Shown here: positions 1 through 50,872 of the stretch, piece after piece
How the letters are laid out: every line of letters starts with the position of its first letter
Position numbering within the stretch: position 1 is the first letter of the stretch
DNA from: Minisyncoccota bacterium
Lineage (GTDB): Bacteria > Patescibacteriota > Minisyncoccia > Phycocordibacterales > JAQTLZ01
Direction of reading: 5' to 3'
Assembly (NCBI GenBank): GCA_028711065.1
Contig: JAQTSY010000007.1
Coordinates: 1 to 50,872, forward strand
Length of the DNA: 50,872 bases
The notes under the pieces: model-generated
What the model was told of the DNA's origin: nothing
Database searches by the model: none
The model's input: only the letters and a program-made list of their open reading frames with translations
Made by a program: the position numbers and the translations under genes

Positions 1-132
1 ACCGCCCGTCAACTCAAGGGAACTGGGAGTGCCCGAAGCCTCGTCCTGTACGAGTCTAAGGCAAGCTCAGCGACAGGGAGTAAGTCGTAACAAGGCACGG
101 GTAGCGGAAGCTGCTCGTGGAATATTTCAATT
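1..132 (+). rRNA. rrs: 16S rRNA gene, 3' end (partial)
   Basis: ACCGCCCGTC (1-10), helix 44, AAGTCGTAACAAGG (82-95), helix 45 CACGGGTAGC-GGAA-GCTGCTCGTG (96-119). 3' end placed by alignment to E. coli, approximate. Confidence 0.96.
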
Positions 133-258
133 TGAAAATGTTTTCATTTCTTCGGAAATGCATAACTTACGGCGTCGATTTAGAATGCCTCAATTGAGCA
201 TTCTAAGGTTTATCTAAACTGTAAATAGATTGGCATCTCGGAAAGACGAGAAAAAGGA

Positions 259-298
259 CCCCCCACCACTTTTGGTGCAAATCAAAAGTGGTGGGGGG
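259..298. terminator. 15-bp perfect inverted repeat in 16S trailer (terminator or processing stem)
   Basis: CCCCCCACCACTTTT (259-273) / AAAAGTGGTGGGGGG (284-298). Confidence 0.6.
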
Positions 299-331
299 CA
301 AGAACGGAACAAAACAAAGAATATTTCAAGT

Positions 332-358
332 AAAAACCATCCGAAAGGGTGGTTTTTG
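332..358 (+). terminator. Intrinsic terminator closing the 16S transcript
   Basis: AAAAACCATCC-GAAA-GGGTGGTTTTT hairpin with A- and T-tracts. Confidence 0.7.
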
Positions 359-387
359 CTTGCCTGATTTCCTGCTATACTAAAGTC

Positions 388-762
388 ATGAAAAACATAA
401 TTCAAAAATTGGCTTTTATCATCGCAGTAAGTTTCGGCGCACTTGTGCCAGTGTTGGTTCAAGCTGCAGCGGCAGTCTGTAAATCAAATGGGCAAGTAGT
501 GCCTTGTGGAAATATCGGCTGGCTCATTGGAGGAGTCTTTGGACTTGGAGGAATTTTCCTTCTCATAGCTCTCCTGGGAACCATTTTTTGGATTATGATG
601 CTCATTCATGCTGCTACTCATGATATCCCCAATAAACCTCTCTGGCTCCTTATTATTATTTTCGGTCATCTTCTCGGAGCGATCGTCTATTACTTCTCTG
701 TCAAAAAGAATATGTCTTCTGGTTCGAAAACACCTTCTTCTGGGGCATCCTCGACCACTTAA
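388..762 (+). CDS. Small membrane protein with PLDc_N-like hairpin domain
   Basis: IFWIMMLIHAATHDIPNKPLWLLIIIFGHLLGAIVYYF pattern; N-terminal signal-like segment; ATG 388 lies 6 nt after TG-C-TATACT. Confidence 0.7.
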   Translation: MKNIIQKLAFIIAVSFGALVPVLVQAAAAVCKSNGQVVPCGNIGWLIGGVFGLGGIFLLIALLGTIFWIMMLIHAATHDIPNKPLWLLIIIFGHLLGAIVYYFSVKKNMSSGSKTPSSGASSTT

Positions 763-775
763 TCTATAAAAATAG

Positions 776-813
776 GCGTCAAAAAACGCCTCAACAGGGG
801 CGTTTTTTGACGC
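776..813. terminator. Intrinsic terminator hairpin
   Basis: GCGTCAAAAAACGCC (776-790) / GGCGTTTTTTGACGC (799-813). Confidence 0.75.
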
Positions 814-823
814 ATCGTATCTA

Positions 824-852
824 TTGACTTTTTACCTAAAATATGCTAATAT
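824..852 (+). promoter_or_regulatory. sigma70 promoter of amidase gene
   Basis: TTGACT-17-TAATAT with TG extended -10. Confidence 0.7.
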
Positions 853-900
853 ACTAGTGGGCCTGTGGAGGGTCCTCGGGCAGGAGAAAGGAGGAGTCCT

Positions 901-1392
901 ATGCGGACCCTCTTCGTTCTACTGTCTTTTGTAAGCTCTGTTTCAATCGCTCACGGAGCGATGGCAGAGCGCAGGGAAACGTCCATGATCATCGTTCACC
1001 ATTCAGCAGGTTTGAATGGTAACGCGCAGATCTTTAGGGATTTCCATGTTCACCAGCGGGGCTGGGAAGACATCGGGTATCACTTTGTGATTTGCAACGG
1101 TCATGGTGGTGGCGACGGTGAAATTGAAACCGGCCGCGCCGAGAATCTCGTTGGGGCTCATGCGGGCAATCCGCATCCCAGCCGAAATCGATTCTCCGTG
1201 GGGATTTGTTTGGTTGGGGAGAATATATTTACTCCCGAACAACTCAAATCCCTGAAGGCAAAGCTCATCGAGCTTTGCCGGAAATACCATATCGTACCCT
1301 CCGCGCAGACCATTCAGAGGCATCATCCTGATTGCCCCGGAACAGGTCTCAACCTTGAGGCGATTATTGCCCAGGTTCAAAAGGAACTATAG
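901..1392 (+). CDS. N-acetylmuramoyl-L-alanine amidase (Amidase_2 / T7-lysozyme-like) with signal peptide
   Basis: IIVHHSAG, GWEDIGYHFVI, GAHA, SVGICLVG, HHPDCPG Zn-amidase motifs; AGGAGG 6 nt before ATG 901. Confidence 0.88.
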   Translation: MRTLFVLLSFVSSVSIAHGAMAERRETSMIIVHHSAGLNGNAQIFRDFHVHQRGWEDIGYHFVICNGHGGGDGEIETGRAENLVGAHAGNPHPSRNRFSVGICLVGENIFTPEQLKSLKAKLIELCRKYHIVPSAQTIQRHHPDCPGTGLNLEAIIAQVQKEL

Positions 1393-1412
1393 ATCTTATT
1401 GTCGAGTTTAAA

Positions 1413-1448
1413 ATAAAGTCGCCGATCACTTTGTGGTCGGCGATTTAT
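1413..1448. terminator. Terminator hairpin after amidase
   Basis: ATAAAGTCGCCGATCAC-TTT-GTGGTCGGCGATTTAT. Confidence 0.7.
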
Positions 1449-1509
1449 CATTATGTTAGAATGAGCTTTGGCTCGGGGGCGTGTAGCGACAGGGAGAGGG
1501 AGGTGCATC

Positions 1510-1737
1510 ATGGCGCGGTGGAACGCGGGCGACAGCGTTGAACAAGACAAACATGAAGCAGATCCAACATTGCTTCAGTCTGTGTTGGAGTACTTTTTAA
1601 ATTTTCCTCTTTCCTTTCTTTACAGGAGAGTGGAAGGTACAAGGTTCCAGGATCTCGGATTTCGGTTCATCGGACGCGTGTTTGAGTGGATCGATCGTCC
1701 CAATGAATTTTCTGGAGAAGCGGGAGGCAAGTCATGA
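1510..1737 (+). CDS. Hypothetical protein (75 aa), SD-led orphan
   Basis: TG-T-TAGAAT (1454-1462), GGAGGTG SD before ATG 1510; ATGA overlap with next ORF; no recognisable domain. Confidence 0.55.
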   Translation: MARWNAGDSVEQDKHEADPTLLQSVLEYFLNFPLSFLYRRVEGTRFQDLGFRFIGRVFEWIDRPNEFSGEAGGKS

Positions 1738-1916
1738 ATACACATGGTCTTCGCCGGCCGAGGAGATTCATAAGTAAGCGCTTTCTCAAGGCTTTGGGAC
1801 ATTTCTCCATCATCGATCTTGTCGGAAGCATGGCGATACCGTTTGCCATGTGCGCTGTTCTGTTCTGGATGTGTCTTTGCGACGTGATGAGATTTCTCTT
1901 TCGGAAATGGTGGTGA
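1734..1916 (+). CDS. Hypothetical small protein (60 aa), basic N-terminus plus hydrophobic segment
   Basis: GGAGG 6 nt before ATG; ATGA coupling; followed by terminator. Confidence 0.55.
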   Translation: MNTHGLRRPRRFISKRFLKALGHFSIIDLVGSMAIPFAMCAVLFWMCLCDVMRFLFRKWW

Positions 1917-1950
1917 GGTGTTTCTCGCTACACTTCCGAAAGTGTCGTTG

Positions 1951-1978
1951 GCGACTGGGTTTTGGCCCAGTCGTTTTT
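1951..1978 (+). terminator. Intrinsic terminator between small-ORF operon and tRNA-Leu 3' end
   Basis: GCGACTGGG-TTTTGG-CCCAGTCGT-TTTT. Confidence 0.7.
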
Positions 1979-1984
1979 CTTGTG

Positions 1985-2066
1985 TGCCGTGGGAGGGACT
2001 CGGACCCTCAACTCTTGCGAGATACGATTCTGAATCGTACGCGTATACCAGTTCCGCCACCACGGC
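1985..2066 (-). tRNA. tRNA-Leu(CAG), atypical (C55, A37, no encoded CCA)
   Basis: Minus strand GCCGTGG-TG-GCGGAACTGGTATACGC-G-TACGA-TTCAGAA-TCGTA-TCTCGCAAGAGTT-GAGGG-TCCGAGT-CCCTC-CCACGGC-A; all stems pair, long variable arm, A73; TG-T-TATTCT -10 at 2078-2086. Confidence 0.88.
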
Positions 2067-2203
2067 CAGATCTAGAAAGAATAACATGGGAGTGTCGATC
2101 GTTACACGACCAGTATCCCGATTGGATTTTTTCTTCGAAAAAATGCTCAATCGGGCTTCGACTCCTGACAGAAAGCGCCCCGCGCTTTCTTGATCGTCGA
2201 CCA

Positions 2204-2235
2204 AATGAAAAATGCCCTTCGGGGCATCTTTCATT
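2204..2235. terminator. Hairpin directly after tRNA-Ile 3' end
   Basis: AATGAAA-A-ATGCCC-TTCG-GGGCAT-C-TTTCATT. Confidence 0.65.
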
Positions 2236-2236
2236 A

Positions 2237-2312
2237 TGGTGCGCGATCCAGGAGTCGAACCTGGGACCCCATCAGTATCAGTGATGTGCTCTACCAGCTG
2301 AGCTAATCGCGC
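2237..2312 (-). tRNA. tRNA-Ile(GAT)
   Basis: Minus strand GCGCGATTAGCTCAGCTGGTAGAGCA-CATCA-CTGATAC-TGATG-GGGTCCCAGGTTCGACTCCTGGATCGCGC-ACCA; 76 nt, CCA encoded. Confidence 0.97.
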
Positions 2313-2485
2313 GCAAAGGAAACTATCTTGACCTTTTGAAACAGAACAGGAGAAATATAGCAGAAAATAAGCGTTTTGCCAAAATTTTTCTTTACTTCAA
2401 AATATTTGTCACATCGGTTTTCTTGGCAAGCTCGAGTGCAGGATTGAGCTGTTTTTTTGCCTAAACTCTGCTAGTATGGTCATAT

Positions 2486-3844
2486 ATGCAAATCGGGGGG
2501 TATTTTAGGGGTAAAAAGATAACAATCATGGGGCTCGGGCTCTTAGGCCGGGGTCTTGGCGATGTGCGGTTTTTGGCTGAAGAAGGGGCTGAACTTATCG
2601 TTACCGACCTTAAAACCAAGGAGCAACTCGCGGATTCTCTGAAAGCGCTCGAAGCCTTTCCAAACATCACCTACGTGCTCGGCGAGCATAGACTCAAGGA
2701 TTTTCAAGGCAGGGATATGGTGGTGAAAGCTGCGGGAGTTCCACTCGATTCTCCTTATATCGCTGAAGCGCGGAAAAACAATATTCCAATTGAAATGGAT
2801 GCGTCTCTTTTCGCCAAGCTCACCATCGGCGTTACCATCATCGGGATTACCGGCACGCGCGGAAAAACCACGACAACCTCACTCGTGTACGAGATTGCAA
2901 GAAGGCATTTTGACGGTACGAGTACGAAAGTGTTTCTTGGTGGCAATATTCGCGGTACAGCGACTCTGCCTCTTATTCGAGAAGTGAAAGCGGGGGACGT
3001 CATGGTACTTGAACTTGATTCATGGCAGCTTCAAGGATTTGGAGAAGCAAAAATCAGTCCGCATATTTCGATATTCACGAATTTTCTTGATGACCATCTC
3101 AATTATTACAAAGGCGACAAGGAATTATATTTTCAAGACAAAGCACAAATTTTTCTCAATCAAACAAAAGGAGATGTCTGCATCACGAGCGATGATTTGG
3201 CCATAGAAATAGTAAAAAGATTTGGAAAGGATATGAAAGGAGCGCTGGTGAAAGCGAAACCTTCGAAAATCCCGCTTGATTGGAAATTCCATCTTCGCGG
3301 AGAACATAATCGAGAAAATATTGCGCTTGCGATCGAAGCAGGGAAGGCGCTCGGCGCGACAATGGAAGAAATTCGCGAAGCGATTGAGCGATTTCGAGGA
3401 GTGCCGGGGCGACTCGAATTTTTGGTCAATTACAAAGGCGTTTATTTTTATAATGACACCTGCGCTACTACTCCTGATGCGACGCTCGCTGGATTGAAAA
3501 CTCTCGCTTTTCAACGAAACGTCGTCCTCATTATGGGAGGCGCGGACAAGGGTCTTAATATGGACAAACTTATTCACGCTCTTCCGGATTATACAAAAGA
3601 AGTCATTTTGCTTACTGGTACGAACACAACCGGGAGTGAAAGAATAAAAGATGTTGTTCTCAAATTTCCAAGTATCAAAGCAACTCTCGCCACAAGCCTC
3701 GAAGGAGCTCTCGGCCAAGCACTTCTCACAGCAGAGAAAGGAGACGTCGTGCTCTTTAGTCCCGCGTTCGCTTCTTTCGGAATGTTTAAGAATGAATACG
3801 ACAGAGGAGATAAGTTCAATGAAGCTGTTAAAAATCTGAAATAG
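2486..3844 (+). CDS. murD: UDP-N-acetylmuramoyl-L-alanine--D-glutamate ligase
   Basis: KKITIMGLGLLG, GITGTRGKTTT, LELDSWQL, DHLNYY, NDTCAT, LIMGGADKG, FSPAFASFGMFKNEYDRG. Confidence 0.93.
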   Translation: MQIGGYFRGKKITIMGLGLLGRGLGDVRFLAEEGAELIVTDLKTKEQLADSLKALEAFPNITYVLGEHRLKDFQGRDMVVKAAGVPLDSPYIAEARKNNIPIEMDASLFAKLTIGVTIIGITGTRGKTTTTSLVYEIARRHFDGTSTKVFLGGNIRGTATLPLIREVKAGDVMVLELDSWQLQGFGEAKISPHISIFTNFLDDHLNYYKGDKELYFQDKAQIFLNQTKGDVCITSDDLAIEIVKRFGKDMKGALVKAKPSKIPLDWKFHLRGEHNRENIALAIEAGKALGATMEEIREAIERFRGVPGRLEFLVNYKGVYFYNDTCATTPDATLAGLKTLAFQRNVVLIMGGADKGLNMDKLIHALPDYTKEVILLTGTNTTGSERIKDVVLKFPSIKATLATSLEGALGQALLTAEKGDVVLFSPAFASFGMFKNEYDRGDKFNEAVKNLK

Positions 3845-5155
3845 ATGAAGAAAATCAAAGCTGTCATTACTCCGCAGAACGCGAGAAAAATTCACTTTGC
3901 CGGCATCGGAGGCATTGGCATTTCTGCCGTTGCTCGGATGATGAAAGGCGAGGGAAAGATGGTAAGCGGTTCAGATAGAGACAGATCGAAAGTTACAGAT
4001 GAACTCAAAAAACTTGGAATAAAAATATCTATCGGACAGAAAAAATCTTCGATTCCGAAAGGGTGCGATCTTTTGGTGTATACCAATGCTCTCCCCAAAA
4101 ATCATCCCGAGCTTGTGGACGCTAAGAAAAGAAAAATAAAAGTCCTTTCATATCCGCAGACGCTCCATTTTATTTCAAAAGAAAAATATACGATTGCGAT
4201 TTCGGGCACTCACGGGAAAACCACGACGACCGCCATGGTCGCAAAAATTCTTATGGATGCGCATCTTGACCCGACTGTGATCGTCGGCTCGATTCTCAAA
4301 TCTACAAATTCCAATTTTGTTTCAGGCAAAAGCGTTTTTTTTCTTGTTGAAGCAGATGAATACAAACGGGCATTTTTAAATTTGGAACCGAAAATTTTGG
4401 CGATCAATAATCTTGATCTCGATCATACTGACTATTATAAAAATCTCGCCGATATTCAGAAAGCATTCCATACGCTCGCGAAAAAGATTCCGGAGGGCGG
4501 ATTTCTTATTTGTGATAAAGAGAATGCCCATCTGAAACCAGTGCTTAAATCCCTGAAATGCACAGTTATTCATTATCCTGATGTGTCGCTGTCTGATTGG
4601 AAGCTTAAGTTGCCCGGCGAGCATAACCGGCAGAATGCCAAAGTTGCCGCGACTGTCGCGGGAGTACTCGGCGTGCCGGAAGAAAATATCCGAAAATCGC
4701 TCGAAGAATTTGAGGGTACTTGGAGACGATTTGAGTTCAAAGGCGAGACGAAGAGCGGTGTGTTGGTCTACGATGACTATGCTCATAATCCAGAGAAAGT
4801 GCGTGCCGCACTCGCTGGGGCGCGGGAAGCATTTCCCAATAAGAAGATCTGGGCTGTTTTTCAGCCTCATCTTTATTCTCGGACGAAAAAGTTTCTGAAA
4901 GAATTTTCGGTTTCTTTTGGAAATGCGGATGAAGTTATTTTTGCTCCAATTTTTGCAGCGCGAGAAAAATTCGATAAGTCTATCACTTCAGAAATGCTTG
5001 CAAAAGCCGTAGTAAAAAAAGGCGGGAAGGCACACTATGCGGAAGCCTTTGAAAATATTGTGAAGTATCTCAAAAAGCAAACCAAAAAGGGAGACGTGGT
5101 GATGACGGTCGGAGCCGGCGATATTTATAAAGTAGGGGAGGAACTCCTTAAATAA
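3845..5155 (+). CDS. murC: UDP-N-acetylmuramate--L-alanine ligase
   Basis: IHFAGIGGIGISAVA, ISGTHGKTTTT, EADEY, DLDHTDYY, RRFE, DDYAHNP, FQPHLYSRT, GAGDI. Confidence 0.95.
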   Translation: MKKIKAVITPQNARKIHFAGIGGIGISAVARMMKGEGKMVSGSDRDRSKVTDELKKLGIKISIGQKKSSIPKGCDLLVYTNALPKNHPELVDAKKRKIKVLSYPQTLHFISKEKYTIAISGTHGKTTTTAMVAKILMDAHLDPTVIVGSILKSTNSNFVSGKSVFFLVEADEYKRAFLNLEPKILAINNLDLDHTDYYKNLADIQKAFHTLAKKIPEGGFLICDKENAHLKPVLKSLKCTVIHYPDVSLSDWKLKLPGEHNRQNAKVAATVAGVLGVPEENIRKSLEEFEGTWRRFEFKGETKSGVLVYDDYAHNPEKVRAALAGAREAFPNKKIWAVFQPHLYSRTKKFLKEFSVSFGNADEVIFAPIFAAREKFDKSITSEMLAKAVVKKGGKAHYAEAFENIVKYLKKQTKKGDVVMTVGAGDIYKVGEELLK

Positions 5156-5156
5156 T

Positions 5157-5852
5157 ATGGCAACTCTTTATGTCATCGGGACGCCAATAGGTAATCTTGG
5201 AGATATCACGCTCCGCGCACTGGAAGTCCTCAAATCAGTCGATTATGTGCTTTGTGAAGATACCCGCGTGACGGCGAAACTTTTGCATAAATACGAAATT
5301 TCAAAGCCGACGATAAGCTATCATTCGCATAGCGGTCTTTCAAAAGTTGATCATATTATTTCGCTTCTCAAGGACGGCAAAAATCTCGCTCTGGTTTCTG
5401 ACGCAGGAACTCCCGGAATTTCTGATCCAGGTTCGCTTCTTGTTTCGCAAGTGAAAGAAGCTTTAGGAGATGAAGTGAAAATCGTCGCCATTCCCGGACC
5501 CTCGGCGCTTGTCTCTGCTCTCTCCATTTCCGGTGCCCCATCATCTGATTTTCTTTTCCTTGGATTTCTCCCGCACAAAAAAGGGAGAGAGACCCTTTTC
5601 CGGGAGATTGCAAATTCAGAAAGAACTGTGGCTTTTTACGAATCGCCTCATCGAATTGAAAAAGCGCTTGCTTCGCTTCAGAAACATTTCACTGAAAAAA
5701 AACAAGAAGGGAGAAAAATCGCAGTCGCTCGTGAACTCACAAAAGTATTTGAAGAGTGCGTTTCAGGAACTGCGTCAGAGCTTATCGCTCATTTTCAAAA
5801 TCACCAGGATACGGTGCGTGGAGAATTTGTCGTCATTGTTTTTCCCAAATAG
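5157..5852 (+). CDS. rsmI: 16S rRNA (cytidine1402-2'-O)-methyltransferase
   Basis: LYVIGTPIGNLGDITLRAL, LCEDTR, SDAGTPGISDPG, FYESPHR, ARELTK, RGEFV. Confidence 0.96.
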   Translation: MATLYVIGTPIGNLGDITLRALEVLKSVDYVLCEDTRVTAKLLHKYEISKPTISYHSHSGLSKVDHIISLLKDGKNLALVSDAGTPGISDPGSLLVSQVKEALGDEVKIVAIPGPSALVSALSISGAPSSDFLFLGFLPHKKGRETLFREIANSERTVAFYESPHRIEKALASLQKHFTEKKQEGRKIAVARELTKVFEECVSGTASELIAHFQNHQDTVRGEFVVIVFPK

Positions 5853-5888
5853 TTCGCATTTTTGAGAATTATTATCTATAATACAAGT

Positions 5889-6116
5889 ATGCATTTTACA
5901 CAAACATCTTATGTACGCAGTTTCGCTCTTCTTGGCGCCCTGACTGCTCTTACACCATTTCTTCATTTTCCGCGTGCTTGGAATGATGTCTTGCTTGTTA
6001 TCATCGGCCTTCTCGTCATCTTTCTCTCGTACACTCTTCGAGCTCAAAAAATGAGTGATTCTTCCAAGTTGCCACAACCTCCCGCAGACGGCGGAACTCA
6101 AAACTTGAATAACTAG
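5889..6116 (+). CDS. Small two-TM hypothetical protein
   Basis: Two hydrophobic segments; TATAAT (5877-5882) 6 nt before ATG 5889. Confidence 0.6.
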   Translation: MHFTQTSYVRSFALLGALTALTPFLHFPRAWNDVLLVIIGLLVIFLSYTLRAQKMSDSSKLPQPPADGGTQNLNN

Positions 6117-6186
6117 GCCTAGTTGAGCCTCTTGTTCATTCCTATCCCATGCGGGGTATTGCTTTTTGTTGTATACTATTTCCATT

Positions 6187-8127
6187 ATGGTGTCCTCTCA
6201 TACTGATCATAGCTCCTCTCCATCCCATGACTCCCATGGGCACCACGACTTTCTTAGAAAAAATGCATTCGATCCAGAGCGAGTGACCTATTTTGCCGAG
6301 ACTGATTCTCGCAATAAGAAAATAAAGTTTGGAATCAAAGCGAAAGACAGAACTCGCCATGTCTATGTTATTGGTAAGACGGGAATGGGGAAGTCCACCT
6401 GCCTTGAAAATATGGCCGTGCAAGATATTCAAAATGGCGAGGGTATGGCTTTTATTGATCCACACGGGAAAACTGCTGATCTTTTTCTTGAATATGTTCC
6501 GAAAGAGCGAATGAAGGACGTGCTGTATTTTGCGCCTTTCGATATGGAATATCCCGTGTCTTTCAATGTGATGGAAGACGTTGGTCCCGATAAACGCCAC
6601 TTGGTTTCAAACGGACTTATGAGCGCCTTCAAGAAAATTTGGGTGGATGCATGGAGCGCCCGAATGGAATACATTTTGAACAACATTCTTTTGGCACTTC
6701 TTGAATATCCGGATTCTACGCTTATTGGTGTAAACAGAATGCTTGCAGACAAGGATTATCGAAATGCAGTCGTTGCGAATGTGACCGACACTTCAGTGAA
6801 AGCATTTTGGCGGGATGAATTTGCGAAATATTCTGATAAATTCATGACCGAAGCGGGTGCGGCAATTCAGAACAAGATTGGACAATTCATTTCAAATCCG
6901 CTTGTGCGAAATATTATCGGCCAGCCGAAATCTACATTCGATCTCCGTAAGATGATGGATGAAAGAAAGATCATCATCATTAACCTCTCCAAAGGAAGAG
7001 TAGGGGAGTCAAACGCGAATCTCATCGGTTCGATGCTCATCACCAAAATTTATCTGGCTGCGATGAGCCGAGCGGATGTACCCGAGTCTGTTTTGAATAC
7101 ACTGCCCAATTTTTATCTCTATGTAGACGAATTTCAATCTTTTGCAAACGAATCTTTTGCCGATATTCTTTCCGAAGCTAGAAAATATAAACTGAACCTG
7201 ACAATGGCTCACCAGTACATCGAACAGATGTCGGAAGAAGTGCGTGCCGCAGTTTTCGGAAACGTAGGCAGTATGCTGGTGTTTCGGGTCGGAGCCTTTG
7301 ACGCTGAAGTTTTGGAGAAAGAATTTGCTCCGCAGTTTACCGCTGAAGATTTGGTGAATCTTGGGTTTGCTCAAATTTACATAAAACTTATGATCAACGG
7401 CGTAACCTCGTCGCCATTTTCCGCGACCACGTTGCCTCCGATAGCCAAGCCTCTTCGCTCACTTCGCGAAGAGATCATCGAATCATCGCGAAACACTTTC
7501 GCTCGTCCTCGAAGCGTAGTGGAGGAAGAAATACGCCGATGGCACGAGCCTGTGGGCAGACCGCAGCAAAAAGAAGTTGCCCCTCCAGAGCAAAGGCCTG
7601 TAACGACCTCTCCAAGACCTTCCCAGCCCCCTCTTCGTCCCGAATTTGCTTCCGCTTCTCGTCCTTCGCAACCTGCTCATGCCCCAGCTCCTAAAATGTC
7701 GGAAGCTCCTAAAGCTCCTCCTCGTCTTTCGGCTCCAGAGCACAATCCTACGATGGCAAAACAGGTGGAGAGGGAAACCGAGCTTCGCAAAGCAATGTCT
7801 CTCGCGTATTTAAAACCAGTGGCCCCAAAACCCCAGAAAAAGCCGAATGACCAGAATCTGAAAGATTTGCGCAATCTTTTGGCAACGCTTCAAAAAGAAA
7901 ATCCAACAGCTTCAAAAGAAGAAAAGAGAGTTGAGAATGTTCCTCCTCGCGCAGAGCAGAAACCCGCCTTTTCGGAAGCGACTCAACACAAGAGAGAGCC
8001 TGGAGAGATCCATTCTCATTCGACTCCGCCGGCTCCGTCAAAACCAGAGAAAAAAATTCCAAAAGAAGTTCCTGAGGATGTCCTTAGAAAACTCCTTCAT
8101 GTTAAACCGCCAGAGAATAATGCGTAA
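6187..8127 (+). CDS. VirD4/TraG/TraD-like coupling-protein ATPase with Pro-rich C-terminal tail
   Basis: RHVYVIGKTGMGKST Walker A, FIDPHG, YLYVDEFQSF Walker B, SEARKY, AHQYIEQ; start at ATG 6187 inferred. Confidence 0.85.
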   Translation: MVSSHTDHSSSPSHDSHGHHDFLRKNAFDPERVTYFAETDSRNKKIKFGIKAKDRTRHVYVIGKTGMGKSTCLENMAVQDIQNGEGMAFIDPHGKTADLFLEYVPKERMKDVLYFAPFDMEYPVSFNVMEDVGPDKRHLVSNGLMSAFKKIWVDAWSARMEYILNNILLALLEYPDSTLIGVNRMLADKDYRNAVVANVTDTSVKAFWRDEFAKYSDKFMTEAGAAIQNKIGQFISNPLVRNIIGQPKSTFDLRKMMDERKIIIINLSKGRVGESNANLIGSMLITKIYLAAMSRADVPESVLNTLPNFYLYVDEFQSFANESFADILSEARKYKLNLTMAHQYIEQMSEEVRAAVFGNVGSMLVFRVGAFDAEVLEKEFAPQFTAEDLVNLGFAQIYIKLMINGVTSSPFSATTLPPIAKPLRSLREEIIESSRNTFARPRSVVEEEIRRWHEPVGRPQQKEVAPPEQRPVTTSPRPSQPPLRPEFASASRPSQPAHAPAPKMSEAPKAPPRLSAPEHNPTMAKQVERETELRKAMSLAYLKPVAPKPQKKPNDQNLKDLRNLLATLQKENPTASKEEKRVENVPPRAEQKPAFSEATQHKREPGEIHSHSTPPAPSKPEKKIPKEVPEDVLRKLLHVKPPENNA

Positions 8128-8935
8128 GTTTTCTTCATGTACTATAGCCTTTCTTCTAACGCTTCTGTTTTCTCACAATTTCGTTTTTGCGCTTGCCGAT
8201 CTTCCGGTTTCCATTACAGAGATCATGTACGATTTGAAAGGGGGAAGCGATACGGGTCGGGAATGGGTGGAAATACAAAATAGGGGAGATGTTTCCATTT
8301 CGCTTTCTGGATTTAGGCTCCTTGATTCGACGAAAGAAGTTTTGGAGAATCACGAGCCTCTGAAGCCGATTCAAGGCGGGAGCACTATTCCCGCTCATGG
8401 ATACGCTGTCATCGCATCAGACTCAAAGAAGTTTTTAGCTGATAATCCGGGATTTTCGGGAATACTTTTTTCTTCCTCTTTTTCTCTTTCAAACACGGGA
8501 GAGATTTTGGTTTTAAAGGATAAAGTAGGGAATGAGATAGACAGAATTCTTTACATGCCTTCCTGGGGAGGAGCGGGGGATGGAAATTCTATTCAAAGTT
8601 TTTCGGACGGATGGAGAGCCGGCGCACCTTCTCCGGGTGGAGCTGAGAAAATCTTGCCGCCAACTCCCGCTCCTTTGGTAGTTGCTAAATCGATTACAAC
8701 GCCTAGACCTTTTTCCGTCGCTCCTTCTCCAGAAAAAAATACATCTGGTTCTCAGGTTTCAACACCTTCTATCGATTCATCTCTTGCGTCCCTACAAAGT
8801 TCTGGGGTTGTAGAAAGACCCAGTTCTTTGAAATGGATTTTGGGGTTTATCGGATTTCTCGTGCTTGTGATTGTCGCGTTTCTGTTTGTCTCGAAAAATA
8901 AAAATCCAATTGATGAAATAAAGATTATAGAGTAA
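8120..8935 (+). CDS. Lamin-tail-domain surface protein with C-terminal TM anchor
   Basis: ITEIMYD, EWVEIQN, SLSNTGEILVLKD..IDRILY, PSPG; signal peptide after ATG 8120; C-terminal TM. Confidence 0.82.
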   Translation: MRKFSSCTIAFLLTLLFSHNFVFALADLPVSITEIMYDLKGGSDTGREWVEIQNRGDVSISLSGFRLLDSTKEVLENHEPLKPIQGGSTIPAHGYAVIASDSKKFLADNPGFSGILFSSSFSLSNTGEILVLKDKVGNEIDRILYMPSWGGAGDGNSIQSFSDGWRAGAPSPGGAEKILPPTPAPLVVAKSITTPRPFSVAPSPEKNTSGSQVSTPSIDSSLASLQSSGVVERPSSLKWILGFIGFLVLVIVAFLFVSKNKNPIDEIKIIE

Positions 8936-8946
8936 TATTTTTTGTC

Positions 8947-9324
8947 ATGGCGAAAATAATAAGATATTTAATATCAGGAGGAATCGCGACAGGAGTCGAT
9001 CTTTTCCTTCTTTTCCTTTTTAAAAGCATTTTTCATTTTTGGTATCTTCTCTCGGCAATACTGGCCTTTCTTGTCGCGTTTGGAGTCAGTTTCTCTCTTC
9101 AAAAATTCTGGACGTTCGGTGACAGCTCGACCCATCTTTTAAAATCCCAAATGGGCGTCTATTTTTTAATTACAGCCTGTAATCTTGGACTCAACACACT
9201 TTTCATGTATCTTTTTGTAGATATTTTGGGAATTCAATATCTTATCTCGCAAATAATAGCCTCCACCCTCATAGCTTTTGAGAGTTATTTCATATACGGA
9301 AGATTCGTTTTTGAAAAAAAATAA
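8947..9324 (+). CDS. GtrA family membrane protein
   Basis: IIRYLISGGIATGVD, SFSLQKFWTF, four TMs, ~125 aa. Confidence 0.88.
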   Translation: MAKIIRYLISGGIATGVDLFLLFLFKSIFHFWYLLSAILAFLVAFGVSFSLQKFWTFGDSSTHLLKSQMGVYFLITACNLGLNTLFMYLFVDILGIQYLISQIIASTLIAFESYFIYGRFVFEKK

Positions 9325-9357
9325 AGAGGGACTCCGTTACGAAGTTTCCTCTTTTTG
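9324..9357. terminator. Probable bidirectional terminator between GtrA and HD gene
   Basis: AAAGAGGGA...TTTCCTCTTT imperfect hairpin between convergent genes. Confidence 0.55.
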
Positions 9358-9371
9358 TTTCCTTTTGATGT

Positions 9372-10076
9372 TCATATTTCCAAGCCTTCCAGGCCGGTTT
9401 CTTCATATTGCCGTTTGATCGTTGCCAGGAACAGGCGTAAGAAGTCAAAATAAGGTTTCCCCAACAGCTTCGCAGTGTGAGTGCGTAACCCGAATTTTGC
9501 CCCGCTTTCCCATTCAAGCGAGAATGCAATATCGTCTCGGCAGGAGCGCGGCTGTCGAAACGTGCTCTCCGGGTTTCCACTCAAGTATTGCACTTCAACC
9601 GCTGGGATATGCGGGTAAAGCTGGCCAGAACGGATGATAAGGCAAGCTCCAATGTTAGCAAGCCTGTCCGCATCCTGGAGCACAATTTTGACCTCGCTGT
9701 CCTGTTCCCTGTTGGGGCCGCTGTGTTCCCGTACAGCTTGCAGGATTGTCCCAATTTCTATTTCAGTAAAATATCCTACCGGTAGAAGTCCCAACAGCCT
9801 CTTCAGGATACTCTCTGTTTCGACTCCTGCAAGACGGTCAATGCTGTGAATCATTGCGGCCACCCAAGCCATTTCTGTTACGCGGGTTTTCTTGCCCTGA
9901 ATCAGGATGACATATCCGGCAACTAGGACATCATGGTCGATACCATGCCCCTGGTTGCCTTTCCTCTGTCTTTCCATTTCCAGGTGAAAATCCTTTACTC
10001 CACTGAACAGTTTGGCGAATCTCTCCTGGTACAGGTGAAAAATTTGCCGCACATCTGTGCTTTTCAGTTTTCTCAA
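9372..10076 (-). CDS. HD-fold protein with HS in place of HD; SD-led orphan
   Basis: GHGIDH, AAMIHSIDR, AVREHS, LQDADRL spacing; TTG start with AGGAGG 6 nt upstream. Confidence 0.65.
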   Translation of the reverse strand: MRKLKSTDVRQIFHLYQERFAKLFSGVKDFHLEMERQRKGNQGHGIDHDVLVAGYVILIQGKKTRVTEMAWVAAMIHSIDRLAGVETESILKRLLGLLPVGYFTEIEIGTILQAVREHSGPNREQDSEVKIVLQDADRLANIGACLIIRSGQLYPHIPAVEVQYLSGNPESTFRQPRSCRDDIAFSLEWESGAKFGLRTHTAKLLGKPYFDFLRLFLATIKRQYEETGLEGLEI

Positions 10077-10124
10077 TCACCACCTCCTATCGTAGTTGGT
10101 TTATGACACGCTGACACTTTCTTT

Positions 10125-10153
10125 ACGATAGCAGTACTTTAGTAAAAAGTCAA
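10125..10153 (-). promoter_or_regulatory. sigma70 promoter of HD gene
   Basis: TTGACT-17-TATCGT with TG extension. Confidence 0.65.
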
Positions 10154-10179
10154 ATATTTACTTCCGAATGAGGAAATTG

Positions 10180-10932
10180 TTAAGGAAAGAGTGCTCTCAA
10201 TTTCCACTTCAAAAGAGCGAGAGAAAAGCCTGGATAATACTTTTTATTTTTCTTTACGACTAAAAAACTGTTTCGTATCTGTTCGATGTTTTTTGTTTTT
10301 GTAATTCCTGAATTGTTAATTCGATACTTTACGGCGAAGTCGGGAAGATTTGCGAATTTTCCTTTTTGTCCCATTCGAAGCCAAAGGCCATAGTCTTCGA
10401 CATATTTTTCGTTTTTGTCATAAAGACCACATTCAATTGCAATATTTTTTCGAAACAGAACGCTTGAATTTAAAAACCCGTTTTTAATCAGTATTCTGTT
10501 TCGCAGGCTTTTATCTGAAAGGGGATAGCGAAGTGAGAAAAGCACTTTTTCATTCTCATCTATTGCGTAGGCATTGGTGCCGATGAGGTTGTAGTCTCCA
10601 TGACTCTCTAGAAATGCGACCTGTTTTTTTAATTTCCCCGTGTCGTTCCAGAAATCATCATCATCAAGCATTGCTATGTATTCTCCTTGCGCTTTAGTGA
10701 CGCCTTCGGTTCTTGTCTCCAAAATATGTATATTCTTTGGATGGCGAATATAATGTATGCGATTATCAGAGAGATATTTCTGCACCGCAGATTCCGTATT
10801 ATCTGTCGAATTATCGTCAATAATAATTATTTCCCAATCTCTATATGATTGGGCAAGAACGCTCTCGATCGCTCTTTCTAAATAATGCACCCGATTATAG
10901 GTTGCGATAATGACGCTGACTTTCGGTTTCAT
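10180..10932 (-). CDS. Glycosyltransferase family 2
   Basis: VSVIIATYNR, IIDDNSTD, AMLDDDD, EDYGLWLR. Confidence 0.92.
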   Translation of the reverse strand: MKPKVSVIIATYNRVHYLERAIESVLAQSYRDWEIIIIDDNSTDNTESAVQKYLSDNRIHYIRHPKNIHILETRTEGVTKAQGEYIAMLDDDDFWNDTGKLKKQVAFLESHGDYNLIGTNAYAIDENEKVLFSLRYPLSDKSLRNRILIKNGFLNSSVLFRKNIAIECGLYDKNEKYVEDYGLWLRMGQKGKFANLPDFAVKYRINNSGITKTKNIEQIRNSFLVVKKNKKYYPGFSLALLKWKLRALFP

Positions 10933-11786
10933 ATGTTTTGTATTTGTATCCAGTTTCTGGGTATCACGTTATCCGCTTTCTTACTGGAGGTCCATTGCGT
11001 CGGCGCAATAACTATTTTATGAAGATTTTGATTGAGCCATGCTCCCCAGAAGCTGAAAGAGCTGTTTGCGATGATGTTGTGTTTACAAAGCGACATAAGG
11101 ATTATTTCTTCAGCATCGCCAATTTTCGCTTCACCGGAGACGTAAGTAATATCTGAGTTTAATCCCAGCATATTTTCTGCACTTTTTTTGTCGTCAGAGA
11201 AGATAAAGAAATGGGGATTTGGCAGTTTTTCTTTTATCAGTTTGATAGCTTTTTTATAGTAATCGGGAGAACAAGTGCCGTGGTGTTGTTTTGTTTTAGT
11301 ATCAGATACGTAATCTCCTCTGCGTATATGCAGACTGACGGCATCTTTCGTCTGTATTTCTTTTAACATATTTTCCGCTCCGGAGGTGAAAGGAGATCTT
11401 AAAGTGAACTCCTTTTTAATGATATCGCCTATATTTTGAAAGTATTTCTCATTTTGCCAAAAGCCTTCGAGATACAGACTTTCTCTTGATTTGGCTCTTG
11501 ATGGTAGAGGATCATCAAAATGCCGAAACACTTTAGTTCGTATCAGGCGAGCCAGAGTTTGAAATCCTTTCGCTCGTGCTCCTCCAATTTCTTTCTCCTT
11601 TGCGATACTTGCGGTGATATTAAATTGATTGAGTTCAAATGAACGGGGTGTATCGCTTGGAGGGAGGTTTGTAAACCACTCAAGATCGATTTTAAGATCA
11701 GTACCAAGTTTTGTTGCCGCCGCTTTTCCTGCTGCGTATTGAAACATTTGGTTGCCCAATCCTCCTTTGAGTTTAATGATGATCAT
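10929..11786 (-). CDS. Alpha-1,2-fucosyltransferase-like (GT11)
   Basis: GGLGNQMFQYA, LEGFWQNEKYF, SLHIRRGDY, ANSSFSFWGAWL. Confidence 0.92.
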   Translation of the reverse strand: MIIIKLKGGLGNQMFQYAAGKAAATKLGTDLKIDLEWFTNLPPSDTPRSFELNQFNITASIAKEKEIGGARAKGFQTLARLIRTKVFRHFDDPLPSRAKSRESLYLEGFWQNEKYFQNIGDIIKKEFTLRSPFTSGAENMLKEIQTKDAVSLHIRRGDYVSDTKTKQHHGTCSPDYYKKAIKLIKEKLPNPHFFIFSDDKKSAENMLGLNSDITYVSGEAKIGDAEEIILMSLCKHNIIANSSFSFWGAWLNQNLHKIVIAPTQWTSSKKADNVIPRNWIQIQNI

Positions 11787-11792
11787 TGTCTT

Positions 11793-12761
11793 TTAAAATA
11801 AGTTTAAACCCTTTCTAACCCAATGCTTTAAGATACTTAAAGAGATGTAATATGCTTTGTAGTATATTTTGCCGTTTTTCCAATTTTTTCCCTCAACCTG
11901 GCTCTCAAATCTGATTTCCTCCCGGTATTTTTTTTGAAAATACTTCTCGTAAAGAAATAAAAAATCTTGCGCTTGTTTCTCTAAGTTTAGATTTTCCAGG
12001 ATATATTGTCGGGGTGAGAATCTTGAAAGGCCGGACTCCATTTTCATTACAGCTTCTTCTAATTCAGATTCATTTTCTATCTTTAAGCCACATCTCGGAT
12101 CAAAATAAAATGCAGCGGTTGCTTTGGGAAGATCCCATACTAATATTGGTACATCAGCTGAAAGCGCTTCTTCCAAGGCGATTCCCTGGCTTTCTTCCTT
12201 ACCGAGCCAGATAATGTATTTTGTCTCTTCTAAAAGGCTTTTATAGAGATTTTCTTTGTAGGAGCCGTAACGAATTGTTTTATATTCGATATTCTTTCCT
12301 TTAAGAATATTTTCAATTTTTTCCAGGTCTTTTTTGGGGCGATGCTTCGTGTAGAGTAAGACGAATTTCTTCTCTTTTTTTGATGGTTTAAATTCATTTG
12401 TGTCTATACCAACTGGCCAGTAATCAATGTGAGATCGGCGGTATCCTCTTCTTATCCAAATATCCCGAGCTGAAGGGGAAGGGTGGATATAAAGTATTTT
12501 CGACAGATCAAGGTCTTTTGGTATTTCTTCTGGAAATATATAAAGATTGGGTCCTGCGATGACAGAGACATTTTTCACGCTGACTGCTTCTTTAAGTGCT
12601 TCTCTATCATCCTGTATCCACAGCATATTTGAAGACTCGAGCGCCTTGTTTAAGGAATAAGGATACCCGAGCTTTTGTAAGCCTTTGATGAGATTTTCTA
12701 CTACTTTCTTTGGGCCCGATGTATAAGGCGAAAGAATTGATTTGGATATAATGTTTAGCAT
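11793..12761 (-). CDS. GT-B fold glycosyltransferase (GT4-like)
   Basis: WPVGID, ESQGIALEEALSADVPILV nucleotide-sugar-binding motif. Confidence 0.72.
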   Translation of the reverse strand: MLNIISKSILSPYTSGPKKVVENLIKGLQKLGYPYSLNKALESSNMLWIQDDREALKEAVSVKNVSVIAGPNLYIFPEEIPKDLDLSKILYIHPSPSARDIWIRRGYRRSHIDYWPVGIDTNEFKPSKKEKKFVLLYTKHRPKKDLEKIENILKGKNIEYKTIRYGSYKENLYKSLLEETKYIIWLGKEESQGIALEEALSADVPILVWDLPKATAAFYFDPRCGLKIENESELEEAVMKMESGLSRFSPRQYILENLNLEKQAQDFLFLYEKYFQKKYREEIRFESQVEGKNWKNGKIYYKAYYISLSILKHWVRKGLNLF

Positions 12762-12762
12762 T

Positions 12763-13578
12763 TTACTTGAAAAGCCGAACGAAGAATCTATATACAGCGG
12801 GATTTTTTCTTATAAGAGAAACTAGTTGGAATCTGATCCAGGCTTTGATGAATTTAACTCTCGACCAGATTCGATACAATAGGGGACGATGATATTTCCG
12901 GCCAATCTCAAAAGTCTCCCGCCACGCCCTGCTAAAGTGTTTTCGAAGCAGTGCTTCTGCTCTCACTTCATACACTGCGCTTATGATTGGAAGTTTAATA
13001 TAATTTCGCGACTCTCTAAAAAGACGTATCCAAAGATCGTAATCCGCAAGCAGAAGTAAATCTGTATTGATTCCCCCAGCTTTTTCATAGAGAGACTTGG
13101 TATAAAAAATTGATTCGGGTATGAATTTATTACCGGAATTCCGGAGTAATTCGTAAGAAATTTTTTTTGTCTTTCTTACCTGAAATCTCTCGGATCCCTC
13201 ATGATGATTCAGACTATCGGTCAAGACAATTTCCACTCCAGGATTTTCCCTGAAGGCTTTGGCTACCTTCTCAATCACGTCATTTGAATAATAGTAATTG
13301 TCCGAATCAAGCCATGTTATAACCTCGCCCGTGGCCATGTTGAGCCCCTTTCGGAGTGCGTCGATTTGTCCCTTGTCCTTTTCAGAAATGAACTTTATTT
13401 TTTCTCCATATTTCTTTACGATTTCGGCTGTCCCGTCGGAAGAGCTTCCGTCCATAACTATATATTCTATATTCGGATACGTTTGATCAATAACGCTTCT
13501 CAGACACTTTTCGATGTATGAGGCGCTATTGTACGAAGGAGTAATTATAGAAATCTTCGGTCCAGTAGACTCATTCAT
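12763..13578 (-). CDS. Glycosyltransferase family 2
   Basis: ISIITPSYNS, DGSSSDGT, WLDSDN, ADYDLWIR. Confidence 0.9.
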   Translation of the reverse strand: MNESTGPKISIITPSYNSASYIEKCLRSVIDQTYPNIEYIVMDGSSSDGTAEIVKKYGEKIKFISEKDKGQIDALRKGLNMATGEVITWLDSDNYYYSNDVIEKVAKAFRENPGVEIVLTDSLNHHEGSERFQVRKTKKISYELLRNSGNKFIPESIFYTKSLYEKAGGINTDLLLLADYDLWIRLFRESRNYIKLPIISAVYEVRAEALLRKHFSRAWRETFEIGRKYHRPLLYRIWSRVKFIKAWIRFQLVSLIRKNPAVYRFFVRLFK

Positions 13579-14765
13579 ATCATTGAATTATATAAAGATA
13601 TATAGTTTTCTACCATTTGTTCCAACCTAAACTTCTCGTGTACCTTGGTCACTGCGGCGAGTGACATTTTTTTGTATTCCTCGGGAGATAGATTAAGGAG
13701 AAAATCAAGACCTTTTTGTAAATCTTCTGTATTTTCATAGTCTGCAACGTAGCCTTCTTTTAGATGGCCTACAAGTTCCGGAAGTGCACCTGTATTGAAC
13801 GTGACAACTGGGGTACCGCAAGCCATTGATTCGGCTACTACCAACCCGAACGACTCGGCCAATGATGGGTAAAGAAATATATCGGCAGCAGCGTAATAAG
13901 CAGTAAGAAGTTTTCGATCCTTTGTTTTTTGAATGACCAGAGTATTGTCTAGCTTCACTGAAAAATCTTCTTCTGTGCCTCCAATAAAAACAAATACTAT
14001 ATCCTGCCTATTTTGGTATCGGCTGGCTATTTCTTCGACATATTTCCAGCCTTTATATTTATTGTGTTTCGGACTCTCTCCCACAAAGAGAACTATCTTT
14101 TTATTGAGGGGAAGATGAGTGATTTCTCTAGCCTCATTCTTTGGCATCGGCTGAAAGATGGAAGTATCAATACCGTTGTAGATTAAGTGAAGTTTTTTAT
14201 CCGACAAGACACTTTTCTCCACTTTTTCTTTCATCCACTTTGAAGGTACTGTGATATCGAAATCTGCCGACTCATAGATATCCCTTTTTCTCTTGATAAG
14301 TCTTTTCTCGTTATGCCAGAGGATTCTCGGGTAGAGATCCATGCTTGGGCATGTGTAAAATCCATCTTTTAGCTTTCCGCCAAAGGCATGGGCGCAGTGG
14401 GGAGTCATCGTCCACATGTCGTGAAGAGTCCAAATAAGTGGTTTTCTTTCCGCCATCTTTTTTAAAGTGTCGAGATTAAAATAAAAACCATGGAGATTGT
14501 GGCAGTGAATCACGTCGGCCGCTTTGAACTCTGGCGTTTCCATAATCCAGTCCGTATTGAACAATCGAGTATCATCAGCAATGATATAAGAAATATATCG
14601 ATGAACAGTTCTTGGAATGAGAAAAACATTTGGATCATTGGTGAATTTATCTGCGACAAACATTGAATTTTTAATTTTTCTTTTGTCGAGAGCCTCTTTG
14701 ATTGCCCAAGAAATAGCGGAGGCCCCACCCGACCTATCTATTGTGCCGATTTGAAGGATGTTCAT
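13575..14765 (-). CDS. Glycosyltransferase family 4 (WcaC-like)
   Basis: HCHNLHG, WTLHDMW, PSKW, YNGIDT, ESFGLVVAESMACGTPVV. Confidence 0.9.
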   Translation of the reverse strand: MNILQIGTIDRSGGASAISWAIKEALDKRKIKNSMFVADKFTNDPNVFLIPRTVHRYISYIIADDTRLFNTDWIMETPEFKAADVIHCHNLHGFYFNLDTLKKMAERKPLIWTLHDMWTMTPHCAHAFGGKLKDGFYTCPSMDLYPRILWHNEKRLIKRKRDIYESADFDITVPSKWMKEKVEKSVLSDKKLHLIYNGIDTSIFQPMPKNEAREITHLPLNKKIVLFVGESPKHNKYKGWKYVEEIASRYQNRQDIVFVFIGGTEEDFSVKLDNTLVIQKTKDRKLLTAYYAAADIFLYPSLAESFGLVVAESMACGTPVVTFNTGALPELVGHLKEGYVADYENTEDLQKGLDFLLNLSPEEYKKMSLAAVTKVHEKFRLEQMVENYISLYNSMI

Positions 14766-15805
14766 ATTTTTAAGAGTGATTTCAAGAGTAATTTATATTG
14801 GAGCTGATTTCGAATGGGATTTCCCGAGAGTGGGGAACAAACGTATTCTTTCCAAAGCTTCAGTCCCGGTTTTCTTATTGAAAGAAAAGATTCAATCCAG
14901 ATACGTTCGATTTCATTTTTTACTGTCTTTGGGGACAGGGAATTATGATTATTGGCGATAACACATTTGTAAAGAGACATGAGCCAATCTTCTAGGTCTT
15001 TAAAATCAGACGGACGGTATCTTGTGTCATAGCCCGAGACAATAAATTTTTGTATCCCCATTTCGTCTTCATCCGGACGAATATTATAAGTCGCGAGCAA
15101 ATTCAAAGATGCTTTTAGGGTTGATTCAATCTGGTCGTCACGGTACAGCTTGCTTACTTGGGATTCATGTCGTCGATATAAAAGAAGGACTTTCGGAATA
15201 TTAACAATTTCTGCGTGTAAAATTACCCGAGTCCATAACTCATAATCTTCTGCGTGCGGGAATGCGAGGCTGTAAGTCAGATTTTTGTCTCGGAAAAGTT
15301 TTGTGCGCAAGATCACGCTTGGATGGGCAAGTGGGGAATTGAAAAGAAGTCTTGCTCGAGTTTCGTCCTTTTTTGCTCGGTATCTACCAATACTATTTGT
15401 GCCGAGTATTCTAATCCATGTCCCGCAAATACCAACTCGTGTATTCTTCTCCATATATTCTACCTGTTCTCTTATACGGTTAGGCAGCATTTTGTCATCT
15501 CCATCCATCCTCGCGATATAAGCCCCAGAAGCTATTCTAAGCCCTTCATTAAGCGATCTGATAAGGCCTTCATTTTTCTCGTGACAGATGACTTTAATTC
15601 GAGGATCGGAAAAGGACGAAATGACGTTTGAAGTCCTGTCTGCAGATCCGTCTTCAATGATCAAAAATTCTATATTTTCGTACGTTTGATCAAGAACGCT
15701 TTGCATAGCTTCCTTAAGAAATTTTTCACAGTTATAAACTGGCATCAAAACTGTGACGAGCGGCAAGGGCTTATCTTCAGTCTGTTTTATTAAGGGTGAA
15801 GGCAT
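14762..15805 (-). CDS. Glycosyltransferase family 2
   Basis: VTVLMPVYN, IARMDGDD, LAHPSVI, AEDYELW; start at MPSP (15805) inferred. Confidence 0.88.
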   Translation of the reverse strand: MPSPLIKQTEDKPLPLVTVLMPVYNCEKFLKEAMQSVLDQTYENIEFLIIEDGSADRTSNVISSFSDPRIKVICHEKNEGLIRSLNEGLRIASGAYIARMDGDDKMLPNRIREQVEYMEKNTRVGICGTWIRILGTNSIGRYRAKKDETRARLLFNSPLAHPSVILRTKLFRDKNLTYSLAFPHAEDYELWTRVILHAEIVNIPKVLLLYRRHESQVSKLYRDDQIESTLKASLNLLATYNIRPDEDEMGIQKFIVSGYDTRYRPSDFKDLEDWLMSLYKCVIANNHNSLSPKTVKNEIERIWIESFLSIRKPGLKLWKEYVCSPLSGNPIRNQLQYKLLLKSLLKI

Positions 15806-16881
15806 AATGATTCGAATTTCTCCGCAAGTTCTTCTGGGGATGTGGAAACAGGTATTTTTAAAATGGAGCAATCGGCACCCCTCACGAATCTCTGGATAGT
15901 GTTCGACATTGTCTGGAAATAGCCATCTATGTAGGCAAGTTCGTACGCCCCAAGCCGGCAGAGAAATTCTATTTCCGATGCCAGTTCATGATTGATGATC
16001 GAAAACATTCTTTGAGCGACCAACTCATTTTTGATCGGCTGGAGAGTCATATCTTTCCCTTCGTATCTTTCCAGAAAGACTATTTTTTTGATTTGGGCCC
16101 TTTCTGTGATCGCGTTCTCTCCAAAGATCTCGCTTATGGGCACCGATGCTTGGTCTTCGGGAAATGGCCAGGTGTTATACACTTTTTTATACAAGCCGGC
16201 TTTTTTTAGGATTTTTTTGGTGAGGTCAGTGAAAGGAGCATTTTTTCTGATGAATTCCAATAATGAAGGGATTATTTTCTTTTTGGAGTTTAGAAGATGA
16301 AGTTTTTCAAAAAGTTCTGGGTATATTGACTGATGATATGATTTTAAGACAAATGATCTGGGAAAAGAAAGACATTCACCGTCGCTCTTCGCTATAACTA
16401 TATCGTCACCGAGTGCTCGGTACTCTTTTTTTAGAAGATGCCCAAGGATGCTTGTTTTTCCGACCCCACCGGCACCAGGCAGAAGAAGCCCCCTTCCTTT
16501 TGAATCTACAATACAAGCAGCATGAATCATTGAATACCCTTCTTTTACAAGAATAAGCTGGATAAATGTATTAATGAGAAAATATCCACCGGTATAAATC
16601 GTATAGCCGGTTTCAGTCTTTTCTACGGCAAGCATTTTCGATTCATCCAACATCTCTTTTCCTTGTATCCCTTTTATTCCGTGAAAGATGGAGAACGTCT
16701 CTGTTCTGGGTTTCTTGTATTCGCTATAGGGTAAAACTGTAATCAAATAGGGAATATCTCTTTCGCTCTCTCCTAGAACAGAAAAATGTTCAATCTGAAA
16801 GTCGATCCCTTTCTTGGTCATTTTCGGTACTCCTTCCGAAACGGAAATCTTTATAAGATCATGGATAACATACTGTTTCAT
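15790..16881 (-). CDS. HprK-related P-loop kinase
   Basis: IHAACI, GAGGVGKTS Walker A, LGDD HprK/PEPCK-type motif. Confidence 0.7.
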   Translation of the reverse strand: MKQYVIHDLIKISVSEGVPKMTKKGIDFQIEHFSVLGESERDIPYLITVLPYSEYKKPRTETFSIFHGIKGIQGKEMLDESKMLAVEKTETGYTIYTGGYFLINTFIQLILVKEGYSMIHAACIVDSKGRGLLLPGAGGVGKTSILGHLLKKEYRALGDDIVIAKSDGECLSFPRSFVLKSYHQSIYPELFEKLHLLNSKKKIIPSLLEFIRKNAPFTDLTKKILKKAGLYKKVYNTWPFPEDQASVPISEIFGENAITERAQIKKIVFLERYEGKDMTLQPIKNELVAQRMFSIINHELASEIEFLCRLGAYELAYIDGYFQTMSNTIQRFVRGADCSILKIPVSTSPEELAEKFESLCLHP

Positions 16882-17882
16882 TTTGATATTTTTTTAATCG
16901 CTTCGTGAATATTTCTACAAAATGTCTCAATACTGAATTGGCTGTATTTATCTGAATGAATGAAATTCCAGCCATTTTTTCTGTACTCGTCATATTTTGG
17001 AGTCCCGACTACCGACTGGAGGTAGGTTACTAGTTCATCGAGCGAGCCGTAACTCGCAAAATTCACAAATGTATTTTCCGGCAAGGAATCTTTATAATCA
17101 GGCGGGGGAAGAAATATTGGAACAGTTCCTGTTGCCATGGAAATGAATATGTCGTATTCGTACATTCCCGGATTAACGGAGTTCTCTATAGCAAAGGTGA
17201 AATAGTGTTTCGAGAAGGCGTCGTTTTTATCATTTGCTAGTCCTTTATAAGCAGTAGTATAAAAAGGCGAGGGGGTCTTGTCGGTATTCCACCGGAATCC
17301 ATAAAGATCAAGCAGGTTATCGCCTCGTTTCTCAAAGTAACGGATGATATCTCTTCGAAGTGTGTAGAGTTCACCGAGCATGTCAGAGGTCTGATTAGAA
17401 TGTATCATGAGACAAAGATTTGTTTTCGGATTGTCTTTATATTTCGGATAAGCGTTTTGGTCGAAACCAACCGGCACCTTGTAATGCGTGAAAGGAGGAC
17501 CTTTTTTACAGAGTTCGGTGTTCCAGGTCAAGATTATTTTGAAAAAATGCTTGTACCACGAAAGATATTTCCATCCCCATGGATTCGCTACCGGCTGTTC
17601 CGTGAGTATGAGTATTACTTTTTTAAAGCTGATTCGGTGAAAGATCAAAAAAAGAAAGGTCTTTAAGATTGGATCTTGTACCAGCCAATAATCTGGTTCC
17701 TTACAATTTTTATATGTATCGTGGGTGTGAATTTCGATGCTTTTTTCTTTCAGGTAGTCTTTGAGAGCCATCCATCTATCCAATCGGTCATTTATAGTTG
17801 GGTTTTTTTGCAACTCCTCTTCTTTTTTGAAGATCGAATCGTTTTTGATGTTTCCCAATAAATTTATATAGGCAATCTTCAT
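16878..17882 (-). CDS. GT10-like glycosyltransferase with degenerate motif
   Basis: DLYG..W, YFTFAIENS, GTVPIF; start MKIAY at 17882 inferred. Confidence 0.65.
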   Translation of the reverse strand: MKIAYINLLGNIKNDSIFKKEEELQKNPTINDRLDRWMALKDYLKEKSIEIHTHDTYKNCKEPDYWLVQDPILKTFLFLIFHRISFKKVILILTEQPVANPWGWKYLSWYKHFFKIILTWNTELCKKGPPFTHYKVPVGFDQNAYPKYKDNPKTNLCLMIHSNQTSDMLGELYTLRRDIIRYFEKRGDNLLDLYGFRWNTDKTPSPFYTTAYKGLANDKNDAFSKHYFTFAIENSVNPGMYEYDIFISMATGTVPIFLPPPDYKDSLPENTFVNFASYGSLDELVTYLQSVVGTPKYDEYRKNGWNFIHSDKYSQFSIETFCRNIHEAIKKISK

Positions 17883-17898
17883 GGATAACTCTTTTTTC

Positions 17899-19005
17899 TT
17901 ATTTTTTAAAAAATTCAATGATCGTGTCCGTAACTTTTTCAATCTCCTCATCGGTCAATTTGCTTGAAGAGGGAAGCCAGAGCAGCTCTTCAGCTATCTT
18001 TTCTGTTGTCGGAAAACTTCCTTTATATCGGTATGCGGGCTCTGAATGAAGAGCAGGATACCCAGGCCGGCTTCCGATATCATGCTTTTTTAGAAACTCA
18101 ATGAGAGCTCCTCTTTTTTTATCTGAAACTAAAATATCCACAAACCACGGTACAGTATCTTCTAGATTTGTCTCAATAAGTGAAATGCCGGAGCATTTTT
18201 TTAATTTTTCTTGGTATAATCGGTATATCTCTTTCTTTCTGTTGATTCTCCAAGGTAATTTTTTCATTTGCTCGAGGCCCACCACTGCCTGGAGATCAGT
18301 AAATTTAAAATTCCATCCAACGCTCAAATAATGGTCGGATCCTCCCGACTCTCTCCCGAAATCTTTGATTAATTTGAGTTTTTTGTAGAGAGAAGCATCG
18401 TTTGTCACTAACGCTCCGCCTTGTCCGGTGCTGATAATTTTCGGTACACTGAAAGAAAAACTACCGATATCTCCAAATGTTCCCAGATGTTTTCCTCCTT
18501 TATATGAACCAAGTGATTGAGCGGCGTCTTCTATGAGCCAGATTTTCTTCTCTTTGCAGAATTGCACGATCTTTCCAAGGTGAGCGGGGTAGCGGCCGTT
18601 GAATGTTACGAGCATAATAGCCCTCGTCTTTTTCGTTACTTTGGGGAGAATTGTTTCAAGCGAGAGGCAAAGATTCTCCCTCTCCACATCAGCAAATACC
18701 ACCTCTGCGCCAGCGAGTTTCACTGCATTTGCTGTCGCTACCATTGTCATGTCCGGGACAATAACCTCGTCTTCTGGGCCAACTCCGCATGCGATAAGGG
18801 CCATCACAAGTGTGAGTGTGCCGTTGGGAGCAGTCAGACAATATTTTGATCCGACAAATTGCGCAATACTTTCTTCGAATTCTTTGGTTTTTTTAAATTC
18901 TGTTATCCATCCGCCCTCTTTTATATACGCTGATACTGCCTCCGCCTCCATATCATCAAACCACGGTTCTGTCTGCAGGATGGGTTTTGTGTTTTCCTTT
19001 TTCAT
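17899..19005 (-). CDS. DegT/DnrJ/EryC1/StrS aminotransferase (perosamine-synthase-like)
   Basis: NGTLTL, IEDAAQSLG, SFSFSVPKIISTGQGG, GWNFK, LWLPS. Confidence 0.92.
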   Translation of the reverse strand: MKKENTKPILQTEPWFDDMEAEAVSAYIKEGGWITEFKKTKEFEESIAQFVGSKYCLTAPNGTLTLVMALIACGVGPEDEVIVPDMTMVATANAVKLAGAEVVFADVERENLCLSLETILPKVTKKTRAIMLVTFNGRYPAHLGKIVQFCKEKKIWLIEDAAQSLGSYKGGKHLGTFGDIGSFSFSVPKIISTGQGGALVTNDASLYKKLKLIKDFGRESGGSDHYLSVGWNFKFTDLQAVVGLEQMKKLPWRINRKKEIYRLYQEKLKKCSGISLIETNLEDTVPWFVDILVSDKKRGALIEFLKKHDIGSRPGYPALHSEPAYRYKGSFPTTEKIAEELLWLPSSSKLTDEEIEKVTDTIIEFFKK

Positions 19006-19008
19006 TTT

Positions 19009-19389
19009 TCAGATGAGTATTTTATCTTCTACAAAAGGACCATTTTTTGCTTCTATCAGTTCTGCATTTTCAATGATTGTGATGGCGATACCTCCTTTCT
19101 GTAGAATAAAAAAATCTCCCGCTTTGAGTTCAATTTTTTTTACAAAAGTTTTATCTATCCAAAAGAGATCAAGCGCTACGCGGCCGCTTTTGACAAAAAG
19201 ACATTCTTGAAGACCCTGCGTTTCGCGTCTCTTTGGCTCGTGCATGTGAGCTTTCAGTACCGAACCCGCTTTGTGTTTTAGAGTCACGACTTGCAGAGCC
19301 TCTTTTCCATCTGTAAGCGGTTTTGAACCATCTGGAAGAGATGTAAGCAACACTCCTATACACTCACCATTATATTTTATTTGTTCCAT
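19009..19389 (-). CDS. Cupin-fold protein associated with sugar-nucleotide genes
   Basis: AHMH, QECLFVKSG, LKAGD, IEAKNGP. Confidence 0.6.
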   Translation of the reverse strand: MEQIKYNGECIGVLLTSLPDGSKPLTDGKEALQVVTLKHKAGSVLKAHMHEPKRRETQGLQECLFVKSGRVALDLFWIDKTFVKKIELKAGDFFILQKGGIAITIIENAELIEAKNGPFVEDKILI

Positions 19390-19391
19390 GT

Positions 19392-20465
19392 TTAAATTCG
19401 GGGTTTTTTACTCATCTTGAATTTTTTTCCTATCTCTTTTTCTTTCTCTGCGATTGCAAGATCGTGCTCCGTCATAATACGTGCGAGTTTTTTGAAATTA
19501 GTCTTCGGTTTCCAGCCGAGAATGGATCGTGCTTTGGATGAATCACCAAGAAGAAGGTCTACTTCGTTTGGCCTATAATAGATTGGGTCGATCTCGATAA
19601 TTACTTTCCCAGTTTTTTTATCAATCCCTTTCGTATCAAGGCCATTTCCTTTCCAGATAAGTTCCATTCCCAAATTTCGAGCAACCTCTTCCGCAAACTC
19701 TTTTACAGTATGAGTCTCTCCGGTCGAAATAACAAAGTCATCTGGTTTTTTCTGTTGAAGGATCAGCCATATCGCTTCGACGTAATCTTTTGAATATCCC
19801 CAATCCCTCTTCGCCTCTATGTTACCCAAACGCAATACCTTTTGAGTGCCGACTTTAATCCTCGCTAATCCGGTGGTAATCTTTCTGGTAACGAAGTTTA
19901 CGCCGCGGCGTTCCGATTCATGATTGAATAAGATGCCATTTGAAGCGAACATATTGTAACCGGTGCGAAAGTTTTTTGTAATATAGAAAGCAAAGGTTTT
20001 AGATGCTCCGTAAGGGGATTGGGGATTGAAAGGTGTTTTCTCATTTTGGGGAATCTCGAGAACTTTTCCAAACATCTCGGAAGAACTGGCTTGATAAAAT
20101 TTTGCTTTGCTGCAGAGATGTTTCATCGATTCTAGTATTCGAAGCGGACCGAGCGCATTCACATCGGCAGTGAATTCAGGCACATCAAAACTGATCCCAA
20201 CATGGCTCTGTGCGCCGAGATTGTAAATCTCGTCGGGTTTAATTTCAGTAATTATTTTATTGATGTTGGTTGTGTCGGAGAGATCGCCATAGAGGGTGAC
20301 GAAATTTTTTTGGCCAGAAATATCATAGAGATGATCGATTCGGGCAGTATTGGGAATGCTGGAACGTCTCTGGACGCCGTATACTTTATAACCCTTCTCG
20401 AGCAGAAGTTCTGTGAGAAAAGAGCCGTCCTGTCCTGTTACCCCAAAAATAAGAGCCTTTTTCAT
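19392..20465 (-). CDS. gmd: GDP-mannose 4,6-dehydratase (copy 2)
   Basis: [46 protein letters not shown]; start MKKAL at 20465. Confidence 0.95.
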   Translation of the reverse strand: MKKALIFGVTGQDGSFLTELLLEKGYKVYGVQRRSSIPNTARIDHLYDISGQKNFVTLYGDLSDTTNINKIITEIKPDEIYNLGAQSHVGISFDVPEFTADVNALGPLRILESMKHLCSKAKFYQASSSEMFGKVLEIPQNEKTPFNPQSPYGASKTFAFYITKNFRTGYNMFASNGILFNHESERRGVNFVTRKITTGLARIKVGTQKVLRLGNIEAKRDWGYSKDYVEAIWLILQQKKPDDFVISTGETHTVKEFAEEVARNLGMELIWKGNGLDTKGIDKKTGKVIIEIDPIYYRPNEVDLLLGDSSKARSILGWKPKTNFKKLARIMTEHDLAIAEKEKEIGKKFKMSKKPRI

Positions 20466-20495
20466 GGTCCGGTTATTATATCTCATACATCATAA

Positions 20496-21767
20496 TTAAT
20501 AAGAGCTCCATTCAGGATTGCTATTGATAACACCCCAGCCCCCTGTGTACGAAGGAGTGTCTTTATATGAATCTGCCCCAACAAAAAATGCCTTGATTTT
20601 CATGATTTCTAAAAGTTTTTGATCATGTCTTGTCGCTGAAACGGTAATCCAGTATTGCCCCGGTACAAGAGTGCAGTCCGCGATTCGTGCTTTAACGCGT
20701 AGCGCTGAAGTGGGGTTGAGATCAAAAAGTTTTTTGCTCGCACCACTTGTGGGGCTCGTAATAGGATGCCCGTCTTCCGATTCTATCCTTACTCCAATGG
20801 AAATATTTTTCAGAGTGTCTCGAGATGAGATAGCGACTTCTACAGAAAATGGTTCTCCAAATAAAAGATCCGACGTCGGTCGATTTTCTGAGTTTATGAT
20901 AGAAACTTCTTGTATCGACAATCCATTCGCTTCTTTTGCTTCTTCTTTTCCTGCGGAAACATCGCTTCGTCCCTGCTCTCCTCTTACAAGTTTGATATAA
21001 GTTTCAATTGCTTCTTCGGTATTGCCGTCAAATTGAATCTTTCCTTTATCCAGTACGATGCATCGGCTGCAGAGCTCTCGGATAATTGATGTATTATGGC
21101 TGACAAAGAGGATAGTCCTGCCTTGTTTTTTTGTTATTTCATCCATTTTCCCTAAGCATTTCTTTTGGAATTCTGCATCTCCAACAGCAAGCACTTCGTC
21201 AATGATTAATATGTCTGGTTCCATATGTGCAGCTACAGAAAATGCCAGACGAACATACATTCCACTTGAGTAGAATTTGACTGGTGTATCGAGGAATTTT
21301 TCTATGCCAGCAAAAGTTACGATGTCGTCAAATTTTTTGACGATCTCTTTTTTTGTCATTCCTAAAATCGCACCATTGAGGAAAATATTTTCTCGTCCAG
21401 AAAGTTCCGGATGAAATCCAGTACCAACTTCAAGGAGTGATCCCACTCGTCCTTCTATCCGAATCTCTCCTTCCGTGGGCGGAGTGATTTGAGAAAGTAT
21501 TTTCAAGATGGTGGATTTACCCGCACCATTCTTGCCTATGATGCCTATAACTTCGCCCCTTCTTACTTCGAAATGTATATTTCGAAGTGCCCAAAATTCC
21601 TCTTTCTTTGAAATCCCAACCACCTCCTTCGCTTTTTGAGTGAAGAATTTTAGTGGAGTCCTGAATATATTTGTCAGCACATCTCGCAAGGCAACGTATC
21701 CCCCTTGTTCGTGAGTGATAATATACTTCTTTCCTATATTCTTTACTGCTATAACTGTTTCTTTCAT
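20496..21767 (-). CDS. wzt: Polysaccharide ABC transporter ATP-binding subunit with Wzt C-terminal domain
   Basis: GKNGAGKST, LEVGTGFHPELSGRENI, YSSGM, DEVLAVGD; start MKETV at 21767. Confidence 0.92.
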   Translation of the reverse strand: MKETVIAVKNIGKKYIITHEQGGYVALRDVLTNIFRTPLKFFTQKAKEVVGISKKEEFWALRNIHFEVRRGEVIGIIGKNGAGKSTILKILSQITPPTEGEIRIEGRVGSLLEVGTGFHPELSGRENIFLNGAILGMTKKEIVKKFDDIVTFAGIEKFLDTPVKFYSSGMYVRLAFSVAAHMEPDILIIDEVLAVGDAEFQKKCLGKMDEITKKQGRTILFVSHNTSIIRELCSRCIVLDKGKIQFDGNTEEAIETYIKLVRGEQGRSDVSAGKEEAKEANGLSIQEVSIINSENRPTSDLLFGEPFSVEVAISSRDTLKNISIGVRIESEDGHPITSPTSGASKKLFDLNPTSALRVKARIADCTLVPGQYWITVSATRHDQKLLEIMKIKAFFVGADSYKDTPSYTGGWGVINSNPEWSSY

Positions 21768-21772
21768 GACAT

Positions 21773-22594
21773 TTAGATGATATCTGCGAAATATTTTTCT
21801 GTTTTTTTGAAATAGATAAGTCCGATAAGAAGGGTGAAAAGACATGCGATACCAGATATGAGCAAAAGAAGCCAATTGATCGGTATGTTTCCAAGGAGAG
21901 CGGCTCGCGCCGCTTTTATGATTCCAGTCAACGGATTAAGCGCCATTATCCAAGCATATTTCCCTGCGATGCTCGGTGGATATATTACTGGCGTAATGAA
22001 GAGGAGTATCTGTATGAAAAAAGGCAAGACATACCGAACGTCTCGATACTTTACGTTTACTGCAGCGAGGAAAAGTCCGATTCCTGTTGACACTGCGAAT
22101 GTCATGACAAGAAGAAGGGGTAAGATAAGTAGCCCGTAGAGATGGGGGACAAAATGATAGTAGATCATGAGCCCGACGAGGATGAGTGTTGCAATAAAGA
22201 AATCGATGATTTTTGTAGCCACTGTTGAAATCGGCAGGATGAGTCTCGGAAAATATATCTTTGTCAGGATGCTTTGATTTGTGACGAGGGAGTTGCTTGC
22301 ATCAGAAAGTGCTGTGGAAAAAAATTGCCAAATAAGCAGACCGATAAAGACAAAGATGGGGTAGGGAACTCCATCTGACGGGATTTTTGCCAGTCCTCCA
22401 AAAAAGATTGTAAAGACCAGCATTGTTATGAGAGGTTGAAAAATTGCCCAAGCGATTCCAATTGCGGTCTGTTTATAACGAACCTTCAGATCTCGCCATG
22501 CGAAAAAGTACAGAAGTTCTTTGTAGCGCCAAAGTTCACGGATGTCATTCCAGCTGAAAGTTTTTTTCGGTTTTATAGTTGTGACAGATGTCAT
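21773..22594 (-). CDS. wzm: Polysaccharide ABC transporter permease
   Basis: RDLKVRYKQT, KIYFPR, YRDVRY, TPVIYP, NPL. Confidence 0.92.
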   Translation of the reverse strand: MTSVTTIKPKKTFSWNDIRELWRYKELLYFFAWRDLKVRYKQTAIGIAWAIFQPLITMLVFTIFFGGLAKIPSDGVPYPIFVFIGLLIWQFFSTALSDASNSLVTNQSILTKIYFPRLILPISTVATKIIDFFIATLILVGLMIYYHFVPHLYGLLILPLLLVMTFAVSTGIGLFLAAVNVKYRDVRYVLPFFIQILLFITPVIYPPSIAGKYAWIMALNPLTGIIKAARAALLGNIPINWLLLLISGIACLFTLLIGLIYFKKTEKYFADII

Positions 22595-22600
22595 AAATCT

Positions 22601-22846
22601 CTACCATTTACCAATTTTATCGGTAACTTTTTTCTTAAGTGACAGGTACGAACGAACAGCCTTTTCTTCGGCTTCGGGGGAGATCAGTCGTATGATTTCT
22701 TTTCCTAAAATTCGATATTGACCGCCCACTTTATTTGCGCGAATGAGACCTTTCTTGAGGAGTCTCTTCATTGTGCTTGTGCTTACGCGCAAGACTTTCT
22801 CCGTTTCTGCGGTTGTATAGACAGCATGAGGCTTTATTTCTTCCAT
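22601..22846 (-). CDS. HTH_17 (Xis/BldC-like) DNA-binding protein
   Basis: YTTAETEKVLRVSTSTMKRLLKKGLIRANKVGGQYRI. Confidence 0.85.
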   Translation of the reverse strand: MEEIKPHAVYTTAETEKVLRVSTSTMKRLLKKGLIRANKVGGQYRILGKEIIRLISPEAEEKAVRSYLSLKKKVTDKIGKW

Positions 22847-22852
22847 GCTTCT

Positions 22853-22880
22853 ATTGTATCAAAGTGTCAAAAAGTGTCAA
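22853..22880 (-). promoter_or_regulatory. Promoter TTGACA-16-TACAAT containing a 10-bp tandem repeat
   Basis: Plus strand AAAGTGTCAA x2 (22861-22880); ATG 6 nt after the -10. Confidence 0.72.
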
Positions 22881-22885
22881 AAGGT

Positions 22886-23815
22886 TCACTTCATATTTTT
22901 GAGATACCAAACATATGTTTTTTTTATGCCCTCTTCCGGTGATATCTTATGTTTCCAGCCGAGCGTATGGATCCGGCTTACATCAAGAATTTTTTGCGGT
23001 GTCCCATCGGGTATGCTCTCATCCCATTTAATGTCGCCCTTAAATCCGACCTCTTTTTTAATAAGTTCCGCAAGTTCTTCTATTCGGATATCTTCTCCTG
23101 TACCTATATTTATCGCTTCTTTCCCGTCGTATACATCCATGAGGAAGACACAGGCTGAAGCAAGATCATCGACAAAAAGGAATTCTCGTCTTGGCGTGCC
23201 TGTTCCCCAGAGTGTAACCGACTTTATCCCTGCTTGCTTTGCGTCATGGAATTTTTTTATGAGAGCGGGGATGACGTGCGCCGTTTCAGGATCAAAATTA
23301 TCATGAGTTCCGTAAATATTTGTTGGCATTGCCGAAATGAAGTTTGTCCCGTATTGTCGATTATATGATTCGCACATCACGATACCGGCAATTTTTGCAA
23401 TCGCATATGGTTTATTTGTTTCTTCGAGAAGTCCGGTAAGAAGACTTTCCTCTTTTATTGGCTGTGAGGCGAGTTTTGGGTAGATGCATGAACTGCCAAG
23501 GAAGAGAAGTTTTTTCACTTTTGAGCGGTAGCTCTCATGAATAACATTACTTTCTATCATGAGGTTTTGATAGATGAAATCGGCAGGATATGTTTGATTT
23601 GCCATAATTCCTCCGACTTTCGCTGCCGCCAGAAACACAAATTCCGGCTTTTCTTTTTGAAAAAAATCCGAAACCGCCAGTCTGTCCATTAAGTCGAGTT
23701 CCTTGTGCTGTTTTAAAATGAGATTTGTGTATCCCTGAGCTTCTAGTTCGCGCGTTATTGCGCTTCCGACAAGACCGGTATGTCCTGCTACAAATATTTT
23801 AGATTTTTTATCCAT
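22886..23815 (-). CDS. fcl: GDP-L-fucose synthase
   Basis: [47 protein letters not shown]; start MDKK at 23815. Confidence 0.95.
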
Positions 23816-23819
23816 ATGT

Positions 23820-24854
23820 CTATTTTCCTTCTGCGAGTTTAAGATCTGCATCAACCATGATTTTTACGAGAGTTTTAAATCCGACTTCTGGTTTCCAGCC
23901 GAATGCTTTGTATGCTTTTGTCGCATCTCCAAGGAGCACGTCCACCTCTGCTGGACGGAAATAGCGCGGATCTATCTCGATAATTGTTTTTCCTGTCTTT
24001 TTATCCACACCTTTTTCTTCAAGACCTTTTCCATACCACTCAATTTCAAAGCCGAGGAGCTTCGCAGATTCTTCAACAAACTCTCTTACGCTGTGTGCCT
24101 CTCCTGTGGCGAGAAGAAAATCATCCGGTTTTTCTTCTTGAAGCATTTGCCACATTCCGTAGACAAAATCTTTTGCGTAGCCCCAGTCTCTTTTAGCGTC
24201 AAGATTTCCAAGAAAAAGTTTTTCATCTTTTCCGACTTTAATTCTCGAAAGTCCGCGAGTGATTTTTCTGGTCACGAATGTCTCTCCTCGGCGAGGGGAT
24301 TCGTGATTAAAAAGAATTCCATTGCAGGCGAAAAGTCCATAGCTTTCTCGATAGTTTTTGGTGATCCAGTATGCGTACACTTTTGCGCATCCGTACGGAG
24401 AGCGCGGATAGAAGGGCGTGGTCTCCTTAAGAGGGAGTTCAACTGCCTTTCCAAACATTTCGCTTGATGAAGCTTGATAAAACTTTGTTTTGATTCCAGT
24501 ATCTCGAATAGCATCGAGAATGCGAAGCGTTCCCAAACCATCGATGTCGCCCGTGTATTCCGGAATATCAAAACTGACCCGGACGTGGCTTTGCGCTCCA
24601 AGGTTGTAAATTTCATCCGGCTTTACTTTTTCTAGTATTCTATTTAAATTACTGTCGTCGCCGAGGTCTCCGTAGTGGAGAAGCAATCTCACTCCTCGTA
24701 TGTGCGGGTCTTGATAGAGATGTTCAATTCGTTCTGTATTGAAAGTGCTTGCGCGTCTTATAATTCCATGGACTTCGTATCCCTTTTCGAGAAGTAGTTC
24801 CGCGAGGTATGAACCATCCTGACCTGTGATTCCTGTAATAAGAGCGCGTTTCAT
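23820..24854 (-). CDS. gmd: GDP-mannose 4,6-dehydratase (copy 1)
   Basis: [48 protein letters not shown]. Confidence 0.96.
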
Positions 24855-24871
24855 AGAGTGCTTGTCGCTCC

Positions 24872-24900
24872 ATCGTATCCCGCTCTTTTTTCGATGTCAA
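24872..24900 (-). promoter_or_regulatory. Main promoter of glycan operon
   Basis: TTGACA-17-TACGAT, 17 nt before gmd ATG. Confidence 0.72.
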
Positions 24901-24950
24901 TCAATTTCTTCGGTTTTTTTGAAATTGAAGCCTGTGCTATAGTAGCTTTC

Positions 24951-27074
24951 ATGGAAACAAACAAAATTCTTCATCGAAGCATCCTAGTCGGCATTTTTGC
25001 ACTTCTTCTCATACCTTTTTTGGTTTTCAATTCTATGTTTTTTCCGTTTATCACAGGAAAAAACTTCGTCTTTCGCATTATTGTTGAGATAATTTTTTGT
25101 CTTTGGATTATTCTTATTTCTCGCGACAAAAGTTTTTTGCCTAAACGTTCAACACTTTTCTACGCTTTTACGGCATTTATCGTCGCAATCACTCTTGCGG
25201 ATTTTCTCGGAGTTGATCCGTATAGAAGTTTTTGGAGTGATTTCGAACGGATGGAGGGGCTTATTGCCCATCTTCATTTTTTCGCACTCTTTTTGGTCGC
25301 GGGTTCTGTATTCAATACTAAAAAATTGTGGACATATTTTTTCAATTCTGCGCTCGTGGTCAGTGTCGTGATGGCTTTCTATGGAATCTTTCAGCTTGCT
25401 GGCGTGTTCGAAATCCATCAAGGCAGTTCGCGTATCGATGGTCCGATTGGGAATTCCGCATATCTGGCCATCTATATGCTTTTCCATGTTTTCCTTGCGC
25501 TTTTTCTGCTTTTGCGTTCACGAGAGAGGCGAATGCAGATTGTGTATGGGGGAGTCGCGCTTCTCAATACTATAATTGTCTATTATACAGCTACTCGAGG
25601 GTCTATTTTGGGCCTCATTGGAGGTCTTTTCTTAACAGCTATTCTTATCGCAATTTTTGAAAAAGAAAGGCCGATATTAAAAAAGGTTTCAACTGGCGTG
25701 ATCGTAGCTATTGTTGCAGTTATTGTTCTCTTCTTTGCTTTGAGGAATCAGCCTTTTGTGAGAAATAGTCTTGTCCTCAATCGTTTCGCGACAATTTCTT
25801 GGACGGAGCAGACCACCGAATCTCGATTTTTGATTTGGAAGATGGCATATCAAGGTTGGAAAGAGCGCCCACTTTTCGGCTGGGGGCAAGATAATTTTAT
25901 TCTTGTTTTCCAAAAATATTATGATCCGAAAATGTGGAACCAAGAACCTTGGTTTGATCGGACTCATAATGTCGTCTTGGATTGGCTTATTGCAGGCGGA
26001 GCTTTTGGGTTTCTCACCTATATTTCTCTCTTTGTCGCATCTCTCTTCTGTATTTGGAAGAAGAAAACGATACTCTCTTTGGCTGATAAGGCCGTGCTGA
26101 CTGGGCTACTTGCTGCTTATTTCTGTCACAATCTTTTTGTGTTCGACAATCTCACGAGCTATCTTCTTTTTGTGTTTGTTTTGGCGTATTTCCATTTTCT
26201 TAGTCTGCAAGGGTCAGAAAACGCCGATGAGATTCAGACAAAATTTGGAGAAGGTCTGTCTCCCAATGTGCAATCAATTTTAATTCCGATTACGATTATC
26301 GCTCTGCCTATCTTGGTTTATTTTGCTAATGTGCCCCAAATACTTGCCAACACCTCTCTCATCAGAGCTATTTCCTATGAGAACGCTGATATTTCGAAGA
26401 GTCTCGATGCTTTTAAAGAATCAATTTCCTACAACACTTTCGGGAAACCGGAAACCCGCACTCAACTTTTAGAGAGTTCTTCTGCTGTCGCTGCGTCTAA
26501 TAGTCCGACTCCGCTCAAGCAGAGTTATCTCTCGTTTATCAAGAGTGAAATGGAAACACAGATACAAGAGGAGCCTCTTGATGCCCGCTATCCATATTTT
26601 CTCGGACAATTTTTAGATCATTTTGGATTACCGGCTTTGGCTCAAAAGAATTTTATGAAGGCTCTCTCTCTTTCTCCCAAAAAGCAGGATATCGTGATAG
26701 CCCTTGCGGTAAGTCTTTATAATGCCGGAGAGAAGGACAAAGCTTTTCTCACGATGAAACAAGCATTTGATCTTGATCCAGATAATGAAACTGCTCGACT
26801 TATTTATGCAACCCTAGCAATCTACTCGAGTAAAGACGACATCGTCAAAGATCTTATTCTCAATAAATACCACACCTATCTTGTCCCGGATGATAGGATC
26901 ATGACCGCATATATAAAGACTGGCCAGCTTAAGAAATATGTTGCTCTCGATACTGCATTTTTGACAGGGCAGATGAAAGCGGGATCTTTGAGTCAAGATG
27001 AGCTTCAAGCTATAAACACTGCACACCAAGAGTTCCAGAAGAAGATGGACGCCTACTCAAAGTCGAATCAATAA
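24951..27074 (+). CDS. O-antigen ligase (Wzy_C) family protein with TPR-like C-terminus
   Basis: Many TMs, RIDGPIGNSAYL, TATRG, RPLFGWG, WFDRTHN; start METNK at 24951 after TG-C-TATAGT. Confidence 0.87.
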   Translation: METNKILHRSILVGIFALLLIPFLVFNSMFFPFITGKNFVFRIIVEIIFCLWIILISRDKSFLPKRSTLFYAFTAFIVAITLADFLGVDPYRSFWSDFERMEGLIAHLHFFALFLVAGSVFNTKKLWTYFFNSALVVSVVMAFYGIFQLAGVFEIHQGSSRIDGPIGNSAYLAIYMLFHVFLALFLLLRSRERRMQIVYGGVALLNTIIVYYTATRGSILGLIGGLFLTAILIAIFEKERPILKKVSTGVIVAIVAVIVLFFALRNQPFVRNSLVLNRFATISWTEQTTESRFLIWKMAYQGWKERPLFGWGQDNFILVFQKYYDPKMWNQEPWFDRTHNVVLDWLIAGGAFGFLTYISLFVASLFCIWKKKTILSLADKAVLTGLLAAYFCHNLFVFDNLTSYLLFVFVLAYFHFLSLQGSENADEIQTKFGEGLSPNVQSILIPITIIALPILVYFANVPQILANTSLIRAISYENADISKSLDAFKESISYNTFGKPETRTQLLESSSAVAASNSPTPLKQSYLSFIKSEMETQIQEEPLDARYPYFLGQFLDHFGLPALAQKNFMKALSLSPKKQDIVIALAVSLYNAGEKDKAFLTMKQAFDLDPDNETARLIYATLAIYSSKDDIVKDLILNKYHTYLVPDDRIMTAYIKTGQLKKYVALDTAFLTGQMKAGSLSQDELQAINTAHQEFQKKMDAYSKSNQ

Positions 27075-27111
27075 ATTTCCTTGAGTGCTATTAGGGGCAA
27101 AAAGCAAACGC

Positions 27112-27178
27112 AAAACCCCTCCGAGGAGGGGGCTCACGTAGACATTCTTTTTGGGAACTAACTTTCGTTAACTCACAC
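27112..27178 (-). ncRNA. Candidate small RNA A (~67 nt)
   Basis: Promoter TTGACT-17-TACCAT with TG (27185-27213); GAAA-capped hairpin; terminal CCCCTC-CTCG-GAGGGG-TTTT; only a 3-codon ORF. Confidence 0.55.
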
Positions 27179-27252
27179 AACTGCATGGTAGCAAGAATTG
27201 GCTTAAAAGTCAAGTTTTTGTCGAATGCTGGCCAGAGTATATAATAAGAGTA

Positions 27253-27342
27253 TATTGTTTCGATATATAGTCGGCGGCTCTGCACTCACATATAAGACAT
27301 TATTTTGGAGCTAGCATCCGCCGACTATGTATCGACGCAATA
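27253..27342 (+). ncRNA. Candidate small RNA B / long stem-loop (strand uncertain)
   Basis: ~25-bp stem (27253-27277 with 27318-27342) around a 40-nt loop; TTGTCG-16-TATAAT (27218-27245) directly upstream. Confidence 0.5.
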
Positions 27343-27362
27343 ATTTAGCGCTAAGTGTCGCA

Positions 27363-27480
27363 AGTCAAAAGTATTTTTCTTGTGAAAAATCTTTCGACCC
27401 TGCCTCGCGCCGTCGCGCTCCGGCCTTGCGAAAGCTCCAAGTATTCGCTTTCTCACTCGTCCGCGCCTCGGATAGCATCT
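27363..27480. repeat. GC-rich REP-like intergenic element with imperfect hairpin
   Basis: AGTCAAAAGTATTTTTC-TTGT-GAAAAATCTTTCGACC hairpin followed by GC-rich CCTCGCGCCGTCGCGCTCC; only one copy in the window. Confidence 0.35.
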
Positions 27481-27506
27481 AAATTCTTGCATCGAAATGA
27501 TCGGTG

Positions 27507-28526
27507 ATGAAAATAGAAGAAAACATTTCACTTAAAGAGCACACAACATTCAAGATCGGGGGCAAAGCCCGGTATTTTTGTCTTGTCCAAAATGAGAAGG
27601 ATTTGAAAGAGGCGGTTGCTTTTGCAAAACGGGAAAAAGTTCCGACACTTGTGCTCGGCGGGGGTTCGAACGTGCTTATTTCTGAAAAAGGTTTTGACGG
27701 ACTGGTTGTGAAAATTGAATTGAAAGGAATTGAATTTGAAGAGGCTCGGGGCGGCGTGCTTGTACACGTTGGAGCGGGGGAGAATTGGGATTCGTTTGTT
27801 GCGGAGACTGTCAGACGCGGACTCTTTGGGCTTGAAAATCTTTCCGGAATTCCGGGAACAGTTGGCGGGGCACCGGTGCAAAATATCGGCGCCTACGGCG
27901 CTGAAGTGAAAGACGTTTTTGATTCTGTTGAGGTTTTTGATCCCTTAACTGGAGGAATTTTTGCAATGACAAAAAAGGAATGCGAATTTGCTTATCGCGA
28001 CAGTATTTTTAAACATGAAGAGGGGAAGCATTTGATCATTTTGAGAGTCACATTTTTCCTGAAAGAAAATGGCGAACTTAATACGAGCTACAAAGATGTA
28101 AAGAAATATTTAGAAGAGAAGAAGATTACTGAACCCACGCAGGAAGAAGTGAGAAACGCAGTGATTGAAATCCGCTCGAAGAAATTTCCTGATCTGAAAA
28201 AATTTGGAACTGCCGGCTCATTTTTCAAAAACCCAATTATTCAAAGAGAAGAATTTGAGAAGCTTCTCAACGATTACCCAAAACTCCCTTCGTTCCCAGC
28301 AGGGGAGGGATTGGTAAAAATTCCTGCCGGTTATCTTTTTGATGTCATTTGCGGATTCAAGGGCGTACGGCACGGTGATGCTGGAGTATTTGAAAATCAG
28401 GCGCTTGTGCTTGTGAACTGGGGAAAGGCAACGGCGGAAGAAATAAAAAAACTCGCAGAAGAAATGCGAGCGAAAGTAAAAGAAAAAACAGGGATTGAAA
28501 TTGAGTTTGAGGTGAATATTCTCTGA
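27507..28526 (+). CDS. murB: UDP-N-acetylmuramate dehydrogenase
   Basis: HTTFKIGG, LGGGSNVL, GIPGTVGGAPVQNIGAYG, FAYRDSIFK, AGSFFKNP, QALVLVN. Confidence 0.96.
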   Translation: MKIEENISLKEHTTFKIGGKARYFCLVQNEKDLKEAVAFAKREKVPTLVLGGGSNVLISEKGFDGLVVKIELKGIEFEEARGGVLVHVGAGENWDSFVAETVRRGLFGLENLSGIPGTVGGAPVQNIGAYGAEVKDVFDSVEVFDPLTGGIFAMTKKECEFAYRDSIFKHEEGKHLIILRVTFFLKENGELNTSYKDVKKYLEEKKITEPTQEEVRNAVIEIRSKKFPDLKKFGTAGSFFKNPIIQREEFEKLLNDYPKLPSFPAGEGLVKIPAGYLFDVICGFKGVRHGDAGVFENQALVLVNWGKATAEEIKKLAEEMRAKVKEKTGIEIEFEVNIL

Positions 28527-28572
28527 AACTCCTTATTTTAAGGCCTCAAAAAGTGTGCTAGAATGGCCTCCT

Positions 28573-31077
28573 ATGTTTGAATCATTAAAGAAACTCTTTG
28601 GCGATCATTCCGGCAAGGCTTTGCAGGCTATTTCTCCTTTCGTCGCTCAAATCAATGGCTTTGAGGCTGAAATTAAGGCTCTGTCTGACGAGCAATTGAA
28701 GGCGAAAACGCTGGAGTTTAAAGAGCGAATCGCCAAGGGCGATTCGCTCGATAGTTTGCTCCCTGAAGCTTTTGCCTGTGTTCGAGAAGCATCCCGCCGA
28801 ACCCTCGGCCAGCGCCATTTCGATGTTCAGCTCATGGGAGGCATCATTTTGCATCAAGGTAAAATTGCCGAAATGAAAACTGGAGAAGGAAAGACCCTCG
28901 TCGCAACTCTTCCTGCCTATCTGAACGCTCTCACGGGAAAAGGTGTGAGCGTGGTTACTGTGAACGACTACCTCTCTCGCCGTGACGCGGTTTGGATGGG
29001 ACAAATTTATAATGCGCTCGGACTTTCTGTGGGTGTGGTAAATCACGATGTATCCTATTTGTACGATCCTGCCCATCGCGAACTCGATAAAGAAGTTGAT
29101 CAGGTCGGCGCATTCAAAGTCGTCCATGAATTTTTACGCCCCTGTACTCGTCACGAAGCGTACATGGCCGATATCACGTACGGCACAAATAATGAATACG
29201 GTTTTGATTATCTTCGCGACAATATTGAATATGAGACAGACAAGCTTCGACAGCGAGAATTTAATTATGCAATTGTTGACGAAATAGACTCGATCCTTAT
29301 CGATGAAGCCCGAACTCCGCTCATTATTTCCGCTCCAACTCAAGAATCTGAAAATTTGTACGCAAAATTTGCCCAGATTGCTGGTATGCTTCAAAAAGAT
29401 TCTGATTATACCGTGGACGAAAAATTAAAAGCAGCCACACTTACCGACGAAGGAATTACCAAAGCAGAAAAAGTGCTTGGTATCGAAAATATTTACACGG
29501 AAAAGGGAATTAAATTTGTGCATCATTTGGAAACTGCTGTCCGAGCAAAAGCGCTTTTCGAACGCGACAAAGAATATGTGGTGAAAGATGGCGAGGTCAT
29601 CATTGTCGATGAATTTACTGGACGCATGCAACCGGGAAGACGCTGGTCAGAGGGGCTTCATCAGGCAGTCGAGGCGAAAGAAGGCCTTTCTGTACAAAAA
29701 GAGTCTCGAACATTTGCCTCTATTACGTTCCAAAATTATTTCCGTCTCTACAAAAAGCTTTCTGGGATGACCGGAACAGCGCTCACCTCGGGCGAGGAAT
29801 TTTATAAAGTGTACGGACTTGAAGTGGTTTCTATTCCAACGAACAAACCGCTTGCTCGAAAAGATTTGAACGATCTTATTTTCCAAACCGAGACAGGGAA
29901 ATTTAAAGCAGTTGCAAAAGTGGTGAAGGAATTGCACGCAAAAGGCGAACCGGTACTTGTCGGTACAGTTTCTATCGAGAAAAATGAAGTGTTGTCGCAA
30001 TATTTAAAACACGAAGGAGTACCTCATGAAGTTTTGAACGCGAAAAATCACGAACGCGAAGGAGAAATTGTTGCTCAAGCAGGAAGACGTGGAGCAGTGA
30101 CGGTGGCAACGAACATGGCGGGTCGAGGGGTTGATATTAAACTTGGGGGCGCTCCGGCAACAGAAGAAGCATACGAAGCAGTGAAAGCTCTTGGTGGAAT
30201 GCATGTCATCGGCACGGAACGACACGAAGCGCGAAGAATTGATAACCAGCTTCGAGGCCGTTCGGGAAGACAGGGAGATCCTGGAGCGACGCAGTTTTTC
30301 GTTTCTCTTGAAGATTCGCTTATGAGAATTTTTGCATCAGACACTATCAAAAAAATGATGGGACGTCTCGGTGTGAAAGAAGATGAGCCGATTGAGAATT
30401 CTCTCATTACTCGCTCGCTTGAATCTGCCCAGAAAAAAATCGAAGGGTTCAATTTCGATGCTCGAAAACACGTGCTTGAATACGACGATGTGCTGAATCT
30501 TCAAAGAAAAACGGTCTATGAAAGACGCCGAAAAATTCTTTTGGGCAAAAGGGAAGATGTTGAAGCGGAACTCGAAGCCCTTATCGCTGGAGATGAAAAA
30601 TTGATCGCACTCGTGGAGGAAAAGAAAAAATCATTCCCTGAAGATGAATTTTATACTGTGGTGCGGAGAATGTTTCTTCAGACCATTGATATGTTCTGGG
30701 TGGAACATTTGGAAGTGATGGAGTATACGCGAGGGAGCGTGAATTTGCGCGCCTACGGCCAGCGCGATCCGCTTGTTGAGTACAAGAAAGAAGGACTTCG
30801 CTTGTTTAAAGAAATGCAGGAGGCGATTAATGTGCAGATTATTTCTCTTCTCGGCTCGCTTCAGACCGGCGCATTTTCAAAAGAAGAAGCGGAACTTCGA
30901 GCCATTCAGAAACAGGCAAAAGAGATTGGAGGCTCTGATTCTGCGGGAGTCGGAATGGCTTTCACCTCAGCAAAACCGGTCATCAAAAACGCTGAAGGCA
31001 AAAAAATCGGCAGGAATGATCCATGTTATTGTGGGTCAGGTAAAAAGTACAAAAATTGCCACGGTAAAGGACAATAA
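28573..31077 (+). CDS. secA: Preprotein translocase subunit SecA
   Basis: AEMKTGEGKT, VDEIDSILIDEARTPL, ATNMAGRG, QLRGRSGRQGDPG, SEC-C GRNDPCYCGSGKKYKNCHG. Confidence 0.98.
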   Translation: MFESLKKLFGDHSGKALQAISPFVAQINGFEAEIKALSDEQLKAKTLEFKERIAKGDSLDSLLPEAFACVREASRRTLGQRHFDVQLMGGIILHQGKIAEMKTGEGKTLVATLPAYLNALTGKGVSVVTVNDYLSRRDAVWMGQIYNALGLSVGVVNHDVSYLYDPAHRELDKEVDQVGAFKVVHEFLRPCTRHEAYMADITYGTNNEYGFDYLRDNIEYETDKLRQREFNYAIVDEIDSILIDEARTPLIISAPTQESENLYAKFAQIAGMLQKDSDYTVDEKLKAATLTDEGITKAEKVLGIENIYTEKGIKFVHHLETAVRAKALFERDKEYVVKDGEVIIVDEFTGRMQPGRRWSEGLHQAVEAKEGLSVQKESRTFASITFQNYFRLYKKLSGMTGTALTSGEEFYKVYGLEVVSIPTNKPLARKDLNDLIFQTETGKFKAVAKVVKELHAKGEPVLVGTVSIEKNEVLSQYLKHEGVPHEVLNAKNHEREGEIVAQAGRRGAVTVATNMAGRGVDIKLGGAPATEEAYEAVKALGGMHVIGTERHEARRIDNQLRGRSGRQGDPGATQFFVSLEDSLMRIFASDTIKKMMGRLGVKEDEPIENSLITRSLESAQKKIEGFNFDARKHVLEYDDVLNLQRKTVYERRRKILLGKREDVEAELEALIAGDEKLIALVEEKKKSFPEDEFYTVVRRMFLQTIDMFWVEHLEVMEYTRGSVNLRAYGQRDPLVEYKKEGLRLFKEMQEAINVQIISLLGSLQTGAFSKEEAELRAIQKQAKEIGGSDSAGVGMAFTSAKPVIKNAEGKKIGRNDPCYCGSGKKYKNCHGKGQ

Positions 31078-31085
31078 AACTCTCT

Positions 31086-31574
31086 ATGAAAATCACATTC
31101 ATTCAAACAGGAGGTACTATAGATAAAGATCTGCCCAAGGTGTCGAAGGGATACGCTTTTGAGATTGGAGCTCCCGCTGTTATAAAAATTCTCGGAAGAA
31201 TAAAACCAAATTTTGAATATGAAATTGTTCCGCTTCTCCAGAAAGACAGCTTGGATCTTAATGCGAAGGATCGTGAAAAAATTCTGAAAGCTTGTCAAAA
31301 TGCCAAAGGTAACAAGATAGTAGTGACCCATGGCACAGACACAATGACGAAAACTGCAAAAGTTCTTTCGAAAATCAAGAACAAGACGATTGTTTTTACC
31401 GGAGCATCGCGGCCAGAAAAGTTCGCTGATTCTGACGCAATGTTCAATGTTGGCGCGGCGATTATGGCGGCCTCACTTCTTCCGAGTGGGGTGTATATCG
31501 CGATGAATGGAAAAGTGCATGAATGGAGTAAGACCAGAAAGGATACAAAGACTGGTCAATTTGTAGAAATCTAG
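31086..31574 (+). CDS. Asparaginase N-terminal-domain protein
   Basis: QTGGTIDK, KDSL, THGTDTM, FTGA, DAMFNVG, VYIAMNG. Confidence 0.88.
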   Translation: MKITFIQTGGTIDKDLPKVSKGYAFEIGAPAVIKILGRIKPNFEYEIVPLLQKDSLDLNAKDREKILKACQNAKGNKIVVTHGTDTMTKTAKVLSKIKNKTIVFTGASRPEKFADSDAMFNVGAAIMAASLLPSGVYIAMNGKVHEWSKTRKDTKTGQFVEI

Positions 31575-31673
31575 AGGTTGAAAACTCGATTTGCCCCAAA
31601 AAAGGGAGGCAGTATAATTAAGGAAGCCTTTCTTTTGTCGAGGAAAGAACTACTATTCATAAATTCATTATTC

Positions 31674-32003
31674 ATGGAACCAAATCAAGCGCAGAGCACA
31701 CAAGGTCCTGATCAGGACAAGACAATGGCGATTATTGCGTACATTATTTTCTTCGTCCCGCTTCTCATGGGGAATCGAAGCCAGTTTGTAAACTATCACA
31801 CGAATCAGGGGACAGTGCTTTTCATTTTCGCAATCATTCTTCAGGTCGTCCTTTCTTTTCTGGTTTTTATTCCTCTCCTCGGACTTCTCCTCCAAATCGC
31901 AAGACTTCTCCCTCTTGTTCTTATGATCATTGGAATCATGAATGCGGCAAAAGGTGTCATGGCGCCTCTTCCGATCATTGGCGGGTATACCATCATCAAA
32001 TAA
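31674..32003 (+). CDS. DUF4870/Tic20-like membrane protein
   Basis: KTMAIIAY, YHTNQG, IIGIMNA, PLPIIG; start MEPNQ at 31674. Confidence 0.75.
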   Translation: MEPNQAQSTQGPDQDKTMAIIAYIIFFVPLLMGNRSQFVNYHTNQGTVLFIFAIILQVVLSFLVFIPLLGLLLQIARLLPLVLMIIGIMNAAKGVMAPLPIIGGYTIIK

Positions 32004-32016
32004 TTTTTGCTTTTTT

Positions 32017-32058
32017 AGCAAACGAAAAATCTCCCTTTCGGGAGATTTTTCGTTTGCT
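32017..32058. terminator. 19-bp perfect hairpin terminator
   Basis: AGCAAACGAAAAATCTCCC-TTTC-GGGAGATTTTTCGTTTGCT. Confidence 0.8.
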
Positions 32059-32077
32059 GTGTTAGTATGAAATTATA

Positions 32078-32740
32078 ATGACCGAAAAAGAAATCGATGT
32101 GTTGGCGAAAAAGATTTGGGACTATCACCATATGAATCAGCCGCTTCAAAAAGCTCAAGTGATTATCGTTTTGGGTAATCGAGATACGCGAGTCGCAGAG
32201 TATGCTGCACAACTATATCTGGACGGGTATGCTCCACTCTTGCTTTGTGCAGGTTCCGGCTCAATTCATAATCACAAACTAGGACGAGAACAATTTGTTG
32301 GCACCACTGAAGCAGAAGTTTTTGCAGATGTTGCAATGAAGATGGGTGTTCGGAAAGATGCCATCATCATCGAAAATGAATCACAAAATACTGGCCAAAA
32401 TTACGAGTTTGCGATCAAGAAATTAAAAGAACGGCATCTGAATCCAAAACGGATAATCTTGGTTCAGAAGCCTTACATGGAAAGGCGGACATATGCTACG
32501 GGTAAAGTGTGGCTGCCTCAAACTCAGCTCATCGTTACTTCCCCTCAAATACCTTTCGAGGCATATTTTAATGAAACTAACACCAAAGAAAGAGTGATCA
32601 ATACAATCGTGGGAGATTTGCAGCGCATCAGAGAATATCCGAAAAAAGGTTTTGCGATAGAACAGGAAATTCCCAAAGATGTTTGGGAAGCGTATGAACA
32701 GCTAGTAAAGGCTGGATTTACAAAACATTTGATAAAATGA
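32078..32740 (+). CDS. YdcF/DUF218 family protein
   Basis: IIVLG, EAEVFA, ESQNTGQN, VQKPYMERR. Confidence 0.88.
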   Translation: MTEKEIDVLAKKIWDYHHMNQPLQKAQVIIVLGNRDTRVAEYAAQLYLDGYAPLLLCAGSGSIHNHKLGREQFVGTTEAEVFADVAMKMGVRKDAIIIENESQNTGQNYEFAIKKLKERHLNPKRIILVQKPYMERRTYATGKVWLPQTQLIVTSPQIPFEAYFNETNTKERVINTIVGDLQRIREYPKKGFAIEQEIPKDVWEAYEQLVKAGFTKHLIK

Positions 32741-32744
32741 AATC

Positions 32745-33392
32745 ATGAACACTATTTCCGAAATCTATACAAAATATAAGATTGTCCCGTTTCTCCAAAT
32801 GCATATGTACCGAGTGGCAGGAGTGGCTTTGTATATTTGCCAACATGCGAAAGAAAAAGTGCTGACGGACAATATTGTTTCGGCGTGCCTTTTACATGAT
32901 ATGGGAAATATTTTGAAATTTGATTTCACGATTTTTCCGGAAGTATTTGAACCGGAAGGGATTTCGTATTGGCAGAAGGTGAGAGATGAATTTTTAAAAT
33001 ATGGAAAAGATGAAAATGAAGCGACTCATGCTATTGCAAAAGAAATCGGGGTGAGCGAGAAAACCTATGAATATATTGTGTCGGTCGGCTTTTCAAAGAT
33101 TGCCGAGAATTTTGCTTCGAATGATTTGGGAAAGCAAATTCCAACCTATGCAGATATGCGGGTTTCTCCGCACGGCGTGGTTTCAATGGAAGAGAGGCTT
33201 GCAGAGGGGCATAAGCGATATAAAAACAGAAAGCACGCTATTGGCACAGGAGATGTGTTTGAAAAAAACCGCAAAGCTTTTTATGATATAGAAAAGAACA
33301 TCTTCTCAAAAACGAGCCTTGCGCCCGAATCAATTACATCTGAGGTTATACATCCTCTTTTGGAAGACCTCAAAAACTTCAAGATTATCTGA
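32745..33392 (+). CDS. HD-domain protein
   Basis: HMYRVA, ACLLHDMGN, YADMRV. Confidence 0.8.
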   Translation: MNTISEIYTKYKIVPFLQMHMYRVAGVALYICQHAKEKVLTDNIVSACLLHDMGNILKFDFTIFPEVFEPEGISYWQKVRDEFLKYGKDENEATHAIAKEIGVSEKTYEYIVSVGFSKIAENFASNDLGKQIPTYADMRVSPHGVVSMEERLAEGHKRYKNRKHAIGTGDVFEKNRKAFYDIEKNIFSKTSLAPESITSEVIHPLLEDLKNFKII

Positions 33393-33467
33393 TTTGTATC
33401 ATGAGGCCAGTTTTGCTATTCTATATGCATTAGTCTCTCTAGATTTTTCTAATTTTTTGCCATTCGT

Positions 33468-33923
33468 ATGAATTCATCACAAAAAACCACGGTCATTGTC
33501 ATTGTTGCGATGGTAATTATTGTCGCTGCTCTTATTGGAGTTTCCGTTTTTTATTCAAAACAGCCAGGGCAGCATGATGTTTTTGCGCAGTGTCTTACTC
33601 AAAAAGGCGCAACTTTTTACGGAGCATTCTGGTGTCCTCATTGCCAGGCAACAAAGGCGCTTATTGGAAAGAGCATGAAATATGTAAATTATGTTGAATG
33701 TTCGACTCCCGATGCGAACGGCCAGACGCAAATTTGCATAGATAAAAAAATCGAAACGTATCCAACTTGGGAATTTGCTGACGGATCAAGGCTTACTGGA
33801 GAGCTCTCTCTTCAGGAACTTTCAGACAAGACTGGCTGTTCGCTCTCTGGTGGTCCTGATACCACTCCTCAAAATATCGCAACTTCTTCTACGAGTTCTG
33901 CTTCATCATCATCTGCACAATAA
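33468..33923 (+). CDS. Membrane-anchored thioredoxin-fold protein
   Basis: N-terminal TM; FYGAFWCPHC, YVEC, YPTW. Confidence 0.85.
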   Translation: MNSSQKTTVIVIVAMVIIVAALIGVSVFYSKQPGQHDVFAQCLTQKGATFYGAFWCPHCQATKALIGKSMKYVNYVECSTPDANGQTQICIDKKIETYPTWEFADGSRLTGELSLQELSDKTGCSLSGGPDTTPQNIATSSTSSASSSSAQ

Positions 33924-33924
33924 C

Positions 33925-34449
33925 ATGAGCTTTTCAGATTTCTTAACATTTGTTTTTTCGATTCTGACTCTGGTCGGGATTGTTCTTGTTGTCGTACTTC
34001 TTGTTTTTCTCACTGCCAAAAATACGAGAAATAACAAAGTATTCGCTCACCTTGATCAGTATGCGCACCACCACGTTTTTCTCGTTGTATTTCTTTCTGT
34101 TTTAGGAAGTCTTCTCTATTCAAATGTTATTGGCTTCGAACCCTGCACACTCTGCTGGATCCAGCGCATTTTTATGTATCCGATGCTCGTGCTTCTTATC
34201 GTCTCATTTGTAAGAAATGAATCGAAACTTATGCGCCCATATCTTTTGTGGCTCTCTGGGCTTGGTGGAGTGGTTGCGATCTATCAATATCTTCTCCAAT
34301 TTGGAATTGTTCCGAGCGTTGTCTGCAGTGCAACGGCAGTTTCCTGCGCGAAACTTTATGTCCTTGGTTTTGGCTTCGTGACTATTCCTCTCATGTCGCT
34401 TACGGTGTTTGCTCTTGTTTTTCTCGCGCTCCTTTTACAGAAGAAGTAA
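33925..34449 (+). CDS. Disulfide bond formation protein B (DsbB/BdbC-like)
   Basis: PCTLCWIQRIFMYP, YQY, second Cys pair CSATAVSC, GFVTIPLMSL. Confidence 0.85.
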   Translation: MSFSDFLTFVFSILTLVGIVLVVVLLVFLTAKNTRNNKVFAHLDQYAHHHVFLVVFLSVLGSLLYSNVIGFEPCTLCWIQRIFMYPMLVLLIVSFVRNESKLMRPYLLWLSGLGGVVAIYQYLLQFGIVPSVVCSATAVSCAKLYVLGFGFVTIPLMSLTVFALVFLALLLQKK

Positions 34450-34458
34450 CACATTCCA

Positions 34459-36324
34459 ATGCGCTCGCTTTTGCAAGAAAGAAAGTTTCTCCTTCTTATG
34501 CCTTTTCTTGTGTCGGCGCTCCTCATTATAGCGGGAGGTTTTTATCTGTACGGAAATATGTTTTTGGCACGGGGTATTCTCGCCGTTATGCTTCTCTTGT
34601 TCTCGATACCGCTTTGGATAGATATCATTTCCCATCTCTTCAAAAAGAAATGGGGAGTTGATCTCATCGCTGGAGTTGCGCTTCTCTCCTCGCTTCTTTT
34701 CGGTGAATACTTAGCTGGTTCTGTGATTCTTCTTATGCTCTCTGGCGGAGAGGCTCTCGAGTTTTATGCAATGCGAAGAGCTCGCAAGGAACTTTCCGGA
34801 TTGCTTTCCAGAATGCCACAGGTGGTGCATCGCGAGGAGGGAGCGGTTTTGAAAGATGTCGCAATCGAGTCAGTTCTTGTTGGGGACGTGGTGATCGTAA
34901 AGACCAAAGAAATTATTCCTGTTGACGGCTCTGTTCTCGAAGGAATTTCTTCGGTAGACGAATCCGCTCTTACGGGAGAGAGCTTACCGGTTGAGAAAGT
35001 TTCTGGAAGCACGGTACTGTCTGGAACTCAAAATCAGGACGGACTTTTGAAAATAAAAGTTTTAGTTCCCGCATCGCAGAGTCGTTTTGAACAAATAAAA
35101 AAACTTTTAAGCGAAGCGGAGAATTTGCGCTCTCCGATCGTCAGGCTCGCTGATCGGGTAAGCATCTATTTTACGCTTGTGACATTTGTCCTGGGAATCT
35201 CCGCGTGGTTTCTTTCGGGCGATCCTATCCGCGTTCTCGCTGTCTTGGTTGTCGCCACGCCATGCCCGCTTCTTTTAGCCACTCCAATCGCTCTCATTTC
35301 CGGGATGAGCCGTTCTGCGAAGCGTGGAGTGATTGTAAAAAGCGGGAGCGCGATCGAGATGTTGTCGCGAGCTCGTTCTTTTGTTTTTGATAAGACGGGG
35401 ACTATTACGCTCGGTACTCCTCGGGTTTTGGATTACATCCCGTTTGGCGGTTTTTCAAAAATCGAATTGCTTCGGATCGGTGGAAGTCTCGAGCTTCTTT
35501 CAAGTCATATTCTCGCTCGCGCTATTGTTTCGTATCATCGTGAGAAAAAAGTGGAGATCGAGCGTCCAAAAGAATTTCACGAATTTCTCGGCGGAGGAGT
35601 TTCGGGAATATTGGACGGAAAGAAATATTTTTTCGGCGCGCTTTCCTTTCTTAAGAAAAATGGAGTTCCAATTTCAGAAGAAGTCTCAAAGAGTGATGCA
35701 AAAGCACGCGAAGATGACACCATCACGGCATTTCTTGGAGGAGAAAATGCGGTGCTCGGGATGTTCGTTTTTGCCGATGAGCTTCGTGGAGAATCCAGAT
35801 CTCTTTTTCAAGAGATACGAAAAGATGGTCTTGAACGTATCGTTATTTTGACTGGAGATAAATATCCCATTGCGGAGAGGGTTGCGAAAGAGGTTGGGGT
35901 GAAAGAATTTTGCGCGGAATGTTTGCCGGATGAAAAGCTGCGGAAAATTCAGGAGATCAAACTTTCGCATTCTCCGCTTGTGATGGTGGGGGATGGAATC
36001 AACGATGCGCCGGCACTTGCGGCGGCGGACGTTGGCATTGTCCTTAGTACTGAAAGCGCGACTATCTCAAGCGATTCGGCTGATATTGTGATTATGGGAG
36101 GGAAAATTGATCGCGTTCATGATGCGTTCGAAATTGCCAAGAAATCAATGCGAATTGCAAAACAGAGCATCGCTTTTGGAATGGGTTTGAGCATCGCGCT
36201 CATGATACTCGCTGCGCTTGGATACATCGAGCCGGTGCGAGGGGCGCTTTTTCAGGAGGTGATTGATGTTTTGGTTATTCTAAACGCGCTTCGGGCAAGT
36301 ATAGATGCTCCAATCAAAGGTTAA
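34459..36324 (+). CDS. Heavy-metal P1B-type ATPase (PCP motif)
   Basis: LTGES, ATPCPL, DKTGT, GDGIND, QEVID..NALR. Confidence 0.93.
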   Translation: MRSLLQERKFLLLMPFLVSALLIIAGGFYLYGNMFLARGILAVMLLLFSIPLWIDIISHLFKKKWGVDLIAGVALLSSLLFGEYLAGSVILLMLSGGEALEFYAMRRARKELSGLLSRMPQVVHREEGAVLKDVAIESVLVGDVVIVKTKEIIPVDGSVLEGISSVDESALTGESLPVEKVSGSTVLSGTQNQDGLLKIKVLVPASQSRFEQIKKLLSEAENLRSPIVRLADRVSIYFTLVTFVLGISAWFLSGDPIRVLAVLVVATPCPLLLATPIALISGMSRSAKRGVIVKSGSAIEMLSRARSFVFDKTGTITLGTPRVLDYIPFGGFSKIELLRIGGSLELLSSHILARAIVSYHREKKVEIERPKEFHEFLGGGVSGILDGKKYFFGALSFLKKNGVPISEEVSKSDAKAREDDTITAFLGGENAVLGMFVFADELRGESRSLFQEIRKDGLERIVILTGDKYPIAERVAKEVGVKEFCAECLPDEKLRKIQEIKLSHSPLVMVGDGINDAPALAAADVGIVLSTESATISSDSADIVIMGGKIDRVHDAFEIAKKSMRIAKQSIAFGMGLSIALMILAALGYIEPVRGALFQEVIDVLVILNALRASIDAPIKG

Positions 36325-36328
36325 TTGT

Positions 36329-36793
36329 ATGAAGAAGAAAAAAATTCTGACACTTTGCCTTTTTAGAAAAGACGAGAAAATTCTTCTAGGAATGAAGAAA
36401 CGGGGGTTTGGTGCCGGACGATGGAATGGGTTTGGAGGAAAAGTGGAAGTGGGGGAGACTATAGAAGAGGCTGCGTGCAGGGAGGTGCTCGAAGAAATCA
36501 GTGTTTCAGTCTCCGAAATAGAGAAATTCGCGACAATTGATTTTAGTTTCGAGGGAAAAGAAGAGGTTCTCGAAGTTCATTTTTTCACGGCGCTAAAATG
36601 GACAGGAGAGCCAGAAGAGAGCGAAGAAATGCGGCCAGAGTGGTTCGAAATTGATGAAATTCCATTCAAAAAAATGTGGGATGGCGACAAGTATTGGTAT
36701 CCGCTCTATTTGGCCGGGAAAAAATTCAAAGGCAAATTCCATTTTGACGAAAGGGATAAAGTGCTAGAATATGAACTCAATGAAGAAAAATAA
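36329..36793 (+). CDS. NUDIX hydrolase (MTH1/8-oxo-dGTPase-like)
   Basis: KKRGFGAGRWNGFGGKVE.GETIEEAACREVLEE, EEMRPEWF. Confidence 0.9.
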   Translation: MKKKKILTLCLFRKDEKILLGMKKRGFGAGRWNGFGGKVEVGETIEEAACREVLEEISVSVSEIEKFATIDFSFEGKEEVLEVHFFTALKWTGEPEESEEMRPEWFEIDEIPFKKMWDGDKYWYPLYLAGKKFKGKFHFDERDKVLEYELNEEK

Positions 36794-37259
36794 AAAACAA
36801 ATTGTGGTGGCGGTAAGCGGGGGGTTCGATCCTCTTCATGTTGGTCATGTGCGAATGTTTGAGGAAGCAAAAAAGCTAGGAGATAAGCTTGTGGTTATCC
36901 TCAACAACGACAATTGGCTCGCGAAAAAGAAAGGTGCTCCTTTTATGCCGGAAGCCGAACGAAAAGAAATTATAGAAGCGTTGCGAGCGGTGGATGAAGT
37001 CATTCTCACTCGCCACACGCCAGATGATCCGGACAGGAGCGTCACGCATATTTTAGCTGAGCTTAAGCCTGATATTTTTGCAAATGGCGGAGATCGTGAT
37101 CAAAGTGACGCCAACAAAGCCAGCTCATCTTTAAATCCAGAACAGGAGCTTTGCAAGCGTCTAGGAATCAAACTTGTGTTTAATGTTGGCCGAGGGGGCA
37201 AAGTCCAGTCAAGCTCTTGGCTCATTGCCAAAGCGGTAGAGAACAAGAAAAAAGACTGA
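36780..37259 (+). CDS. Cytidylyltransferase-like protein
   Basis: SGGFDPLHVGH, ERKEII..LRAVD, FANGGDR, QSSSWL. Confidence 0.88.
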   Translation: MKKNKKQIVVAVSGGFDPLHVGHVRMFEEAKKLGDKLVVILNNDNWLAKKKGAPFMPEAERKEIIEALRAVDEVILTRHTPDDPDRSVTHILAELKPDIFANGGDRDQSDANKASSSLNPEQELCKRLGIKLVFNVGRGGKVQSSSWLIAKAVENKKKD

Positions 37260-37290
37260 AGATTTTGGGGAATCTGGTATAATAGACTCT

Positions 37291-37695
37291 ATGATTCCTG
37301 CATATAAGAAGATTTTTAACTTTTTTGGCAAAGTCGAGGATCGTATTCGTTTTAATTTCAGCCGGCACCCAGTCCCTTATAGTTTAGTAGCCGGCGTATT
37401 CATTGTTCTTTTTTGGAAGGGGATTGAAGATACCGCAAGTCTTTTCCCAACGCTCACCGGCCCGTTTCTCATTCTTGTGAGTGTTCCGGTGCTTCTTCTG
37501 ACTGGTGTGTTTGTGTCTTTTTTCATTACCGATCGCGTCATTTTGTCAGGACTTAAAAAAGAAGAAAAAGTTGTTGCAGAGACGGAAGTTGAAGTAAAAC
37601 AGGAGGACATTCTCCTAAAAAAAGTAGTAGAGAGAATGGATCAAATTGATAAAGAAGTACGGCATTTAGACGAACATTTTCATAAACAAAAATAA
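37291..37695 (+). CDS. Hypothetical membrane protein with C-terminal coiled coil
   Basis: Two TMs then charged helix; TG-G-TATAAT 7 nt before ATG. Confidence 0.7.
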   Translation: MIPAYKKIFNFFGKVEDRIRFNFSRHPVPYSLVAGVFIVLFWKGIEDTASLFPTLTGPFLILVSVPVLLLTGVFVSFFITDRVILSGLKKEEKVVAETEVEVKQEDILLKKVVERMDQIDKEVRHLDEHFHKQK

Positions 37696-37696
37696 A

Positions 37697-38263
37697 ATGG
37701 AAAAACTATCTATATCAATCATATTGGGAACTGCCCGTGAAGGGCGAGACTCTGAAAAAGTAGCCCAATTTGTACTTCAAGAAGTGAAAAAGCGTTCTGA
37801 AATTGAGCCGGTATTTGTTGATATCAAAGATTACATTTCCGGAAAAACTTCTCGTCTTTCTGATGAACAGAGTGAGAAAAATAAAAAATGGCACGATATC
37901 GCAGAAAAGGCAGACGGATTTCTTTTTGTAATCCCAGAATACAACCACAGTTTCCCGGGAGAATTTAAAATGTTTATCGACACGCTTTTCAAGGAATATG
38001 CAAAAAAACCGGCGGCAATCTGCGGGGTTTCGAACGGGGCATTCGGAGGAACAAGAATGATCGATGCAGTGAGACCTGTATTAAGTTATCTTGGAATGAT
38101 TCCTGTTTCTCCCACTGTTCAGTTTATGAAAGTAAATGAACTTTTTGATACGAAAGGCGCCATCCTCGATGAGGCATATGGCAAAAAAGTTTCTGCAATG
38201 CTCGATGAACTTATCTGGTATACGAAAGCGATGAAAGAGGCGAGAAAAACAATAAAAAAATGA
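37697..38263 (+). CDS. NADPH-dependent FMN reductase
   Basis: ILGTAREGR, PEYNHSFPG, GVSNGAFGG. Confidence 0.9.
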   Translation: MEKLSISIILGTAREGRDSEKVAQFVLQEVKKRSEIEPVFVDIKDYISGKTSRLSDEQSEKNKKWHDIAEKADGFLFVIPEYNHSFPGEFKMFIDTLFKEYAKKPAAICGVSNGAFGGTRMIDAVRPVLSYLGMIPVSPTVQFMKVNELFDTKGAILDEAYGKKVSAMLDELIWYTKAMKEARKTIKK

Positions 38264-39156
38264 TATTCAAGAAAAAAATTAAAGCAGTAACACATAATGG
38301 ATTTTTTCATGCTGACGATGTTTTTTCGGCGGCACTTCTTCTCATTGTGCTCGGCGAAAATATTTCTTTCACTCGTACTCGTGATGAAAAGATAATTGCT
38401 GATGCGGACTACGCTTTTGATGTTGGGGGAGTGTATGATTCGACAAAAAATCGCTTTGATCACCATCAAACTGGAGGCGCAGGTAAAAGAGAGAATGGCA
38501 TTCCATACGCGGCCTTCGGACTTTTTTGGAAACAATGCGGAGAAAAAATGTGCGGGTCTCTGGGGGTTGCGGAAAAAATTGAAAAGAAATTAGTGATGCC
38601 GATCGATGCCAATGACGTTGGTGTTGATATTGTGAAGTCGATTTATCCCGAGATCTCCGCGTATACAGTGAACGATATCGTTTCCTCTTTCAGACCATCA
38701 TGGAAGGAAGATGACGATACTATGGACGCACGTTTTATGGAAGCAGTGAAGTGGGCAAAGGAAATTCTTTCTCGTGAAATTAAAAAAGCAAAAGATGCAG
38801 AGGAGGCGCAAATTTTTGTAGAGAAAGCGTATCAGCAAGCAAGCGACAAACGTCTCATTATTCTTTCCAGAAAATATCCATGGGGAGATACGCTTCGAAA
38901 GCATCCAGAACCGCTTTTTGTTGTCCAAGAAAATACTATTGATAATACTTGGCGCGCCTATGCGGTATCGAAAGATAAAAATACTTTTGAGAACAGGAAA
39001 AATTTCCCTGCAAACTGGGCTGGGAAAAGAGATGCGGAACTGGCTTCAATCACTGGAGTATCGGATGCAAAATTCTGCCACAACGGACTTTTTCTTGCCG
39101 TCGCAAAATCAAAAGAAGGAGCACTCAAACTTGCCGATATCGCTCTAAAAAGCTAG
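38260..39156 (+). CDS. MYG1 family exonuclease
   Basis: THNGFFHADD, RTRD, DVGG, RFDHHQ, IDAND, FCHNGLF. Confidence 0.93.
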   Translation: MIFKKKIKAVTHNGFFHADDVFSAALLLIVLGENISFTRTRDEKIIADADYAFDVGGVYDSTKNRFDHHQTGGAGKRENGIPYAAFGLFWKQCGEKMCGSLGVAEKIEKKLVMPIDANDVGVDIVKSIYPEISAYTVNDIVSSFRPSWKEDDDTMDARFMEAVKWAKEILSREIKKAKDAEEAQIFVEKAYQQASDKRLIILSRKYPWGDTLRKHPEPLFVVQENTIDNTWRAYAVSKDKNTFENRKNFPANWAGKRDAELASITGVSDAKFCHNGLFLAVAKSKEGALKLADIALKS

Positions 39157-39168
39157 GCTTGTAGCACT

Positions 39169-40275
39169 ATGGCCTTTATTGATGAGATAACTTTACATAT
39201 GAAAGCCGGAAAGGGCGGGGACGGCTACGTTGGCTGGCGCAATGAAAAAGGGCGCGAATTCGGCGGGCCTGCCGGAGGCAATGGCGGTCGCGGAGGCGAT
39301 GTGTATGTTCGGGGTGTTCGCGATTACACGATTCTTCTTAAATATCGAAATATAAAAGATTTTGCCGCGAAAAATGGACAGAATGGAATGGGTGGAAATG
39401 TGTGGGGGAAAAATGGTCAAGATTTGATTTTAGATGTACCGATTGGCTCGGTGCTTACCAATGAAACGACAGGAGAAAAATTTGAAGTTTTGAAAGAAGG
39501 CGAGCTTATTTTTCTTTTGAAGGGCGGAAAAGCAGGACTTGGAAATGCGGAATTTAAGGGTCCAAAGAATGTTGCACCGGAACAATTCACACTTGGGAAT
39601 GAAGGCGAGCGAGCGGATTTTTTCCTTGAGCTTCAGCTTGTCGTGGATCTCGGGTTTGTCGGATTTCCCAATGCTGGAAAATCTTCCCTTCTGAATGAGC
39701 TTACCCGAGCGCATGCAAAAGTCGCCGCGTATCAATTCACTACACTCGAGCCGAACTTAGGTGACTTGCATGGCTACATTCTTGCCGACATTCCCGGCCT
39801 TATTGAAGGCGCGTCAGAAGGAAAAGGGCTTGGATTCAAATTTTTACGACACGTGAATCGCACCAAAGCGATTTTGCATTTGGTTTCTCTTGAAAATGAA
39901 AATATTACAGAGGCGTATAAGACGATTCGAGGAGAACTCGCGACCTATAGCAAAGAACTTTCAGAAAAAAAGGAAATTTTACTTCTCACGAAGACTGATT
40001 TGGTAACACCGGCAGTTTTGAAAAAGAAAATCGCGGAAGCAAAGAAACTCAATAAACTCGTTTTCACACTTTCGATTATCGATGATAAATCAATAAAGGA
40101 ATTTAAAGATTCGCTCATAAAAATCCTGCGAGAACTTGAAAAAGAATCCGGCGAAAAGAAAAAATCGAAAAAGGGAAAAGATGAAGCTGTAGTATTTAAA
40201 ACAGACACAGCTCCAACCAAATTTCTCGAAGAACGTGCAGAAAGAGCAGCGAAGAAAATAAAAAGTAAAAAATAA
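39169..40275 (+). CDS. obgE: GTPase Obg
   Basis: Gly-rich Obg domain, GFPNAGKSS, YQFTTLEPNLG, DIPGLIEGA, TKTD. Confidence 0.96.
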   Translation: MAFIDEITLHMKAGKGGDGYVGWRNEKGREFGGPAGGNGGRGGDVYVRGVRDYTILLKYRNIKDFAAKNGQNGMGGNVWGKNGQDLILDVPIGSVLTNETTGEKFEVLKEGELIFLLKGGKAGLGNAEFKGPKNVAPEQFTLGNEGERADFFLELQLVVDLGFVGFPNAGKSSLLNELTRAHAKVAAYQFTTLEPNLGDLHGYILADIPGLIEGASEGKGLGFKFLRHVNRTKAILHLVSLENENITEAYKTIRGELATYSKELSEKKEILLLTKTDLVTPAVLKKKIAEAKKLNKLVFTLSIIDDKSIKEFKDSLIKILRELEKESGEKKKSKKGKDEAVVFKTDTAPTKFLEERAERAAKKIKSKK

Positions 40276-40298
40276 AGCGTGCCTAGCCGGCACGCTTT
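40274..40298. terminator. Bidirectional terminator
   Basis: AAAGCGTGCC-TAGCC-GGCACGCTTT between convergent genes. Confidence 0.75.
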
Positions 40299-40825
40299 TC
40301 CATCTCTCTTACTATCTGCTCTTCTACTTCTTTTCTTGCTTTCCTAATCGCCACGAGAGCTTGTTGGTACGAGTCTCTTGCTCGCACTTCGGCAATCCTT
40401 TCAATAATATCCGCCTCTCCCTCGTGGAAAAGGAATTGTCCTAAGTTATACTCTTTCCTTAGGGTATAGATGCGCGGACCTCCATATACAGCCACAGGCA
40501 TTACATCAATTATATGCCTGGTTTTGATAACTCGAAGCCAGGAGTGTGGACCTCCAGCTCTTTGGAATTTGCCGTCTTTCCAGACAGGGAAGCCAAATCG
40601 CCCGTCTCTTTTTTCCAGTTCATCAGAGGCAAATAAATCAGCGTGTAAATGGCACTGTCCATCTACCGCCCATGTTTTTGCTTCTGGGTGTCTTGCTAGC
40701 ATTTCCGTCGCCATTTTGACGAAGTAAAATGCTCCCATCGTCTCAACGGAGAAATGATTTCCAAACTGACTGACAGCTTTTGCGTAGGTAAAGTACTCGT
40801 CTACCACTCGCTCGATCGTCGTCAT
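40283..40825 (-). CDS. Orphan protein with possible transglutaminase/papain-like Cys-His-Asp triad
   Basis: GQCHLHA..HSWL..IIDV; start MTTIE at 40825 with GGGGAGG SD; promoter TTGACA-16-TACTAT (40867-40894). Confidence 0.6.
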   Translation of the reverse strand: MTTIERVVDEYFTYAKAVSQFGNHFSVETMGAFYFVKMATEMLARHPEAKTWAVDGQCHLHADLFASDELEKRDGRFGFPVWKDGKFQRAGGPHSWLRVIKTRHIIDVMPVAVYGGPRIYTLRKEYNLGQFLFHEGEADIIERIAEVRARDSYQQALVAIRKARKEVEEQIVREMEKRAG

Positions 40826-40938
40826 GACTCTTTTCCTCCCCTGTGGTTGGTTGAAAACTGTGCGTAATAGTAAACAGAAATATGTTTTTGTCAAATTAAA
40901 TGCAAAATTGAAATAATACGCTATAATGGCTGAATTGT

Positions 40939-42384
40939 ATGGAAAAAAAGTACTACACCACTGTTGGGCTTGAAGTGCATGCTGAACTCAAGACGCAGAC
41001 AAAAATGTTCTGCAATTCTAAGAACGATCCGGACGAAGAGCGCCCGAATGTGAATATCTGCCCTGTCTGTATGGGGCATCCGGGGACGCTTCCTGTCGTG
41101 AATAAAGAAGCGGTCAAACACGTTTTGAAAGTTGGTGTTGCTGTCGGCGGGGAACTCGCGGATTTCACTGAATTTGACCGTAAAAATTATTTCTATCCTG
41201 ATATTCCAAAAGGCTATCAGATTTCTCAATATAAATATCCGCTTGTTTCTGGCGGGGAACTTGCTGGGGTGAAATTGACTCGCGTGCATCTTGAAGAAGA
41301 TACGGGGACTTCAAAACACGAGGAGGGAGATTATTCACTTGTGGATTTCAATCGCGCAGGAGTGCCACTTATGGAACTTGTAACCGAACCAGTGATTCAT
41401 TCTGCTGAAGAAGCGACAAATTTCGCGAAAGAATTACAACTCCTTCTCCGCACACTTCATGCAGGTGAAGCGAATATGGAAAAAGGGGAGATGCGGGTGG
41501 AAGCAAACATTTCTGTATCGGATGATCCAGGAAAATTCGGCACGAAAGTTGAAGTGAAAAATCTCAACTCATTCCGTTCTGTTGGGCGAGCTATTGAATA
41601 CGAAGTTGAACGCCATATTCGGATGATTGAGAAGGGAGAAAAAATTGAGCAAGAAACACGTGGTTGGGACGAGACGAAAGAAACAACCTATTCGCAAAGA
41701 AAAAAAGAAGATTCGCACGATTATCGCTATTTTCCAGACCCAGATATTCCCAAACTTTGGATTTCTGAAGTCCCAGAATTCTCTCGCGAGAATTTAGCGA
41801 AAGAAATGCCTGAATTGCCGTGGATAAAGCGCGAGAAATATAAAAAATATAAACTTAAGCCTGAAGAAATCGAGGTTTCTTTACAGCATCCGACTCTCGG
41901 AGACTATATAGAGGAACTTTCTCGAGAATTTAAAGAAGATATCGAGCATGTAAGGCTTGCGGCGAACTATCTGTACTCTGATATTTTGGGAATTTTGAAA
42001 TCTGCGACTAAAGCGGGAGAGACTTTTGATTTTTCGAAATCAGAGAAGATGATAACACCGAAACAACTCGCAGAGATCACTAGAATGCTGAAATCGGGTG
42101 AAATTTCTTCTCGCGGAGCGAAAGATATCTTGGCAGTGATCATGAAAGAGGGCGGAGATCCAAAAAAGATTGCAGTCGATATGGGTTTGATACAGAAAAG
42201 CGACCCCGAAGCACTCAAAAAAATTATTGAGAAAATTATTGCCGATAATCCGAAAGCTGTTTCTGAATACAAAGCAGGCAAGCTTAATAATCTCCAATTT
42301 CTCATCGGTCAGGCGATGAAAGAGACAAAAGGCTCGGCAAATCCAGCGCTCCTCAAAGAACTTTTTGAAAAAGCTCTCGCGTAA
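40939..42384 (+). CDS. gatB: Asp/Glu-tRNA amidotransferase subunit B
   Basis: GLEVH, FDRKNYFYPDIPKGYQISQ, HLEED, NRAGVPLMEL, YRYFPDPD. Confidence 0.97.
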   Translation: MEKKYYTTVGLEVHAELKTQTKMFCNSKNDPDEERPNVNICPVCMGHPGTLPVVNKEAVKHVLKVGVAVGGELADFTEFDRKNYFYPDIPKGYQISQYKYPLVSGGELAGVKLTRVHLEEDTGTSKHEEGDYSLVDFNRAGVPLMELVTEPVIHSAEEATNFAKELQLLLRTLHAGEANMEKGEMRVEANISVSDDPGKFGTKVEVKNLNSFRSVGRAIEYEVERHIRMIEKGEKIEQETRGWDETKETTYSQRKKEDSHDYRYFPDPDIPKLWISEVPEFSRENLAKEMPELPWIKREKYKKYKLKPEEIEVSLQHPTLGDYIEELSREFKEDIEHVRLAANYLYSDILGILKSATKAGETFDFSKSEKMITPKQLAEITRMLKSGEISSRGAKDILAVIMKEGGDPKKIAVDMGLIQKSDPEALKKIIEKIIADNPKAVSEYKAGKLNNLQFLIGQAMKETKGSANPALLKELFEKALA

Positions 42385-42454
42385 GCGCGATTTCGCGTTT
42401 TCCCCAGCTCCTTTTTTCCCTCTCTGTTATACTAAATAGAGCAAGGTTTTCGTA

Positions 42455-43447
42455 ATGAAAACTATGAAGCGAATTTTTTCTCACACAAAAATCGTCGTCA
42501 GTGTTTTTTTTCTGCTCTCTTTTTTCTGCGCCGGTATTTTTCTTCCGACTCCAGGGCTTGCGATGTCCACTGAAAATTACCAGATTAACAATGACGTATT
42601 AAACGTCGGTGGAGGGTATTCCTCTTCGGATTTATATCAATTAGAAGACAGTATCGGCGATCCTCGTGAAGATATTATTATTGGAACGCATTCTATACCA
42701 GCAACTCCCACACCTCACGCACCAACTCCCACACCAAAACCAAGACGTATCGTTGTAAGGGCTGGAGGTGGCGGAGGCGGAGGAGGTGGGGGAAGATTAT
42801 CTATCCCCCCTTCATCTCTTTTGTCCAATGTTGCTTCCTCTGGTGGAGGGGGCGGTTGTGGCACCACCACTCAATCTGGCTCTTCTCCGTTTTCTCGAGT
42901 ACTTCAGGCAGGGAGTCAGGGTGCTGATGTTGTCGCTCTTCAAACATTTCTTGAAACCAAAAAGATTCTTGTTATGCCGGCGGGGACTTCGAAAGGATTT
43001 TTTGGAGGTCTGACGAAGCTTGCGTTAACACAGTATCAAAAGAGCATCGGCCTTCCTCCAGTAGGTATTTTTGGGCCACTTACAAGGGCACAAGTTGAGA
43101 AGGAATCTGTCTACGGAGGGAGTATTTCTGTTGCAATACCCTGTGTCACGCCTCTTCCTTCTATAAAATTATTTACTCGATTTATGGTTATGGGTGATAC
43201 TGGAGACGAAGTGAAGATGCTCCAAATATTTTTGAATAAACATGGGTTTCCAGTTGCTCTTTCCGGCGCCGGTTCTTTAGGAAAAGAAACTACGATTTTC
43301 GATCAGGCTACGAAAACTGCTCTCATGAAATTACAAGCGGCTCATTCGGCAGAGATTGTCGTCCCGCAAAATTTGCCGGGGCCAACAGGCATCTTTGGTG
43401 ACTATTCCAAAAAATACGCAAACGGAGTGTTGCTCAAGGGTCTCTAA
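42455..43447 (+). CDS. Secreted protein with two PG_binding_1-like domains and Pro/Gly linkers
   Basis: Signal peptide; LQAGSQGADVVALQTFL..GFFGGLTK..YQ..GIFGPLTR and MGDTGDEVKMLQIFLN; poly-Gly run. Confidence 0.85.
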   Translation: MKTMKRIFSHTKIVVSVFFLLSFFCAGIFLPTPGLAMSTENYQINNDVLNVGGGYSSSDLYQLEDSIGDPREDIIIGTHSIPATPTPHAPTPTPKPRRIVVRAGGGGGGGGGGRLSIPPSSLLSNVASSGGGGGCGTTTQSGSSPFSRVLQAGSQGADVVALQTFLETKKILVMPAGTSKGFFGGLTKLALTQYQKSIGLPPVGIFGPLTRAQVEKESVYGGSISVAIPCVTPLPSIKLFTRFMVMGDTGDEVKMLQIFLNKHGFPVALSGAGSLGKETTIFDQATKTALMKLQAAHSAEIVVPQNLPGPTGIFGDYSKKYANGVLLKGL

Positions 43448-43506
43448 AACCTAAAAAAAGAGTTATACACAGGGTTTTTTTGAAAGTTGATTTATAATTA
43501 TACCGA

Positions 43507-46500
43507 ATGAAATCAAGAACCTTTTCAAAAGCTGGTTCTCTTTTCTTAGCTTTCGCTCTTTTGGCAAAAGCGCTCCTTGACCGTATTCCTTTTTTTGGCG
43601 AGAAAGCAACTCCGCTCGCGAAAAAGGCGGATTTTCCGTTCGGGTTGGATATAAAAAATCTTCCGATTCAACAGTACACAAACACCTCTACATTTTCTGT
43701 ACGGGCTTTTCCAGAATCATCTCTTCCTCCCTCAACACTTCCTCCTTTCACCGCGAAGCTTTCCGCGCTTATCGGAAACACTTTTGAAAATATACTTTCC
43801 TTCACTGCCACTCCCGTTTACGCAACGGCGAATTTCAATAAAGAAATTAATTATCAAGCAAAGCTTCTGGATGCAAGCAGTACTCCTGTCGTGGACGGAA
43901 ATTATAATGTCCGATTCAGCCTGTACACTGCGCCTACCGGCGGCGAACCGATTTGGACAGAAAGTTGGTGCCAATCTCCTGATGGAGGGACAACGTGTGA
44001 TGGAACAGGGGATGATAATCGTGTTTCTGTTTCGGGTGGTTTATTTACGACTCGTCTCGGAAGTATTGCTTCTATCGAGAGCGTTGATTTCAATCAGGTG
44101 CTGTATCTCGGCGTTACCATTGGCGGTTCTGACACAATACCTACGTGGGATGTGGAAATGTCTCCGAGGAAAAAACTCACCGCTTCGGTCGCGTCTCTTG
44201 TGGGCGGAGGTTCAGAGCCTGGGGGGGCATGCGGTTCGTTTCAATTTAATAACAATGGCGATCTTGCTGGTGTTGGAAATTATGGAGTGTGTACTCATAG
44301 CGCTGCCATCGGTTTTTGCGCTGGCAATGGTGGCATCACAGGATTTGATAATATGGTTTTTGGTTCGAATGCCGCTGGTAACGAAGGCACATTCTCCGGA
44401 TGGAACAATGCTATTCTGGGCTCTTGCGCCGCATACTATGGCTTCACAGGTTCTTGTAACACTATCTTGGGCGCTTCAGCGGGCTTTTGCGGAGTAGCCG
44501 GATCTTGCAACTTTATTGCTGGAGTGAGAGCTTGGGGGGGAGATACAAATGGGACGACGGGATATAACAACTCTGTCATTGGTTATCAGGCTGGTTACTC
44601 TGGAGTATGTGGAAATAATAATTTTATCGGGGGTACGTCTGCTGGAGCAGGCTGGGTTTCAGGAAAGATCGGGAAAAATAGCGTAGCGATCGGTACTGAA
44701 GCCGGCTACTGCGGATTCGGCGGCGGGGGTTCTATGGGAGACAGTTTTTATTCCGGTGACAATAATGTGGCGATTGGATATCAGGCAGGTTACTACGGAG
44801 TCTTTGGCATTAACAACTCTATCCTCGGCGCCGGCGCTGGATATTGCGGAATATGTGGCAAGGGCAACACTATCATTGGCCGATACGCATGGGGTGGAGA
44901 TGAGACTGGACAAGGGGGCGGTGAAGGAAATGTGGTCATCGGAAATAAAGCTGGCTTCTGCGGGATTGATGGTTTCCACAATATCGTAGAAGGTTTTCAG
45001 GCCGGCTACTGCGGTCTCTGCGGTAATGGGAATGTTATTCTAGGAAATAAGGCATGGTCAGATGGTGCCTCAGCTGGTGGTCGAGGCAACCTTGTGTTCG
45101 GAAATCACGCAGGCACCGTTGGTGTTTGTGGCGACTATAACACGATCATCGGCCACTGCGCTGCCTATTCTGGTATCACCGGCGGAAATAACTTCATCGC
45201 TGGTACTTCCGCCGGCTATTCTGGTGTCTCTGGCCAAAACAATTTTGTCGGTGGCGCCTGTGCTGCGTATTACGGTCTTTCCGGTCAGGATAACTTTATC
45301 GGTGGTACTTGTGTGGCATTCTGTGGTCTTGGAGGTTCCAACAATATTATTAATGGTACACAGGCTTGGGCTGGCGCAAGCAACACTGTAGATGGCAGCC
45401 TCCCAAATAAGAATACTATCTCCTACCAATCTGGTACTGGTTACAGTGTGAATACAGTTTATAGCCTTGCCGATGGTAATGGTGATGCAAAAATTCTCGT
45501 TACCTCTATTGGATTTACGGGGGGCATTAATGATTTTATTGTTCTGAATGGTGGTTCAGGATATTCAGCGGACGATTACCACACTGTTATAGGGGGTGAC
45601 AATAATGCTTCGCTTAGCTTCACTCCTGTGTCTGCTTCTGCTCCCGGTGGCTCGAACATCGTACTCGGAACGCTCGCTGGCTATTGCGGACTTACCGGCG
45701 ACAGCAACACTATCCTTGGCCGGCAAGCCGCTTTTTGCGGAATCTGCGGGAGCAATAACTTTATCGGCGGAACTTCAGCGGGAGGAAATTGGGGAAGCGG
45801 AAGAGATGGTTCATTTAATACACTTATCGGATATCAGGCCGGGCTTTGCGGTCTGACAAATAGCGGATGCGAAGGTACCGCCATCGGAAATACTATTTTG
45901 GGTTATCAAGCAGTTGGGGACGGCGAAAGTGACATACAAGGTTCATACAATACGGTACTTGGAAGACAGGCCGGCTACTGCGGAGTGGGCGGATGGAATA
46001 ACTTTATTGGAGGTTCGTATGCATGGGGCGGAGATACAAGCTCGCATGTCGGTTCCGATAACGTTTCCCTTGGAACATACTCGGGATACTTCGGCGTTGG
46101 CGGATCCCAAAATATTCTCCTCGGATATCAGGCCGGCTACAATAGCGTTGACGGTTCATGGAACTCGGTCATCGGAGCGAGCGCCGGTTTTTGTGGAGTC
46201 TGCGGAGATAATAACTCGATCATGGGAACGTGTGCTGGAGGCGATTGGCAAGTCGGACGAAGAGGTTCGAACAACGTCATCATGGGAACGAATGCCGGAC
46301 TTTACGGTTTCGGTGGCGGAGCCGTGCAGGGCGAAAATGATTATAGTTTGAATTCAGGAGATCAAAACGTGGCGATCGGCGCATGCGCCGGTTACTTTGG
46401 AATTTCTGGTATCAACAACTTCGTTGGTGGTGCAGGCGCCGGCTATTGCGGAGTCTGCGGAAATGGAAATACGATTCTCGGACGCTTTGCGTGGGGAGGT

Positions 46501-49500
46501 GACGAAGCCGCACAAGGTACGGGAGGTGGGAACGTGGTTCTCGGAAATCACGCTGGTTTCTGTGGAGTGCACGGGTACGGGAATTCGATTCTCGGTTTTT
46601 GTGCGGGCTACTGCGGAGTCTGTGGTGATGGAAATTTGATACAGGGTATCGGTGCCGCTTCTGGCGGAGTAACTCATGGAGCGTACAATATTATTACCGG
46701 AGCGAGCGCAGGCTATTGTGGGATTTCCGCTTCTTACAATATTATTACTGGAAATTACGCCGGCTACTACGGAGTTTGCGGAGAGAAAAATGCCGTCATC
46801 GGGTATCAAGCCGGTTACTGCGGAGTACACGGTCAGTGGAATGTTATTCTCGGAACTTGTGCATGGCAAGACGATCGCTCTGCCCGAACCGGTATTGCAA
46901 ACTCTGTCATCGGATACCAAGCCGGTTACTGTGGAGTCTGCGGAAGCGACAACTCTCTTCTTGGTTCTCAAACAGGCAACTATGGCATTTCAGGATCAAG
47001 TAATAACATTATTGGACACGGTGCCGGCTACTGCGGAATCTGCGGAGATAACAACACTGTCATTGGTTCGGGAGCAGGCAGTGGACTTGCACTCGGGGCG
47101 AATGACAACTTCATTGGCGGAACAAACGCCGGAGGGAATTGGCAAACTGGAAAAGTTGGTTCAGCGAATACTATCTTAGGATATCAGGCGGGCTACTGCG
47201 GAACATCTGCTAGCAACAATGTTATTCTTGGAAGTTACGCTTGGGGGAATGATATACTTGGACGAAACGGCGGAGAGAACTCTGTCATTGGATATTGCGC
47301 GGGCTACTGCGGAATCTGCGGTCATAATAATTCGCTCATCGGAACCAACTCCGGCTACTGCGGAGTCAAAGGATACAACAACTTCATCGCCGGTTTATGC
47401 GCTGGCTTCTGCCAATTGTGGGGGAATGATAATACAATCATCGGCCGAGATGCGTGGGCGAATGATACACTTGGAAGTGGCGGATCTGGCAACTCTGTTA
47501 TCGGTATGTGCGCCGGCTACTGCGGAGTTTGTGGAAACGACAACCTTATTTTTGGTTCAGCTGCAGGCAATAACGGTGTTATCGGAAGCAGCAATACGAT
47601 CATGGGAAATAGTTCCGGTCAGAATGGAGTCTCTGGAAATGACAACATGATTTTTGGAAGTGGCGCTGGACACTCTGGTTTGAGCGGAAGCCAGAACGTC
47701 CTTTTGGGGTACGGAGTCGCTTTTGATGGAAATGTAAGCGGAGGTCATAACGCCGTTATTGGTTATCAAGCCGGCTACTGCGGAGTCTGCGGTGGCAGCA
47801 ACATGATCCTCGGACAGCAAGCAGCGCAAAATGGCATTTGGGGAGGATACAACTTCATCGGCGGTTCGAACGCGTGGGGAAATGATCTCTCTCAAAGTGC
47901 TTTTGGAACAAACAACGTGGTCCTCGGAAATTCTGCCGGCTATTGCGGAATTCACGGAGACTACAACGCGATCATTGGAACAAGCGCGGGTTCGTGCGGA
48001 GTCTTTGCATCTGATAACTTCATTGCGGGCGAGGGAGCATGGGCAAATGACACAACGAGTTCTGCGCATGGTGGATACAATGCAGTTCTCGGCTATCGGG
48101 CCGGCTATAACGGAGTCTCCGGGTATAACAACGCTCTTCTTGGTGCCTGTGCTGGATATTACCCGCTTACCGGTTCATGCAATACAGTGCTCGGCTTTTC
48201 GGCAGGTTACTGCGGAGTTCACGGTTCCTGCAACTTCATTGGCGGAGTGAGAGCTTGGGGAGGAGACGTAGATGGACGAAATGGTTCCAACAACGCCGTC
48301 ATCGGTTATAACGCCGGGAACAGGGGAATTTCTGGAGCAAATAATGTTATTTTGGGCTTTACCGCTGGCTACTGTGGACTCAATTCGAGCTCGAATAATA
48401 ACTTTATTGCTGGCACAGATGCATGGGCAAACGATACTCTTCAATCAGCAAGCGGAGCTGATAATATTGTGCTCGGCTCTCGCGCCGGATACAACGGTAT
48501 CCACGGGAACAGTAACTTTATCGGAGGTTGCGCGGCATGGGCAAATTCCAGCGATGTACTTTCTACCGGTTCTGACAATCTCGTGCTCGGTTCTTGCGCT
48601 GGGTACGGCGGTGTCTATGGTTCTGGCAATGCGATTCTCGGCTACGGCGCTGGAGATAATTGGGGAGTAGGACGAAGCGGTACTTGCAACATCATTATCG
48701 GAGGATACGCGGGGCAAAATGGCATCAATGGAGATTTTAATACTATCATTGGTAATAATGCAGGAAGCCAAGATGTGAACGGCGCTAACAATACCATCAT
48801 CGGTCAATCTGCCGGTACCAATAATAACGGGGGCGATAACTTTATCGGAGGCACCTATGCAGGACAAAATAATAACGGCGCGGGCAATATTATCTTTGGC
48901 TACTGTGCCGGCAGGAGTAATTCTGGCAACAGCAATGAGATGTTCGGAGCGCAAGCCGGACTTAATAATGATGGCAGTGATAACTTCATCGGGGGTTCTT
49001 TTGCTGGTCATGGCAATAACGGCGATCGAAATACTTTGCTGGGTTATTGCGCTGGGTACACTATTGCAAGCGGGGCAGATGACAACACAGTTATCGGTTC
49101 ATGCGCTTGGGCGGGTGATTCCGGGTTTCTCAATGCGGGAGTCAATAACTTAGTGCTCGGTTCTCGTGCTGGTTTTTGTGGAATTTGGGGCGCATGCAAC
49201 ACTGTCCTTGGTTATGGCGCTGGCTACAATGGCGTCTGCGGAACAAATAGTTTTATTGCTGGTACTTGTGCGTGGGGCGGAGCAGCTGGGACTTGCACCG
49301 ACGGAATGAATAATATTGTCATTGGAACCTGCGCTGGTTTCTGTGGAATGGGTGAAAATAATAACATCGCTATCGGTACCTGTGCAGGAAAAAATTCTAT
49401 CTGCGGTTCCTGCAACATTTTCCTTGGGTTTTGTGCTGGCATAGCAAATATTTACGGCTCTTCAAATACGATAATCGGAGCGAATGCGAATGCCGCAACA

Positions 49501-50872
49501 GATAATCTTGTTCGAGCGACTGCGCTCGGCGCCGATGCGATCGTGGGAGAAAATAATTCTGTTGTTATCGGCAGACTCGGCGATCATGTCGGTATCGGCA
49601 CAACTACTCCTGCCTATGCTCTCGAAGTTGCTGGGGATATTAAGATTTCTGATGATGGTTCTGGCAATCACTCGCTTATTTTCAATGATGGTTCCGCAGT
49701 TTCAAGCGCCATCGGTATTTCCGAAGGAGGTTTCGGTATTTGCTCTGATGGTGATTTGAATTTTATTGCTGGTGAAGGCGGAGTTATTAATTTTGAAACA
49801 GTGAATGGTGGTGCAACAACGACAAAACTTTTTGTAAATAATGCGGGGAATGTCGGCATCGGGGTTGGTTCGCCATCTCAAAAGCTTGATGTACTCGGCA
49901 GTATCAATATTAACGGCGGTTCTCACTTCCTTACTGACGGTGCGAACGCTCTTTCGATTCAAAATACCGACAATGTTCTCATTGGTCCGAATGCGGGCAA
50001 CTATTCCATTACGGGCGCGCGAAATGAAATTATCGGTGCTTGCGCAGCCATGGATCTTACTACGGGTACAGGAAACTTCATCGGCGGATATCAGGCGGCT
50101 CAATACAGTACAGACTCATCCAAAGAAATCGTACTCGGATATCAAGCGGGCTACTGCGGACTCTCTGGCGCTGACAACATAGCTATCGGTTCATGTGCTG
50201 GTTACGGCGGGGTCGTGGGAGGCCAGAACTCTCTCATTGGATATCGCGCTGGTTACTCTGGAATCGCAAGTGGTGCCTGCAATAACTTTATCGCTGGCAC
50301 GTACGCTTGGGGAAATAATTCCAGCGCAAATGGCGCAAACAACGTCGTTCTCGGTATTTGCGCTGGCTACGGCGGAGTATATGGAAATGCAAACTCGATC
50401 ATCGGTCAAGACGCTGGAGCAGCATGGCAAGGGGGGCGAACCGGAAGTTGTAACGTGATTCTCGGTTCTTGTTCTGGCTTCTGCGGAATTTCTGGTACCT
50501 TCAATTCTATTATTGGATATCAGGCTGGCGCTTGCGGGGTCGCAGGAAACGGTAACTTCATCGGCGGTGCTGGCGCGTGGGGAGGAGATGAAAGTAATTC
50601 AATGTATGGGGGAGATAATGTCGTCTTAGGAACAAATGCCGGCTTCTGCGGAGTCTGCGGTTCCTCAAACATTATCACTGGTACTTGCGCTGGGCATCAA
50701 GGAGTCTGCGGCGATTACAATATTATCAGTGGTACCTGTGCCGCTTATTTCGGTTCCTGTGGTTCGTACAATATTATCACCGGAGCTTCCGCTGGCTACA
50801 GCGGGGTATGCGGTAATGCCAACATTATTTCCGGCTATCAGGCTGGTGCTGCGGGAGTGGAAGGTAATGAAA
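43507..50872 (+). CDS. Giant Gly/Asn/Cys-rich beta-roll repeat (YadA-head / tail-fibre-like) surface protein, 3'-partial, >=2455 aa
   Basis: Frame 1 translated by hand from ATG 43507 to window end with no stop; INYQAKL..FSLY..GG..W.E..EMSPR N-terminal domain; >100 N-x-[IV]-[IL]-G-x-x-A-G repeats; VGIGTTTP and NVGIG motifs; TATAAT at 43493-43498. Confidence 0.93.
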   Translation, partial: MKSRTFSKAGSLFLAFALLAKALLDRIPFFGEKATPLAKKADFPFGLDIKNLPIQQYTNTSTFSVRAFPESSLPPSTLPPFTAKLSALIGNTFENILSFTATPVYATANFNKEINYQAKLLDASSTPVVDGNYNVRFSLYTAPTGGEPIWTESWCQSPDGGTTCDGTGDDNRVSVSGGLFTTRLGSIASIESVDFNQVLYLGVTIGGSDTIPTWDVEMSPRKKLTASVASLVGGGSEPGGACGSFQFNNNGDLAGVGNYGVCTHSAAIGFCAGNGGITGFDNMVFGSNAAGNEGTFSGWNNAILGSCAAYYGFTGSCNTILGASAGFCGVAGSCNFIAGVRAWGGDTNGTTGYNNSVIGYQAGYSGVCGNNNFIGGTSAGAGWVSGKIGKNSVAIGTEAGYCGFGGGGSMGDSFYSGDNNVAIGYQAGYYGVFGINNSILGAGAGYCGICGKGNTIIGRYAWGGDETGQGGGEGNVVIGNKAGFCGIDGFHNIVEGFQAGYCGLCGNGNVILGNKAWSDGASAGGRGNLVFGNHAGTVGVCGDYNTIIGHCAAYSGITGGNNFIAGTSAGYSGVSGQNNFVGGACAAYYGLSGQDNFIGGTCVAFCGLGGSNNIINGTQAWAGASNTVDGSLPNKNTISYQSGTGYSVNTVYSLADGNGDAKILVTSIGFTGGINDFIVLNGGSGYSADDYHTVIGGDNNASLSFTPVSASAPGGSNIVLGTLAGYCGLTGDSNTILGRQAAFCGICGSNNFIGGTSAGGNWGSGRDGSFNTLIGYQAGLCGLTNSGCEGTAIGNTILGYQAVGDGESDIQGSYNTVLGRQAGYCGVGGWNNFIGGSYAWGGDTSSHVGSDNVSLGTYSGYFGVGGSQNILLGYQAGYNSVDGSWNSVIGASAGFCGVCGDNNSIMGTCAGGDWQVGRRGSNNVIMGTNAGLYGFGGGAVQGENDYSLNSGDQNVAIGACAGYFGISGINNFVGGAGAGYCGVCGNGNTILGRFAWGGDEAAQGTGGGNVVLGNHAGFCGVHGYGNSILGFCAGYCGVCGDGNLIQGIGAASGGVTHGAYNIITGASAGYCGISASYNIITGNYAGYYGVCGEKNAVIGYQAGYCGVHGQWNVILGTCAWQDDRSARTGIANSVIGYQAGYCGVCGSDNSLLGSQTGNYGISGSSNNIIGHGAGYCGICGDNNTVIGSGAGSGLALGANDNFIGGTNAGGNWQTGKVGSANTILGYQAGYCGTSASNNVILGSYAWGNDILGRNGGENSVIGYCAGYCGICGHNNSLIGTNSGYCGVKGYNNFIAGLCAGFCQLWGNDNTIIGRDAWANDTLGSGGSGNSVIGMCAGYCGVCGNDNLIFGSAAGNNGVIGSSNTIMGNSSGQNGVSGNDNMIFGSGAGHSGLSGSQNVLLGYGVAFDGNVSGGHNAVIGYQAGYCGVCGGSNMILGQQAAQNGIWGGYNFIGGSNAWGNDLSQSAFGTNNVVLGNSAGYCGIHGDYNAIIGTSAGSCGVFASDNFIAGEGAWANDTTSSAHGGYNAVLGYRAGYNGVSGYNNALLGACAGYYPLTGSCNTVLGFSAGYCGVHGSCNFIGGVRAWGGDVDGRNGSNNAVIGYNAGNRGISGANNVILGFTAGYCGLNSSSNNNFIAGTDAWANDTLQSASGADNIVLGSRAGYNGIHGNSNFIGGCAAWANSSDVLSTGSDNLVLGSCAGYGGVYGSGNAILGYGAGDNWGVGRSGTCNIIIGGYAGQNGINGDFNTIIGNNAGSQDVNGANNTIIGQSAGTNNNGGDNFIGGTYAGQNNNGAGNIIFGYCAGRSNSGNSNEMFGAQAGLNNDGSDNFIGGSFAGHGNNGDRNTLLGYCAGYTIASGADDNTVIGSCAWAGDSGFLNAGVNNLVLGSRAGFCGIWGACNTVLGYGAGYNGVCGTNSFIAGTCAWGGAAGTCTDGMNNIVIGTCAGFCGMGENNNIAIGTCAGKNSICGSCNIFLGFCAGIANIYGSSNTIIGANANAATDNLVRATALGADAIVGENNSVVIGRLGDHVGIGTTTPAYALEVAGDIKISDDGSGNHSLIFNDGSAVSSAIGISEGGFGICSDGDLNFIAGEGGVINFETVNGGATTTKLFVNNAGNVGIGVGSPSQKLDVLGSININGGSHFLTDGANALSIQNTDNVLIGPNAGNYSITGARNEIIGACAAMDLTTGTGNFIGGYQAAQYSTDSSKEIVLGYQAGYCGLSGADNIAIGSCAGYGGVVGGQNSLIGYRAGYSGIASGACNNFIAGTYAWGNNSSANGANNVVLGICAGYGGVYGNANSIIGQDAGAAWQGGRTGSCNVILGSCSGFCGISGTFNSIIGYQAGACGVAGNGNFIGGAGAWGGDESNSMYGGDNVVLGTNAGFCGVCGSSNIITGTCAGHQGVCGDYNIISGTCAAYFGSCGSYNIITGASAGYSGVCGNANIISGYQAGAAGVEGNE

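Follow-up and report, generated by a model that had tools for sequence, protein, structure and literature searches.

How does a bacterium begin translation when its 16S rRNA no longer carries the sequence that pairs with Shine-Dalgarno (SD) motifs, and why should some of its genes still be preceded by such motifs? These questions are raised by the first 133 nucleotides of the window, by which we mean the whole stretch of 50,872 nt analyzed here, the start of contig C4 in the genome of an ultra-small bacterium of the Paceibacteria (Parcubacteria, CPR/Patescibacteria). The source assembly comprises 973,826 bp in 31 contigs and is 99.4% complete, with a contamination estimate of 1.2%. The explanation that we favor, and consider highly probable as a whole, is that loss of the anti-SD was inherited by the entire order, that native genes lack SD motifs and are in part probably leaderless, and that the SD-led genes were acquired from elsewhere.

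The 3' end of the 16S rRNA and its state across the order

Positions 1-132 match the 3' end of bacterial 16S rRNA (Rfam RF00177, SSU_rRNA_bacteria, 85.9 bits, E 6e-23, exceeding the gathering score of 50), and the match spans model positions 1388-1533. The gene is truncated at its 5' end by the contig start, and the 16S rRNA assembled in the MAG consists of the 3' end only, about 132-146 nt. Three elements can be delimited within it.

1..95, plus strand: 3' minor domain of the 16S rRNA up to helix 45, with the tip of helix 44 shortened (Rfam RF00177)
96..119, plus strand: helix 45, intact (Rfam alignment, all pairs canonical; MFE fold)
120..133, plus strand: 16S 3' tail, GGAAUAUUUCAAUU(U), without the CCUCC anti-SD core (Rfam alignment; order-wide consensus)

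Helix 45 (CACGGGUAGCGGAAGCUGCUCGUG) has a 10-bp stem with zero non-canonical pairs and a GGAA loop, and it directly precedes the tail. In other bacteria, this loop holds two adenines that are methylated by KsgA. The tail at 120-133 reads GGAAUAUUUCAAUU where the canonical sequence is GGAUCACCUCCUUA, and it was aligned to the Rfam consensus GGAUCACCUCCUUu with full posterior probability; a CCUCC in this position is typical of RF00177 members but is not demanded by the model. The nearest downstream CCTCC on the plus strand is at position 1298, within a protein-coding ORF. The original prediction, made from the sequence of this stretch, had claimed that the 16S rRNA lacks its anti-SD tail after an intact helix 45, and the Rfam alignment bears this out in both coordinates and letters. 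It had also placed the loss among those known from a minority of reduced genomes, for which there are indeed precedents (Lim 2012, Amin 2018, Tsurumaki 2022). With the CCUCC core gone, ribosomes that carry the GGAAUAUUUCAAUU tail would be unable to form an SD:anti-SD helix.

The loss is not peculiar to this genome. We compared 80 tails, namely that of the window and those of 79 relatives, about one per GTDB family of the order. Neither CCTCC nor CTCC occurs in any of the 80 within the 16 nt examined after helix 45. The order-wide consensus is GAAUAUUUCAAAUUGAAA, and in this sample the tail positions G1, A2, U4, A5, U7, U8, C9, A10, and A11 are each 83-98% conserved. Two relatives (L011 and L013) have a tail identical to that of the window. 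One further genome (L090; G043:C2, 34269-34502) was dropped from the tally, having an insertion immediately after the universal word AAGUCGUAACAAGG; its 16S rRNA breaks off right after this word and unrelated sequence continues from there, probably as an insertion or intron just before helix 45. The genomes of relatives measure 0.4-1.2 Mb, and their 16S genes are often enlarged by insertions (introns).

Across a sample of the phylum, nearly all tails outside this class are canonical (GGAUCACCUCCUUUCU, GGAUCACCUCCUUUCUAGGGAG, and similar). Within the class, the anti-SD decays stepwise, from CCUCC through UCUCC, UUCUC, and UUUCU to UUUCA, and the intermediates sampled include CACCUCC, AUCUCC, UUCUCC, UUCUCU, CUUCUU, and UUUCUU along with fully AU-rich tails. 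The state of the tail is inherited by the whole order and was reached within the class by stepwise C-to-U and C-to-A decay. Separately, one genome from another class of the phylum (G326:C37:1829-1892) reads GGAUCACUACAUUCUACC, the rest of its family being canonical; the anti-SD core seems to have been lost independently there.

Tail-trailer pairing and the 16S transcription unit

Why should a tail be so conserved if it would no longer pair with mRNA? The trailer that follows it contains a series of structured elements, the first of which involves the tail itself.

125..137, plus strand: mini-hairpin of tail and trailer, UUUCA (125-129), loop AUU, UGAAA (133-137) (covariation in the order)
145..160, plus strand: trailer hairpin 2, CAUUUC-UUCG-GAAAUG, conserved in position and variable in sequence among relatives (fold, relatives)
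166..179, plus strand: conserved trailer motif CUUACggcGUCGAU (recurs in most families of the order)
181..205, plus strand: trailer hairpin 3, UAGAAUGC...GCAUUCUA (MFE fold)
258..299, plus strand: long GC-rich trailer hairpin, 17-18 bp (fold)
302..319, plus strand: 3' strand of the leader-trailer processing helix, GAACGGAACAAAACAAAG (recurs in relatives' trailers)
327..362, plus strand: terminator-like hairpin with a U run (fold)

Most tails of the class stay complementary to the bases that follow them all along the decay series, through compensatory changes. Examples from the class are UCCUU-ucu-AGGGA, UCCU-uuua-AGGA, AUUUCU-uuacu-AGAAAU, and AAUCUU-uuua-GAGAUU; in the order, the pairing is UUUCA-auu-UGAAA, as at 125-137 of the window. 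Furthermore, tails of the order that end in ..CC are accompanied by a downstream GGA in 9 of 10 cases, those that end in ..CA in 2 of 63 (Fisher p 5.5e-9, with phylogeny ignored). Stems of at least 4 bp were found for 64 of the 80 tails against 45 expected, an excess that is only moderate because AU-rich stems form easily. The mini-hairpin is homologous to the ancestral CUCC...GGAG pairing of anti-SD-intact relatives, the 3' strand of which lies in the trailer. The covariation and the retained pairing point to the trailer, rather than mRNA, as the partner that would still constrain the tail bases. We suggest that, in the precursor, the conserved tail pairs with the first trailer bases as a mini-hairpin held by compensatory changes, which would explain why it is still conserved. 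This mini-hairpin would sit in a structured trailer of about 200 nt that is closed by the leader-trailer helix and has the terminator after it.

Of the alternatives to our explanation, the one that survives best, and that we still judge unlikely, is that the tail has been re-purposed, either to read a new mRNA motif under a changed SD/anti-SD code or as a mini-helix kept on the mature 16S rRNA for initiation. Conservation of nine tail positions and covariation of the mini-hairpin could both be expected on these grounds. However, complementarity of upstream regions to the new tail does not exceed that of shuffled sequences (means of -2.71 versus -2.66 kcal/mol, p 0.53), and UGAAA, GAAAU, and UUGAAA have no positional peak ahead of starts. 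In addition, the homology of the hairpin to an ancestral tail-trailer pairing argues against a role on the mature rRNA, given that the 3' strand of that pairing is trailer. A co-evolved new SD was rejected, the k-mer positional scans and the duplex-energy scans both being negative.

The preferred reading, pairing within the precursor, places the tail in a larger structure. The segment from 96 to 365 folds far better than its shuffles (z -10.2), and the motif CUUA..GUCGAU/GUCGGU is found 45-60 nt past helix 45 in most families of the order. Hairpin 3 shows compensatory changes in a congener (G002), where it reads UUCAAUGC...GCAUUGAA, and the congener has a different hairpin at the site of window 258-299. 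We assign 302-319 to the processing helix because the GAACGGAACAAAACAAAG motif of relatives is complementary over at least 16 nt to their own 16S leader, UUUCUUUUGUUCCGUU, which is located 20-60 nt upstream of the 16S 5' end; this pairing was read from relatives with complete genes, the window's own leader being unassembled. Rfam returned no LSU rRNA match for a 23S gene in the 50-kb window. The 16S gene is a stand-alone transcription unit, ended by the terminator-like hairpin.

Several smaller features of this region were noted. A direct repeat of GAAUAUUUCAA is present at 120-130, in the 16S tail, and at 320-330, just past the strand of the processing helix, and the MFE fold pairs both copies with each other because AAUAUU is palindromic. 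The distal copy is confined to the genus and is absent in L011 and L013 despite their identical tail, so we rejected the repeat pairing as functional; it is probably incidental. A displaced anti-SD, GAUUUCCUGCUA at 366-377, resembles GAUCACCUCCUUA by eye in 9 of 13 positions, and it was rejected because it lies past the terminator and serves as the extended -10 box (TGCTATACT) for the gene that follows. CCUCC also turns up in a few of the relatives' trailers (L089 and L097); these occurrences were rejected as well, since hairpin 2, which contains them, varies in sequence and the strings show no conservation.

Genes for tRNA-Leu(CAG) (1984-2066, minus) and tRNA-Ile(GAT) (2237-2312, minus) follow the 16S gene at a distance of about 2 kb and are encoded on the opposite strand. 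The usual site of tRNA-Ile(GAT) is the 16S-23S spacer. The rRNA genes are unlinked here, and the tRNA segment is inverted in the congener (BLAST, 2024-2312 versus 2386-2103). Farther along, 5 kb from the 16S end and downstream of two Mur ligase genes, there is an ORF of the TP_methylase family (5157-5852, plus), which by its family we take to be an RsmI-like 16S rRNA C1402 methyltransferase.

Starts of native genes and of SD-led genes

To what extent do the genes of this bacterium reflect the state of its ribosome? Our gene set consisted of 885 non-overlapping ORFs of at least 100 aa (code 11), covering 84% of the genome. Gene starts came from our own ORF heuristic rather than from a trained gene finder, and class fractions are therefore rough. 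Averaged over all genes, there was no purine-rich signal before starts. We defined native genes by GC3 < 0.48, which yields 691 to 694 genes depending on the filter, and called an SD motif when AGGAGG, GGAGG, or AGGAG was found at a spacing of 4-11.

Such motifs are found in 1.5-2.4% of the native genes, which retain a small surplus of SD-like motifs (18 versus ~8 per bin). What native genes do have is a promoter element at a fixed position. TAnnnT begins most often at -12 (97 of 691 genes versus a background of ~20), with shoulders from -15 to -13, and the extended -10 sequence TGnTAnnnT peaks at -15. The hexamer at -12..-7 is separated from the A of the ATG by 6 nt, and this spacing indicates leaderless mRNAs. 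Some 25% to 40% of native genes carry the -10 hexamer at -12..-7, and we infer that their mRNAs should begin at the start codon. The gene next to the 16S unit provides an example.

373..390, plus strand: native leaderless layout, TGcTATACT, 6 nt, and ATG 388 of ORF 388-762 (PLDc_N) (sequence)

The original prediction had held that core genes are SD-less, in keeping with the loss of the anti-SD, and had proposed a genome-wide free-energy scan of the regions upstream of starts. In that scan, native genes did not differ from shuffled controls in duplex energy, whether the new tail (p 0.53) or the canonical one (p 0.33) was used, which agrees with the claim. Native genes may be adapted to, or may already have been suited for, initiation without SD motifs, with no motif matching the new tail. 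Those that are not leaderless would presumably rely on SD-independent binding of the 30S subunit to A/U-rich leaders with help from an S1-like protein or, alternatively, on coupling to the upstream gene. A search of the source genome revealed an S1-like ORF of 425 aa, and bS21 was not found there.

Relatives provide a comparison. A single-contig genome from another family of the order (G048; 742,714 bp) has one 16S end, also without an anti-SD, and its native genes show the same -10 peak and no SD. In an anti-SD-intact classmate (G553; 400 kb sampled), native genes carry only a weak SD signal and lack a sharp peak at -12, which suggests, from this one genome, that little use was made of SD motifs even before the decay of the anti-SD. 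Our literature search found no paper linking this Parcubacteria lineage to leaderless genes.

A different picture emerges for genes of high GC content. Among the 85 genes with GC3 >= 0.54, 31% are preceded by AGGAGG, GGAGG, or AGGAG; there are 29 SD motifs in the -15..-11 bin against a background of ~1, and the -10 box is not enriched. The GC content of the 52 strong-SD genes is 0.494, versus 0.431 in leaderless-type genes (p ~1e-13), and the SD-led class is complementary to the canonical anti-SD only (-6.55 versus -5.25 kcal/mol, p 2e-5). A Pfam scan of ten of the most GC-rich SD-led genes identified DHDPS/DapA (306 bits), OMP decarboxylase, phosphoribosyltransferase, PRA-CH, an amino-acid kinase with a PUA domain (ProB-like), a Lyase_1 enzyme, and two histidine phosphatases; two of the ten had no Pfam family. 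No DapA was found in 58 other families of the order or in the congener G002, and a more contaminated congener (G001) contains only a 44%-identical DapA match. In the single-contig relative, an SD peak without a -10 peak is seen in the top 10% of genes by GC3.

The original prediction regarded SD-led orphan genes as a puzzle. The genes are real, but the puzzle largely dissolves, since they belong to a compositionally foreign, GC-rich class. Judging from their composition, the distribution of DapA, and the same split in the closed relative, the SD-led genes were likely obtained by horizontal transfer. We propose that they are recent acquisitions that keep the ribosome-binding site of the donor as a fossil and that they are probably translated without using it. 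One such gene lies close to the 16S rRNA.

824..1392, plus strand: SD-led example, promoter TTGACT-17-TAATAT (824-852), leader of ~45 nt, amidase (sequence, Pfam)

In this example, AGGAGG at 889-894 is located six nt ahead of ATG 901, and the ORF at 901-1392, behind AAAGGAGGAG, encodes a secreted N-acetylmuramoyl-L-alanine amidase (Amidase_2) with a GC3 of 0.55. At the same site, the congener has an unrelated secreted ORF of 135 aa behind a conserved promoter and a purine-rich leader (segments compared: window 849-1515 and L134, G002:C1, 982-1588). The 135-aa protein contains an ESGGN motif and looks like a lytic transglycosylase. Secreted cell-wall hydrolases may be exchanged at this site after the 16S unit.

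An argument can be made that the SD motifs of acquired genes are still read, only by a ribosomal protein or another segment of rRNA instead of the 16S tail. If true, this would amount to a separate initiation channel for imported genes. The sole hint of SD reading is that the congener keeps the purine-rich leader GGGCAGGAGAAAGGrGG before its own, different gene for a secreted cell-wall hydrolase; at 86% identity, neutral similarity would explain the shared leader equally well, and we consider such a channel improbable.

More doubtful still is the idea that a CCUCC anti-SD comes from another 16S copy or from a distinct small RNA, such that specialized ribosomes read the SD-led genes. These genes do show very good complementarity to the canonical tail. 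For example, at about position 597,598 of the single-contig relative (G048:C1; L166), the sequence AAGGAGGUGAUC, a 12-nt perfect complement of the canonical anti-SD, stands 3 nt before an ATG, the gene behind it being a GC-rich, low-complexity ORF. Moreover, the rRNA region of the MAG is incomplete. Yet the source assembly contains a single AAGUCGUAACAAGG site and no GGAUCACCUCCUU in an rRNA-like context, and Rfam reported no further rRNA-like element in the window. The closed relative has a single 16S end, and of its two GATCACCTCCTT sites one is the antisense strand of an SD and the other is coding sequence. Of 151 genomes sampled across the order, 108 contain AAGUCGUAACAAGG; each has it once, apart from a fragmented one (G065) with two sites, both at contig ends. 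BLAST searches of the source assembly with the 16S genes of relatives returned C4:1-132 and no other 16S piece; an Rfam search of the whole assembly returned no matches and missed even the 1-132 fragment. The one site of GATCACCTCC in the assembly is in coding sequence, and none of the matches to CACCTCCTT or ACCTCCTTT follows a helix-45-like sequence, several of them being antisense of SD sites. Window 1-132 thus appears to be the sole 16S rRNA gene of this bacterium, and a second copy with CCUCC, for which the original prediction had recommended a search, was not found in the assembly by AAGUCGUAACAAGG count, BLAST, or GGAUCACCUCCUU context.

Contamination of the MAG bin by another organism could also account for the SD-led genes, and the 1.2% contamination estimate leaves some room for it. 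Small contigs are also enriched in SD-led genes (13 of 99 versus 39 of 786) and depleted in leaderless-type genes. Nevertheless, 39 of the 52 SD-led genes are inside large contigs among native genes; contig C17 (147 kb), for instance, contains DapA, and the amidase gene begins 770 nt past the 16S rRNA. The single-contig relative has the same GC-rich, SD-led minority, from which it follows that transfer is the likely explanation; contamination is rejected as very improbable. Finally, an assembly or binning artefact, in which a chimeric contig end hides a true 16S rRNA that ends in CCUCC, might be suspected from a gene cut at the contig start with its remainder absent from the MAG, but the congener (G002; L112) matches the window letter for letter in the tail and for 50 nt into the trailer, and the independent assemblies of 79 other genomes, closed ones included, have the same type of tail after a normal helix 45, which excludes mis-assembly, the outcome that would have undone the original prediction, almost to certainty.

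One further part of the window is atypical in composition. At 43784-50103, eight consecutive ORFs have GC3 >= 0.50 without an SD-like motif or a -10 box at their starts; a possible reading is that the block is an island or consists of ORFs miscalled by the heuristic.

Lineage setting and comparison with known systems

The closest homologues of a Mur ligase from the window are in Candidatus Paceibacterota, Parcubacteria, or Patescibacteria. A search for uL1 (PF00687) had no match in the source genome or in 25 relatives, and 14 of 14 control genomes were positive. By its affiliation, its missing CCUCCU, and its missing uL1, the source genome belongs to an anti-SD-less, uL1-lacking subgroup of the Parcubacteria. 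In its accessible parts, the study that described this subgroup detected an anti-SD motif in only 48% of Parcubacteria and reported that anti-SD-less lineages overlap the uL1-lacking group, with SD helices thought not to form (Tsurumaki et al. 2022, RNA 28:1041; PMC9297842). Our genome is of the same lineage, with CCUCCU missing at the 16S 3' end and uL1 absent. The loss of the anti-SD in this lineage is already published, and the state seen here is inherited and ordinary for it. Those same parts of the study give a detection rate and do not mention the replacement tail, the compensated decay, the leaderless geometry, or the GC-rich SD-led genes. The compensated decay series, the sharp leaderless geometry, and the use of SD motifs plus high GC to mark imports were not found in the literature that we searched.

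Loss of the anti-SD in a minority of reduced genomes goes back to Lim et al. 2012, as cited by later papers. Amin et al. 2018 (PMC6107228) documented it in Chryseobacterium, Elizabethkingia, Riemerella, Blattabacterium, some Mycoplasma, and Candidatus Carsonella; CCUCCU was lost from the 13-nt tail in clustered lineages, SDs were absent where the anti-SD was absent, and no variant SD fitted a variant tail. The native genes described here are like those of the Amin lineages in having no SD and no motif that matches the new tail. Unlike those lineages, ours belongs to another phylum, its loss extends over an entire order with more than 100 GTDB families, there are intermediate states in sister orders, and a foreign class of SD-led genes stands apart.

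Mycobacterium and Deinococcus keep a canonical anti-SD, and their leadered genes use SD motifs. As in these leaderless-rich bacteria, TAnnnT is found here at a fixed short distance before the start codon in a large share of genes, implying 5'-terminal AUGs; unlike in them, the anti-SD is gone and SD motifs are limited to GC-rich acquired genes. Both genera figure as leaderless-rich in the accessible parts of Zheng et al. 2011 (PMC3160421) and of the work defining group C of GeneMarkS-2 (PMC6028130). Bacteroidetes-type systems, in which the anti-SD is present but sequestered, are functionally similar in their SD-independent initiation; our genome is not a member, its anti-SD being absent. Mammalian mitochondrial mRNAs are largely leaderless. 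The small-subunit rRNA of these organelles also lacks an anti-SD (PMC10582724). With ~13 mRNAs and dedicated protein factors, mitochondria differ from the present case, and the likeness is one of analogy only, not of relatedness.

The mini-hairpin, too, has a counterpart. In the pre-16S rRNA of B. subtilis rrn operons, tail and trailer pair as CCUCCUUUCUAAGGA. Similarly, in Patescibacteria with an intact anti-SD, bases at and behind the anti-SD are paired with the beginning of the spacer or trailer (CUCC...GGAG or UCCUU...AAGGA). Unlike in the Bacillus type, both strands have mutated in this order (UUUCA...UGAAA), and the pairing was kept as the anti-SD was lost.

These findings have practical implications. 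When such genomes are annotated, ribosome-binding sites should not be expected, and start codons would best be set 6 nt past the -10 box. An SD motif combined with high GC3 could serve as a practical flag for horizontally acquired genes, among them rare biosynthetic enzymes in otherwise auxotrophic CPR bacteria.

One candidate for a cause of the decay is the loss of Era, which binds GAUCACCUCC. Of 171 genomes of the class, 170 lack Era, anti-SD-intact members included. Loss of Era therefore preceded the decay of the anti-SD. Era loss was rejected as the trigger, given that Era is also gone where the anti-SD is intact; it may have been permissive at most and does not explain the decay. With Era already lost, the class represents a natural graded series from CCUCC to UUUCA, which could be used to order the steps by which SD-dependent initiation is abandoned.

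Follow-up and report, generated by a model that had tools for sequence, protein, structure and literature searches.

About half of the conserved operons of this genome, that of an ultra-small CPR/Paceibacteria bacterium and CPR-sized at 0.97 Mb, probably carry promoters placed for leaderless or near-leaderless mRNAs, with sigma-70-type -10 boxes and a direct ribosome start. In this reading the position of +1 is inferred from promoter geometry alone, and the mode of translation is inferred as well. The TAnnnT boxes just upstream of ATG would be the -10 elements of housekeeping sigma-70-type promoters, most of them extended -10 promoters (TGnTAnnnT) whose -35 is weak, and RNA polymerase would start at the A of ATG or about 0-3 nt upstream. 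The mRNAs would then be leaderless or nearly so, and the ribosome with its initiator tRNA would bind the 5'-terminal AUG directly with no Shine-Dalgarno (SD) pairing, which is unavailable because the 16S rRNA of the order lacks CCUCC; the arrangement would serve roughly half of the conserved-gene transcription-unit heads. The evidence comes from individual starts in the window, by which we mean the whole stretch of 50,872 nucleotides analysed, and from genome-wide gene calls made with a simple in-house caller that takes the first ATG as the start and so adds noise to the denominators.

The first-pass annotation had counted by hand the distance from the end of the -10 hexamer to ATG at 11 starts. 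These counts were confirmed when the sites were read directly, all 11 having a TAnnnT box 6-9 nt upstream of ATG, as was the remark that several sites have the TGn extension, present at seven of them. The comparison genome, G002, belongs to the same genus and is about 87% identical. On the forward strand, TGC-TATACT (376-381) stands 6 nt ahead of ATG 388 of a small membrane protein (PLDc_N; 373-390) and is kept in G002 with a gap of 7; a terminator-like hairpin lies immediately upstream of this promoter. In front of murD, the first gene of the mur operon (2469-2488), TGC-TAGTAT (2472-2477) is separated by 8 nt from ATG 2486, and the box is kept in G002 and in a third genome, G001, the gap increasing from 8 to 10 to 12 nt across the three. 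A 75-aa ORF with no Pfam match begins at ATG 5889 (5853-5891), 6 nt after the -10 hexamer (5877-5882) of TTCGCA-18-TATAAT, which is kept in G002, and the gene for a VirD4/TraG-like coupling ATPase at ATG 6187 (6172-6189) has TATACT (6172-6177) at a gap of 9 nt, or TACTAT at 7 nt, with identical box and spacer in both G002 and G001. Further forward-strand sites are TGC-TATAGT (24938-24943), 7 nt before ATG 24951 of a Wzy_C/O-antigen-ligase-like TPR protein (24935-24953) and kept in G002; TGC-TAGAAT (28559-28564), 8 nt before ATG 28573 of secA (28556-28575), where box, spacer and ATG are identical in G002 and the DNA 5' of the box is unrelated; TGT-TAGTAT (32063-32068), 9 nt before ATG 32078 of a DUF218 protein (32060-32080), where a long terminator hairpin stops right ahead of the box; TGG-TATAAT (37278-37283), 7 nt before ATG 37291 of a 134-aa protein (37275-37293), for which G002 retains GGTATAAT + 7 nt + ATG despite non-homologous flanks; and TATAAT (43493-43498), 8 nt before ATG 43507 (43493-43509) of a giant ORF that is longer than 2454 aa and extends beyond the window.

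Two sites lie on the reverse strand: TATAAT (20480-20475), 9 nt before ATG 20465 of the GDP-mannose 4,6-dehydratase gene gmd (20463-20480; Pfam GDP_Man_Dehyd from residue 5), a promoter internal to a same-strand block of glycan genes, and TTGACA-16-TGA-TACAAT (-10 at 22858-22853), 6 nt before ATG 22846 of an HTH_17 regulator (22844-22880), for which G002 has TATAAT at a gap of 7. The first Pfam domain starts at residues 4-10 in SecA, Gmd, MurD and the HTH protein, and their ATGs are therefore the true N-termini. Counter-examples are found in the same window, namely a short leader at ATG 40939 (TATAAT, gap 11 nt; 40922-40941, forward strand) and leaders at ATG 42455 (TATACT, gap 21 nt; 42428-42457, forward strand) and ATG 24854 (TTGACA-17-TACGAT, gap 17 nt; 24852-24900, reverse strand). 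Altogether some 11 of about 20 window heads look leaderless; by chance a TAnnnT falls within a 4-position window at about 8-10% of starts, and, with p = 0.10, 11 or more boxed heads out of 20 would arise with a probability of 7e-7.

Genome-wide, the positional enrichment of TAnnnT over shuffled sequence that the first-pass annotation had proposed to look for was borne out, with the gap peaking at 6 nt, the canonical distance from a -10 box to +1. Upstream of the first ATG of 859 ORFs, TAnnnT occurs at frequencies of 0.13, 0.07, 0.08 and 0.06 at gaps 6-9 and of about 0.025 elsewhere, and the 186 core leaderless-type genes are distributed over gaps of 6, 7, 8 and 9 nt as 83, 46, 37 and 20. The extended form TGnTAnnnT was found at gap 6-9 82 times upstream of 551 operon heads, as compared with 2.6 +/- 1.5 in dinucleotide shuffles (31-fold); beyond gap 9 the surplus shrinks (36 vs 17, 60 vs 35 and 48 vs 40, observed vs shuffles), and 57% of the surplus extended -10 motifs fall at leaderless distance. 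The enrichment is also specific to one start codon: a box followed by a gap of 6, 7 or 8 nt and ATG opens an ORF 100 or more codons long 50, 35 and 17 times, respectively, the corresponding figures being 2, 8 and 2 with GTG, 1, 4 and 1 with TTG, and on average 1.4, 6.1 and 1.4 with other codons. G002 agrees, box enrichment there being confined to ATG with GTG and TTG at background, and leaderless GTG or TTG starts were rejected for want of enrichment after the box.

When the heads are aligned on the box, T (54%) and G (57%) appear at hexamer -3/-2, that is, a TG at -15/-14, and a T at -23 (56%) and another at -22 (50%), corresponding to a 17-bp spacer to a -35 (TTG), with neither signal at control boxes within coding DNA; the heads thus resemble extended -10 sigma-70 promoters in which TG is present and the -35 TT is weak at 50-56%. 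A generic TTGACA/TATAAT two-hexamer scan of the window is passed by two of the 11 sites and finds sites no more often than in shuffles, and the case therefore stands on position, not on motif count. At 20 of 121 leaderless-type same-strand heads (e.g., 388 and 32078) a terminator-like hairpin ends 18-70 nt before ATG, which makes read-through from upstream unlikely at these heads. Leaderless-type genes have no SD, SD-like motifs occurring at 1% of conserved heads, and with just 6-9 nt between the -10 and ATG there is no room for an SD-carrying leader.

The boxes are under purifying selection, and the spacer drifts neutrally. Identity to G002 at the T/A/T of the box is 0.91/0.96/0.95, as against 0.76/0.78/0.83 in control boxes; it is 0.84/0.87 at the TG and 0.97-0.99 at ATG, and 0.71-0.79 in the spacer at -5..-1, equal to third codon positions. 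The box is retained in G002 at 138 of 159 starts (87%) versus 324 of 563 controls (58%; Fisher p = 9e-13), the gap length is unchanged at 111 of 152, and several promoters have been swapped for unrelated sequence in G002 with the position nonetheless kept.

How much of the genome is served in this way is a separate matter. The claim that most transcription-unit heads are leaderless holds for about half of the conserved divergent heads (49-52%), but "most" is too strong, the share among all divergent heads being about 32%; the leaderless arrangement is missing from one in two conserved heads and from almost every accessory head, and leaderless-type genes number about 170-200, around a quarter of the genome. 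The observation that many internal genes abut or overlap was corroborated among 653 same-strand neighbour pairs, which include 29 ATGA overlaps, nine overlaps of 1 nt and 126 gaps of 0-10 nt. Termination-reinitiation coupling is known at overlapping stop/start codons (ATGA, TAATG); overlapping or close stop-start codons are found here too, where coupling is read from sequence alone, and coupling or re-initiation probably serves the 218 genes (about a quarter) that begin no more than 12 nt from an upstream stop codon. A leaderless promoter of its own for every gene was rejected, the extended box being present at 2.6-4% of the genes within 12 nt of an upstream stop. The broader proposal that initiation relies on leaderless starts plus coupling is accordingly upheld in part: the promoters behave as leaderless-type and core genes are almost devoid of SD, but about 35% and a further 7% or so of genes fall outside the scheme. 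The former have neither a leaderless box nor coupling nor an SD, are A-rich upstream (-8..-4), and are little helped by start-codon reassignment, a downstream alternative ATG rescuing just nine of 313 such heads. The genome encodes a protein with four S1 domains, and leadered SD-independent initiation is therefore also possible.

That S1-domain protein, together with the A-rich stretch at genes without box, coupling or SD, lends some weight to a reading in which TAnnnT is an mRNA element, namely an AU-rich site for ribosome standby or S1 binding that replaces the SD on transcripts starting far upstream, and the tightly packed internal genes do share the TAnnnT peak at gaps 6-9. Their peak, however, is mostly the upstream TAA stop codon (position 3 is A in 56%), they show little or no TG or -35 signal and the extended form is found at just 2.6%, whereas heads carry TG at -15/-14 and TTG at 17 bp, which are sigma-70 DNA signals; a standby site, moreover, needs neither the exact 6-7-nt spacing nor the exclusion of GTG and TTG, and terminators immediately 5' of some boxes speak against long leaders. 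We consider such an element highly unlikely. Still less can be said for a functionless artefact of AT-rich intergenic DNA, stop codons or start-codon choice: TAnnnT is a low-information motif, the window-wide consensus scan equals shuffles and stop codons partly explain the internal-gene signal, but the 31-fold enrichment at gap 6-9 relative to dinucleotide shuffles, a leaderless box rate of 38-54% against 9% in off-target gap windows, retention of the box above the neutral rate in the sister genome and the restriction to ATG leave this explanation with scarcely any credibility.

The promoters may also be real and yet give rise to very short leaders of 1-5 nt that the 30S subunit handles like leadered mRNAs and not through the classic leaderless mechanism. 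Many genes do have gaps of 8-10 nt (the 37 and 20 core genes at gaps 8 and 9, and some at gap 10), window start 40939 has a gap of 11 nt, and these gaps, along with the growth of the murD gap, may reflect 1-5-nt leaders instead of strictly leaderless transcripts. Against this, the mode is 6-7 nt (129 of the 186 core cases), and exclusivity for ATG is what a requirement for a 5'-terminal AUG predicts; leaders of up to 5 nt also act like leaderless mRNAs in the systems studied. We therefore regard a leadered mode of handling as unlikely and keep to leaderless or near-leaderless mRNAs with direct ribosome start.

The 16S rRNA 3' end (96-132, forward strand; Rfam alignment, model positions 1388-1533) comprises helix 45 and then the tail GGAAUAUUUCAAUU replacing GGAUCACCUCCUUU, without the CCUCC anti-SD; the assembly carries only the final 132 nt of 16S, and the call is made from this tail and those of relatives, CCUCC being missing from the genome and from all 14 order-mates with readable tails. 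The uL1 gene is absent as well, with no PF00687 match in this 99.4%-complete genome and a match in 14 of 14 control genomes, and a bS21 gene was looked for in the genome and not found. Motifs that could pair with the new tail as a substitute SD (GAAAT/TGAAA) are not enriched upstream of starts. With its tail lacking CCUCC(U), its want of uL1 and its CPR-sized genome, the genome is a match to the anti-SD-less, uL1-less subgroup of Parcubacteria in which anti-SD loss was reported (Tsurumaki, Saito, Tomita, Kanai 2022, RNA 28:1041; PMC9297842); that paper judged that SD helices probably do not form there, nowhere mentions leaderless mRNAs and gives no substitute mode of initiation. The suggested correspondence between leaderless starts and anti-SD loss fares less well: the loss is order-wide, but the link is loose, anti-SD-positive Paceibacteria also being nearly without SD use. 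In samples of 35-160 kb per genome, extended-box starts per 100 kb amount to 10.3-10.5 in this order, 5.5 in other orders without an anti-SD and 4.8 in anti-SD-positive relatives; the idea that leaderless use is strictly bound to anti-SD loss is weakened, since the relatives that keep the anti-SD have leaderless-type promoters too, about half as densely. Comparison across the class suggests that SD fell out of use before the anti-SD was lost, an order of events useful for thinking about ribosome reduction.

A small set of genes, about 7%, is GC-richer, mostly strain-specific and preceded by a conserved GGAGG at Shine-Dalgarno distance, an element retained in 11 of 11 cases. In the window it is represented by a reverse-strand cassette (40283-40840) in which GGGGAGG lies 9 nt before ATG 40825 of a 180-aa orphan with its own terminator (40298-40274) and a GC content of 0.47; the cassette is missing from G002, whose corresponding slot holds two other SD-led genes, and the slot between core genes (40276-40941) contains different cassettes among sister genomes. 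Bin contamination was rejected as their source, these genes being interspersed with core genes on large contigs and sitting in a syntenic slot. One could tentatively picture two initiation regimes, a leaderless or coupled core and fast-turnover, GC-richer accessory genes led by GGAGG, though we hold this to be rather doubtful; since GGAGG is selected without a 16S anti-SD, its reader would have to be something other than the canonical 16S tail, and either a protein or some other stretch of rRNA could fill that role, or the genes might be expressed in or by a ribosome of another kind.

Paceibacteria make up a very large, uncultured portion of bacterial diversity, and our literature search found no paper stating how their ribosomes locate start codons after anti-SD loss, nor anything on leaderless mRNAs in CPR, Patescibacteria, Parcubacteria or Saccharibacteria. 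Conserved operons of which about half are built for leaderless mRNAs offer a concrete, testable answer; for gene calling in such genomes a start model with the promoter at ATG is preferable to an SD model, and the leaderless design is relevant to future CPR expression work. The mechanism itself is well known elsewhere, as in the leaderless transcriptome of Mycobacterium tuberculosis (Cortes et al. 2013, as cited in PMC12641261), and is extended here to a lineage for which no report was found; it is not a new system. The genome resembles Actinobacteria and Deinococcus-Thermus in having a TAnnnT -10 that ends about 6-7 nt before the start, in having no SD there, and in the extent of the arrangement, which covers about a quarter of the genes, or between a third and a half of the transcription units. 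Deinococcus-Thermus also have leaderless transcriptomes, and GeneMarkS-2 "group C" is the corresponding genome type. Both groups, unlike this genome, retain a working anti-SD and rely on SD in their leadered genes, the promoters here are mainly of the extended -10 type, unlike theirs, and mycobacteria use GTG as well as ATG at leaderless starts, whereas ATG alone is enriched here. The SD-poor Bacteroidota, in which the anti-SD is kept but sequestered by bS21 among other proteins and mRNAs are mostly leadered, share core genes without SD and an A-rich stretch ahead of the start codon, but differ from this genome, which has neither an anti-SD nor a detected bS21 gene.

Across the 884 genes called in this genome (0.97 Mb, 31 contigs, 44% G+C, 99.4% complete; the window is contig C4) with a simple codon-usage caller that took the first ATG as the start, the -10 hexamer TAnnnT peaks where its end lies 6-9 nt before the ATG (0.13, 0.07, 0.08, and 0.06 at successive gaps against about 0.025 elsewhere), close to the roughly 7-8 nt that the first-pass annotation had predicted. 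The predicted enrichment over shuffled sequence is likewise present: at 551 transcription-unit heads, that is, first genes of transcription units, the extended box TGnTAnnnT occurs 82 times at gaps of 6-9 nt compared with 2.6 ± 1.5 in dinucleotide-preserving shuffles, and farther upstream the observed and shuffled counts are 36 and 17 (gaps 13-40), 60 and 35 (41-100), and 48 and 40 (101-220), so leaderless distance accounts for 57% of the surplus of extended -10 motifs. The signature of these heads is an extended -10 with a -35 element across a 17-bp spacer: when they are aligned on the hexamer, T and G stand at -3 and -2 in 54% and 57% and TT at -23 and -22 in 56% and 50%, and neither the TG nor the -35 signal was seen at control hexamers in coding DNA. 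The arrangement is also specific to ATG, as a box followed after 6, 7, or 8 nt by an ATG that opens an ORF of at least 100 codons is found 50, 35, and 17 times, against means of 1.4, 6.1, and 1.4 for other codons, with GTG and TTG at background level only, both here and in the same-genus sister genome G002. Conserved genes number 83, 46, 37, and 20 at gaps of 6, 7, 8, and 9 nt; the mode, 6 nt, is the canonical distance from -10 to +1.

Comparison with the whole G002 genome (about 87% DNA identity; 555 gene starts aligned, 150 nt on each side) covered 159 leaderless-type heads, with TAnnnT hexamers of the same intergenic regions as controls. The T, A, and T of the hexamer are 0.91, 0.96, and 0.95 identical versus 0.76, 0.78, and 0.83 in controls, the TG 0.84 and 0.87, the -35 zone 0.79-0.84, and the ATG 0.97-0.99, while the spacer at -5 to -1 drifts as third codon positions do (0.71-0.79). 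The box is kept in 138 of the 159 heads versus 324 of 563 controls (Fisher p = 9e-13), and the gap is the same in 111 of 152, most of the remainder being shifted by 1-2 nt inside 6-10. Upstream of several genes, secA and 37291 in the window among them, unrelated sequence has taken the place of the original DNA, and it too carries a -10 box 6-8 nt ahead of the ATG. Terminator-like hairpins end 18-70 nt before the ATG at 20 of 121 same-strand leaderless-type heads, and the space between terminator and start codon therefore fits a promoter only.

Within the window, the gaps counted by hand for 11 starts proved exact, with TAnnnT ending 6-9 nt before the ATG in all 11 (388, murD 2486, 5889, 6187, gmd 20465 and HTH 22846 on the reverse strand, ligase 24951, secA 28573, 32078, 37291, and 43507) and TGn preceding the hexamer in seven. 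Because Pfam profiles start at residues 4-10 in SecA, Gmd, MurD, and the HTH protein, the ATGs of these four genes are true N-termini. By our own count the window holds about 20 heads, and 11 with the box has p = 7e-7 at a chance rate of about 10%. The others include leadered counter-examples at 24854 (reverse strand; 17-nt gap), 40939 (11 nt), and 42455 (21 nt), a sole Shine-Dalgarno (SD)-led head at 40825 (reverse strand), and heads without an obvious box at 27507, 33468, and 9977 (reverse strand).

Several local features accompany these starts. The murD box (2469-2488) is identical in three genomes, including the orthologs in G002 and a second relative (L039, L043), but insertions in the ATAT-rich spacer lengthen the gap to the ATG from 8 nt to 10 and then 12 nt, which may represent a tunable, very short leader. 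The HTH promoter (22853-22890) carries a tandem repeat, two copies of TTTTGACAC spanning the -35 and spacer, that may be an autoregulatory operator. Terminator hairpins at 317-345 and 32028-32059 stop only a few nt short of the extended -10 box of the following gene, and about 40 nt thus accommodate both terminator and promoter. Between the ligase-like gene and the one after it lie 430 ORF-free nt (27075-27504) in which sites resembling promoters and terminators occur on both strands, at 27116-27131 and 27185-27263.

How many genes use this arrangement is best judged from divergent genes, the cleanest denominator because each needs its own promoter. Among the 99 divergent genes that count as conserved (scoring above 20 and alignable in G002), 53.5% have a box at gap 6-9 against a null of 9.8%, or 49-52% after correction, and 1% have SD-like motifs; among divergent genes with no G002 counterpart (n = 67), the box is essentially absent (12% vs 9% null) and SD-like motifs reach 25%. 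Genome-wide, 226 genes have the box at gap 6-9 (some 60 by chance), 218 start within 12 nt of an upstream stop and are probably coupled, 64 are SD-like, 58 have a box at gap 10-12, near chance, and 313, A-rich at -8 to -4, fall in neither class. Roughly one in two core heads and one in four genes overall thus have the leaderless arrangement: it is common, as first proposed, but not the mode of most heads, and other modes exist. The close packing of internal genes was borne out, with 29 ATGA overlaps, 9 one-nt overlaps, and gaps of 0-10 nt in 126 of 653 same-strand pairs. TAnnnT also peaks in front of tightly packed genes, but largely because the upstream gene ends in TAA there: the third position is A in 56%, TG and -35 signals are weak or absent, and just 2.6-4% have an extended box. 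A leaderless-type promoter of their own is frequent in genes 13-60 nt behind a neighbor (32-45% after correction; 20465 and 37291 in the window).

The SD-like class is largely accessory. GGAGG or AGGAG, sharply peaked in position, precedes the ATG by 5-9 nt in 62-64 genes (about 7%), although the 16S rRNA has no anti-SD. These genes average 0.50 G+C versus 0.44 for all genes, and 51 of 62 lack an alignable G002 ortholog, being mostly strain-specific; in the 11 with one, the 5-mer is identical in every case and the flanks 73-79% identical. Leaderless-type starts occur in 186 of 424 core versus 40 of 231 accessory genes (p = 3e-12), and SD-like ones in 12 versus 52 (p = 2e-15). The SD-led window gene (40283-40825, reverse strand) occupies a slot between two conserved genes (40276-40941) that in G002 holds two different SD-led genes, and sampled proteins of the class are orphans or divergent enzymes (AIR-synthase-like, PRA-CH, metallo-beta-lactamase fold, NUDIX). 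The motif could be read by a hidden second rRNA operon, but this is unlikely, since the same SD-like enrichment is seen in a relative whose closed, single-contig genome contains one 16S, without the anti-SD.

The window opens with the final 132 nt of the 16S rRNA gene, the remainder of which is absent from the assembly; helix 45 is intact, and the tail then reads GGAAUAUUUCAAUU in place of the usual bacterial GGAUCACCUCCUUU, so the CCUCC anti-SD is lost. It is missing in all 14 order-mate genomes with readable tails; elsewhere in the class TCACCTCCTT is kept in 10 sampled genomes and lost in 14 others from other orders. In several order-mates (L011, L012, L013, L015) the 16S genes measure 2.2-2.9 kb owing to large insertions, which are known for CPR bacteria. 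Genes for uL1 (PF00687) and bS21 (PF01165) were not found in the whole genome, and a four-S1-domain protein is present (425 aa, C21:19922-20914). Thermus, Deinococcus, and Corynebacterium, in which leaderless genes abound, likewise have no bS21 in the control set.

Among 16 relatives' genomes, SD use is near zero also where the anti-SD is retained (index 0-0.02; G050, G065, G081, G042, and G058, loci L130-L149), and SD disuse thus seems older than anti-SD loss, an indicative reading from small samples. Per 100 kb, extended-box-to-ATG starts number 4.8 where the anti-SD is retained, 5.5 in genomes from other orders that lack it, 10.3 within the order of this genome, and 10.5-11.4 within its genus, which, with only 35-160 kb sampled per genome, is therefore indicative of a class-wide leaderless habit, strongest in the own order.

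Leaderless starts are thus very likely in this genome, and that part of the original proposal stands; its account of initiation as leaderless starts plus coupling, matching the anti-SD loss, does not extend to the 313 genes in neither class or to the SD-like class. Anti-SD loss in the clade is already published, and in the searchable literature we found no report tying it to leaderless mRNAs. In lacking both the anti-SD and uL1, the genome matches the Parcubacteria subgroup described by Tsurumaki et al. 2022 (PMC9297842), a paper in which leaderless mRNAs go unmentioned. The initiation route proposed here would be the leaderless-mRNA route already known in Actinobacteria, Deinococcus-Thermus, and archaea.

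Follow-up and report, generated by a model that had tools for sequence, protein, structure and literature searches.

Phage morons (Hendrix/Juhala) are autonomous promoter-gene-terminator units located between conserved phage genes, and integron cassettes are small units without a promoter of their own that carry attC at the end and depend on IntI. Horizontally acquired genes undergo amelioration toward the composition of their host (Lawrence and Ochman). Genomes dominated by leaderless genes are represented by the leaderless groups of GeneMarkS-2 and by Mycobacterium and Deinococcus. The latter type of genome is also the subject of Cortes et al. 2013, taken here from the passages of PMC12641261 that cite it. 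In Bacteroidia the anti-Shine-Dalgarno (anti-SD) sequence is sequestered and few genes are SD-led (Jha et al. 2021, PMC7797042; PMC10798248). Loss of the anti-SD is already published for part of the Parcubacteria; the part of that source used here describes a subgroup whose 16S rRNA tail has no CCUCC (Tsurumaki et al. 2022, RNA 28:1041, PMC9297842).

The window, by which we mean the whole 50,872-nt stretch analysed (a contig of 50.9 kb), begins with the last 132 nt of a 16S rRNA gene, the only part of the gene in the assembly. The tail of the gene reads GGAAUAUUUCAAUUUGAA (GGAAUAUUUCAAUUU in the annotated feature), contains no CCUCC and terminates in ...GUGGAAUAUUUCAAUUU where GGAUCACCUCCUUA is expected, which bears out the original prediction of a 16S rRNA without an anti-SD. 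No second 16S 3' end and no anti-SD-bearing copy was found in the 974-kb assembly. The tail in the same-genus genome G002 is identical, and the loss is common to all readable 16S sequences of the order, with about 30 relatives carrying the same type of tail. The 16S sequences of the anti-SD-less relatives do not contain a relocated, conserved CCUCC anywhere, and prfB is in frame, the SD-dependent frameshift site being absent.

Table 1. Features of the window discussed in the text.
Feature	Position	Strand	Details
16S rRNA gene, 3' end	1..132	+	Rfam alignment, SSU rRNA model positions 1388-1533
Small membrane protein (PLDc_N), native comparison gene	388..762	+	G+C 42.7%
Amidase promoter and leader	824..900	+	TTGACT 824-829, 17-nt spacer, extended -10 TGCTAATAT 844-852, 48-nt leader
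SD GGAGG	890-894 (AGGAGG 889-894)	+	6 nt before ATG 901
N-acetylmuramoyl-L-alanine amidase (Amidase_2)	901..1392	+	Pfam 4e-15
Hairpin after amidase	1418..1444	+	GTCGCCGATCAC-TTT-GTGGTCGGCGAT, no T run
Two-ORF unit promoter and leader	1454..1509	+	Extended -10 TGTTAGAAT 1454-1462, 47-nt leader, GGAGG 1499-1503
SD GGAGG	1499-1503	+	6 nt before ATG 1510
Overlapping small ORFs	1510..1916	+	75 aa (1510-1737) and 60 aa (1734-1916), ATGA overlap
SD GGAGG	1723-1727	+	6 nt before ATG 1734
Terminator-like hairpin closing two-ORF unit	1950..1975	+	Adjoins two minus-strand tRNA genes
Weak terminator-like hairpin after HD gene	9331..9345	-	Terminator scan
HD-domain hydrolase, YedJ/YpgQ type	9372..10076	-	234 aa, TTG start; profile of homologues
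HD promoter and leader	10077..10153	-	TTGACT 10153-10148, 17-nt spacer, TGCTATCGT, -10 hexamer ends 10125
SD GGAGG	10087-10083	-	6 nt before TTG 10076
Strong terminator hairpin, 10 pairs	40274..40298	-	Overlaps stop codon of 40825 gene
Orphan 180-aa protein (40825 gene)	40283..40825	-	G+C 46.6%
40825 promoter and leader	40826..40894	-	TTGACA 40894-40889, 16-nt spacer, TACTAT ending 40867
SD GGAGG	40839-40835	-	9 nt before ATG 40825

The genes of this genome fall into two populations. The native genes are probably leaderless: in about 110 core genes an extended -10 element (TGNTANNNT) ends only 6-10 nt upstream of the start codon, which makes a leader improbable for them, and the PLDc_N gene of the window is of the same type, since TGCTATACT stops 6 nt short of its ATG. 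The second population is revealed by a sharp peak of GGAGG or AGGAG 4-10 nt before about 6% of the starts; the 3' ends of 33 GGAGG and 44 AGGAG words lie at -4 to -10, compared to about one per position elsewhere, and a strong SD precedes 7% of the starts versus 2% of the internal in-frame start codons. SD frequency and leader length differ clearly between core and orphan genes genome-wide, as had been supposed from the window. The large contigs hold 61 SD-led genes in 55 units, 41 of which consist of a single gene. SD-led genes have a G+C content of 48.6% (51.5% on the large contigs) versus 43.5% for the others, a GC3 of 52% versus 41% and a coding score of 0.21 versus 0.35 (P about 1e-13), and their codon usage is atypical and foreign-looking. 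They make up 54% of the genes with at least 48% G+C and 5%, approximately the chance level, of those below 46%; the five in the window have 47-52% G+C and their neighbours 35-46%. On the large contigs, a homologue in G002 exists for 38% of the SD-led genes, versus 77-84% of the others (P 1e-13). The leaders of SD-led genes show no significant structure (z -1.5 to +0.3) and are 5-40-fold enriched in A/C-rich words of the AACCAAC type. A gap of 48 nt between the -10 hexamer and the start is the mode here (6 of 55 promoter-SD pairs, P about 0.004 for any bin); it is not the mode in the sister genome.

All five SD boxes that the original prediction had placed in the window can be read there, and a recount gave the same -10-to-start gaps (48, 47, 48 and 41 nt) for promoters that a scan also recovered. 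As a shared motif, the close match that had been noted between the amidase and HD promoters did not hold up. The 12-mer TTGACTTTTTAC occurs only at these two promoters; TTGACTTTTT has 10 occurrences, and the extended -10 generally reads TGCTA in this genome. The likeness is thus that of the consensus and is not significant. The claim that each unit ends at a hairpin stands in part, as the scan flags three (1950-1975, 9345-9331 and 40298-40274), and the hairpin after the amidase lacks a T run. The amidase (G+C 51.6%, coding score 0.04) has an N-terminal hydrophobic segment and full-length homologues in 7 of 401 genomes of the order; in L165, from another family, a near-identical promoter lies upstream of the homologue. 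Neither the 75-aa nor the 60-aa ORF of the two-ORF unit has a family match, and both are syntenic in G002 with 77% DNA identity. The HD gene (G+C 49.6%, coding score 0.06) follows a 48-nt leader with AACCAACTAC at 10101-10092 ahead of the SD; a profile built from 15 homologues hits HD hydrolases of solved structure at 1.5e-14, with H44, H48, H77, D80, H118, D135 and D137 invariant, and full-length homologues occur in 16 of 401 genomes of the order. The leader of the 40825 gene is 41 nt long and contains CAACCAACCAC. Its protein has the invariant residues C58, H59, D63, D74, H94 and D107 and only two further clusters among 1.84 billion representatives; the 400 other genomes of the order contain four weak partial matches and no full-length homologue, and the predicted model (pLDDT 80) has no fold match in the PDB.

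The window is collinear with G002 on either side of each unit, and the comparison of empty and filled sites that the original prediction had asked for reveals both kinds, as well as swapped ones. The HD site is empty in G002, which makes the unit an insertion of about 870 bp. The amidase slot holds an SLT-domain gene behind a conserved promoter and a leader conserved in its 3' part, in which the SD now reads GGGGG, and a different hairpin takes the place of the one after the amidase. The 40825 slot is occupied by different genes, one with AGGAGG. Conversely, some spacers of the window, 15-33 nt long, correspond to places at which G002 has SD-led units of its own. Comparison of the two genomes, each of about 1 Mb, gives clean insertions at single sites (29 and 44) as well as 103 replacements. 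Native-type genes, low in G+C and leaderless, make up about half or more of those inserted, so the insertion and deletion behaviour is one of general gene flux, most simply explained by homologous recombination in the conserved flanks.

We consider it somewhat probable that the SD-led units are imported flexible genes whose own expression signals then decay. The five genes of the window are part of the genome-wide second population, which would consist of horizontally circulating accessory genes arriving as self-contained units. Each unit combines a full sigma-70-type promoter (-35 and extended -10) with a leader of about 30-60 nt, A/C-rich and unstructured, and has a canonical SD ahead of its one or two ORFs, plus a hairpin. 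The units lie in short spacers between conserved genes. Since the host, of a Paceibacteria (CPR) lineage, has leaderless genes and has lost its 16S anti-SD, the SD would have been brought in as a signal from sources in which it is functional, ultimately G+C-richer SD-using bacteria and then a pool shared by CPR lineages with and without the anti-SD. It cannot pair with the 16S rRNA of the recipient and would have no function there; translation probably depends on the start codon and on the leader being open. The longer a unit stays, the more it would either be prone to loss or be ameliorated while its SD erodes, after which a -10 element beside the start codon would take over. Vertical pairs show such erosion: the amidase leader and C16:116351 have gone from GGAGG to GGGGG, and C17:790 from AGGAG to GGGAG. 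The HD family, which occurs in genomes with CCUCC (G402, G407, G416) and without, shows a gradient: the G+C excess over the flanks of 43 homologues is +11.8 with a strong SD, +7.4 with a weak one, +4.8 with none and +1.6 in leaderless copies (Spearman 0.61, P 1e-5), and in time it would run from the SD-led toward the leaderless state.

The original prediction had proposed import from an SD-using donor or phage. Import is best supported, by G+C, codon usage, absence from G002 and patchiness; a phage origin of the three window genes is not. HD relatives did not turn up on viral contigs, the phage homologues of the amidase are distant (about 36%), no phage link was found for the HD or 40825 gene, and the families are largely CPR-restricted. 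It counts against import that no composition-matched donor was found for HD, amidase or 40825, whose nearest relatives are CPR sequences with 41-72% identity. CPR that retain the anti-SD are not an obvious reservoir either, because strong SDs precede only 6-15% of their genes. In favour of a shared gene pool, the nearest named relatives of an SD-led dapA are Liptonbacteria (67%), followed by NC10 and Acidobacteria (57-61%).

A rather unlikely alternative is that selection keeps the SD because it still functions without the anti-SD. GGAGG at SD distance would have a reader outside the 16S tail, be it a small RNA, a protein or a different segment of rRNA, or it would influence how stable the mRNA is or how the start site opens, and the SD-led genes would be a lasting, separately regulated class. 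Several observations favour this explanation and count against import. Of 11 pairs with diverged leaders from two anti-SD-less sisters, 8 retain the SD 5-mer, versus 34% for control 5-mers of the same leaders (P 0.01); the SD spacing peaks as sharply as it does in SD-using bacteria; and the syntenic 1510 unit retains its promoter and GGAGG in G002, the leader being otherwise rewritten with indels. An SD also leads the HD and amidase homologues that other anti-SD-less families have at 30-50% protein identity, and the HD homologues L036, L064 and L068 have unrelated leaders with exactly the same 48-nt gap. Furthermore, SD-led HD copies are richer in G+C than their host at any host G+C, anti-SD-bearing hosts included (r 0.59), a surplus that follows the host and is not predicted by a simple one-donor model. 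However, a functional SD would have to do without a relocated CCUCC and without the prfB frameshift site, SD strength drops with amelioration in the HD family, and the box erodes from A to G in clearly vertical pairs. Native-looking SD-led candidates checked against Pfam are accessory metabolic genes and not core translation genes, with the exception of one weak case, a class II aminoacyl-tRNA synthetase with only GAGGT (GAGGGT in G002). The diverged SD pairs, 35-72% identical versus 92% for core genes, may also have been imported independently, selection for their SD having taken place elsewhere.

It is improbable that a dedicated system, comparable to those of integron cassettes or phage morons, places standardised genes into intergenic slots by specific recombination. 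The proposed cassette class stands insofar as the units are self-contained, mostly single genes that fit precisely into the interval from one stop codon to the following promoter, with cargo swapped in sisters (amidase and SLT behind one promoter-leader; the 40825 slot); a YdjM-like unit whose promoter and leader are conserved has one locus in G000 and another in G002, and the insertion and replacement counts given above are in keeping with such a system. A dedicated mechanism does not follow from this, because leaderless native-type genes behave equally in insertion and deletion, and because the sequences read show no standard ends, repeat, attC-like element or target duplication common to the units, and no integrase or recombinase adjoins those in the window. 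The scarcity of viral relatives of the HD and amidase genes also speaks against it.

We give almost no credence to contamination or chimeric assembly, or to messages meant for host-cell ribosomes: several small contigs of the bin (C3, C12, C18, C19, C22, C29, C31) are indeed SD-rich, foreign in composition (tetranucleotide r 0.65-0.83 versus 0.97 for native chunks) and absent from G002, but large native contigs carry 61 of the SD-led genes, and the contig of the window units has the anti-SD-less 16S tail at its start and is collinear on both sides of each unit with G002, while the host-directed messages of the original prediction, for which we found no positive evidence, are at odds with the use of the clade's own consensus promoter and with products that are ordinary cytoplasmic or envelope enzymes showing no enrichment in export signals (N-terminal hydrophobic segments in 17% versus 30%).

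The imported, decaying units that we favour can be compared with the systems introduced above. The CCUCC-less tail published for the Parcubacteria subgroup is exactly the trait found here; the part of Tsurumaki et al. 2022 (PMC9297842) used here covers the missing motif only, and not the leaderless native layout or the SD-led accessory class, and a full-text literature search found no paper on a residual class of SD-led accessory genes. Like phage morons, the units are extra single genes with their own promoter and terminator, odd composition and presence or absence at the same slot; unlike morons, they are flanked by chromosomal core genes (mur ligases, a glycosyltransferase operon and others), with no prophage. 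With integron cassettes they share small size, mostly one gene and exchange at defined slots, whereas they have promoters, no common end repeat and no nearby integrase. Leaderless-dominated genomes likewise have the -10 box 6-7 nt before the start in a large share of first genes; however, these genomes keep the anti-SD and use SDs on leadered native genes, while the leadered SD class here is foreign-looking. In Bacteroidia, too, most genes lack an SD and a small set retains it, but CCUCC is kept and the retained SDs are on conserved genes, rpsU for example, and in prfB; here CCUCC is lost, the frameshift site is missing from prfB and it is accessory genes that are SD-led. Finally, the units resemble ameliorating acquired genes in their atypical G+C and codon usage, their patchiness and the gradient within the HD family, with the difference that here the initiation signal shifts as well, SD-led versus leaderless, in a recipient that lacks the rRNA partner of the SD.

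The window is contig C4 of a 974-kb genome in 31 contigs, rated 99% complete, and a whole-genome 16S search came back empty for this genome because only the last 132 nt of its 16S rRNA gene, at the start of the window contig, are assembled. The 16S tail reads GGAAUAUUUCAAUUU and is missing CCUCC, the canonical anti-Shine-Dalgarno (anti-SD) sequence; after helix 45 it runs GGAAUAUUUCAAUUUGAA, compared with GGAUCACCUCCUUA in E. coli, and no second 16S 3' end was found in the 974-kb assembly. The tail of G002, a sister genome of the same genus, is identical, and about 30 other genomes, which cover more than 20 of the order's families, have GGAWUWWUUCAA-type tails without CCUCC; the relatives bear names such as Paceibacterota, Nomurabacteria, Kaiserbacteria and Liptonbacteria. 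We also looked for a conserved CCUCC elsewhere in the 16S of the relatives without anti-SD and found none. A 16S without CCUCC in a Parcubacteria/Paceibacteria genome places this organism among the anti-SD-less Parcubacteria. The loss is real but already known: Tsurumaki et al. (2022; PMC9297842) report it for about half of Parcubacteria. The release factor 2 gene prfB (C24:64826-65677; in the fetched locus L216, 763-1644 on the minus strand) consists of one in-frame ORF, which encodes a short N-terminus and lacks a CUUUGA frameshift site; its start lies about 10 nt downstream of a tRNA gene, and no separate promoter can be seen in front of it.

In place of the anti-SD stands a small palindrome, conserved across the order as UUCAAAUUGAA or UUCAAUUUGAA (loci L001-L015, L087-L092 and L169-L178), so that a new tail sequence seems to have become fixed instead of drifting freely; two other genomes, G401 and G410, have an intermediate form, GGAUCAAUUAAACUA. 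The new tail is unconvincing as an alternative anti-SD: words complementary to it (TGAAAT, GAAATA and similar) are at most three- to fourfold enriched before internal operon genes and show no enrichment before first genes.

Our genome-wide statistics come from a crude gene caller of our own, which gave 961 genes and whose start choices are equally crude. Native genes have no SD; the words enriched directly upstream of their starts are -10-like (TGCTA, TATAAT, ATAAT), and about 110 genes have an extended -10 (TGNTANNNT) whose end lies 6-10 nt ahead of the start codon, an arrangement that reads as the leaderless-mRNA signature of the native genes. The 3' ends of GGAGG and AGGAG form a sharp genome-wide peak 4-10 nt before starts, and a strong SD precedes about 7% of starts vs 2% of internal in-frame start codons. 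All five SD-led genes of the window have a GGAGG-type box 4-10 nt upstream of the start. Direct sequence reading and a promoter scan recovered these five boxes, three full promoters and the extended -10 of the 1510 unit (two small ORFs), with 48, 47, 48 and 41 nt between the end of the -10 hexamer and the start codon in the amidase, 1510, HD and 40825 units, exactly as the original prediction had described them. The published gene calls are shorter for the amidase (143 vs 163 aa, 20 codons) and the HD gene (226 vs 234 aa, 8 codons); both bypass the SD-preceded start, and the amidase call also misses an N-terminal hydrophobic segment. Gene finders trained on SD-less native genes probably mis-start the SD-led class.

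Features of the window and the basis of the predicted ones
Feature	Position	Strand	Basis
16S anti-SD replacement sequence	120-137		
Amidase unit, predicted promoter	824-852	+	consensus match
Amidase unit, 48-nt gap	853-900	+	
Amidase gene	901-1392	+	
1510 unit, two small ORFs	1510-1916	+	
VirD4/TraG-like coupling ATPase and lamin-tail-domain genes	6166-8935		
HD gene	9372-10076	-	
HD unit, 48-nt gap	10077-10124	-	
HD unit, predicted promoter	10153-10125	-	consensus match
40825 gene	40283-40825	-	
40825 unit, predicted promoter	40894-40867	-	consensus match
Giant ORF, open at contig end	43507-50871		

The SD-led genes form a population of their own. Their G+C content is 48.6% (51.5% on the large contigs) vs 43.5% for the other genes, their GC3 is 52% vs 41%, and their native coding score is 0.21 vs 0.35 (P about 1e-13). 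Genes with a G+C content of at least 48% are SD-led in 54% of cases and have a leaderless-type -10 in 10%; below 46% G+C the SD-led share is 5%, which is near chance. The five window genes have 47-52% G+C, with neighbours at 35-46%, and coding scores of 0.04-0.24 vs 0.3-0.5, a foreign composition and codon usage of the kind that marks horizontally acquired genes. The large contigs contain 61 SD-led G+C-rich genes in 55 units, of which 41 consist of one gene, so the expression "scattered orphan cassettes" describes them accurately; a G002 homologue exists for 38% of the SD-led genes there vs 77-84% of the others (P 1e-13). The other SD-led genes of this genome encode accessory enzymes, among them dapA, pyrF, a phosphoribosyltransferase, a fatty-acid desaturase, a metallo-beta-lactamase-fold protein, a TehB-type methyltransferase and an aminotransferase, plus many orphans. 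We rejected the idea that the products are secreted effectors, as N-terminal hydrophobic segments are rarer, not commoner, among them. Eight small contigs (C3, C12, C18, C19, C22, C26, C29 and C31) have a foreign tetranucleotide composition (r 0.56-0.83 vs 0.97) and no homologues or counterpart in G002. Most are SD-rich, C26 being without any SD-led gene, and their genes encode a phage portal, an SbcCD-like nuclease, type I restriction-modification subunits and a 3D-domain protein. The SD-rich small contigs may be mobile elements of the organism or contaminants of the bin; they were set aside and are not counted as evidence.

Comparison with the whole genome of G002, whose contig C1 is collinear with the window at 75-91% DNA identity, reveals filled, empty and swapped sites. 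The HD unit is an insertion of about 870 bp between two convergent conserved genes, which in G002 are separated by about 60 nt; neither a repeat nor a target duplication can be seen at the site. In G002 the slot of the 40825 unit contains 1.5 kb of other sequence, in which AGGAGG precedes a 122-aa gene. The amidase slot retains its promoter and the final stretch of its leader in both genomes (TTGACTTTT..ATGCTA..GGGCAGGAGAAAGG); the G002 box is GGGGG, and the gene behind it encodes an SLT-domain transglycosylase, not an Amidase_2 protein, although both act on peptidoglycan. Window positions 824-1392 and G002 C1 about 950-1453 (locus L096) thus show an in-place exchange of two unrelated kinds of peptidoglycan hydrolase. 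The breakpoint falls on the start codon or close to it, and the terminator hairpins found at the corresponding position differ. With HD and 40825 absent from G002 and the amidase replaced, these genes have the patchy presence of acquired genes. The small ORFs of the 1510 unit are shared with G002; their leader has diverged, with indels, and GGAGG is kept. G002 in turn has SD-led units of its own at sites where the window has spacers of 15-33 nt, and one of them, a YdjM-like gene, has a 66%-identical copy, with promoter and leader conserved, at a different locus of the present genome.

Over their full length the two genomes are set apart by 29 + 44 small clean insertions and 103 replacements. 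SD-led genes account for 18-23% of the inserted ones, a share three to four times that in the genome at large; the remaining inserted genes are low in G+C and native-type, many of them leaderless. Local replacements measure 0.3-5 kb in genomes of about 1 Mb whose core proteins are about 92% identical, and this gene flux is unusually fine-grained and distributed across the entire chromosome. The coupling ATPase gene (T4SS-DNA_transf, TrwB) and the lamin-tail-domain protein gene that follows it are both kept in G002. The giant ORF at the end of the window (>2,454 aa) lies where the window is richest in G+C (49-51%) and the GC skew is strongly positive; nothing corresponds to it at the collinear G002 position.

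The window genes differ in how widely they occur. The HD gene encodes a YedJ/YpgQ-type HD hydrolase with invariant H44, H48, H77, D80, H118, D135 and D137; its profile matches the solved structures 2pq7, 2qgs, 3gw7 and 5dqv at 1e-9 to 1e-14, and the Pfam HD model gives no score on it. Homologues with 30-44% identity are present in 16 of 401 genomes of the order, and a scan of the species-genome collection with a 6-sequence alignment found the family only in genomes of the candidate phyla radiation (CPR), except for one MAG record labelled Gammaproteobacteria. It also occurs in the CCUCC-bearing CPR genomes G402, G407 (Falkowbacteria) and G416 (Komeilibacteria); lineages on either side of the anti-SD boundary therefore draw on a common gene pool. 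Amidase homologues are found in 7 of the 401 genomes, the closest relatives being CPR, followed by Planctomycetes and others at about 40%. The 40825 protein occurs in one of the 401 and has two relatives among 1.84 billion representative proteins; it matches no Pfam family and no PDB fold at E <= 0.001. In other anti-SD-less genomes many HD and amidase homologues have TTGACA-17-TGnTAnnnT upstream, followed by a leader of 30-60 nt with an SD, and others are leaderless.

The promoters and terminators considered here are predicted from consensus matches; by terminator scan and sequence reading, predicted hairpins follow the units. We rejected homology between the amidase and HD promoters: the two do share a unique 12-mer, but TTGACTTTTT occurs ten times in the genome, TGCTA belongs to the general extended -10, and the amidase promoter is nearly identical before a homologue from another family. 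Judged on these matches, the shared element is a strong consensus promoter and not the end of a mobile element. Among 75 SD leaders, A/C-rich words (AACC, CAACC, ACCAAC) are 5-40-fold enriched 5-25 nt upstream of the SD, and C at -1 is typical of the class. The four window leaders fold no better than shuffles, and the only Rfam matches are the rRNA end and two tRNAs, which disposes of a structured leader or riboswitch. A near-constant leader length does not hold as a genome-wide rule: 48 nt is the commonest gap in this genome, with 6 of 55 promoter-SD pairs (about P 0.004), whereas in G002 it is found once among 47 and is not the mode. The exact distance recurs in the HD homologues L036, L064 and L068, from three other genomes with unrelated leader sequences, one of which has an anti-SD, and, by hand count on the upstream sequence, before the G002 homologue of C17:103467.

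Why a genome without anti-SD should contain SD boxes can be read in two ways, and the evidence on both sides leads us to lean towards the box being a relic brought in with imported genes, and to consider a functional SD in anti-SD-less cells unlikely. A functional SD is favoured by the G000-G002 pairs (G000 being the present genome) with diverged leaders, where the SD 5-mer is kept in 8 of 11 vs 34% for control 5-mers of the same leaders (P 0.01), by the sharpness of the spacing peak, and by the syntenic 1510 unit, a genuine case of vertical SD retention. In addition, SD-led HD copies lie above host G+C whatever the host G+C, even in hosts with an anti-SD (r 0.59). However, most of the diverged pairs have only 35-72% protein identity, compared with 92% for the core, and may have been imported independently, their SD having been under selection elsewhere. 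The lack of a conserved CCUCC anywhere in the 16S of the anti-SD-less relatives and the absence of an SD-dependent frameshift site from prfB also speak against function. When native-looking SD-led candidates were checked against Pfam, none was a core translation gene; the one core-gene match was a class II aminoacyl-tRNA synthetase, whose box is just a weak GAGGT that G002 does not share. Boxes also erode in clearly vertical pairs, from GGAGG to GGGGG (amidase leader, C16:116351) and from AGGAG to GGGAG (C17:790). It is likewise doubtful that selection keeps GGAGG at SD distance, and perhaps the 48-nt promoter-to-start distance as well, before flexible genes across anti-SD-deleted Paceibacteria.

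The relic reading draws further support from the HD family, in which (43 sequences) the G+C excess over the flanks falls from +11.8 points with a strong SD to +7.4 with a weak one, +4.8 with none and +1.6 in leaderless copies (Spearman 0.61, P 1e-5), and these start-region states are interspersed on the HD tree. The simplest reading of this gradient is a time series, whose direction we infer: a unit would arrive G+C-rich and SD-led, its G+C content would then ameliorate while the SD decays, and a -10 adjoining the start codon would finally replace the SD. Eroded boxes tend to turn into G runs (GGGGG, GGGGGG, GGGGGGGGGG) instead of changing at random. This A-to-G drift, in a genome rich in A+T, is seen in the amidase leader of G002, at C16:116351, in the HD homologues L034 and L053 and at G002 C1:116715. 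G+C-biased gene conversion in frequently recombining genes is one idea that would fit both the G runs and the G+C excess.

As to where the SD-led genes came from, no donor or near-identical copy was found, and the closest outside matches are CPR sequences of 41-72% identity. Only for dapA do non-CPR relatives come close: its nearest named relatives are Liptonbacteria (67%), followed by NC10 and Acidobacteria (57-61%), which points to G+C-rich, SD-using bacteria as the ultimate source. Anti-SD-bearing CPR do not qualify as an SD-rich reservoir, as two such genomes have a strong SD on merely 15% and 6.5% of their genes. A phage origin fares no better: no HD-family relative was found on viral contigs, 40825 has one weak partial viral match, and the amidase has only endolysin-type relatives of about 36% identity.

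Anti-SD loss in part of the CPR has been published; its consequences for gene expression have not, and a full-text literature search found no paper describing SD-led accessory units in anti-SD-less CPR. The present genome offers a clean natural experiment, with leaderless native genes and an SD on imported genes only, and the SD box becomes a simple sequence marker of recent gene gain in a very large uncultured clade. Whether a ribosome without anti-SD profits from an SD, or whether imports simply use open leaders until they are rebuilt as leaderless, is thereby made testable. If the SD were functional, this would overturn the assumption that its action needs pairing with the 16S tail. If it were under selection, the ribosome or an accessory factor would recognise SD-like leaders without SD/anti-SD pairing, and the cell would be able to control two translation channels separately, a leaderless one for its core genes and an SD-led one for its accessory genes.

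Among known systems, integron cassettes differ from these units, which have promoters and neither attC nor integrase: sequence reading revealed no common end repeat in the four units, and no integrase is among the Pfam-scanned genes of the window's first ~9 kb. The HD and 40825 units carry their own promoters, and in the amidase slot, a single case, one promoter-leader stands before two different genes in the two genomes. The nearest functional parallel is found in Bacteroidia, an SD-avoiding lineage with a few SD-led genes; there, however, the anti-SD is present and the retained SDs are on conserved genes. Phage morons also have a promoter and terminator around a single gene, as predicted here, whereas the flanks of these units are core genes syntenic with G002 and not phage or prophage. 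The units work like phage morons or like ordinary acquired genes with their own signals.

Follow-up and report, generated by a model that had tools for sequence, protein, structure and literature searches.

Two short RNAs, hereafter A and B, encoded next to each other in the window (the whole stretch of 50,872 nucleotides that was analysed), probably form a dedicated, co-evolving small RNA pair of a single bacterial order. In this reading A acts in trans on the loop of B and switches the state of B, which would have outputs both through the murB mRNA and independently of murB; transcription, the direction of the regulation and its physiological output are the parts that we infer. Each of the two small RNA genes appears to have a promoter of its own, and both are conserved throughout one order of the ultra-small Parcubacteria (Paceibacteria). 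No description of the pair was found in the literature searched or in Rfam, and no report of a conserved regulatory RNA in candidate-phyla-radiation (CPR) bacteria was found in the literature searched. CPR bacteria are mostly uncultured. The pairing of A with B can nevertheless be tested in vitro and in a heterologous host without culturing the organism, and the dozens of compensatory changes accumulated by the two RNAs provide a natural mutagenesis record that defines exactly which of their bases pair. The pair sits between two cell-envelope genes, a Wzy_C-type gene and murB. If A controls murB, the pair would represent an RNA switch on the supply of peptidoglycan precursors in organisms that rely on hosts for the bulk of their building blocks. 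Otherwise, it would be a new kind of two-piece RNA.

Two predicted RNA genes between a Wzy_C-type gene and murB

The genome to which the window belongs amounts to 974 kb in 31 contigs and is 99% complete. The A/B locus is located within a 429-nt spacer (27075-27503), with the Wzy_C gene upstream and murB downstream, and secA is the next gene after murB (Table 1). A promoter scan of the A/B region returned 7 promoter-like sites against 1.4 expected. The first-pass annotation had proposed two separately promoted RNAs, A read from the minus strand and B from the plus strand. The promoter and the terminator of A, the promoter of B and the B stem with its 40-nt loop were all found where it had placed them, and both promoters turned out to be positionally conserved in homologues. 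The assignment of strands agrees with the promoters, the terminator, the T-G pairs of the B stem and the sense-strand score of B. That neither RNA belongs to a known family was also confirmed, as A and B have no match in Rfam 15. The search of the whole window at the gathering threshold recovered rRNA and two tRNAs only, and a permissive scan of 26950-27650 gave only chance hairpin matches, the best of them to mir-5595 with 25.8 bits against a cutoff of 100.

Table 1. Coordinates of the genes, predicted RNAs and sequence elements of the locus
Feature	Position	Strand	Basis or remark
Wzy_C (O-antigen-ligase-like) membrane protein with TPR repeats	24858..27074	+	Pfam; upstream neighbour of A
RNA A, ~75-80 nt (predicted)	about 27179 to 27100	-	Fold, model R2, conservation
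RNA A extended terminator stem	27139-27107	-	Fold; covaries
RNA A intrinsic terminator, CCCCTCC-TCGG-GGAGGGG then TTTTGCGTTT (also written UUUUGCGUUU)	27131-27116	-	Sequence scan
A seed 2, AAUGUCU (27146-27140) plus AAAA past a single G-A mismatch	27140..27151	-	Pairs with B 27295-27306 (predicted)
RNA A hairpin 1, GAAA loop	27174-27155	-	Fold
A seed 1, UGUGUGAGU, predicted 5′ end of A	27171..27179	-	Pairs with B 27284-27292 (predicted)
RNA A promoter: -35 TTGACT (27213-27208), 17-nt spacer ending TGC (extended -10), -10 TACCAT (27190-27185)	27185..27213	-	Promoter scan
RNA B promoter, TTGTCG-16-TATAAT	27218..27245	+	Promoter scan; -35 lies 4 nt from the -35 of A, back to back
RNA B, predicted 5′ hairpin of its own transcript: 23-25-bp stem, ~38-nt apical domain with internal GC/GC and CUC/GAG pairs	27253..27342	+	Repeat scan, fold, model R1
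5′ half of B loop, A-bound part (predicted): site 1 (GC)ACUCACAUA 27282-27292; site 2 AGACAUUAUUUU 27295-27306	27282..27306	+	Covariation, duplex energies, genome-wide match
3′ half of B loop, UUUUGGAGCUAGCA, nearly invariant	27303..27316	+	Conservation table, 89 sequences
Inserted copy of a multi-copy structured repeat	27364..27432		Between B and murB; outside the A/B system
Segment complementary to the 3′ arm of B and its flank (27326-27352)	27471..27503	+	Inverted repeat, directly before murB start
murB (UDP-N-acetylenolpyruvoylglucosamine reductase)	27504..28526	+	Pfam FAD_binding_4 and MurB_C; downstream of B

RNA A consists, in this order, of a 5′ seed, hairpin 1, an A-rich linker, seed 2, the extended terminator stem and a U-tract. 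Folded alone it reaches z = -3.3 relative to shuffles, and it scores 76.7 bits with the covariance model R2 (R1, for B, and R2, for A, were built from nine families, and their E-values are rough). Its length had been given as about 67 nt and is more probably about 75-80 nt. Hairpin 1 is found in 96% of 71 homologues despite their differing, unrelated sequences. The ACGUGAG of A (27139-27133) constitutes the lower terminator stem, where it is paired with UUUUGCGU; this position reads GUAAG in most relatives, and in homologues the extended stem is made of CGUAAG with UUUGCG, which covary. In 72 homologues, -10-like hexamers peak 6-8 nt upstream of the GUGAG of A (65 hexamers at those distances) and TTGACA-like hexamers peak 28-30 nt upstream of it (38 hexamers). 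These distances place the 5′ end of A at the seed itself. Across the order, the consensus of seed 1 is (U)GUGAGUGC and that of seed 2, a single-stranded linker just before the terminator, is CGAAUGUCU; this genus has a shorter seed 1, part of which is tied up in hairpin 1. As is typical of trans-encoded sRNAs, A has at the sequence level a promoter of its own as well as a Rho-independent terminator, and the 72 homologues carry these signals at corresponding positions. Its gene is also separate from, and not antisense to, that of its target, A and B being non-overlapping and placed here on opposite strands 65 nt apart, and it carries a target-complementary seed under compensatory evolution.

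The two arms of the B hairpin (27253-27277 and 27318-27342) are 25 nt long each, 88% complementary and 40 nt apart, and the hairpin has a minimum free energy of -44.4 kcal/mol (z = -8.7). The stem contains two non-Watson-Crick pairs, each of them T-G when read on the plus strand, a point in favour of a plus-strand RNA. Model R1 scored the B of the window with 86.7 bits in sense and 38 in antisense, and the B homologues with 70-94 bits in sense versus 36-46 in antisense. In 89 sequences, compensatory changes occurred at 22 of the 23 stem pairs, and 92.9% of the stem cells were paired, compared with 36-47% when the partners were slid. Judged by this record, B is a genuine, strand-specific structured RNA. 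A TATAAT-like hexamer (at least 5 of 6 positions) ends 4-13 nt before the first stem base of B in 56 of the 89 loci. The -10 hexamers of B peak 8-11 nt before that base, and the box is also visible locus by locus. In compact loci, the U-tract of the terminator of A (UUUGCGU) doubles as the -35 region of B. The stem with which B begins keeps a length of about 23 bp and is plausibly an RNase III or 5′-end-protection element.

In the 3′ half of the B loop, the UUGGAG is 97-100% conserved among the 89 sequences. This half pairs with GC...CUC in B alone, and the internal pairs are invariant. When the genome was searched for a complement of the invariant half, no RNA partner was found. A binding pocket could be made of the invariant loop nucleotides; the pairing with A explains one half of the loop. 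A metabolite riboswitch combines a conserved aptamer with an expression platform, that is, a terminator or a start-site-sequestering helix; no alternative-helix expression platform is conserved in the B alignment.

Several other identities were considered and rejected. As candidate for the missing SRP (4.5S) RNA, B was discarded because RF00169 and RF01854 match neither B nor the rest of the genome, because SRP RNA goes undetected in the phylum as a whole whereas B is confined to one order, about 30% of whose genomes are without it, and because the apex of B is a loop of about 20 nt without a GNRA tetraloop or helix-8 features. There was no match to 6S RNA either, for which B is too short, and tmRNA is present elsewhere in the genome. 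The invariant 3′ loop half does not qualify as an SD/anti-SD contact, the 16S tail being without CCUCC. A link with a DnaA box or oriC was dismissed because the TTATCCACA that follows A-B(-murB) in relatives is part of the promoter of a Lys-rich micro-ORF; TTATCCACA is missing after murB in the window.

Distribution and gene order

A DNA search in 40 relatives gave separate matches to A and to B in many different families, and in the loci that were read in relatives the A and B elements stand side by side. Model R1 identified a single-copy B in 209 of 301 genomes of the order (139 of 190 genera), which leaves about 30% of the genomes of the order without B. Outside the order, no B was detected in a 251-genome sample of the phylum, in which R1 matched only the four genomes of the same order. 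The A/B pair spans more than 100 GTDB families. According to R2, A adjoins B in 72 of 90 fetched loci and in five more with the filters off (at least 77 of 90). Whole-genome searches revealed a single-copy and strong A in 18 of 19 genomes with B; 20 genomes without B contained no strong A and gave four marginal matches of 28-30 bits.

The arrangement of the two genes is rather constant. Tandem pairs, with A on the same strand as B and directly before it, account for 68 of the 72, and their model ends are separated by a median of 26 nt. The back-to-back orientation, which had stood out in the first-pass annotation, is thus an exception and not a defining trait: apart from this genus (loci L001 and L011), A is inverted relative to B in only two lineages, L084 and L092. 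Because A is inverted here, lies outside the transcript of B and is yet fully conserved, it must act in trans, and the inverted A gene of the window amounts to a natural experiment on trans action. In the congener G002, the A gene, including its promoter, and B are 100% identical to those of the window; a 32-nt indel separates the two genomes between A and B, and the regions beyond both genes have diverged. G002 retains the TATAAT of B and differs in its -35. The Wzy_C/TPR gene is the same-strand upstream neighbour in 56 of the 90 loci, including loci without murB.

Base pairing between A and the loop of B

A and B are predicted to pair at two sites. In the window, helix 1 would involve A 27179-27171 and B 27284-27292, and helix 2 A 27146-27140 and B 27295-27301, with a possible extension to A 27151 and B 27306 by four A-U pairs past a G-A mismatch. 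The helices measure about 8-9 bp at site 1 and 7-12 bp at site 2. Across the order, site 1 matches A (U)GUGAGUGC with B GCACUCAC(A), and site 2 matches A CGAAUGUCU with B AGACAUU(NG). The first-pass annotation had aligned A with B over about 25 nt. The complementarity of this alignment holds and its register does not, as the ACGUGAG of A belongs to the terminator stem and the CUCAC of B is served by the 5′ end of A. That 5′ end, which had been noticed as a second match, is in fact one of the two covarying helices.

The evidence for pairing comes mainly from compensatory changes in 71 non-identical loci, where the counts refer to cells and not to independent events, with variants spread over many families. 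At site 1, 94% of the cells are paired and 6 of 9 pairs have changed on both sides (for example, GC 57, GU 9 and AU 5 at one pair, and UA 59 and CG 3 at another). Compensated versions include AUGAGUG/CACUCAU, GUGAGCG/CGCUCAC, GUAAGUG/CACUUAC and ACGAGUG/CACUCGU. In nine further loci, a G of A stands opposite a U of B, and the tolerance of these G-U wobbles argues for pairing at the RNA level. Site 1 is highly conserved, and its covariation score is 0.136 versus 0.125 in one slid control. Site 2 has 95.5% of its cells paired and double changes at 7 of 9 pairs (38 doubly changed cells), and its covariation score is 0.284 versus at most 0.077 with slid partners. The slid-partner controls of the two sites were 14-63% paired. 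When the B sequences were re-dealt among genomes, the observed pairing stood at z = 7.0 for site 1 and z = 14.5 for site 2, and none of 5000 shuffles reached it. In at least 15 families, seed 2 and its partner take other forms that remain complementary, of which there are at least seven, such as AAUGUAU/AUACAUU, AAUAUCU/AGAUAUU, AAAGUCU/AGACUUU, AAUGCCU/AGGCAUU, AAACAUC/GAUGUUU and AAUGUUG/CAACAUU. Covariation in relatives had been put forward as a check, and compensatory changes are present both in the B stem (22 of 23 pairs) and in the A-B duplexes.

The duplex energies are in line with these data. Cognate pairs average -14.9 kcal/mol at site 1 and -13.7 at site 2, versus -14.0 and -9.8 for non-cognate pairs and -6.3 and -5.5 for shuffled A segments. 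In the window, the two duplexes reach -11.8 (site 1) and -13.5 kcal/mol (site 2), with shuffled A segments at about -6 +/- 2. The suggestion that A is complementary to the exposed loop of B is thereby upheld, and the comparison with shuffled controls that had been recommended came out in favour of both window duplexes, which are clearly stronger. Energies of segment duplexes were used in place of RNAcofold, since RNAcofold, given A and B at full length, yields just the fold of each monomer, the pairing of a loop with a linear segment being a pseudoknot outside its model.

The pairing also seems to be exclusive. A search of the 974-kb genome for sites matching both seeds of A found the B loop and no second bipartite target. 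Further, seed 2 drifts freely together with B, which implies that A has essentially one partner. The two sites follow each other on B in a 'crossed' order, and the helices cannot stack into one continuous duplex. A consequence of this order is that the A:B complex would be a compact junction instead of one long duplex.

Relation to murB and possible modes of action

The gene most often associated with the pair is murB, which follows B on the same strand in 56 of the 90 loci (about 63%), its start codon lying a median of 12 nt after the B stem. In the window, murB starts 166 nt after the stem, partly through the repeat inserted at 27364-27432, and the distance is thus explained by insertions. 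No SD-like sequence was seen between the B stem and the murB start, and the 3′ end of the 16S rRNA in this genome is without CCUCC (anti-SD). The roughly 32 loci without murB behind B typically have an intrinsic terminator of their own or unrelated genes; such a terminator after B is present in about a third of the genomes. No murB was detectable in 20 of the 31 genomes where it does not follow B. In these genomes A and B are kept, and 18 of the 20 retain Mur ligases. Unlike a cis-leader, which is always found in the 5′ UTR of the gene that it regulates, B also occurs without such a gene. The terminated B and the persistence of the pair in murB-less genomes mean that control of murB is at most one output of the pair, and as far as gene content can tell a purely murB-directed role is excluded. 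The pair apparently serves some role for which no murB is needed in cis. It had been supposed that B might be the murB leader and A a regulator of wall synthesis. The leader part is sound, as B is by all signs at the head of the murB transcript in this genome, as it would be in 56 of 90 loci, whereas murB as the whole function is contradicted by the terminated B and the genomes without murB.

In the mechanism considered most probable, A, produced from its own sigma-70-type promoter and intrinsic terminator, would pair in trans through its 5′ end and its pre-terminator linker with two adjacent segments in the 5′ half of the apical loop of B. The pairing at site 1 would be incompatible with the internal GC/GC and CUC/GAG pairs of B. 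Because site 1 overlaps the strand of these internal pairs, binding of A would have to re-fold the apical domain and free the invariant UUUGGAGCUAGC. A may in this way toggle B between two states. Where B is the leader of murB, A would tune the translation or the stability and decay of the murB mRNA; where B stands alone, A would switch some murB-independent activity of B.

Several known systems resemble this proposal in part. In E. coli, the trans-encoded OxyS likewise makes a bipartite kissing contact with fhlA, in which two short helices of about 7-9 bp form apart from each other and a hairpin loop of the target takes part in at least one. OxyS contributes two of its own loops and acts on many targets, whereas A uses its 5′ end and linker and apparently has a single co-evolving partner, encoded alongside, which also exists without an ORF behind it. 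DsrA, RprA and ArcZ acting on rpoS and GlmZ acting on glmS are likewise sRNAs with their own promoter and terminator that re-fold a long 5′ leader hairpin, and the GlmZ-glmS couple also concerns cell-wall precursor synthesis. Contrary to A, which would bind an apical loop far from the start codon, they pair with the arm that sequesters the ribosome binding site; moreover, the 16S rRNA of this lineage is without an anti-SD, and no Hfq dependence is known for A/B. CopA/CopT of R1, RNA I/RNA II of ColE1 and hok/sok share with A/B a small terminated RNA that recognises the loop of a stable hairpin, a dedicated one-to-one relation and a helix that must form around a closed loop. In those systems, the two RNAs are encoded in cis by the two strands of one DNA segment and match over their full length. 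A and B are instead separate, syntenic chromosomal genes with two short patches kept by compensatory mutation, and a cis-antisense pair of the CopA/CopT or RNA I/II type was rejected because there is no overlap between the two genes, which share a strand in 68 of 72 pairs. T-box leaders, finally, also sense an RNA and not a metabolite through two separate base-pairing contacts. In their case the partner is a tRNA and not a dedicated sRNA; B has no T-box sequence or Rfam match, and there is no terminator/antiterminator platform downstream of B.

The strongest of the alternatives, although it is judged rather unlikely, holds that a single structured RNA, for instance a bimolecular junction or an RNP scaffold, is transcribed in two separate halves, A and B, and has a housekeeping or sensing role of its own, and that murB in many genomes merely borrows the promoter of B. 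It would explain why the two RNAs are strictly gained and lost together and why the pair is kept, with its loop sequence unchanged, where B is terminated or murB undetectable. The free drift of seed 2 with its partner, which leaves A with essentially one partner, and the position of B as the sole bipartite target of A in the genome point in the same direction, and the constant stem length and the invariant UUGGAG-CUA-GC, which has no RNA partner, suggest a protein or ligand site. A more specific version, similarly doubtful, describes A and B not as a regulator with its mRNA target but as together making up a hitherto unknown bimolecular RNA device of Parcubacteria, where two crossed helices of about one turn would clamp A on the B loop and expose or shape UUUGGAGCUAGC for a protein, a ligand or the ribosome, murB being merely attached behind in most lineages. 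Against the reading as two halves of one RNA, a housekeeping RNA confined to one order, with about 30% of its genomes lacking the pair, would be unusual; A is built like a regulatory sRNA (5′ seed, A-rich linker, terminator), and the murB start held at about 12 nt from the stem in most genomes looks like functional coupling.

The tandem order of the genes raises the question of whether A is the 5′ part of one long murB leader, with its terminator as an attenuator and the A-B complementarity as a long-range intramolecular fold. In 68 of 72 pairs A is directly upstream of B on the same strand at a median of 26 nt, the promoter of A is stronger than that of B, and read-through of the terminator of A would yield such a transcript. 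This explanation is nonetheless improbable: A is fully conserved on the opposite strand here and in two other lineages, B has its own positionally conserved -10 box, there is often no gene behind B, and B is transcribed after the terminator of A and so cannot influence the termination decision. It is very improbable that the shared motifs are DNA sites, that is, repeated operator half-sites for a regulatory protein. They are near two promoters and form a direct repeat on the window DNA; however, they lie inside transcribed, structured regions and not over the promoters, G-U wobbles are tolerated at paired positions, and their complementarity relative to the direction of transcription is always kept while the DNA orientation flips between tandem and divergent. 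Least credible is that B encodes a toxic peptide which A represses, after the manner of a type I toxin-antitoxin module, since the adjacent (divergent here) and partly complementary RNAs contain no conserved ORF or start codon, pairing elements are the only conserved blocks of the consensus, and the locus, unlike mobile toxin-antitoxin loci, is single-copy and in most genomes keeps its syntenic place between Wzy_C and murB. The analogy with tisB/istR-1 that had been drawn is thus not supported, no ORF or start codon being conserved in either RNA. The resemblance consists of neighbouring genes, divergent in the window, and an sRNA partly complementary to the 5′ region of its neighbour, whereas A/B has no toxin ORF and most homologous loci are tandem. 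The mini-ORFs over A and B were rejected as unconserved shadows, the consensus showing no conserved start codon.

The region between B and murB contains two further elements. The structured repeat at 27364-27432 is present in 4-5 copies in this genome and in up to 16 in relatives, and this copy is missing from the corresponding spacer of G002. The segment at 27471-27503 forms with 27326-27352 a duplex of -16.8 kcal/mol, compared with -7.1 +/- 2.4 for shuffles, none of 500 being as good, and both arms of this inverted repeat are identical in G002. Their pairing could bridge the 166-nt spacer or compete with the basal stem of B. As regards the stem itself, its 23 bp are not plausibly melted by binding to the loop, and the start codon sits at the stem base.

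A mobile repeat and a possible helix between B and murB

The spacer separating the hairpin RNA B from murB contains a copy of a multi-copy structured repeat, which is present in 4-5 copies in the genome to which the window belongs (G000) and in up to 16 in relatives. The repeat contains two hairpins that covary among the copies, AUUUUUC-UGCU-GAAAAAU and GCGC-CGUC-GCGC, and matches no Rfam family. Because it is missing at the corresponding spacer of the congeneric genome G002, the copy upstream of murB is, as judged from sequence comparison, a mobile insertion. The 3′ half of tRNA-Phe is duplicated (34 nt) at the flank of one copy in a relative. Another copy has a large serine recombinase and a tRNA-Ser pair as neighbours.

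The 3′ arm of B, together with its flank, is complementary to the region directly before the murB start, with a duplex energy of -16.8 kcal/mol (shuffled controls, -7.1 ± 2.4). G002 has the same sequence in both arms but a different spacer between them. The predicted pairing could form a long-range helix that spans the inserted spacer, or it could compete with the basal stem of B.

Features of the window, of other contigs of G000 (C-numbers) and of relatives' loci with B (L-numbers)
Feature	Sequence	Positions
16S rRNA 3′ end	window	96-135
B 3′ arm and flank	window	27326-27352
Complement before murB	window	27471-27503
Structured repeat	window	27364-27432 (extends to about 27470)
Structured repeat	C9	9541-9607
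Structured repeat	C9	about 9840-9920
Structured repeat	C16	120039-120108
Structured repeat	C17	52979-53045
Structured repeat with tRNA-Phe duplicate	L008	2001-2160
Downstream module	L024	2704-2930
Downstream module	L055	1015-1200
Downstream module	L097	1117-1300

16S rRNA and SRP RNA

Past helix 45, the 3′ end of the window's 16S rRNA reads GGAAUAUUUCAAUUU and does not contain the CCUCC anti-Shine-Dalgarno. This is consistent with relatives' loci, where the stretch from B to the murB start has no SD-like sequence. Searches with the Rfam small and large bacterial SRP models detected no SRP (4.5S) RNA in the whole of G000, in 30 relatives or in 121 genomes across Patescibacteria. Control genomes were positive, and tmRNA was detected normally. 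Either the SRP RNA of the phylum is highly divergent or the search prefilter misses it.

Loci of relatives downstream of B

MurB was searched for genome-wide in 31 relatives where B is not followed by murB (e.g. G010, G066, G032, G128, G047), and no homologue was detectable in 20. Eighteen of these 20 still encode Mur ligases (1-5), pointing to salvage of MurNAc or to a non-homologous protein in place of MurB.

A conserved module lies 3′ of B and its partner small RNA A, or of A-B-murB, in many relatives' genomes; it is absent after the window's murB, which is followed by secA. The module comprises AAAAAGTTATCCACA, a 9-mer that matches the DnaA box perfectly, together with a promoter, a ~100-nt leader with GGTCGA and a Lys/Ala-rich ORF of 19-40 codons, for example MAAKKKAAKKKKASKKKRA.

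What the first reader, a model, noticed from the sequence alone, without database searches (positions are those of the whole stretch)
43507..50872. Giant cysteine-laddered beta-roll protein missed by the ORF track
An open frame of >=2455 codons; the ~30 short ORFs listed here are its shadows. The ~14-aa unit N-x-[IV]-[IL]-G-x-x-A-G-[YF]-C-G-[VI]-C-G-x is YadA-head-like but carries ~95-100 Cys by hand count (~4%), many as AG[YF]CGxCG (CxxC), at positions that would stack into ladders along the solenoid. A Cys-poor, Asn-rich stretch (~48700-49020) interrupts it. Possible roles: disulfide-stiffened trimeric fibre, metal-binding or redox-active filament, or a modification substrate. Likely a host-attachment fibre. 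Large repeat proteins are known in CPR; this CxxC density is the unusual part.
Basis: partly seen in the sequence, partly recalled or inferred. Interest (0 to 1): 0.74.

Follow-up and report, generated by a model that had tools for sequence, protein, structure and literature searches.

The report
Giant cysteine-striped surface fibre of CPR bacterium
The open frame is real: it is the first half of a roughly 4,600-residue cell-surface fibre of an ultra-small (Patescibacteria) bacterium, built like the prey-grabbing fibres of Bdellovibrio and phage tail fibres, and its unusual feature is that cysteines line a few fixed positions of its 17-residue coil, for a purpose still unknown.

Summary
Window 43507..50871 (+) is one stop-free frame of 2455 codons with 98 Cys (3.99%; genome median about 0.66%). 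It runs off the contig. A 127-nt in-frame overlap, and gatB-GAPDH adjacency in two congeners, join it to another contig, giving about 4577 aa.

The repeat is 17 residues, not about 14: N-x-[IV]-[IL]-G-x-(C)-A-G-[YF]-(C)-G-[VI]-(C)-G-x-x. AlphaFold2 models a single-chain beta-solenoid with one coil per unit (pLDDT 85). In the window, 83 of 98 Cys sit at unit positions 7, 11, 14 or 17.

The Cys are not pairwise coupled. Only 13 CxxC occur, same-position runs reach 4 coils at most, and 13 Cys are isolated. An invariant-disulfide or multi-Cys metal-site design is therefore not supported.

The rest of the protein has 'VGIGTTxPxxxL' capping loops as in Bdellovibrio MAT fibres, four small inserted modules, a 7-bladed beta-propeller and a phi29-gp12-like C-terminal autochaperone. 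Neighbouring genes are housekeeping genes.

The 17-residue solenoid family is very large (6541 clusters). About 10% of close homologs have at least 2% Cys, but the CGxCG form was seen only in this genus.

Best reading: a MAT-like host-contact fibre whose exposed Cys stripes allow opportunistic disulfide cross-linking (DsbA/DsbB-like genes are present). This is a new variant of a known kind.

The parts
43507..50872 (+). N-terminal 2455 codons of giant fibre gene A, 3'-open at the contig end. It continues in frame on the reverse strand of genome contig C17 (141027-147518), giving about 4577 aa.
43507..43827 (+). aa 1-107: basic N-terminus plus hydrophobic segment (signal peptide or signal anchor), then a leader that is 52% identical to paralog B
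   Evidence: the signal/anchor assignment is inferred from the sequence
43828..44211 (+). aa 108-235: N-terminal beta-rich domain of about 130 aa (INYQ...YNVRFSLYTAPTGGEPIWTE...). It has no Pfam, NCBIfam or PHROG match.
44350..49464 (+). First block of 17-aa solenoid units (aa 282-1986), with Cys at unit positions 7, 11, 14 and 17. Includes 20-21-aa 'A-W-G-G-D' loop variants.
45394..45654 (+). aa 630-716: inserted double 'G-[ST]-G-Y' module emerging from the solenoid. It is the first of four in the whole protein.
   Evidence: weak PHROG virion-protein hit
46084..47106 (+). aa 860-1200: the segment modelled by AlphaFold2. Single-chain beta-solenoid, pLDDT 85.2, pTM 0.84.
48700..49020 (+). aa 1732-1838: Asn-rich, Cys-poor stretch of 16-aa variant units
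49465..49971 (+). aa 1987-2155: non-repeat knot with two MAT-type capping loops (VGIGTTTPAYAL at aa 2028, VGIGVGSPSQKL at aa 2116). Hits tail-fibre and tail-spike PHROGs.
49972..50871 (+). aa 2156-2455: second block of 17-aa units, the most Cys-dense part. It runs on into contig C17.
50746..50872 (+). 127-nt exact overlap with the reverse complement of the end of contig C17 (assembly k-mer join). The sequence is unique in the genome.
42455..43447 (+). 330-aa protein with two PG_binding_1 repeats. It is inserted together with gene A between gatB and GAPDH.

Best explanation
The finding is the N-terminal half of a roughly 4577-aa exported surface fibre of a Paceibacteria (Patescibacteria/CPR) cell.

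Its parts, from N to C:
- A signal peptide or anchor, then a conserved leader.
- A beta-rich domain of about 130 aa.
- About 190 coils of a 17-residue beta-solenoid. At 0.48 nm per coil this gives roughly 90 nm (inferred).
- Four small GxGY double modules and several 'VGIGTTxPxxxL' capping-loop knots that interrupt the solenoid.
- A 7-bladed beta-propeller.
- A phi29-gp12-like C-terminal autochaperone.
- A Pro/Thr-rich tail.

By analogy with Bdellovibrio MAT fibres and phage tail fibres, it is probably a homotrimer folded with the help of the C-terminal chaperone. It probably projects from the cell to contact a host or another surface, with the propeller and inserted modules as binding parts (inferred).

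The cysteines occupy the variable positions of the coil, which are probably solvent- or interface-facing. They form three to four discontinuous stripes.

I think the stripes most likely serve opportunistic, non-site-specific disulfide cross-linking, within a fibre, between its chains or between fibres. The cell's DsbA/DsbB-like pair would make these links, and they would toughen the fibre (inferred).

Shown: the ORF, the repeat, Cys positioning, the solenoid model, the domain content, the chromosomal context and the family size. Inferred: trimer state, orientation, host binding and the redox state of the Cys.
For: ORF and composition:
- Searches confirm the frame and its composition.

Join to contig C17:
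- The 127-nt overlap is in frame.
- gatB and GAPDH, which flank the two contig ends, are direct neighbours in two same-genus genomes.
- A 4875-codon ortholog of paralog B is intact on one contig of a congener and has 3.4% Cys.

Repeat and fold:
- The unit is 17 aa, with Cys confined to positions 7, 11, 14 and 17.
- The AF2 solenoid has pLDDT 85.2 and strands at unit positions 2-4 and 13-16.
- It resembles predicted fibres of phages and giant viruses (BFVD, 15 hits at E<1e-3).

Fibre kinship:
- A profile of the C-terminal region hits the Bdellovibrio MAT fibre Bd2133 (8ond, E 3e-8) through the capping loop. The motif and family are described in PMC10769870.
- There are six capping loops.
- The beta-propeller has a Pfam Lactonase hit at E 2e-33.
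- The C-terminal fold matches the phi29 gp12 autochaperone (3gqh_A, E 2.6e-4, TMt 0.57). PF11962 is precomputed in two homologs.
- Paralog B carries S74.

Cellular, not viral:
- Neighbours are gatB, obg, GAPDH and rpiB.

Cysteines:
- Cys exchange with N, S, Y, A, G and T, that is polar or small residues. This fits exposed positions.
- DsbB-like and DsbA-like genes with CxxC motifs are present.
- Cys-rich homologs occur in oxic surface-ocean samples, where free thiols would not persist.
- 12 columns of the super-repeat keep Cys in 50-82% of 17 paralogous segments.
Against:
- Trimer state and Cys-Cys distances are untested, because no coordinates are returned.
- No pairing signal between Cys positions.
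- 13 of 98 window Cys have no other Cys within 21 residues, and half of the local clusters are odd-sized. Many Cys therefore cannot be in local disulfides.
- Between orthologs, Cys are conserved no better than average: 51% against 59% overall. That alignment is unreliable in the repeats.
- DsbB is present in 17 of 41 relatives, most of which lack such a fibre, so it is no specific partner.
- Homology of the N-terminal domain to the MAT N-domain was not shown.
- The C-terminal model is weak overall (pLDDT 58).
Confidence: 0.6

Rival explanations
1. Same fibre, but the Cys stripes are kept as free thiols or thiolates. They would act chemically. They might bind soft metals or iron-sulfide surfaces. 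They might capture host surface proteins by thiol-disulfide exchange. They might act as a sacrificial redox shield.
For: - Cys sit at probably exposed positions, and His shares positions 7 and 14.
- CGxCG and five CxxxCxxC motifs occur.
- Single, unpaired Cys are common.
- The two fibres hold about 14% of all Cys in ORFs of at least 200 aa.
- Own knowledge: most CPR bacteria live in anoxic settings, where thiols persist.
Against: - No complete multi-ligand site recurs, and occupancy is statistical.
- No CxxCH motif.
- Cys-rich relatives occur in oxic surface seawater.
- DsbA/DsbB-like oxidases are present.
- No metal-handling or maturation genes lie next to the gene.
Confidence: 0.15
2. Same fibre, but the Cys have no dedicated role. 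They would be tolerated occupants of the variable coil positions, fixed by drift or lineage-specific bias, and structurally equivalent to the Ser, Asn, Ala or Tyr found there in relatives.
For: - In Cys-poor homologs the same positions hold S, N, A, T and Y.
- Cys content in the family varies continuously from 0 to 5.5%.
- No pairing is seen.
- Cys conservation between orthologs is average.
Against: - Cys content is kept at 3.4-4% in paralogs A and B and in the congener's ortholog, despite only 59% identity.
- 12 super-repeat columns keep Cys in 50-82% of segments.
- Cys is about six times the genome median.
- High Cys recurs in a minority of homologs (27 of 262 with at least 2%).
Confidence: 0.2
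3. The gene belongs to a prophage or other mobile element and encodes a virion tail fibre rather than a cellular surface fibre.
For: - PHROG tail-fibre and virion hits.
- Structural matches only to viral predicted proteins.
- Gene A plus one neighbour form a roughly 15-kb strain-specific insertion.
Against: - No phage genes flank it. It sits between gatB and GAPDH, with only a peptidoglycan-binding protein as companion.
- Paralog B is syntenic and intact in a congener.
- It has an N-terminal export signal.
- Its length of 4577 aa and its C-terminal module are shared by hundreds of Patescibacteria chromosomal proteins.
Confidence: 0.03
4. Assembly artefact: the long frame or its continuation is a chimera of collapsed repeats.
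For: - The contig breaks inside the gene.
- A second paralog is broken in the same way.
Against: - No DNA repeats of 31 nt or more occur in the window ORF, and there is no tandem DNA repeat.
- The frame is open for 2455 codons.
- The overlap is unique and in frame.
- Synteny of the flanks in two congeners supports the join.
- An intact 4875-codon ortholog of B exists.
Confidence: 0.02

Closest known systems
Bdellovibrio bacteriovorus MAT (mosaic adhesive trimer) fibres, e.g. Bd2133, Bd1334, Bd3182 (PMC10769870; PDB 8ond, 8ojn, 8oml, 8ol4)
   Same: - Exported long fibre of a bacterium that lives on other cells.
- Repeated capping-loop motif V-G-[GN]-x-x-x-P-x-x-x-L.
- S74 (paralog B) or non-S74 (this protein) C-terminal end.
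- Exchangeable tip domains.
- A beta-rich domain of about 130 aa after the signal peptide.
   Different: - Four to five times longer.
- The shaft is a 17-residue single-chain solenoid that has no solved counterpart.
- Carries Cys stripes.
- Has a beta-propeller head and a gp12-type chaperone.
- Homology of the N-domain was not shown.
- The host is a monoderm-like CPR cell.
Phage phi29 pre-neck appendage (tailspike) gp12 and its C-terminal autochaperone (PDB 3gqh, 3suc; MEROPS/Pfam Peptidase_G2, PF11962)
   Same: - The C-terminal module has the same fold by Foldseek (E 2.6e-4).
- A weak profile hit falls at the same place.
- The module sits at the end of a beta-helical fibre, as in gp12.
   Different: - No Pfam PF11962 hit for this protein.
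- Cleavage is untested.
- The module is followed here by a Pro/Thr-rich tail.
- The passenger is a different solenoid.
Disulfide-laddered beta-helical antifreeze proteins (Tenebrio molitor AFP, spruce budworm AFP; own knowledge; see also PMC13080227)
   Same: Short-period beta-solenoid with Cys at fixed positions of each coil.
   Different: - In the AFPs, every coil has an invariant Cys pair forming an internal disulfide.
- Here occupancy is 24-62% in canonical units (20-31% over all window units).
- The Cys are unpaired and probably on exposed positions.
- There is no ice-binding Thr array.
YadA-like heads of trimeric autotransporter adhesins (Hep_Hag, PF05658)
   Same: - N-x-[IV]-x-G-x-x-A type motif.
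- Two short strands per coil.
- Adhesin role.
- Some homologs carry PF05658.
   Different: - 17-residue rather than 14-residue period.
- No PF05658 hit.
- No beta-barrel anchor.
- The organism has no outer membrane (own knowledge of CPR).
Giant extracellular beta-solenoid proteins of Apilactobacillus kunkeei (Giant1-5, PMC12863079)
   Same: Surface proteins of 3000-8000 aa in a small genome, largely beta-solenoid, taking up several percent of the genome.
   Different: No sequence relationship was shown. I took only the title and abstract from that paper.

Membership tests
MAT fibre family (Caulton et al. 2024, PMC10769870) | Capping-loop motif V-G-G/N-pi-x-x-P-x-x-x-L on beta-helix edges | tested here: met
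   Six copies in the joined protein, two of them in the window (aa 2028 and 2116). A profile containing the motif hits Bd2133 (8ond) at E 3.3e-8 and three other MAT entries.
MAT fibre family (Caulton et al. 2024, PMC10769870) | [quoted passage not shown] | tested here: inconclusive
   An N-terminal hydrophobic segment and a domain of about 130 aa (aa 108-235) are present. A homolog search found only 8 relatives and no named Bdellovibrio protein. No direct comparison with a MAT N-domain was possible.
MAT fibre family (Caulton et al. 2024, PMC10769870) | C-terminal S74 chaperone-protease, or an alternative tip (NS74 subgroup) | tested here: met
   No S74 in this protein, so it is the NS74 type, with a propeller and a gp12-like module. 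Paralog B has PF13884 at E 7e-10.
MAT fibre family (Caulton et al. 2024, PMC10769870) | Homotrimeric fibre | not testable with these tools
   Only monomer AF2 without coordinates is available. The monomer folds confidently as its own solenoid.
Trimeric autotransporter adhesin / YadA head (PF05658, PF03895) | 14-residue Hep_Hag repeats and a C-terminal YadA beta-barrel anchor | tested here: not met
   The period is 17. There are no Pfam hits to PF05658 or PF03895 in either half.
Peptidase_S74 tail-fibre proteins (PF13884) | S74 intramolecular chaperone domain with the SDxxxK motif | tested here: not met
   Absent from both halves of this protein. Present in paralog B (SDISYKEN).
Peptidase_G2 / phi29 gp12 autochaperone (PF11962) | Sequence match to PF11962 and the gp12 C-terminal fold | tested here: inconclusive
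   No Pfam hit even at E<=10. Profile hit to 3gqh at only E 0.28. Foldseek hit to 3gqh_A at E 2.6e-4 and TMt 0.57, on a model with pLDDT 58 overall and a core of 70-90. PF11962 is precomputed on 2 homologs.
Disulfide-laddered beta-helix (TmAFP type) | An invariant Cys pair in every coil | tested here: not met
   Of 92 canonical units, 17 have no Cys and 37 have one. There is no co-occurrence between positions. Either Cys of a CGxCG is lost alone in 18 of 48 cases.
Multihaem c-type cytochrome | CxxCH haem-binding motifs | tested here: not met
   0 CxxCH in A and B.
Chlorovirus glycoprotein repeat (Pfam family; own knowledge of the name) | Pfam match to the repeat | tested here: not met
   No Pfam hit at E<=1. 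There is only structural likeness to BFVD models, one of them labelled 'Chlorovirus glyco repeat domain-containing'.

The most novel reading that the evidence does not exclude
The Cys stripes would make this a chemically active fibre, a roughly 90-nm solenoid displaying some 160 surface thiols per chain. The episymbiont would use it to latch covalently onto host envelope proteins by thiol-disulfide exchange, or to bind metals or iron-sulfide. This would be a contact mechanism not described for any bacterial adhesin of this kind. The genus-specific CGxCG (thioredoxin-like CGxC) turns would be the reactive sites.
Probability: 0.1. Interest if true: 0.8.

Novelty: new variant of a known kind. Interest (0 to 1): 0.48.

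Why it matters
How ultra-small CPR bacteria recognise and hold on to their hosts is largely unknown. This genome of under 1 Mb spends about 3% of its DNA on two such fibres. The two fibres hold about 14% of the cysteines counted in long ORFs.

The work links them to the experimentally studied Bdellovibrio MAT fibres and to phage fibre chaperones. It defines a 17-residue solenoid that has thousands of relatives and no solved structure. It also singles out a Cys-striped, CGxCG-bearing form that can be tested directly for disulfide cross-linking, metal binding or thiol reactivity.

If the Cys prove functional, this would be a new way of hardening or arming a bacterial surface fibre. If not, it remains a good structural target for a very common unannotated repeat.

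Tried and rejected
- **Family and sequence searches on the window protein.** Pfam, NCBIfam and PDB sequence searches gave nothing.
- **Foldseek of the solenoid model against PDB.** Only generic beta-helices, best E 0.019.
- **Cys-Cys distances.** Structure prediction returns no coordinates and no file appears in /data. The trimer and ladder geometry therefore could not be measured.
- **Disulfide pairing by co-occurrence.** Not significant within units, between adjacent units, or within conserved CGxCG coils. The same test on Cys-rich homologs gave only weak associations, inflated by duplicate sequences.
- **DsbB as a specific partner.** Rejected. It is present in 17 of 41 relatives, whereas only 6 of the 41 have any match to the repeat region at E<=1e-3. 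VKOR is absent.
- **Haem or Fe-S wire idea.** No CxxCH. Only 5 CxxxCxxC motifs, with no maturation genes nearby.
- **Shared partner gene for the two fibres.** The 330-aa upstream gene and the 328-aa gene next to paralog B are unrelated.
- **MAT N-domain homology.** Not shown.
- **Literature.** Nothing found on Cys-rich CPR fibres or on this repeat.
Full report
**1. Observation**

The window is the whole of contig C4 of a 974-kb, 31-contig genome. Earlier notes place the genome in Paceibacteria (CPR). A protein on a 256,608-base contig, the same length as contig C1 of congener G002, is named 'Candidatus Pacebacteria'.

From 43507 an ATG-started frame runs 2455 codons to the last base without a stop. 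It has 98 Cys (3.99%), 22% Gly and 10.6% Asn. ORFs of at least 200 aa in this genome have a median of 0.66% Cys. The other ORFs in the interval lie in other frames of the same DNA.

TRF finds no DNA tandem repeat. No exact DNA repeat of 31 nt or more lies in the window ORF. The protein repeats are therefore old and diverged, not an assembly collapse.

**2. The gene is longer than the window**

The last 127 nt of C4 are identical to the reverse complement of the end of contig C17, in frame. That 127-mer occurs nowhere else in the genome. C17 continues the frame for 2164 codons, so the joined protein has 4577 aa and 164 Cys.

There is independent support for the join. gatB lies two genes upstream of the fibre gene in the window, and GAPDH lies directly downstream of it on C17. 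In two same-genus genomes these two genes are direct neighbours. The 330-aa peptidoglycan-binding gene plus gene A therefore form a strain-specific insertion of about 15 kb.

A paralog, B, is about 4780 aa with 163 Cys. It is broken in the same way between contigs C24 and C9. Its ortholog is intact as one 4875-codon frame in congener G002, with 3.4% Cys.

**3. The repeat**

Spacing between N-x-[IVL]-x-G anchors is 17 in most cases. The consensus is N-x-[IV]-[IL]-G-x-(C)-A-G-[YF]-(C)-G-[VI]-(C)-G-x-x. There is also a 20-21-aa variant with A-W-G-G-D plus a loop, and a 16-aa Asn-rich variant at aa 1732-1838.

In 92 canonical units, all 119 Cys lie at four positions:

| Unit position | Cys count |
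|---|---|
| 7 | 22 |
| 11 | 57 |
| 14 | 33 |
| 17 | 7 |

In the window part, 83 of 98 Cys lie at these offsets.

AlphaFold2 was run on aa 860-1200 with 16 paralogous segments as alignment. It gives a single-chain solenoid (pLDDT 85.2, pTM 0.84). Strands fall at unit positions 2-4 and 13-16, with exactly one coil per unit.

No solved structure resembles it beyond generic beta-helices. Fifteen predicted viral proteins do: a Bodo saltans virus 'FhaB-like' protein, chlorovirus proteins, a Prochlorococcus phage protein and a Tenacibaculum phage 'Chlorovirus glyco repeat' protein.

**4. Are the Cys a ladder of disulfides or metal sites?**

The evidence is mostly negative.

- *Motif counts.* Only 13 CxxC occur in the window. 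Same-position runs reach 3-4 coils at most.
- *Co-occurrence.* Cys at positions 7, 11, 14 and 17 show no significant co-occurrence within a unit or between adjacent units.
- *Unit patterns.* 24 units have C11 only, 17 have none, 17 have C11+C14, and 5 have all three.
- *Isolated Cys.* 13 of the 98 window Cys have no other Cys within 21 residues. 22 of 38 local clusters are odd-sized.
- *Super-repeat conservation.* Across the 17 aligned paralogous segments, 12 columns keep Cys in 50-82% of segments. CGxCG belongs to particular coils of a super-repeat of about 340 aa. Even there one Cys is missing alone in 18 of 48 cases (OR 2.5, p 0.15).
- *Ortholog comparison.* Between the B orthologs of two species (59% identity), Cys are conserved at 51%. 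They exchange with N, S, Y, A, F, G and T. This alignment is unreliable inside the repeats.

The Cys are thus positionally constrained and their density is maintained (3.4-4% in A, B and the ortholog). But they are neither obligate pairs nor complete metal sites. There are no CxxCH motifs.

The positions concerned are the variable, mostly polar positions of the family repeat. From the strand pattern, position 14 alternates with the core-facing [VI]13. I therefore infer that they are exposed or at an interface.

**5. The rest of the protein and its kin**

The N-terminus has a basic and hydrophobic start and a 107-aa leader shared with B (52% identity). A beta-rich domain of about 130 aa follows, with no family match.

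The solenoid (aa 282-3620) is interrupted by four G-[ST]-G-Y double modules. A 170-aa knot carrying two 'VGIGTTxPxxxL' motifs also interrupts it. That knot hits phage tail-fibre PHROGs.

On C17 a 7-bladed beta-propeller follows (Pfam Lactonase E 2e-33, LVIVD). After it come more such motifs, then a module of about 290 aa (DLAERYP...LGIVSTKPG...ALSGRVPVKV...) and a Pro/Thr-rich tail.

That module is attached to many different passenger domains in hundreds of Patescibacteria proteins. A profile of it hits the Bdellovibrio MAT fibres through the capping loop (Bd2133 8ond, E 3e-8) and, weakly, phi29 gp12. Its AF2 model is weak overall (pLDDT 58, core 70-90). The model matches the phi29 gp12 C-terminal autochaperone (3gqh_A, E 2.6e-4, TMt 0.57) and trimeric phage decoration proteins.

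Paralog B has a true Peptidase_S74 in front of the same module.

The MAT paper describes exactly this logic: signal peptide, N-domain of about 130 aa, long trimeric fibre, capping loops, S74 or non-S74 ends, and variable adhesive tips used for prey recognition. Notes from other windows of this scan reached similar readings for other CPR fibres. I reached mine before reading them.

**6. Family size and how unusual the Cys are**

The repeat region has 6541 representative clusters at E<=1e-3 and 1411 at E<=1e-10. Named relatives come from Elusimicrobia, Patescibacteria, Alphaproteobacteria, Bacteroidota and others. Many are called 'tail fiber domain-containing protein' and carry S74.

The family consensus is N-x-F-x-G-x-x-A-G-x-x-N-T-T-G-x-x. 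Of the 262 closest proteins, 27 have at least 2% Cys and 12 have at least 3%, up to 5.5%. Their Cys lie at the variable positions 6, 7, 10, 11, 16 and 17.

Some of these relatives come from Tara Oceans surface samples in the <0.22 µm fraction. That is oxic water, where exposed thiols would be oxidised.

The G12/[YF]-C-G-[VI]-C-G form is different. It has 12 CGxCG in the window protein and none in any other of the 262. It also occurs in paralog B and its ortholog in the congener G002. Among 40 relatives of the same order, only the congener G002 has a close match.

**7. Mechanism**

I read the protein as a MAT-like, probably trimeric, host- or surface-contact fibre about 90 nm long. It would be folded from the C-terminal chaperone end and held at the cell by its N-terminus. 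The propeller and inserted modules would be the binding parts.

For the Cys, the best-supported reading is opportunistic disulfide cross-linking at exposed stripes. A DsbB-like gene lies in the window (33775-34449, CTLC). A DsbA-like gene (CPFC) lies on C17. These are not specific to fibre-bearing genomes.

The rivals are free-thiol chemistry (metal binding or thiol exchange) and near-neutral occupancy of tolerant positions. Prophage origin and assembly artefact are unlikely.

**8. Verdict**

- This is a new variant of a known kind of system. The kind is MAT / phage-fibre-like giant surface fibres of CPR bacteria. The variant is Cys-striped and CGxCG-bearing, and seen only in this genus.
- Interest is moderate. 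The repeat family is huge and structurally unsolved, and the Cys question is directly testable. No evidence yet points to new chemistry.

Noticed in passing
window 33775-34449 (+): DsbB/BdbC-like membrane protein (PF02600, E 6e-11) with CTLC and a second Cys pair. Its likely partner, a DsbA-like protein with CPFC, lies at G000:C17:49135-50079. No VKOR is present. Own knowledge: CPR bacteria usually lack quinone synthesis, so how this DsbB is re-oxidised is an open point.
   Followed up: partly
window 40939-43447 and G000:C17:139912-140976: gatB and GAPDH are direct neighbours in two same-genus genomes. Here the 330-aa PG_binding_1 gene plus the giant gene (about 15 kb) lie between them, so this is a strain-specific insertion or a loss in the others.
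   Followed up: partly
G000:C24:1-1557 (-) joined to G000:C9:30639-43604 (-); loci L003, L002: Paralog B is about 4780 aa with 163 Cys, also split at a 127-nt overlap. It has Peptidase_S74 followed by the same gp12-like C-terminal module, that is two intramolecular chaperones in tandem. An intact ortholog lies at G002:C3:23648-38272.
   Followed up: partly
L001 6349-7233 (-) = joined protein aa 4176-4470: The C-terminal module (DLAE[NR]YP, LGIVSTKPG, ALSGRVPVKV, final LC[VI]xDxC) is fused to very many different passenger domains across Patescibacteria classes. Passengers include Ig-like DUF5011, Kelch, FG-GAP, NosD, GH28, LVIVD and S74. It looks like a general fibre-maturation or sorting module.
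   Followed up: partly
homologs P0079, P0054, P0012: Cys-rich homologs of the 17-aa solenoid occur on 15-39-kb contigs and in Tara Oceans surface samples, two of them from <0.22 µm and 0.1-0.22 µm size fractions. They could belong to viruses or to ultra-small cells. In these homologs, Cys at the same position of adjacent coils is avoided.
   Followed up: no
window 45394-45654 and three further copies on C17: A module of 75-90 aa made of two G-[ST]-G-Y...GG(D/N)xxA half-units is inserted in the solenoid four times. It is a possible ligand-binding insert and has no family match.
   Followed up: no
window 43448-43506: The 59-bp spacer before the ATG is AT-rich, with TTGAAA and TATAAT-like hexamers very close to the start and no obvious Shine-Dalgarno sequence. 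The mRNA may have a very short leader.
   Followed up: no
   Followed up: no
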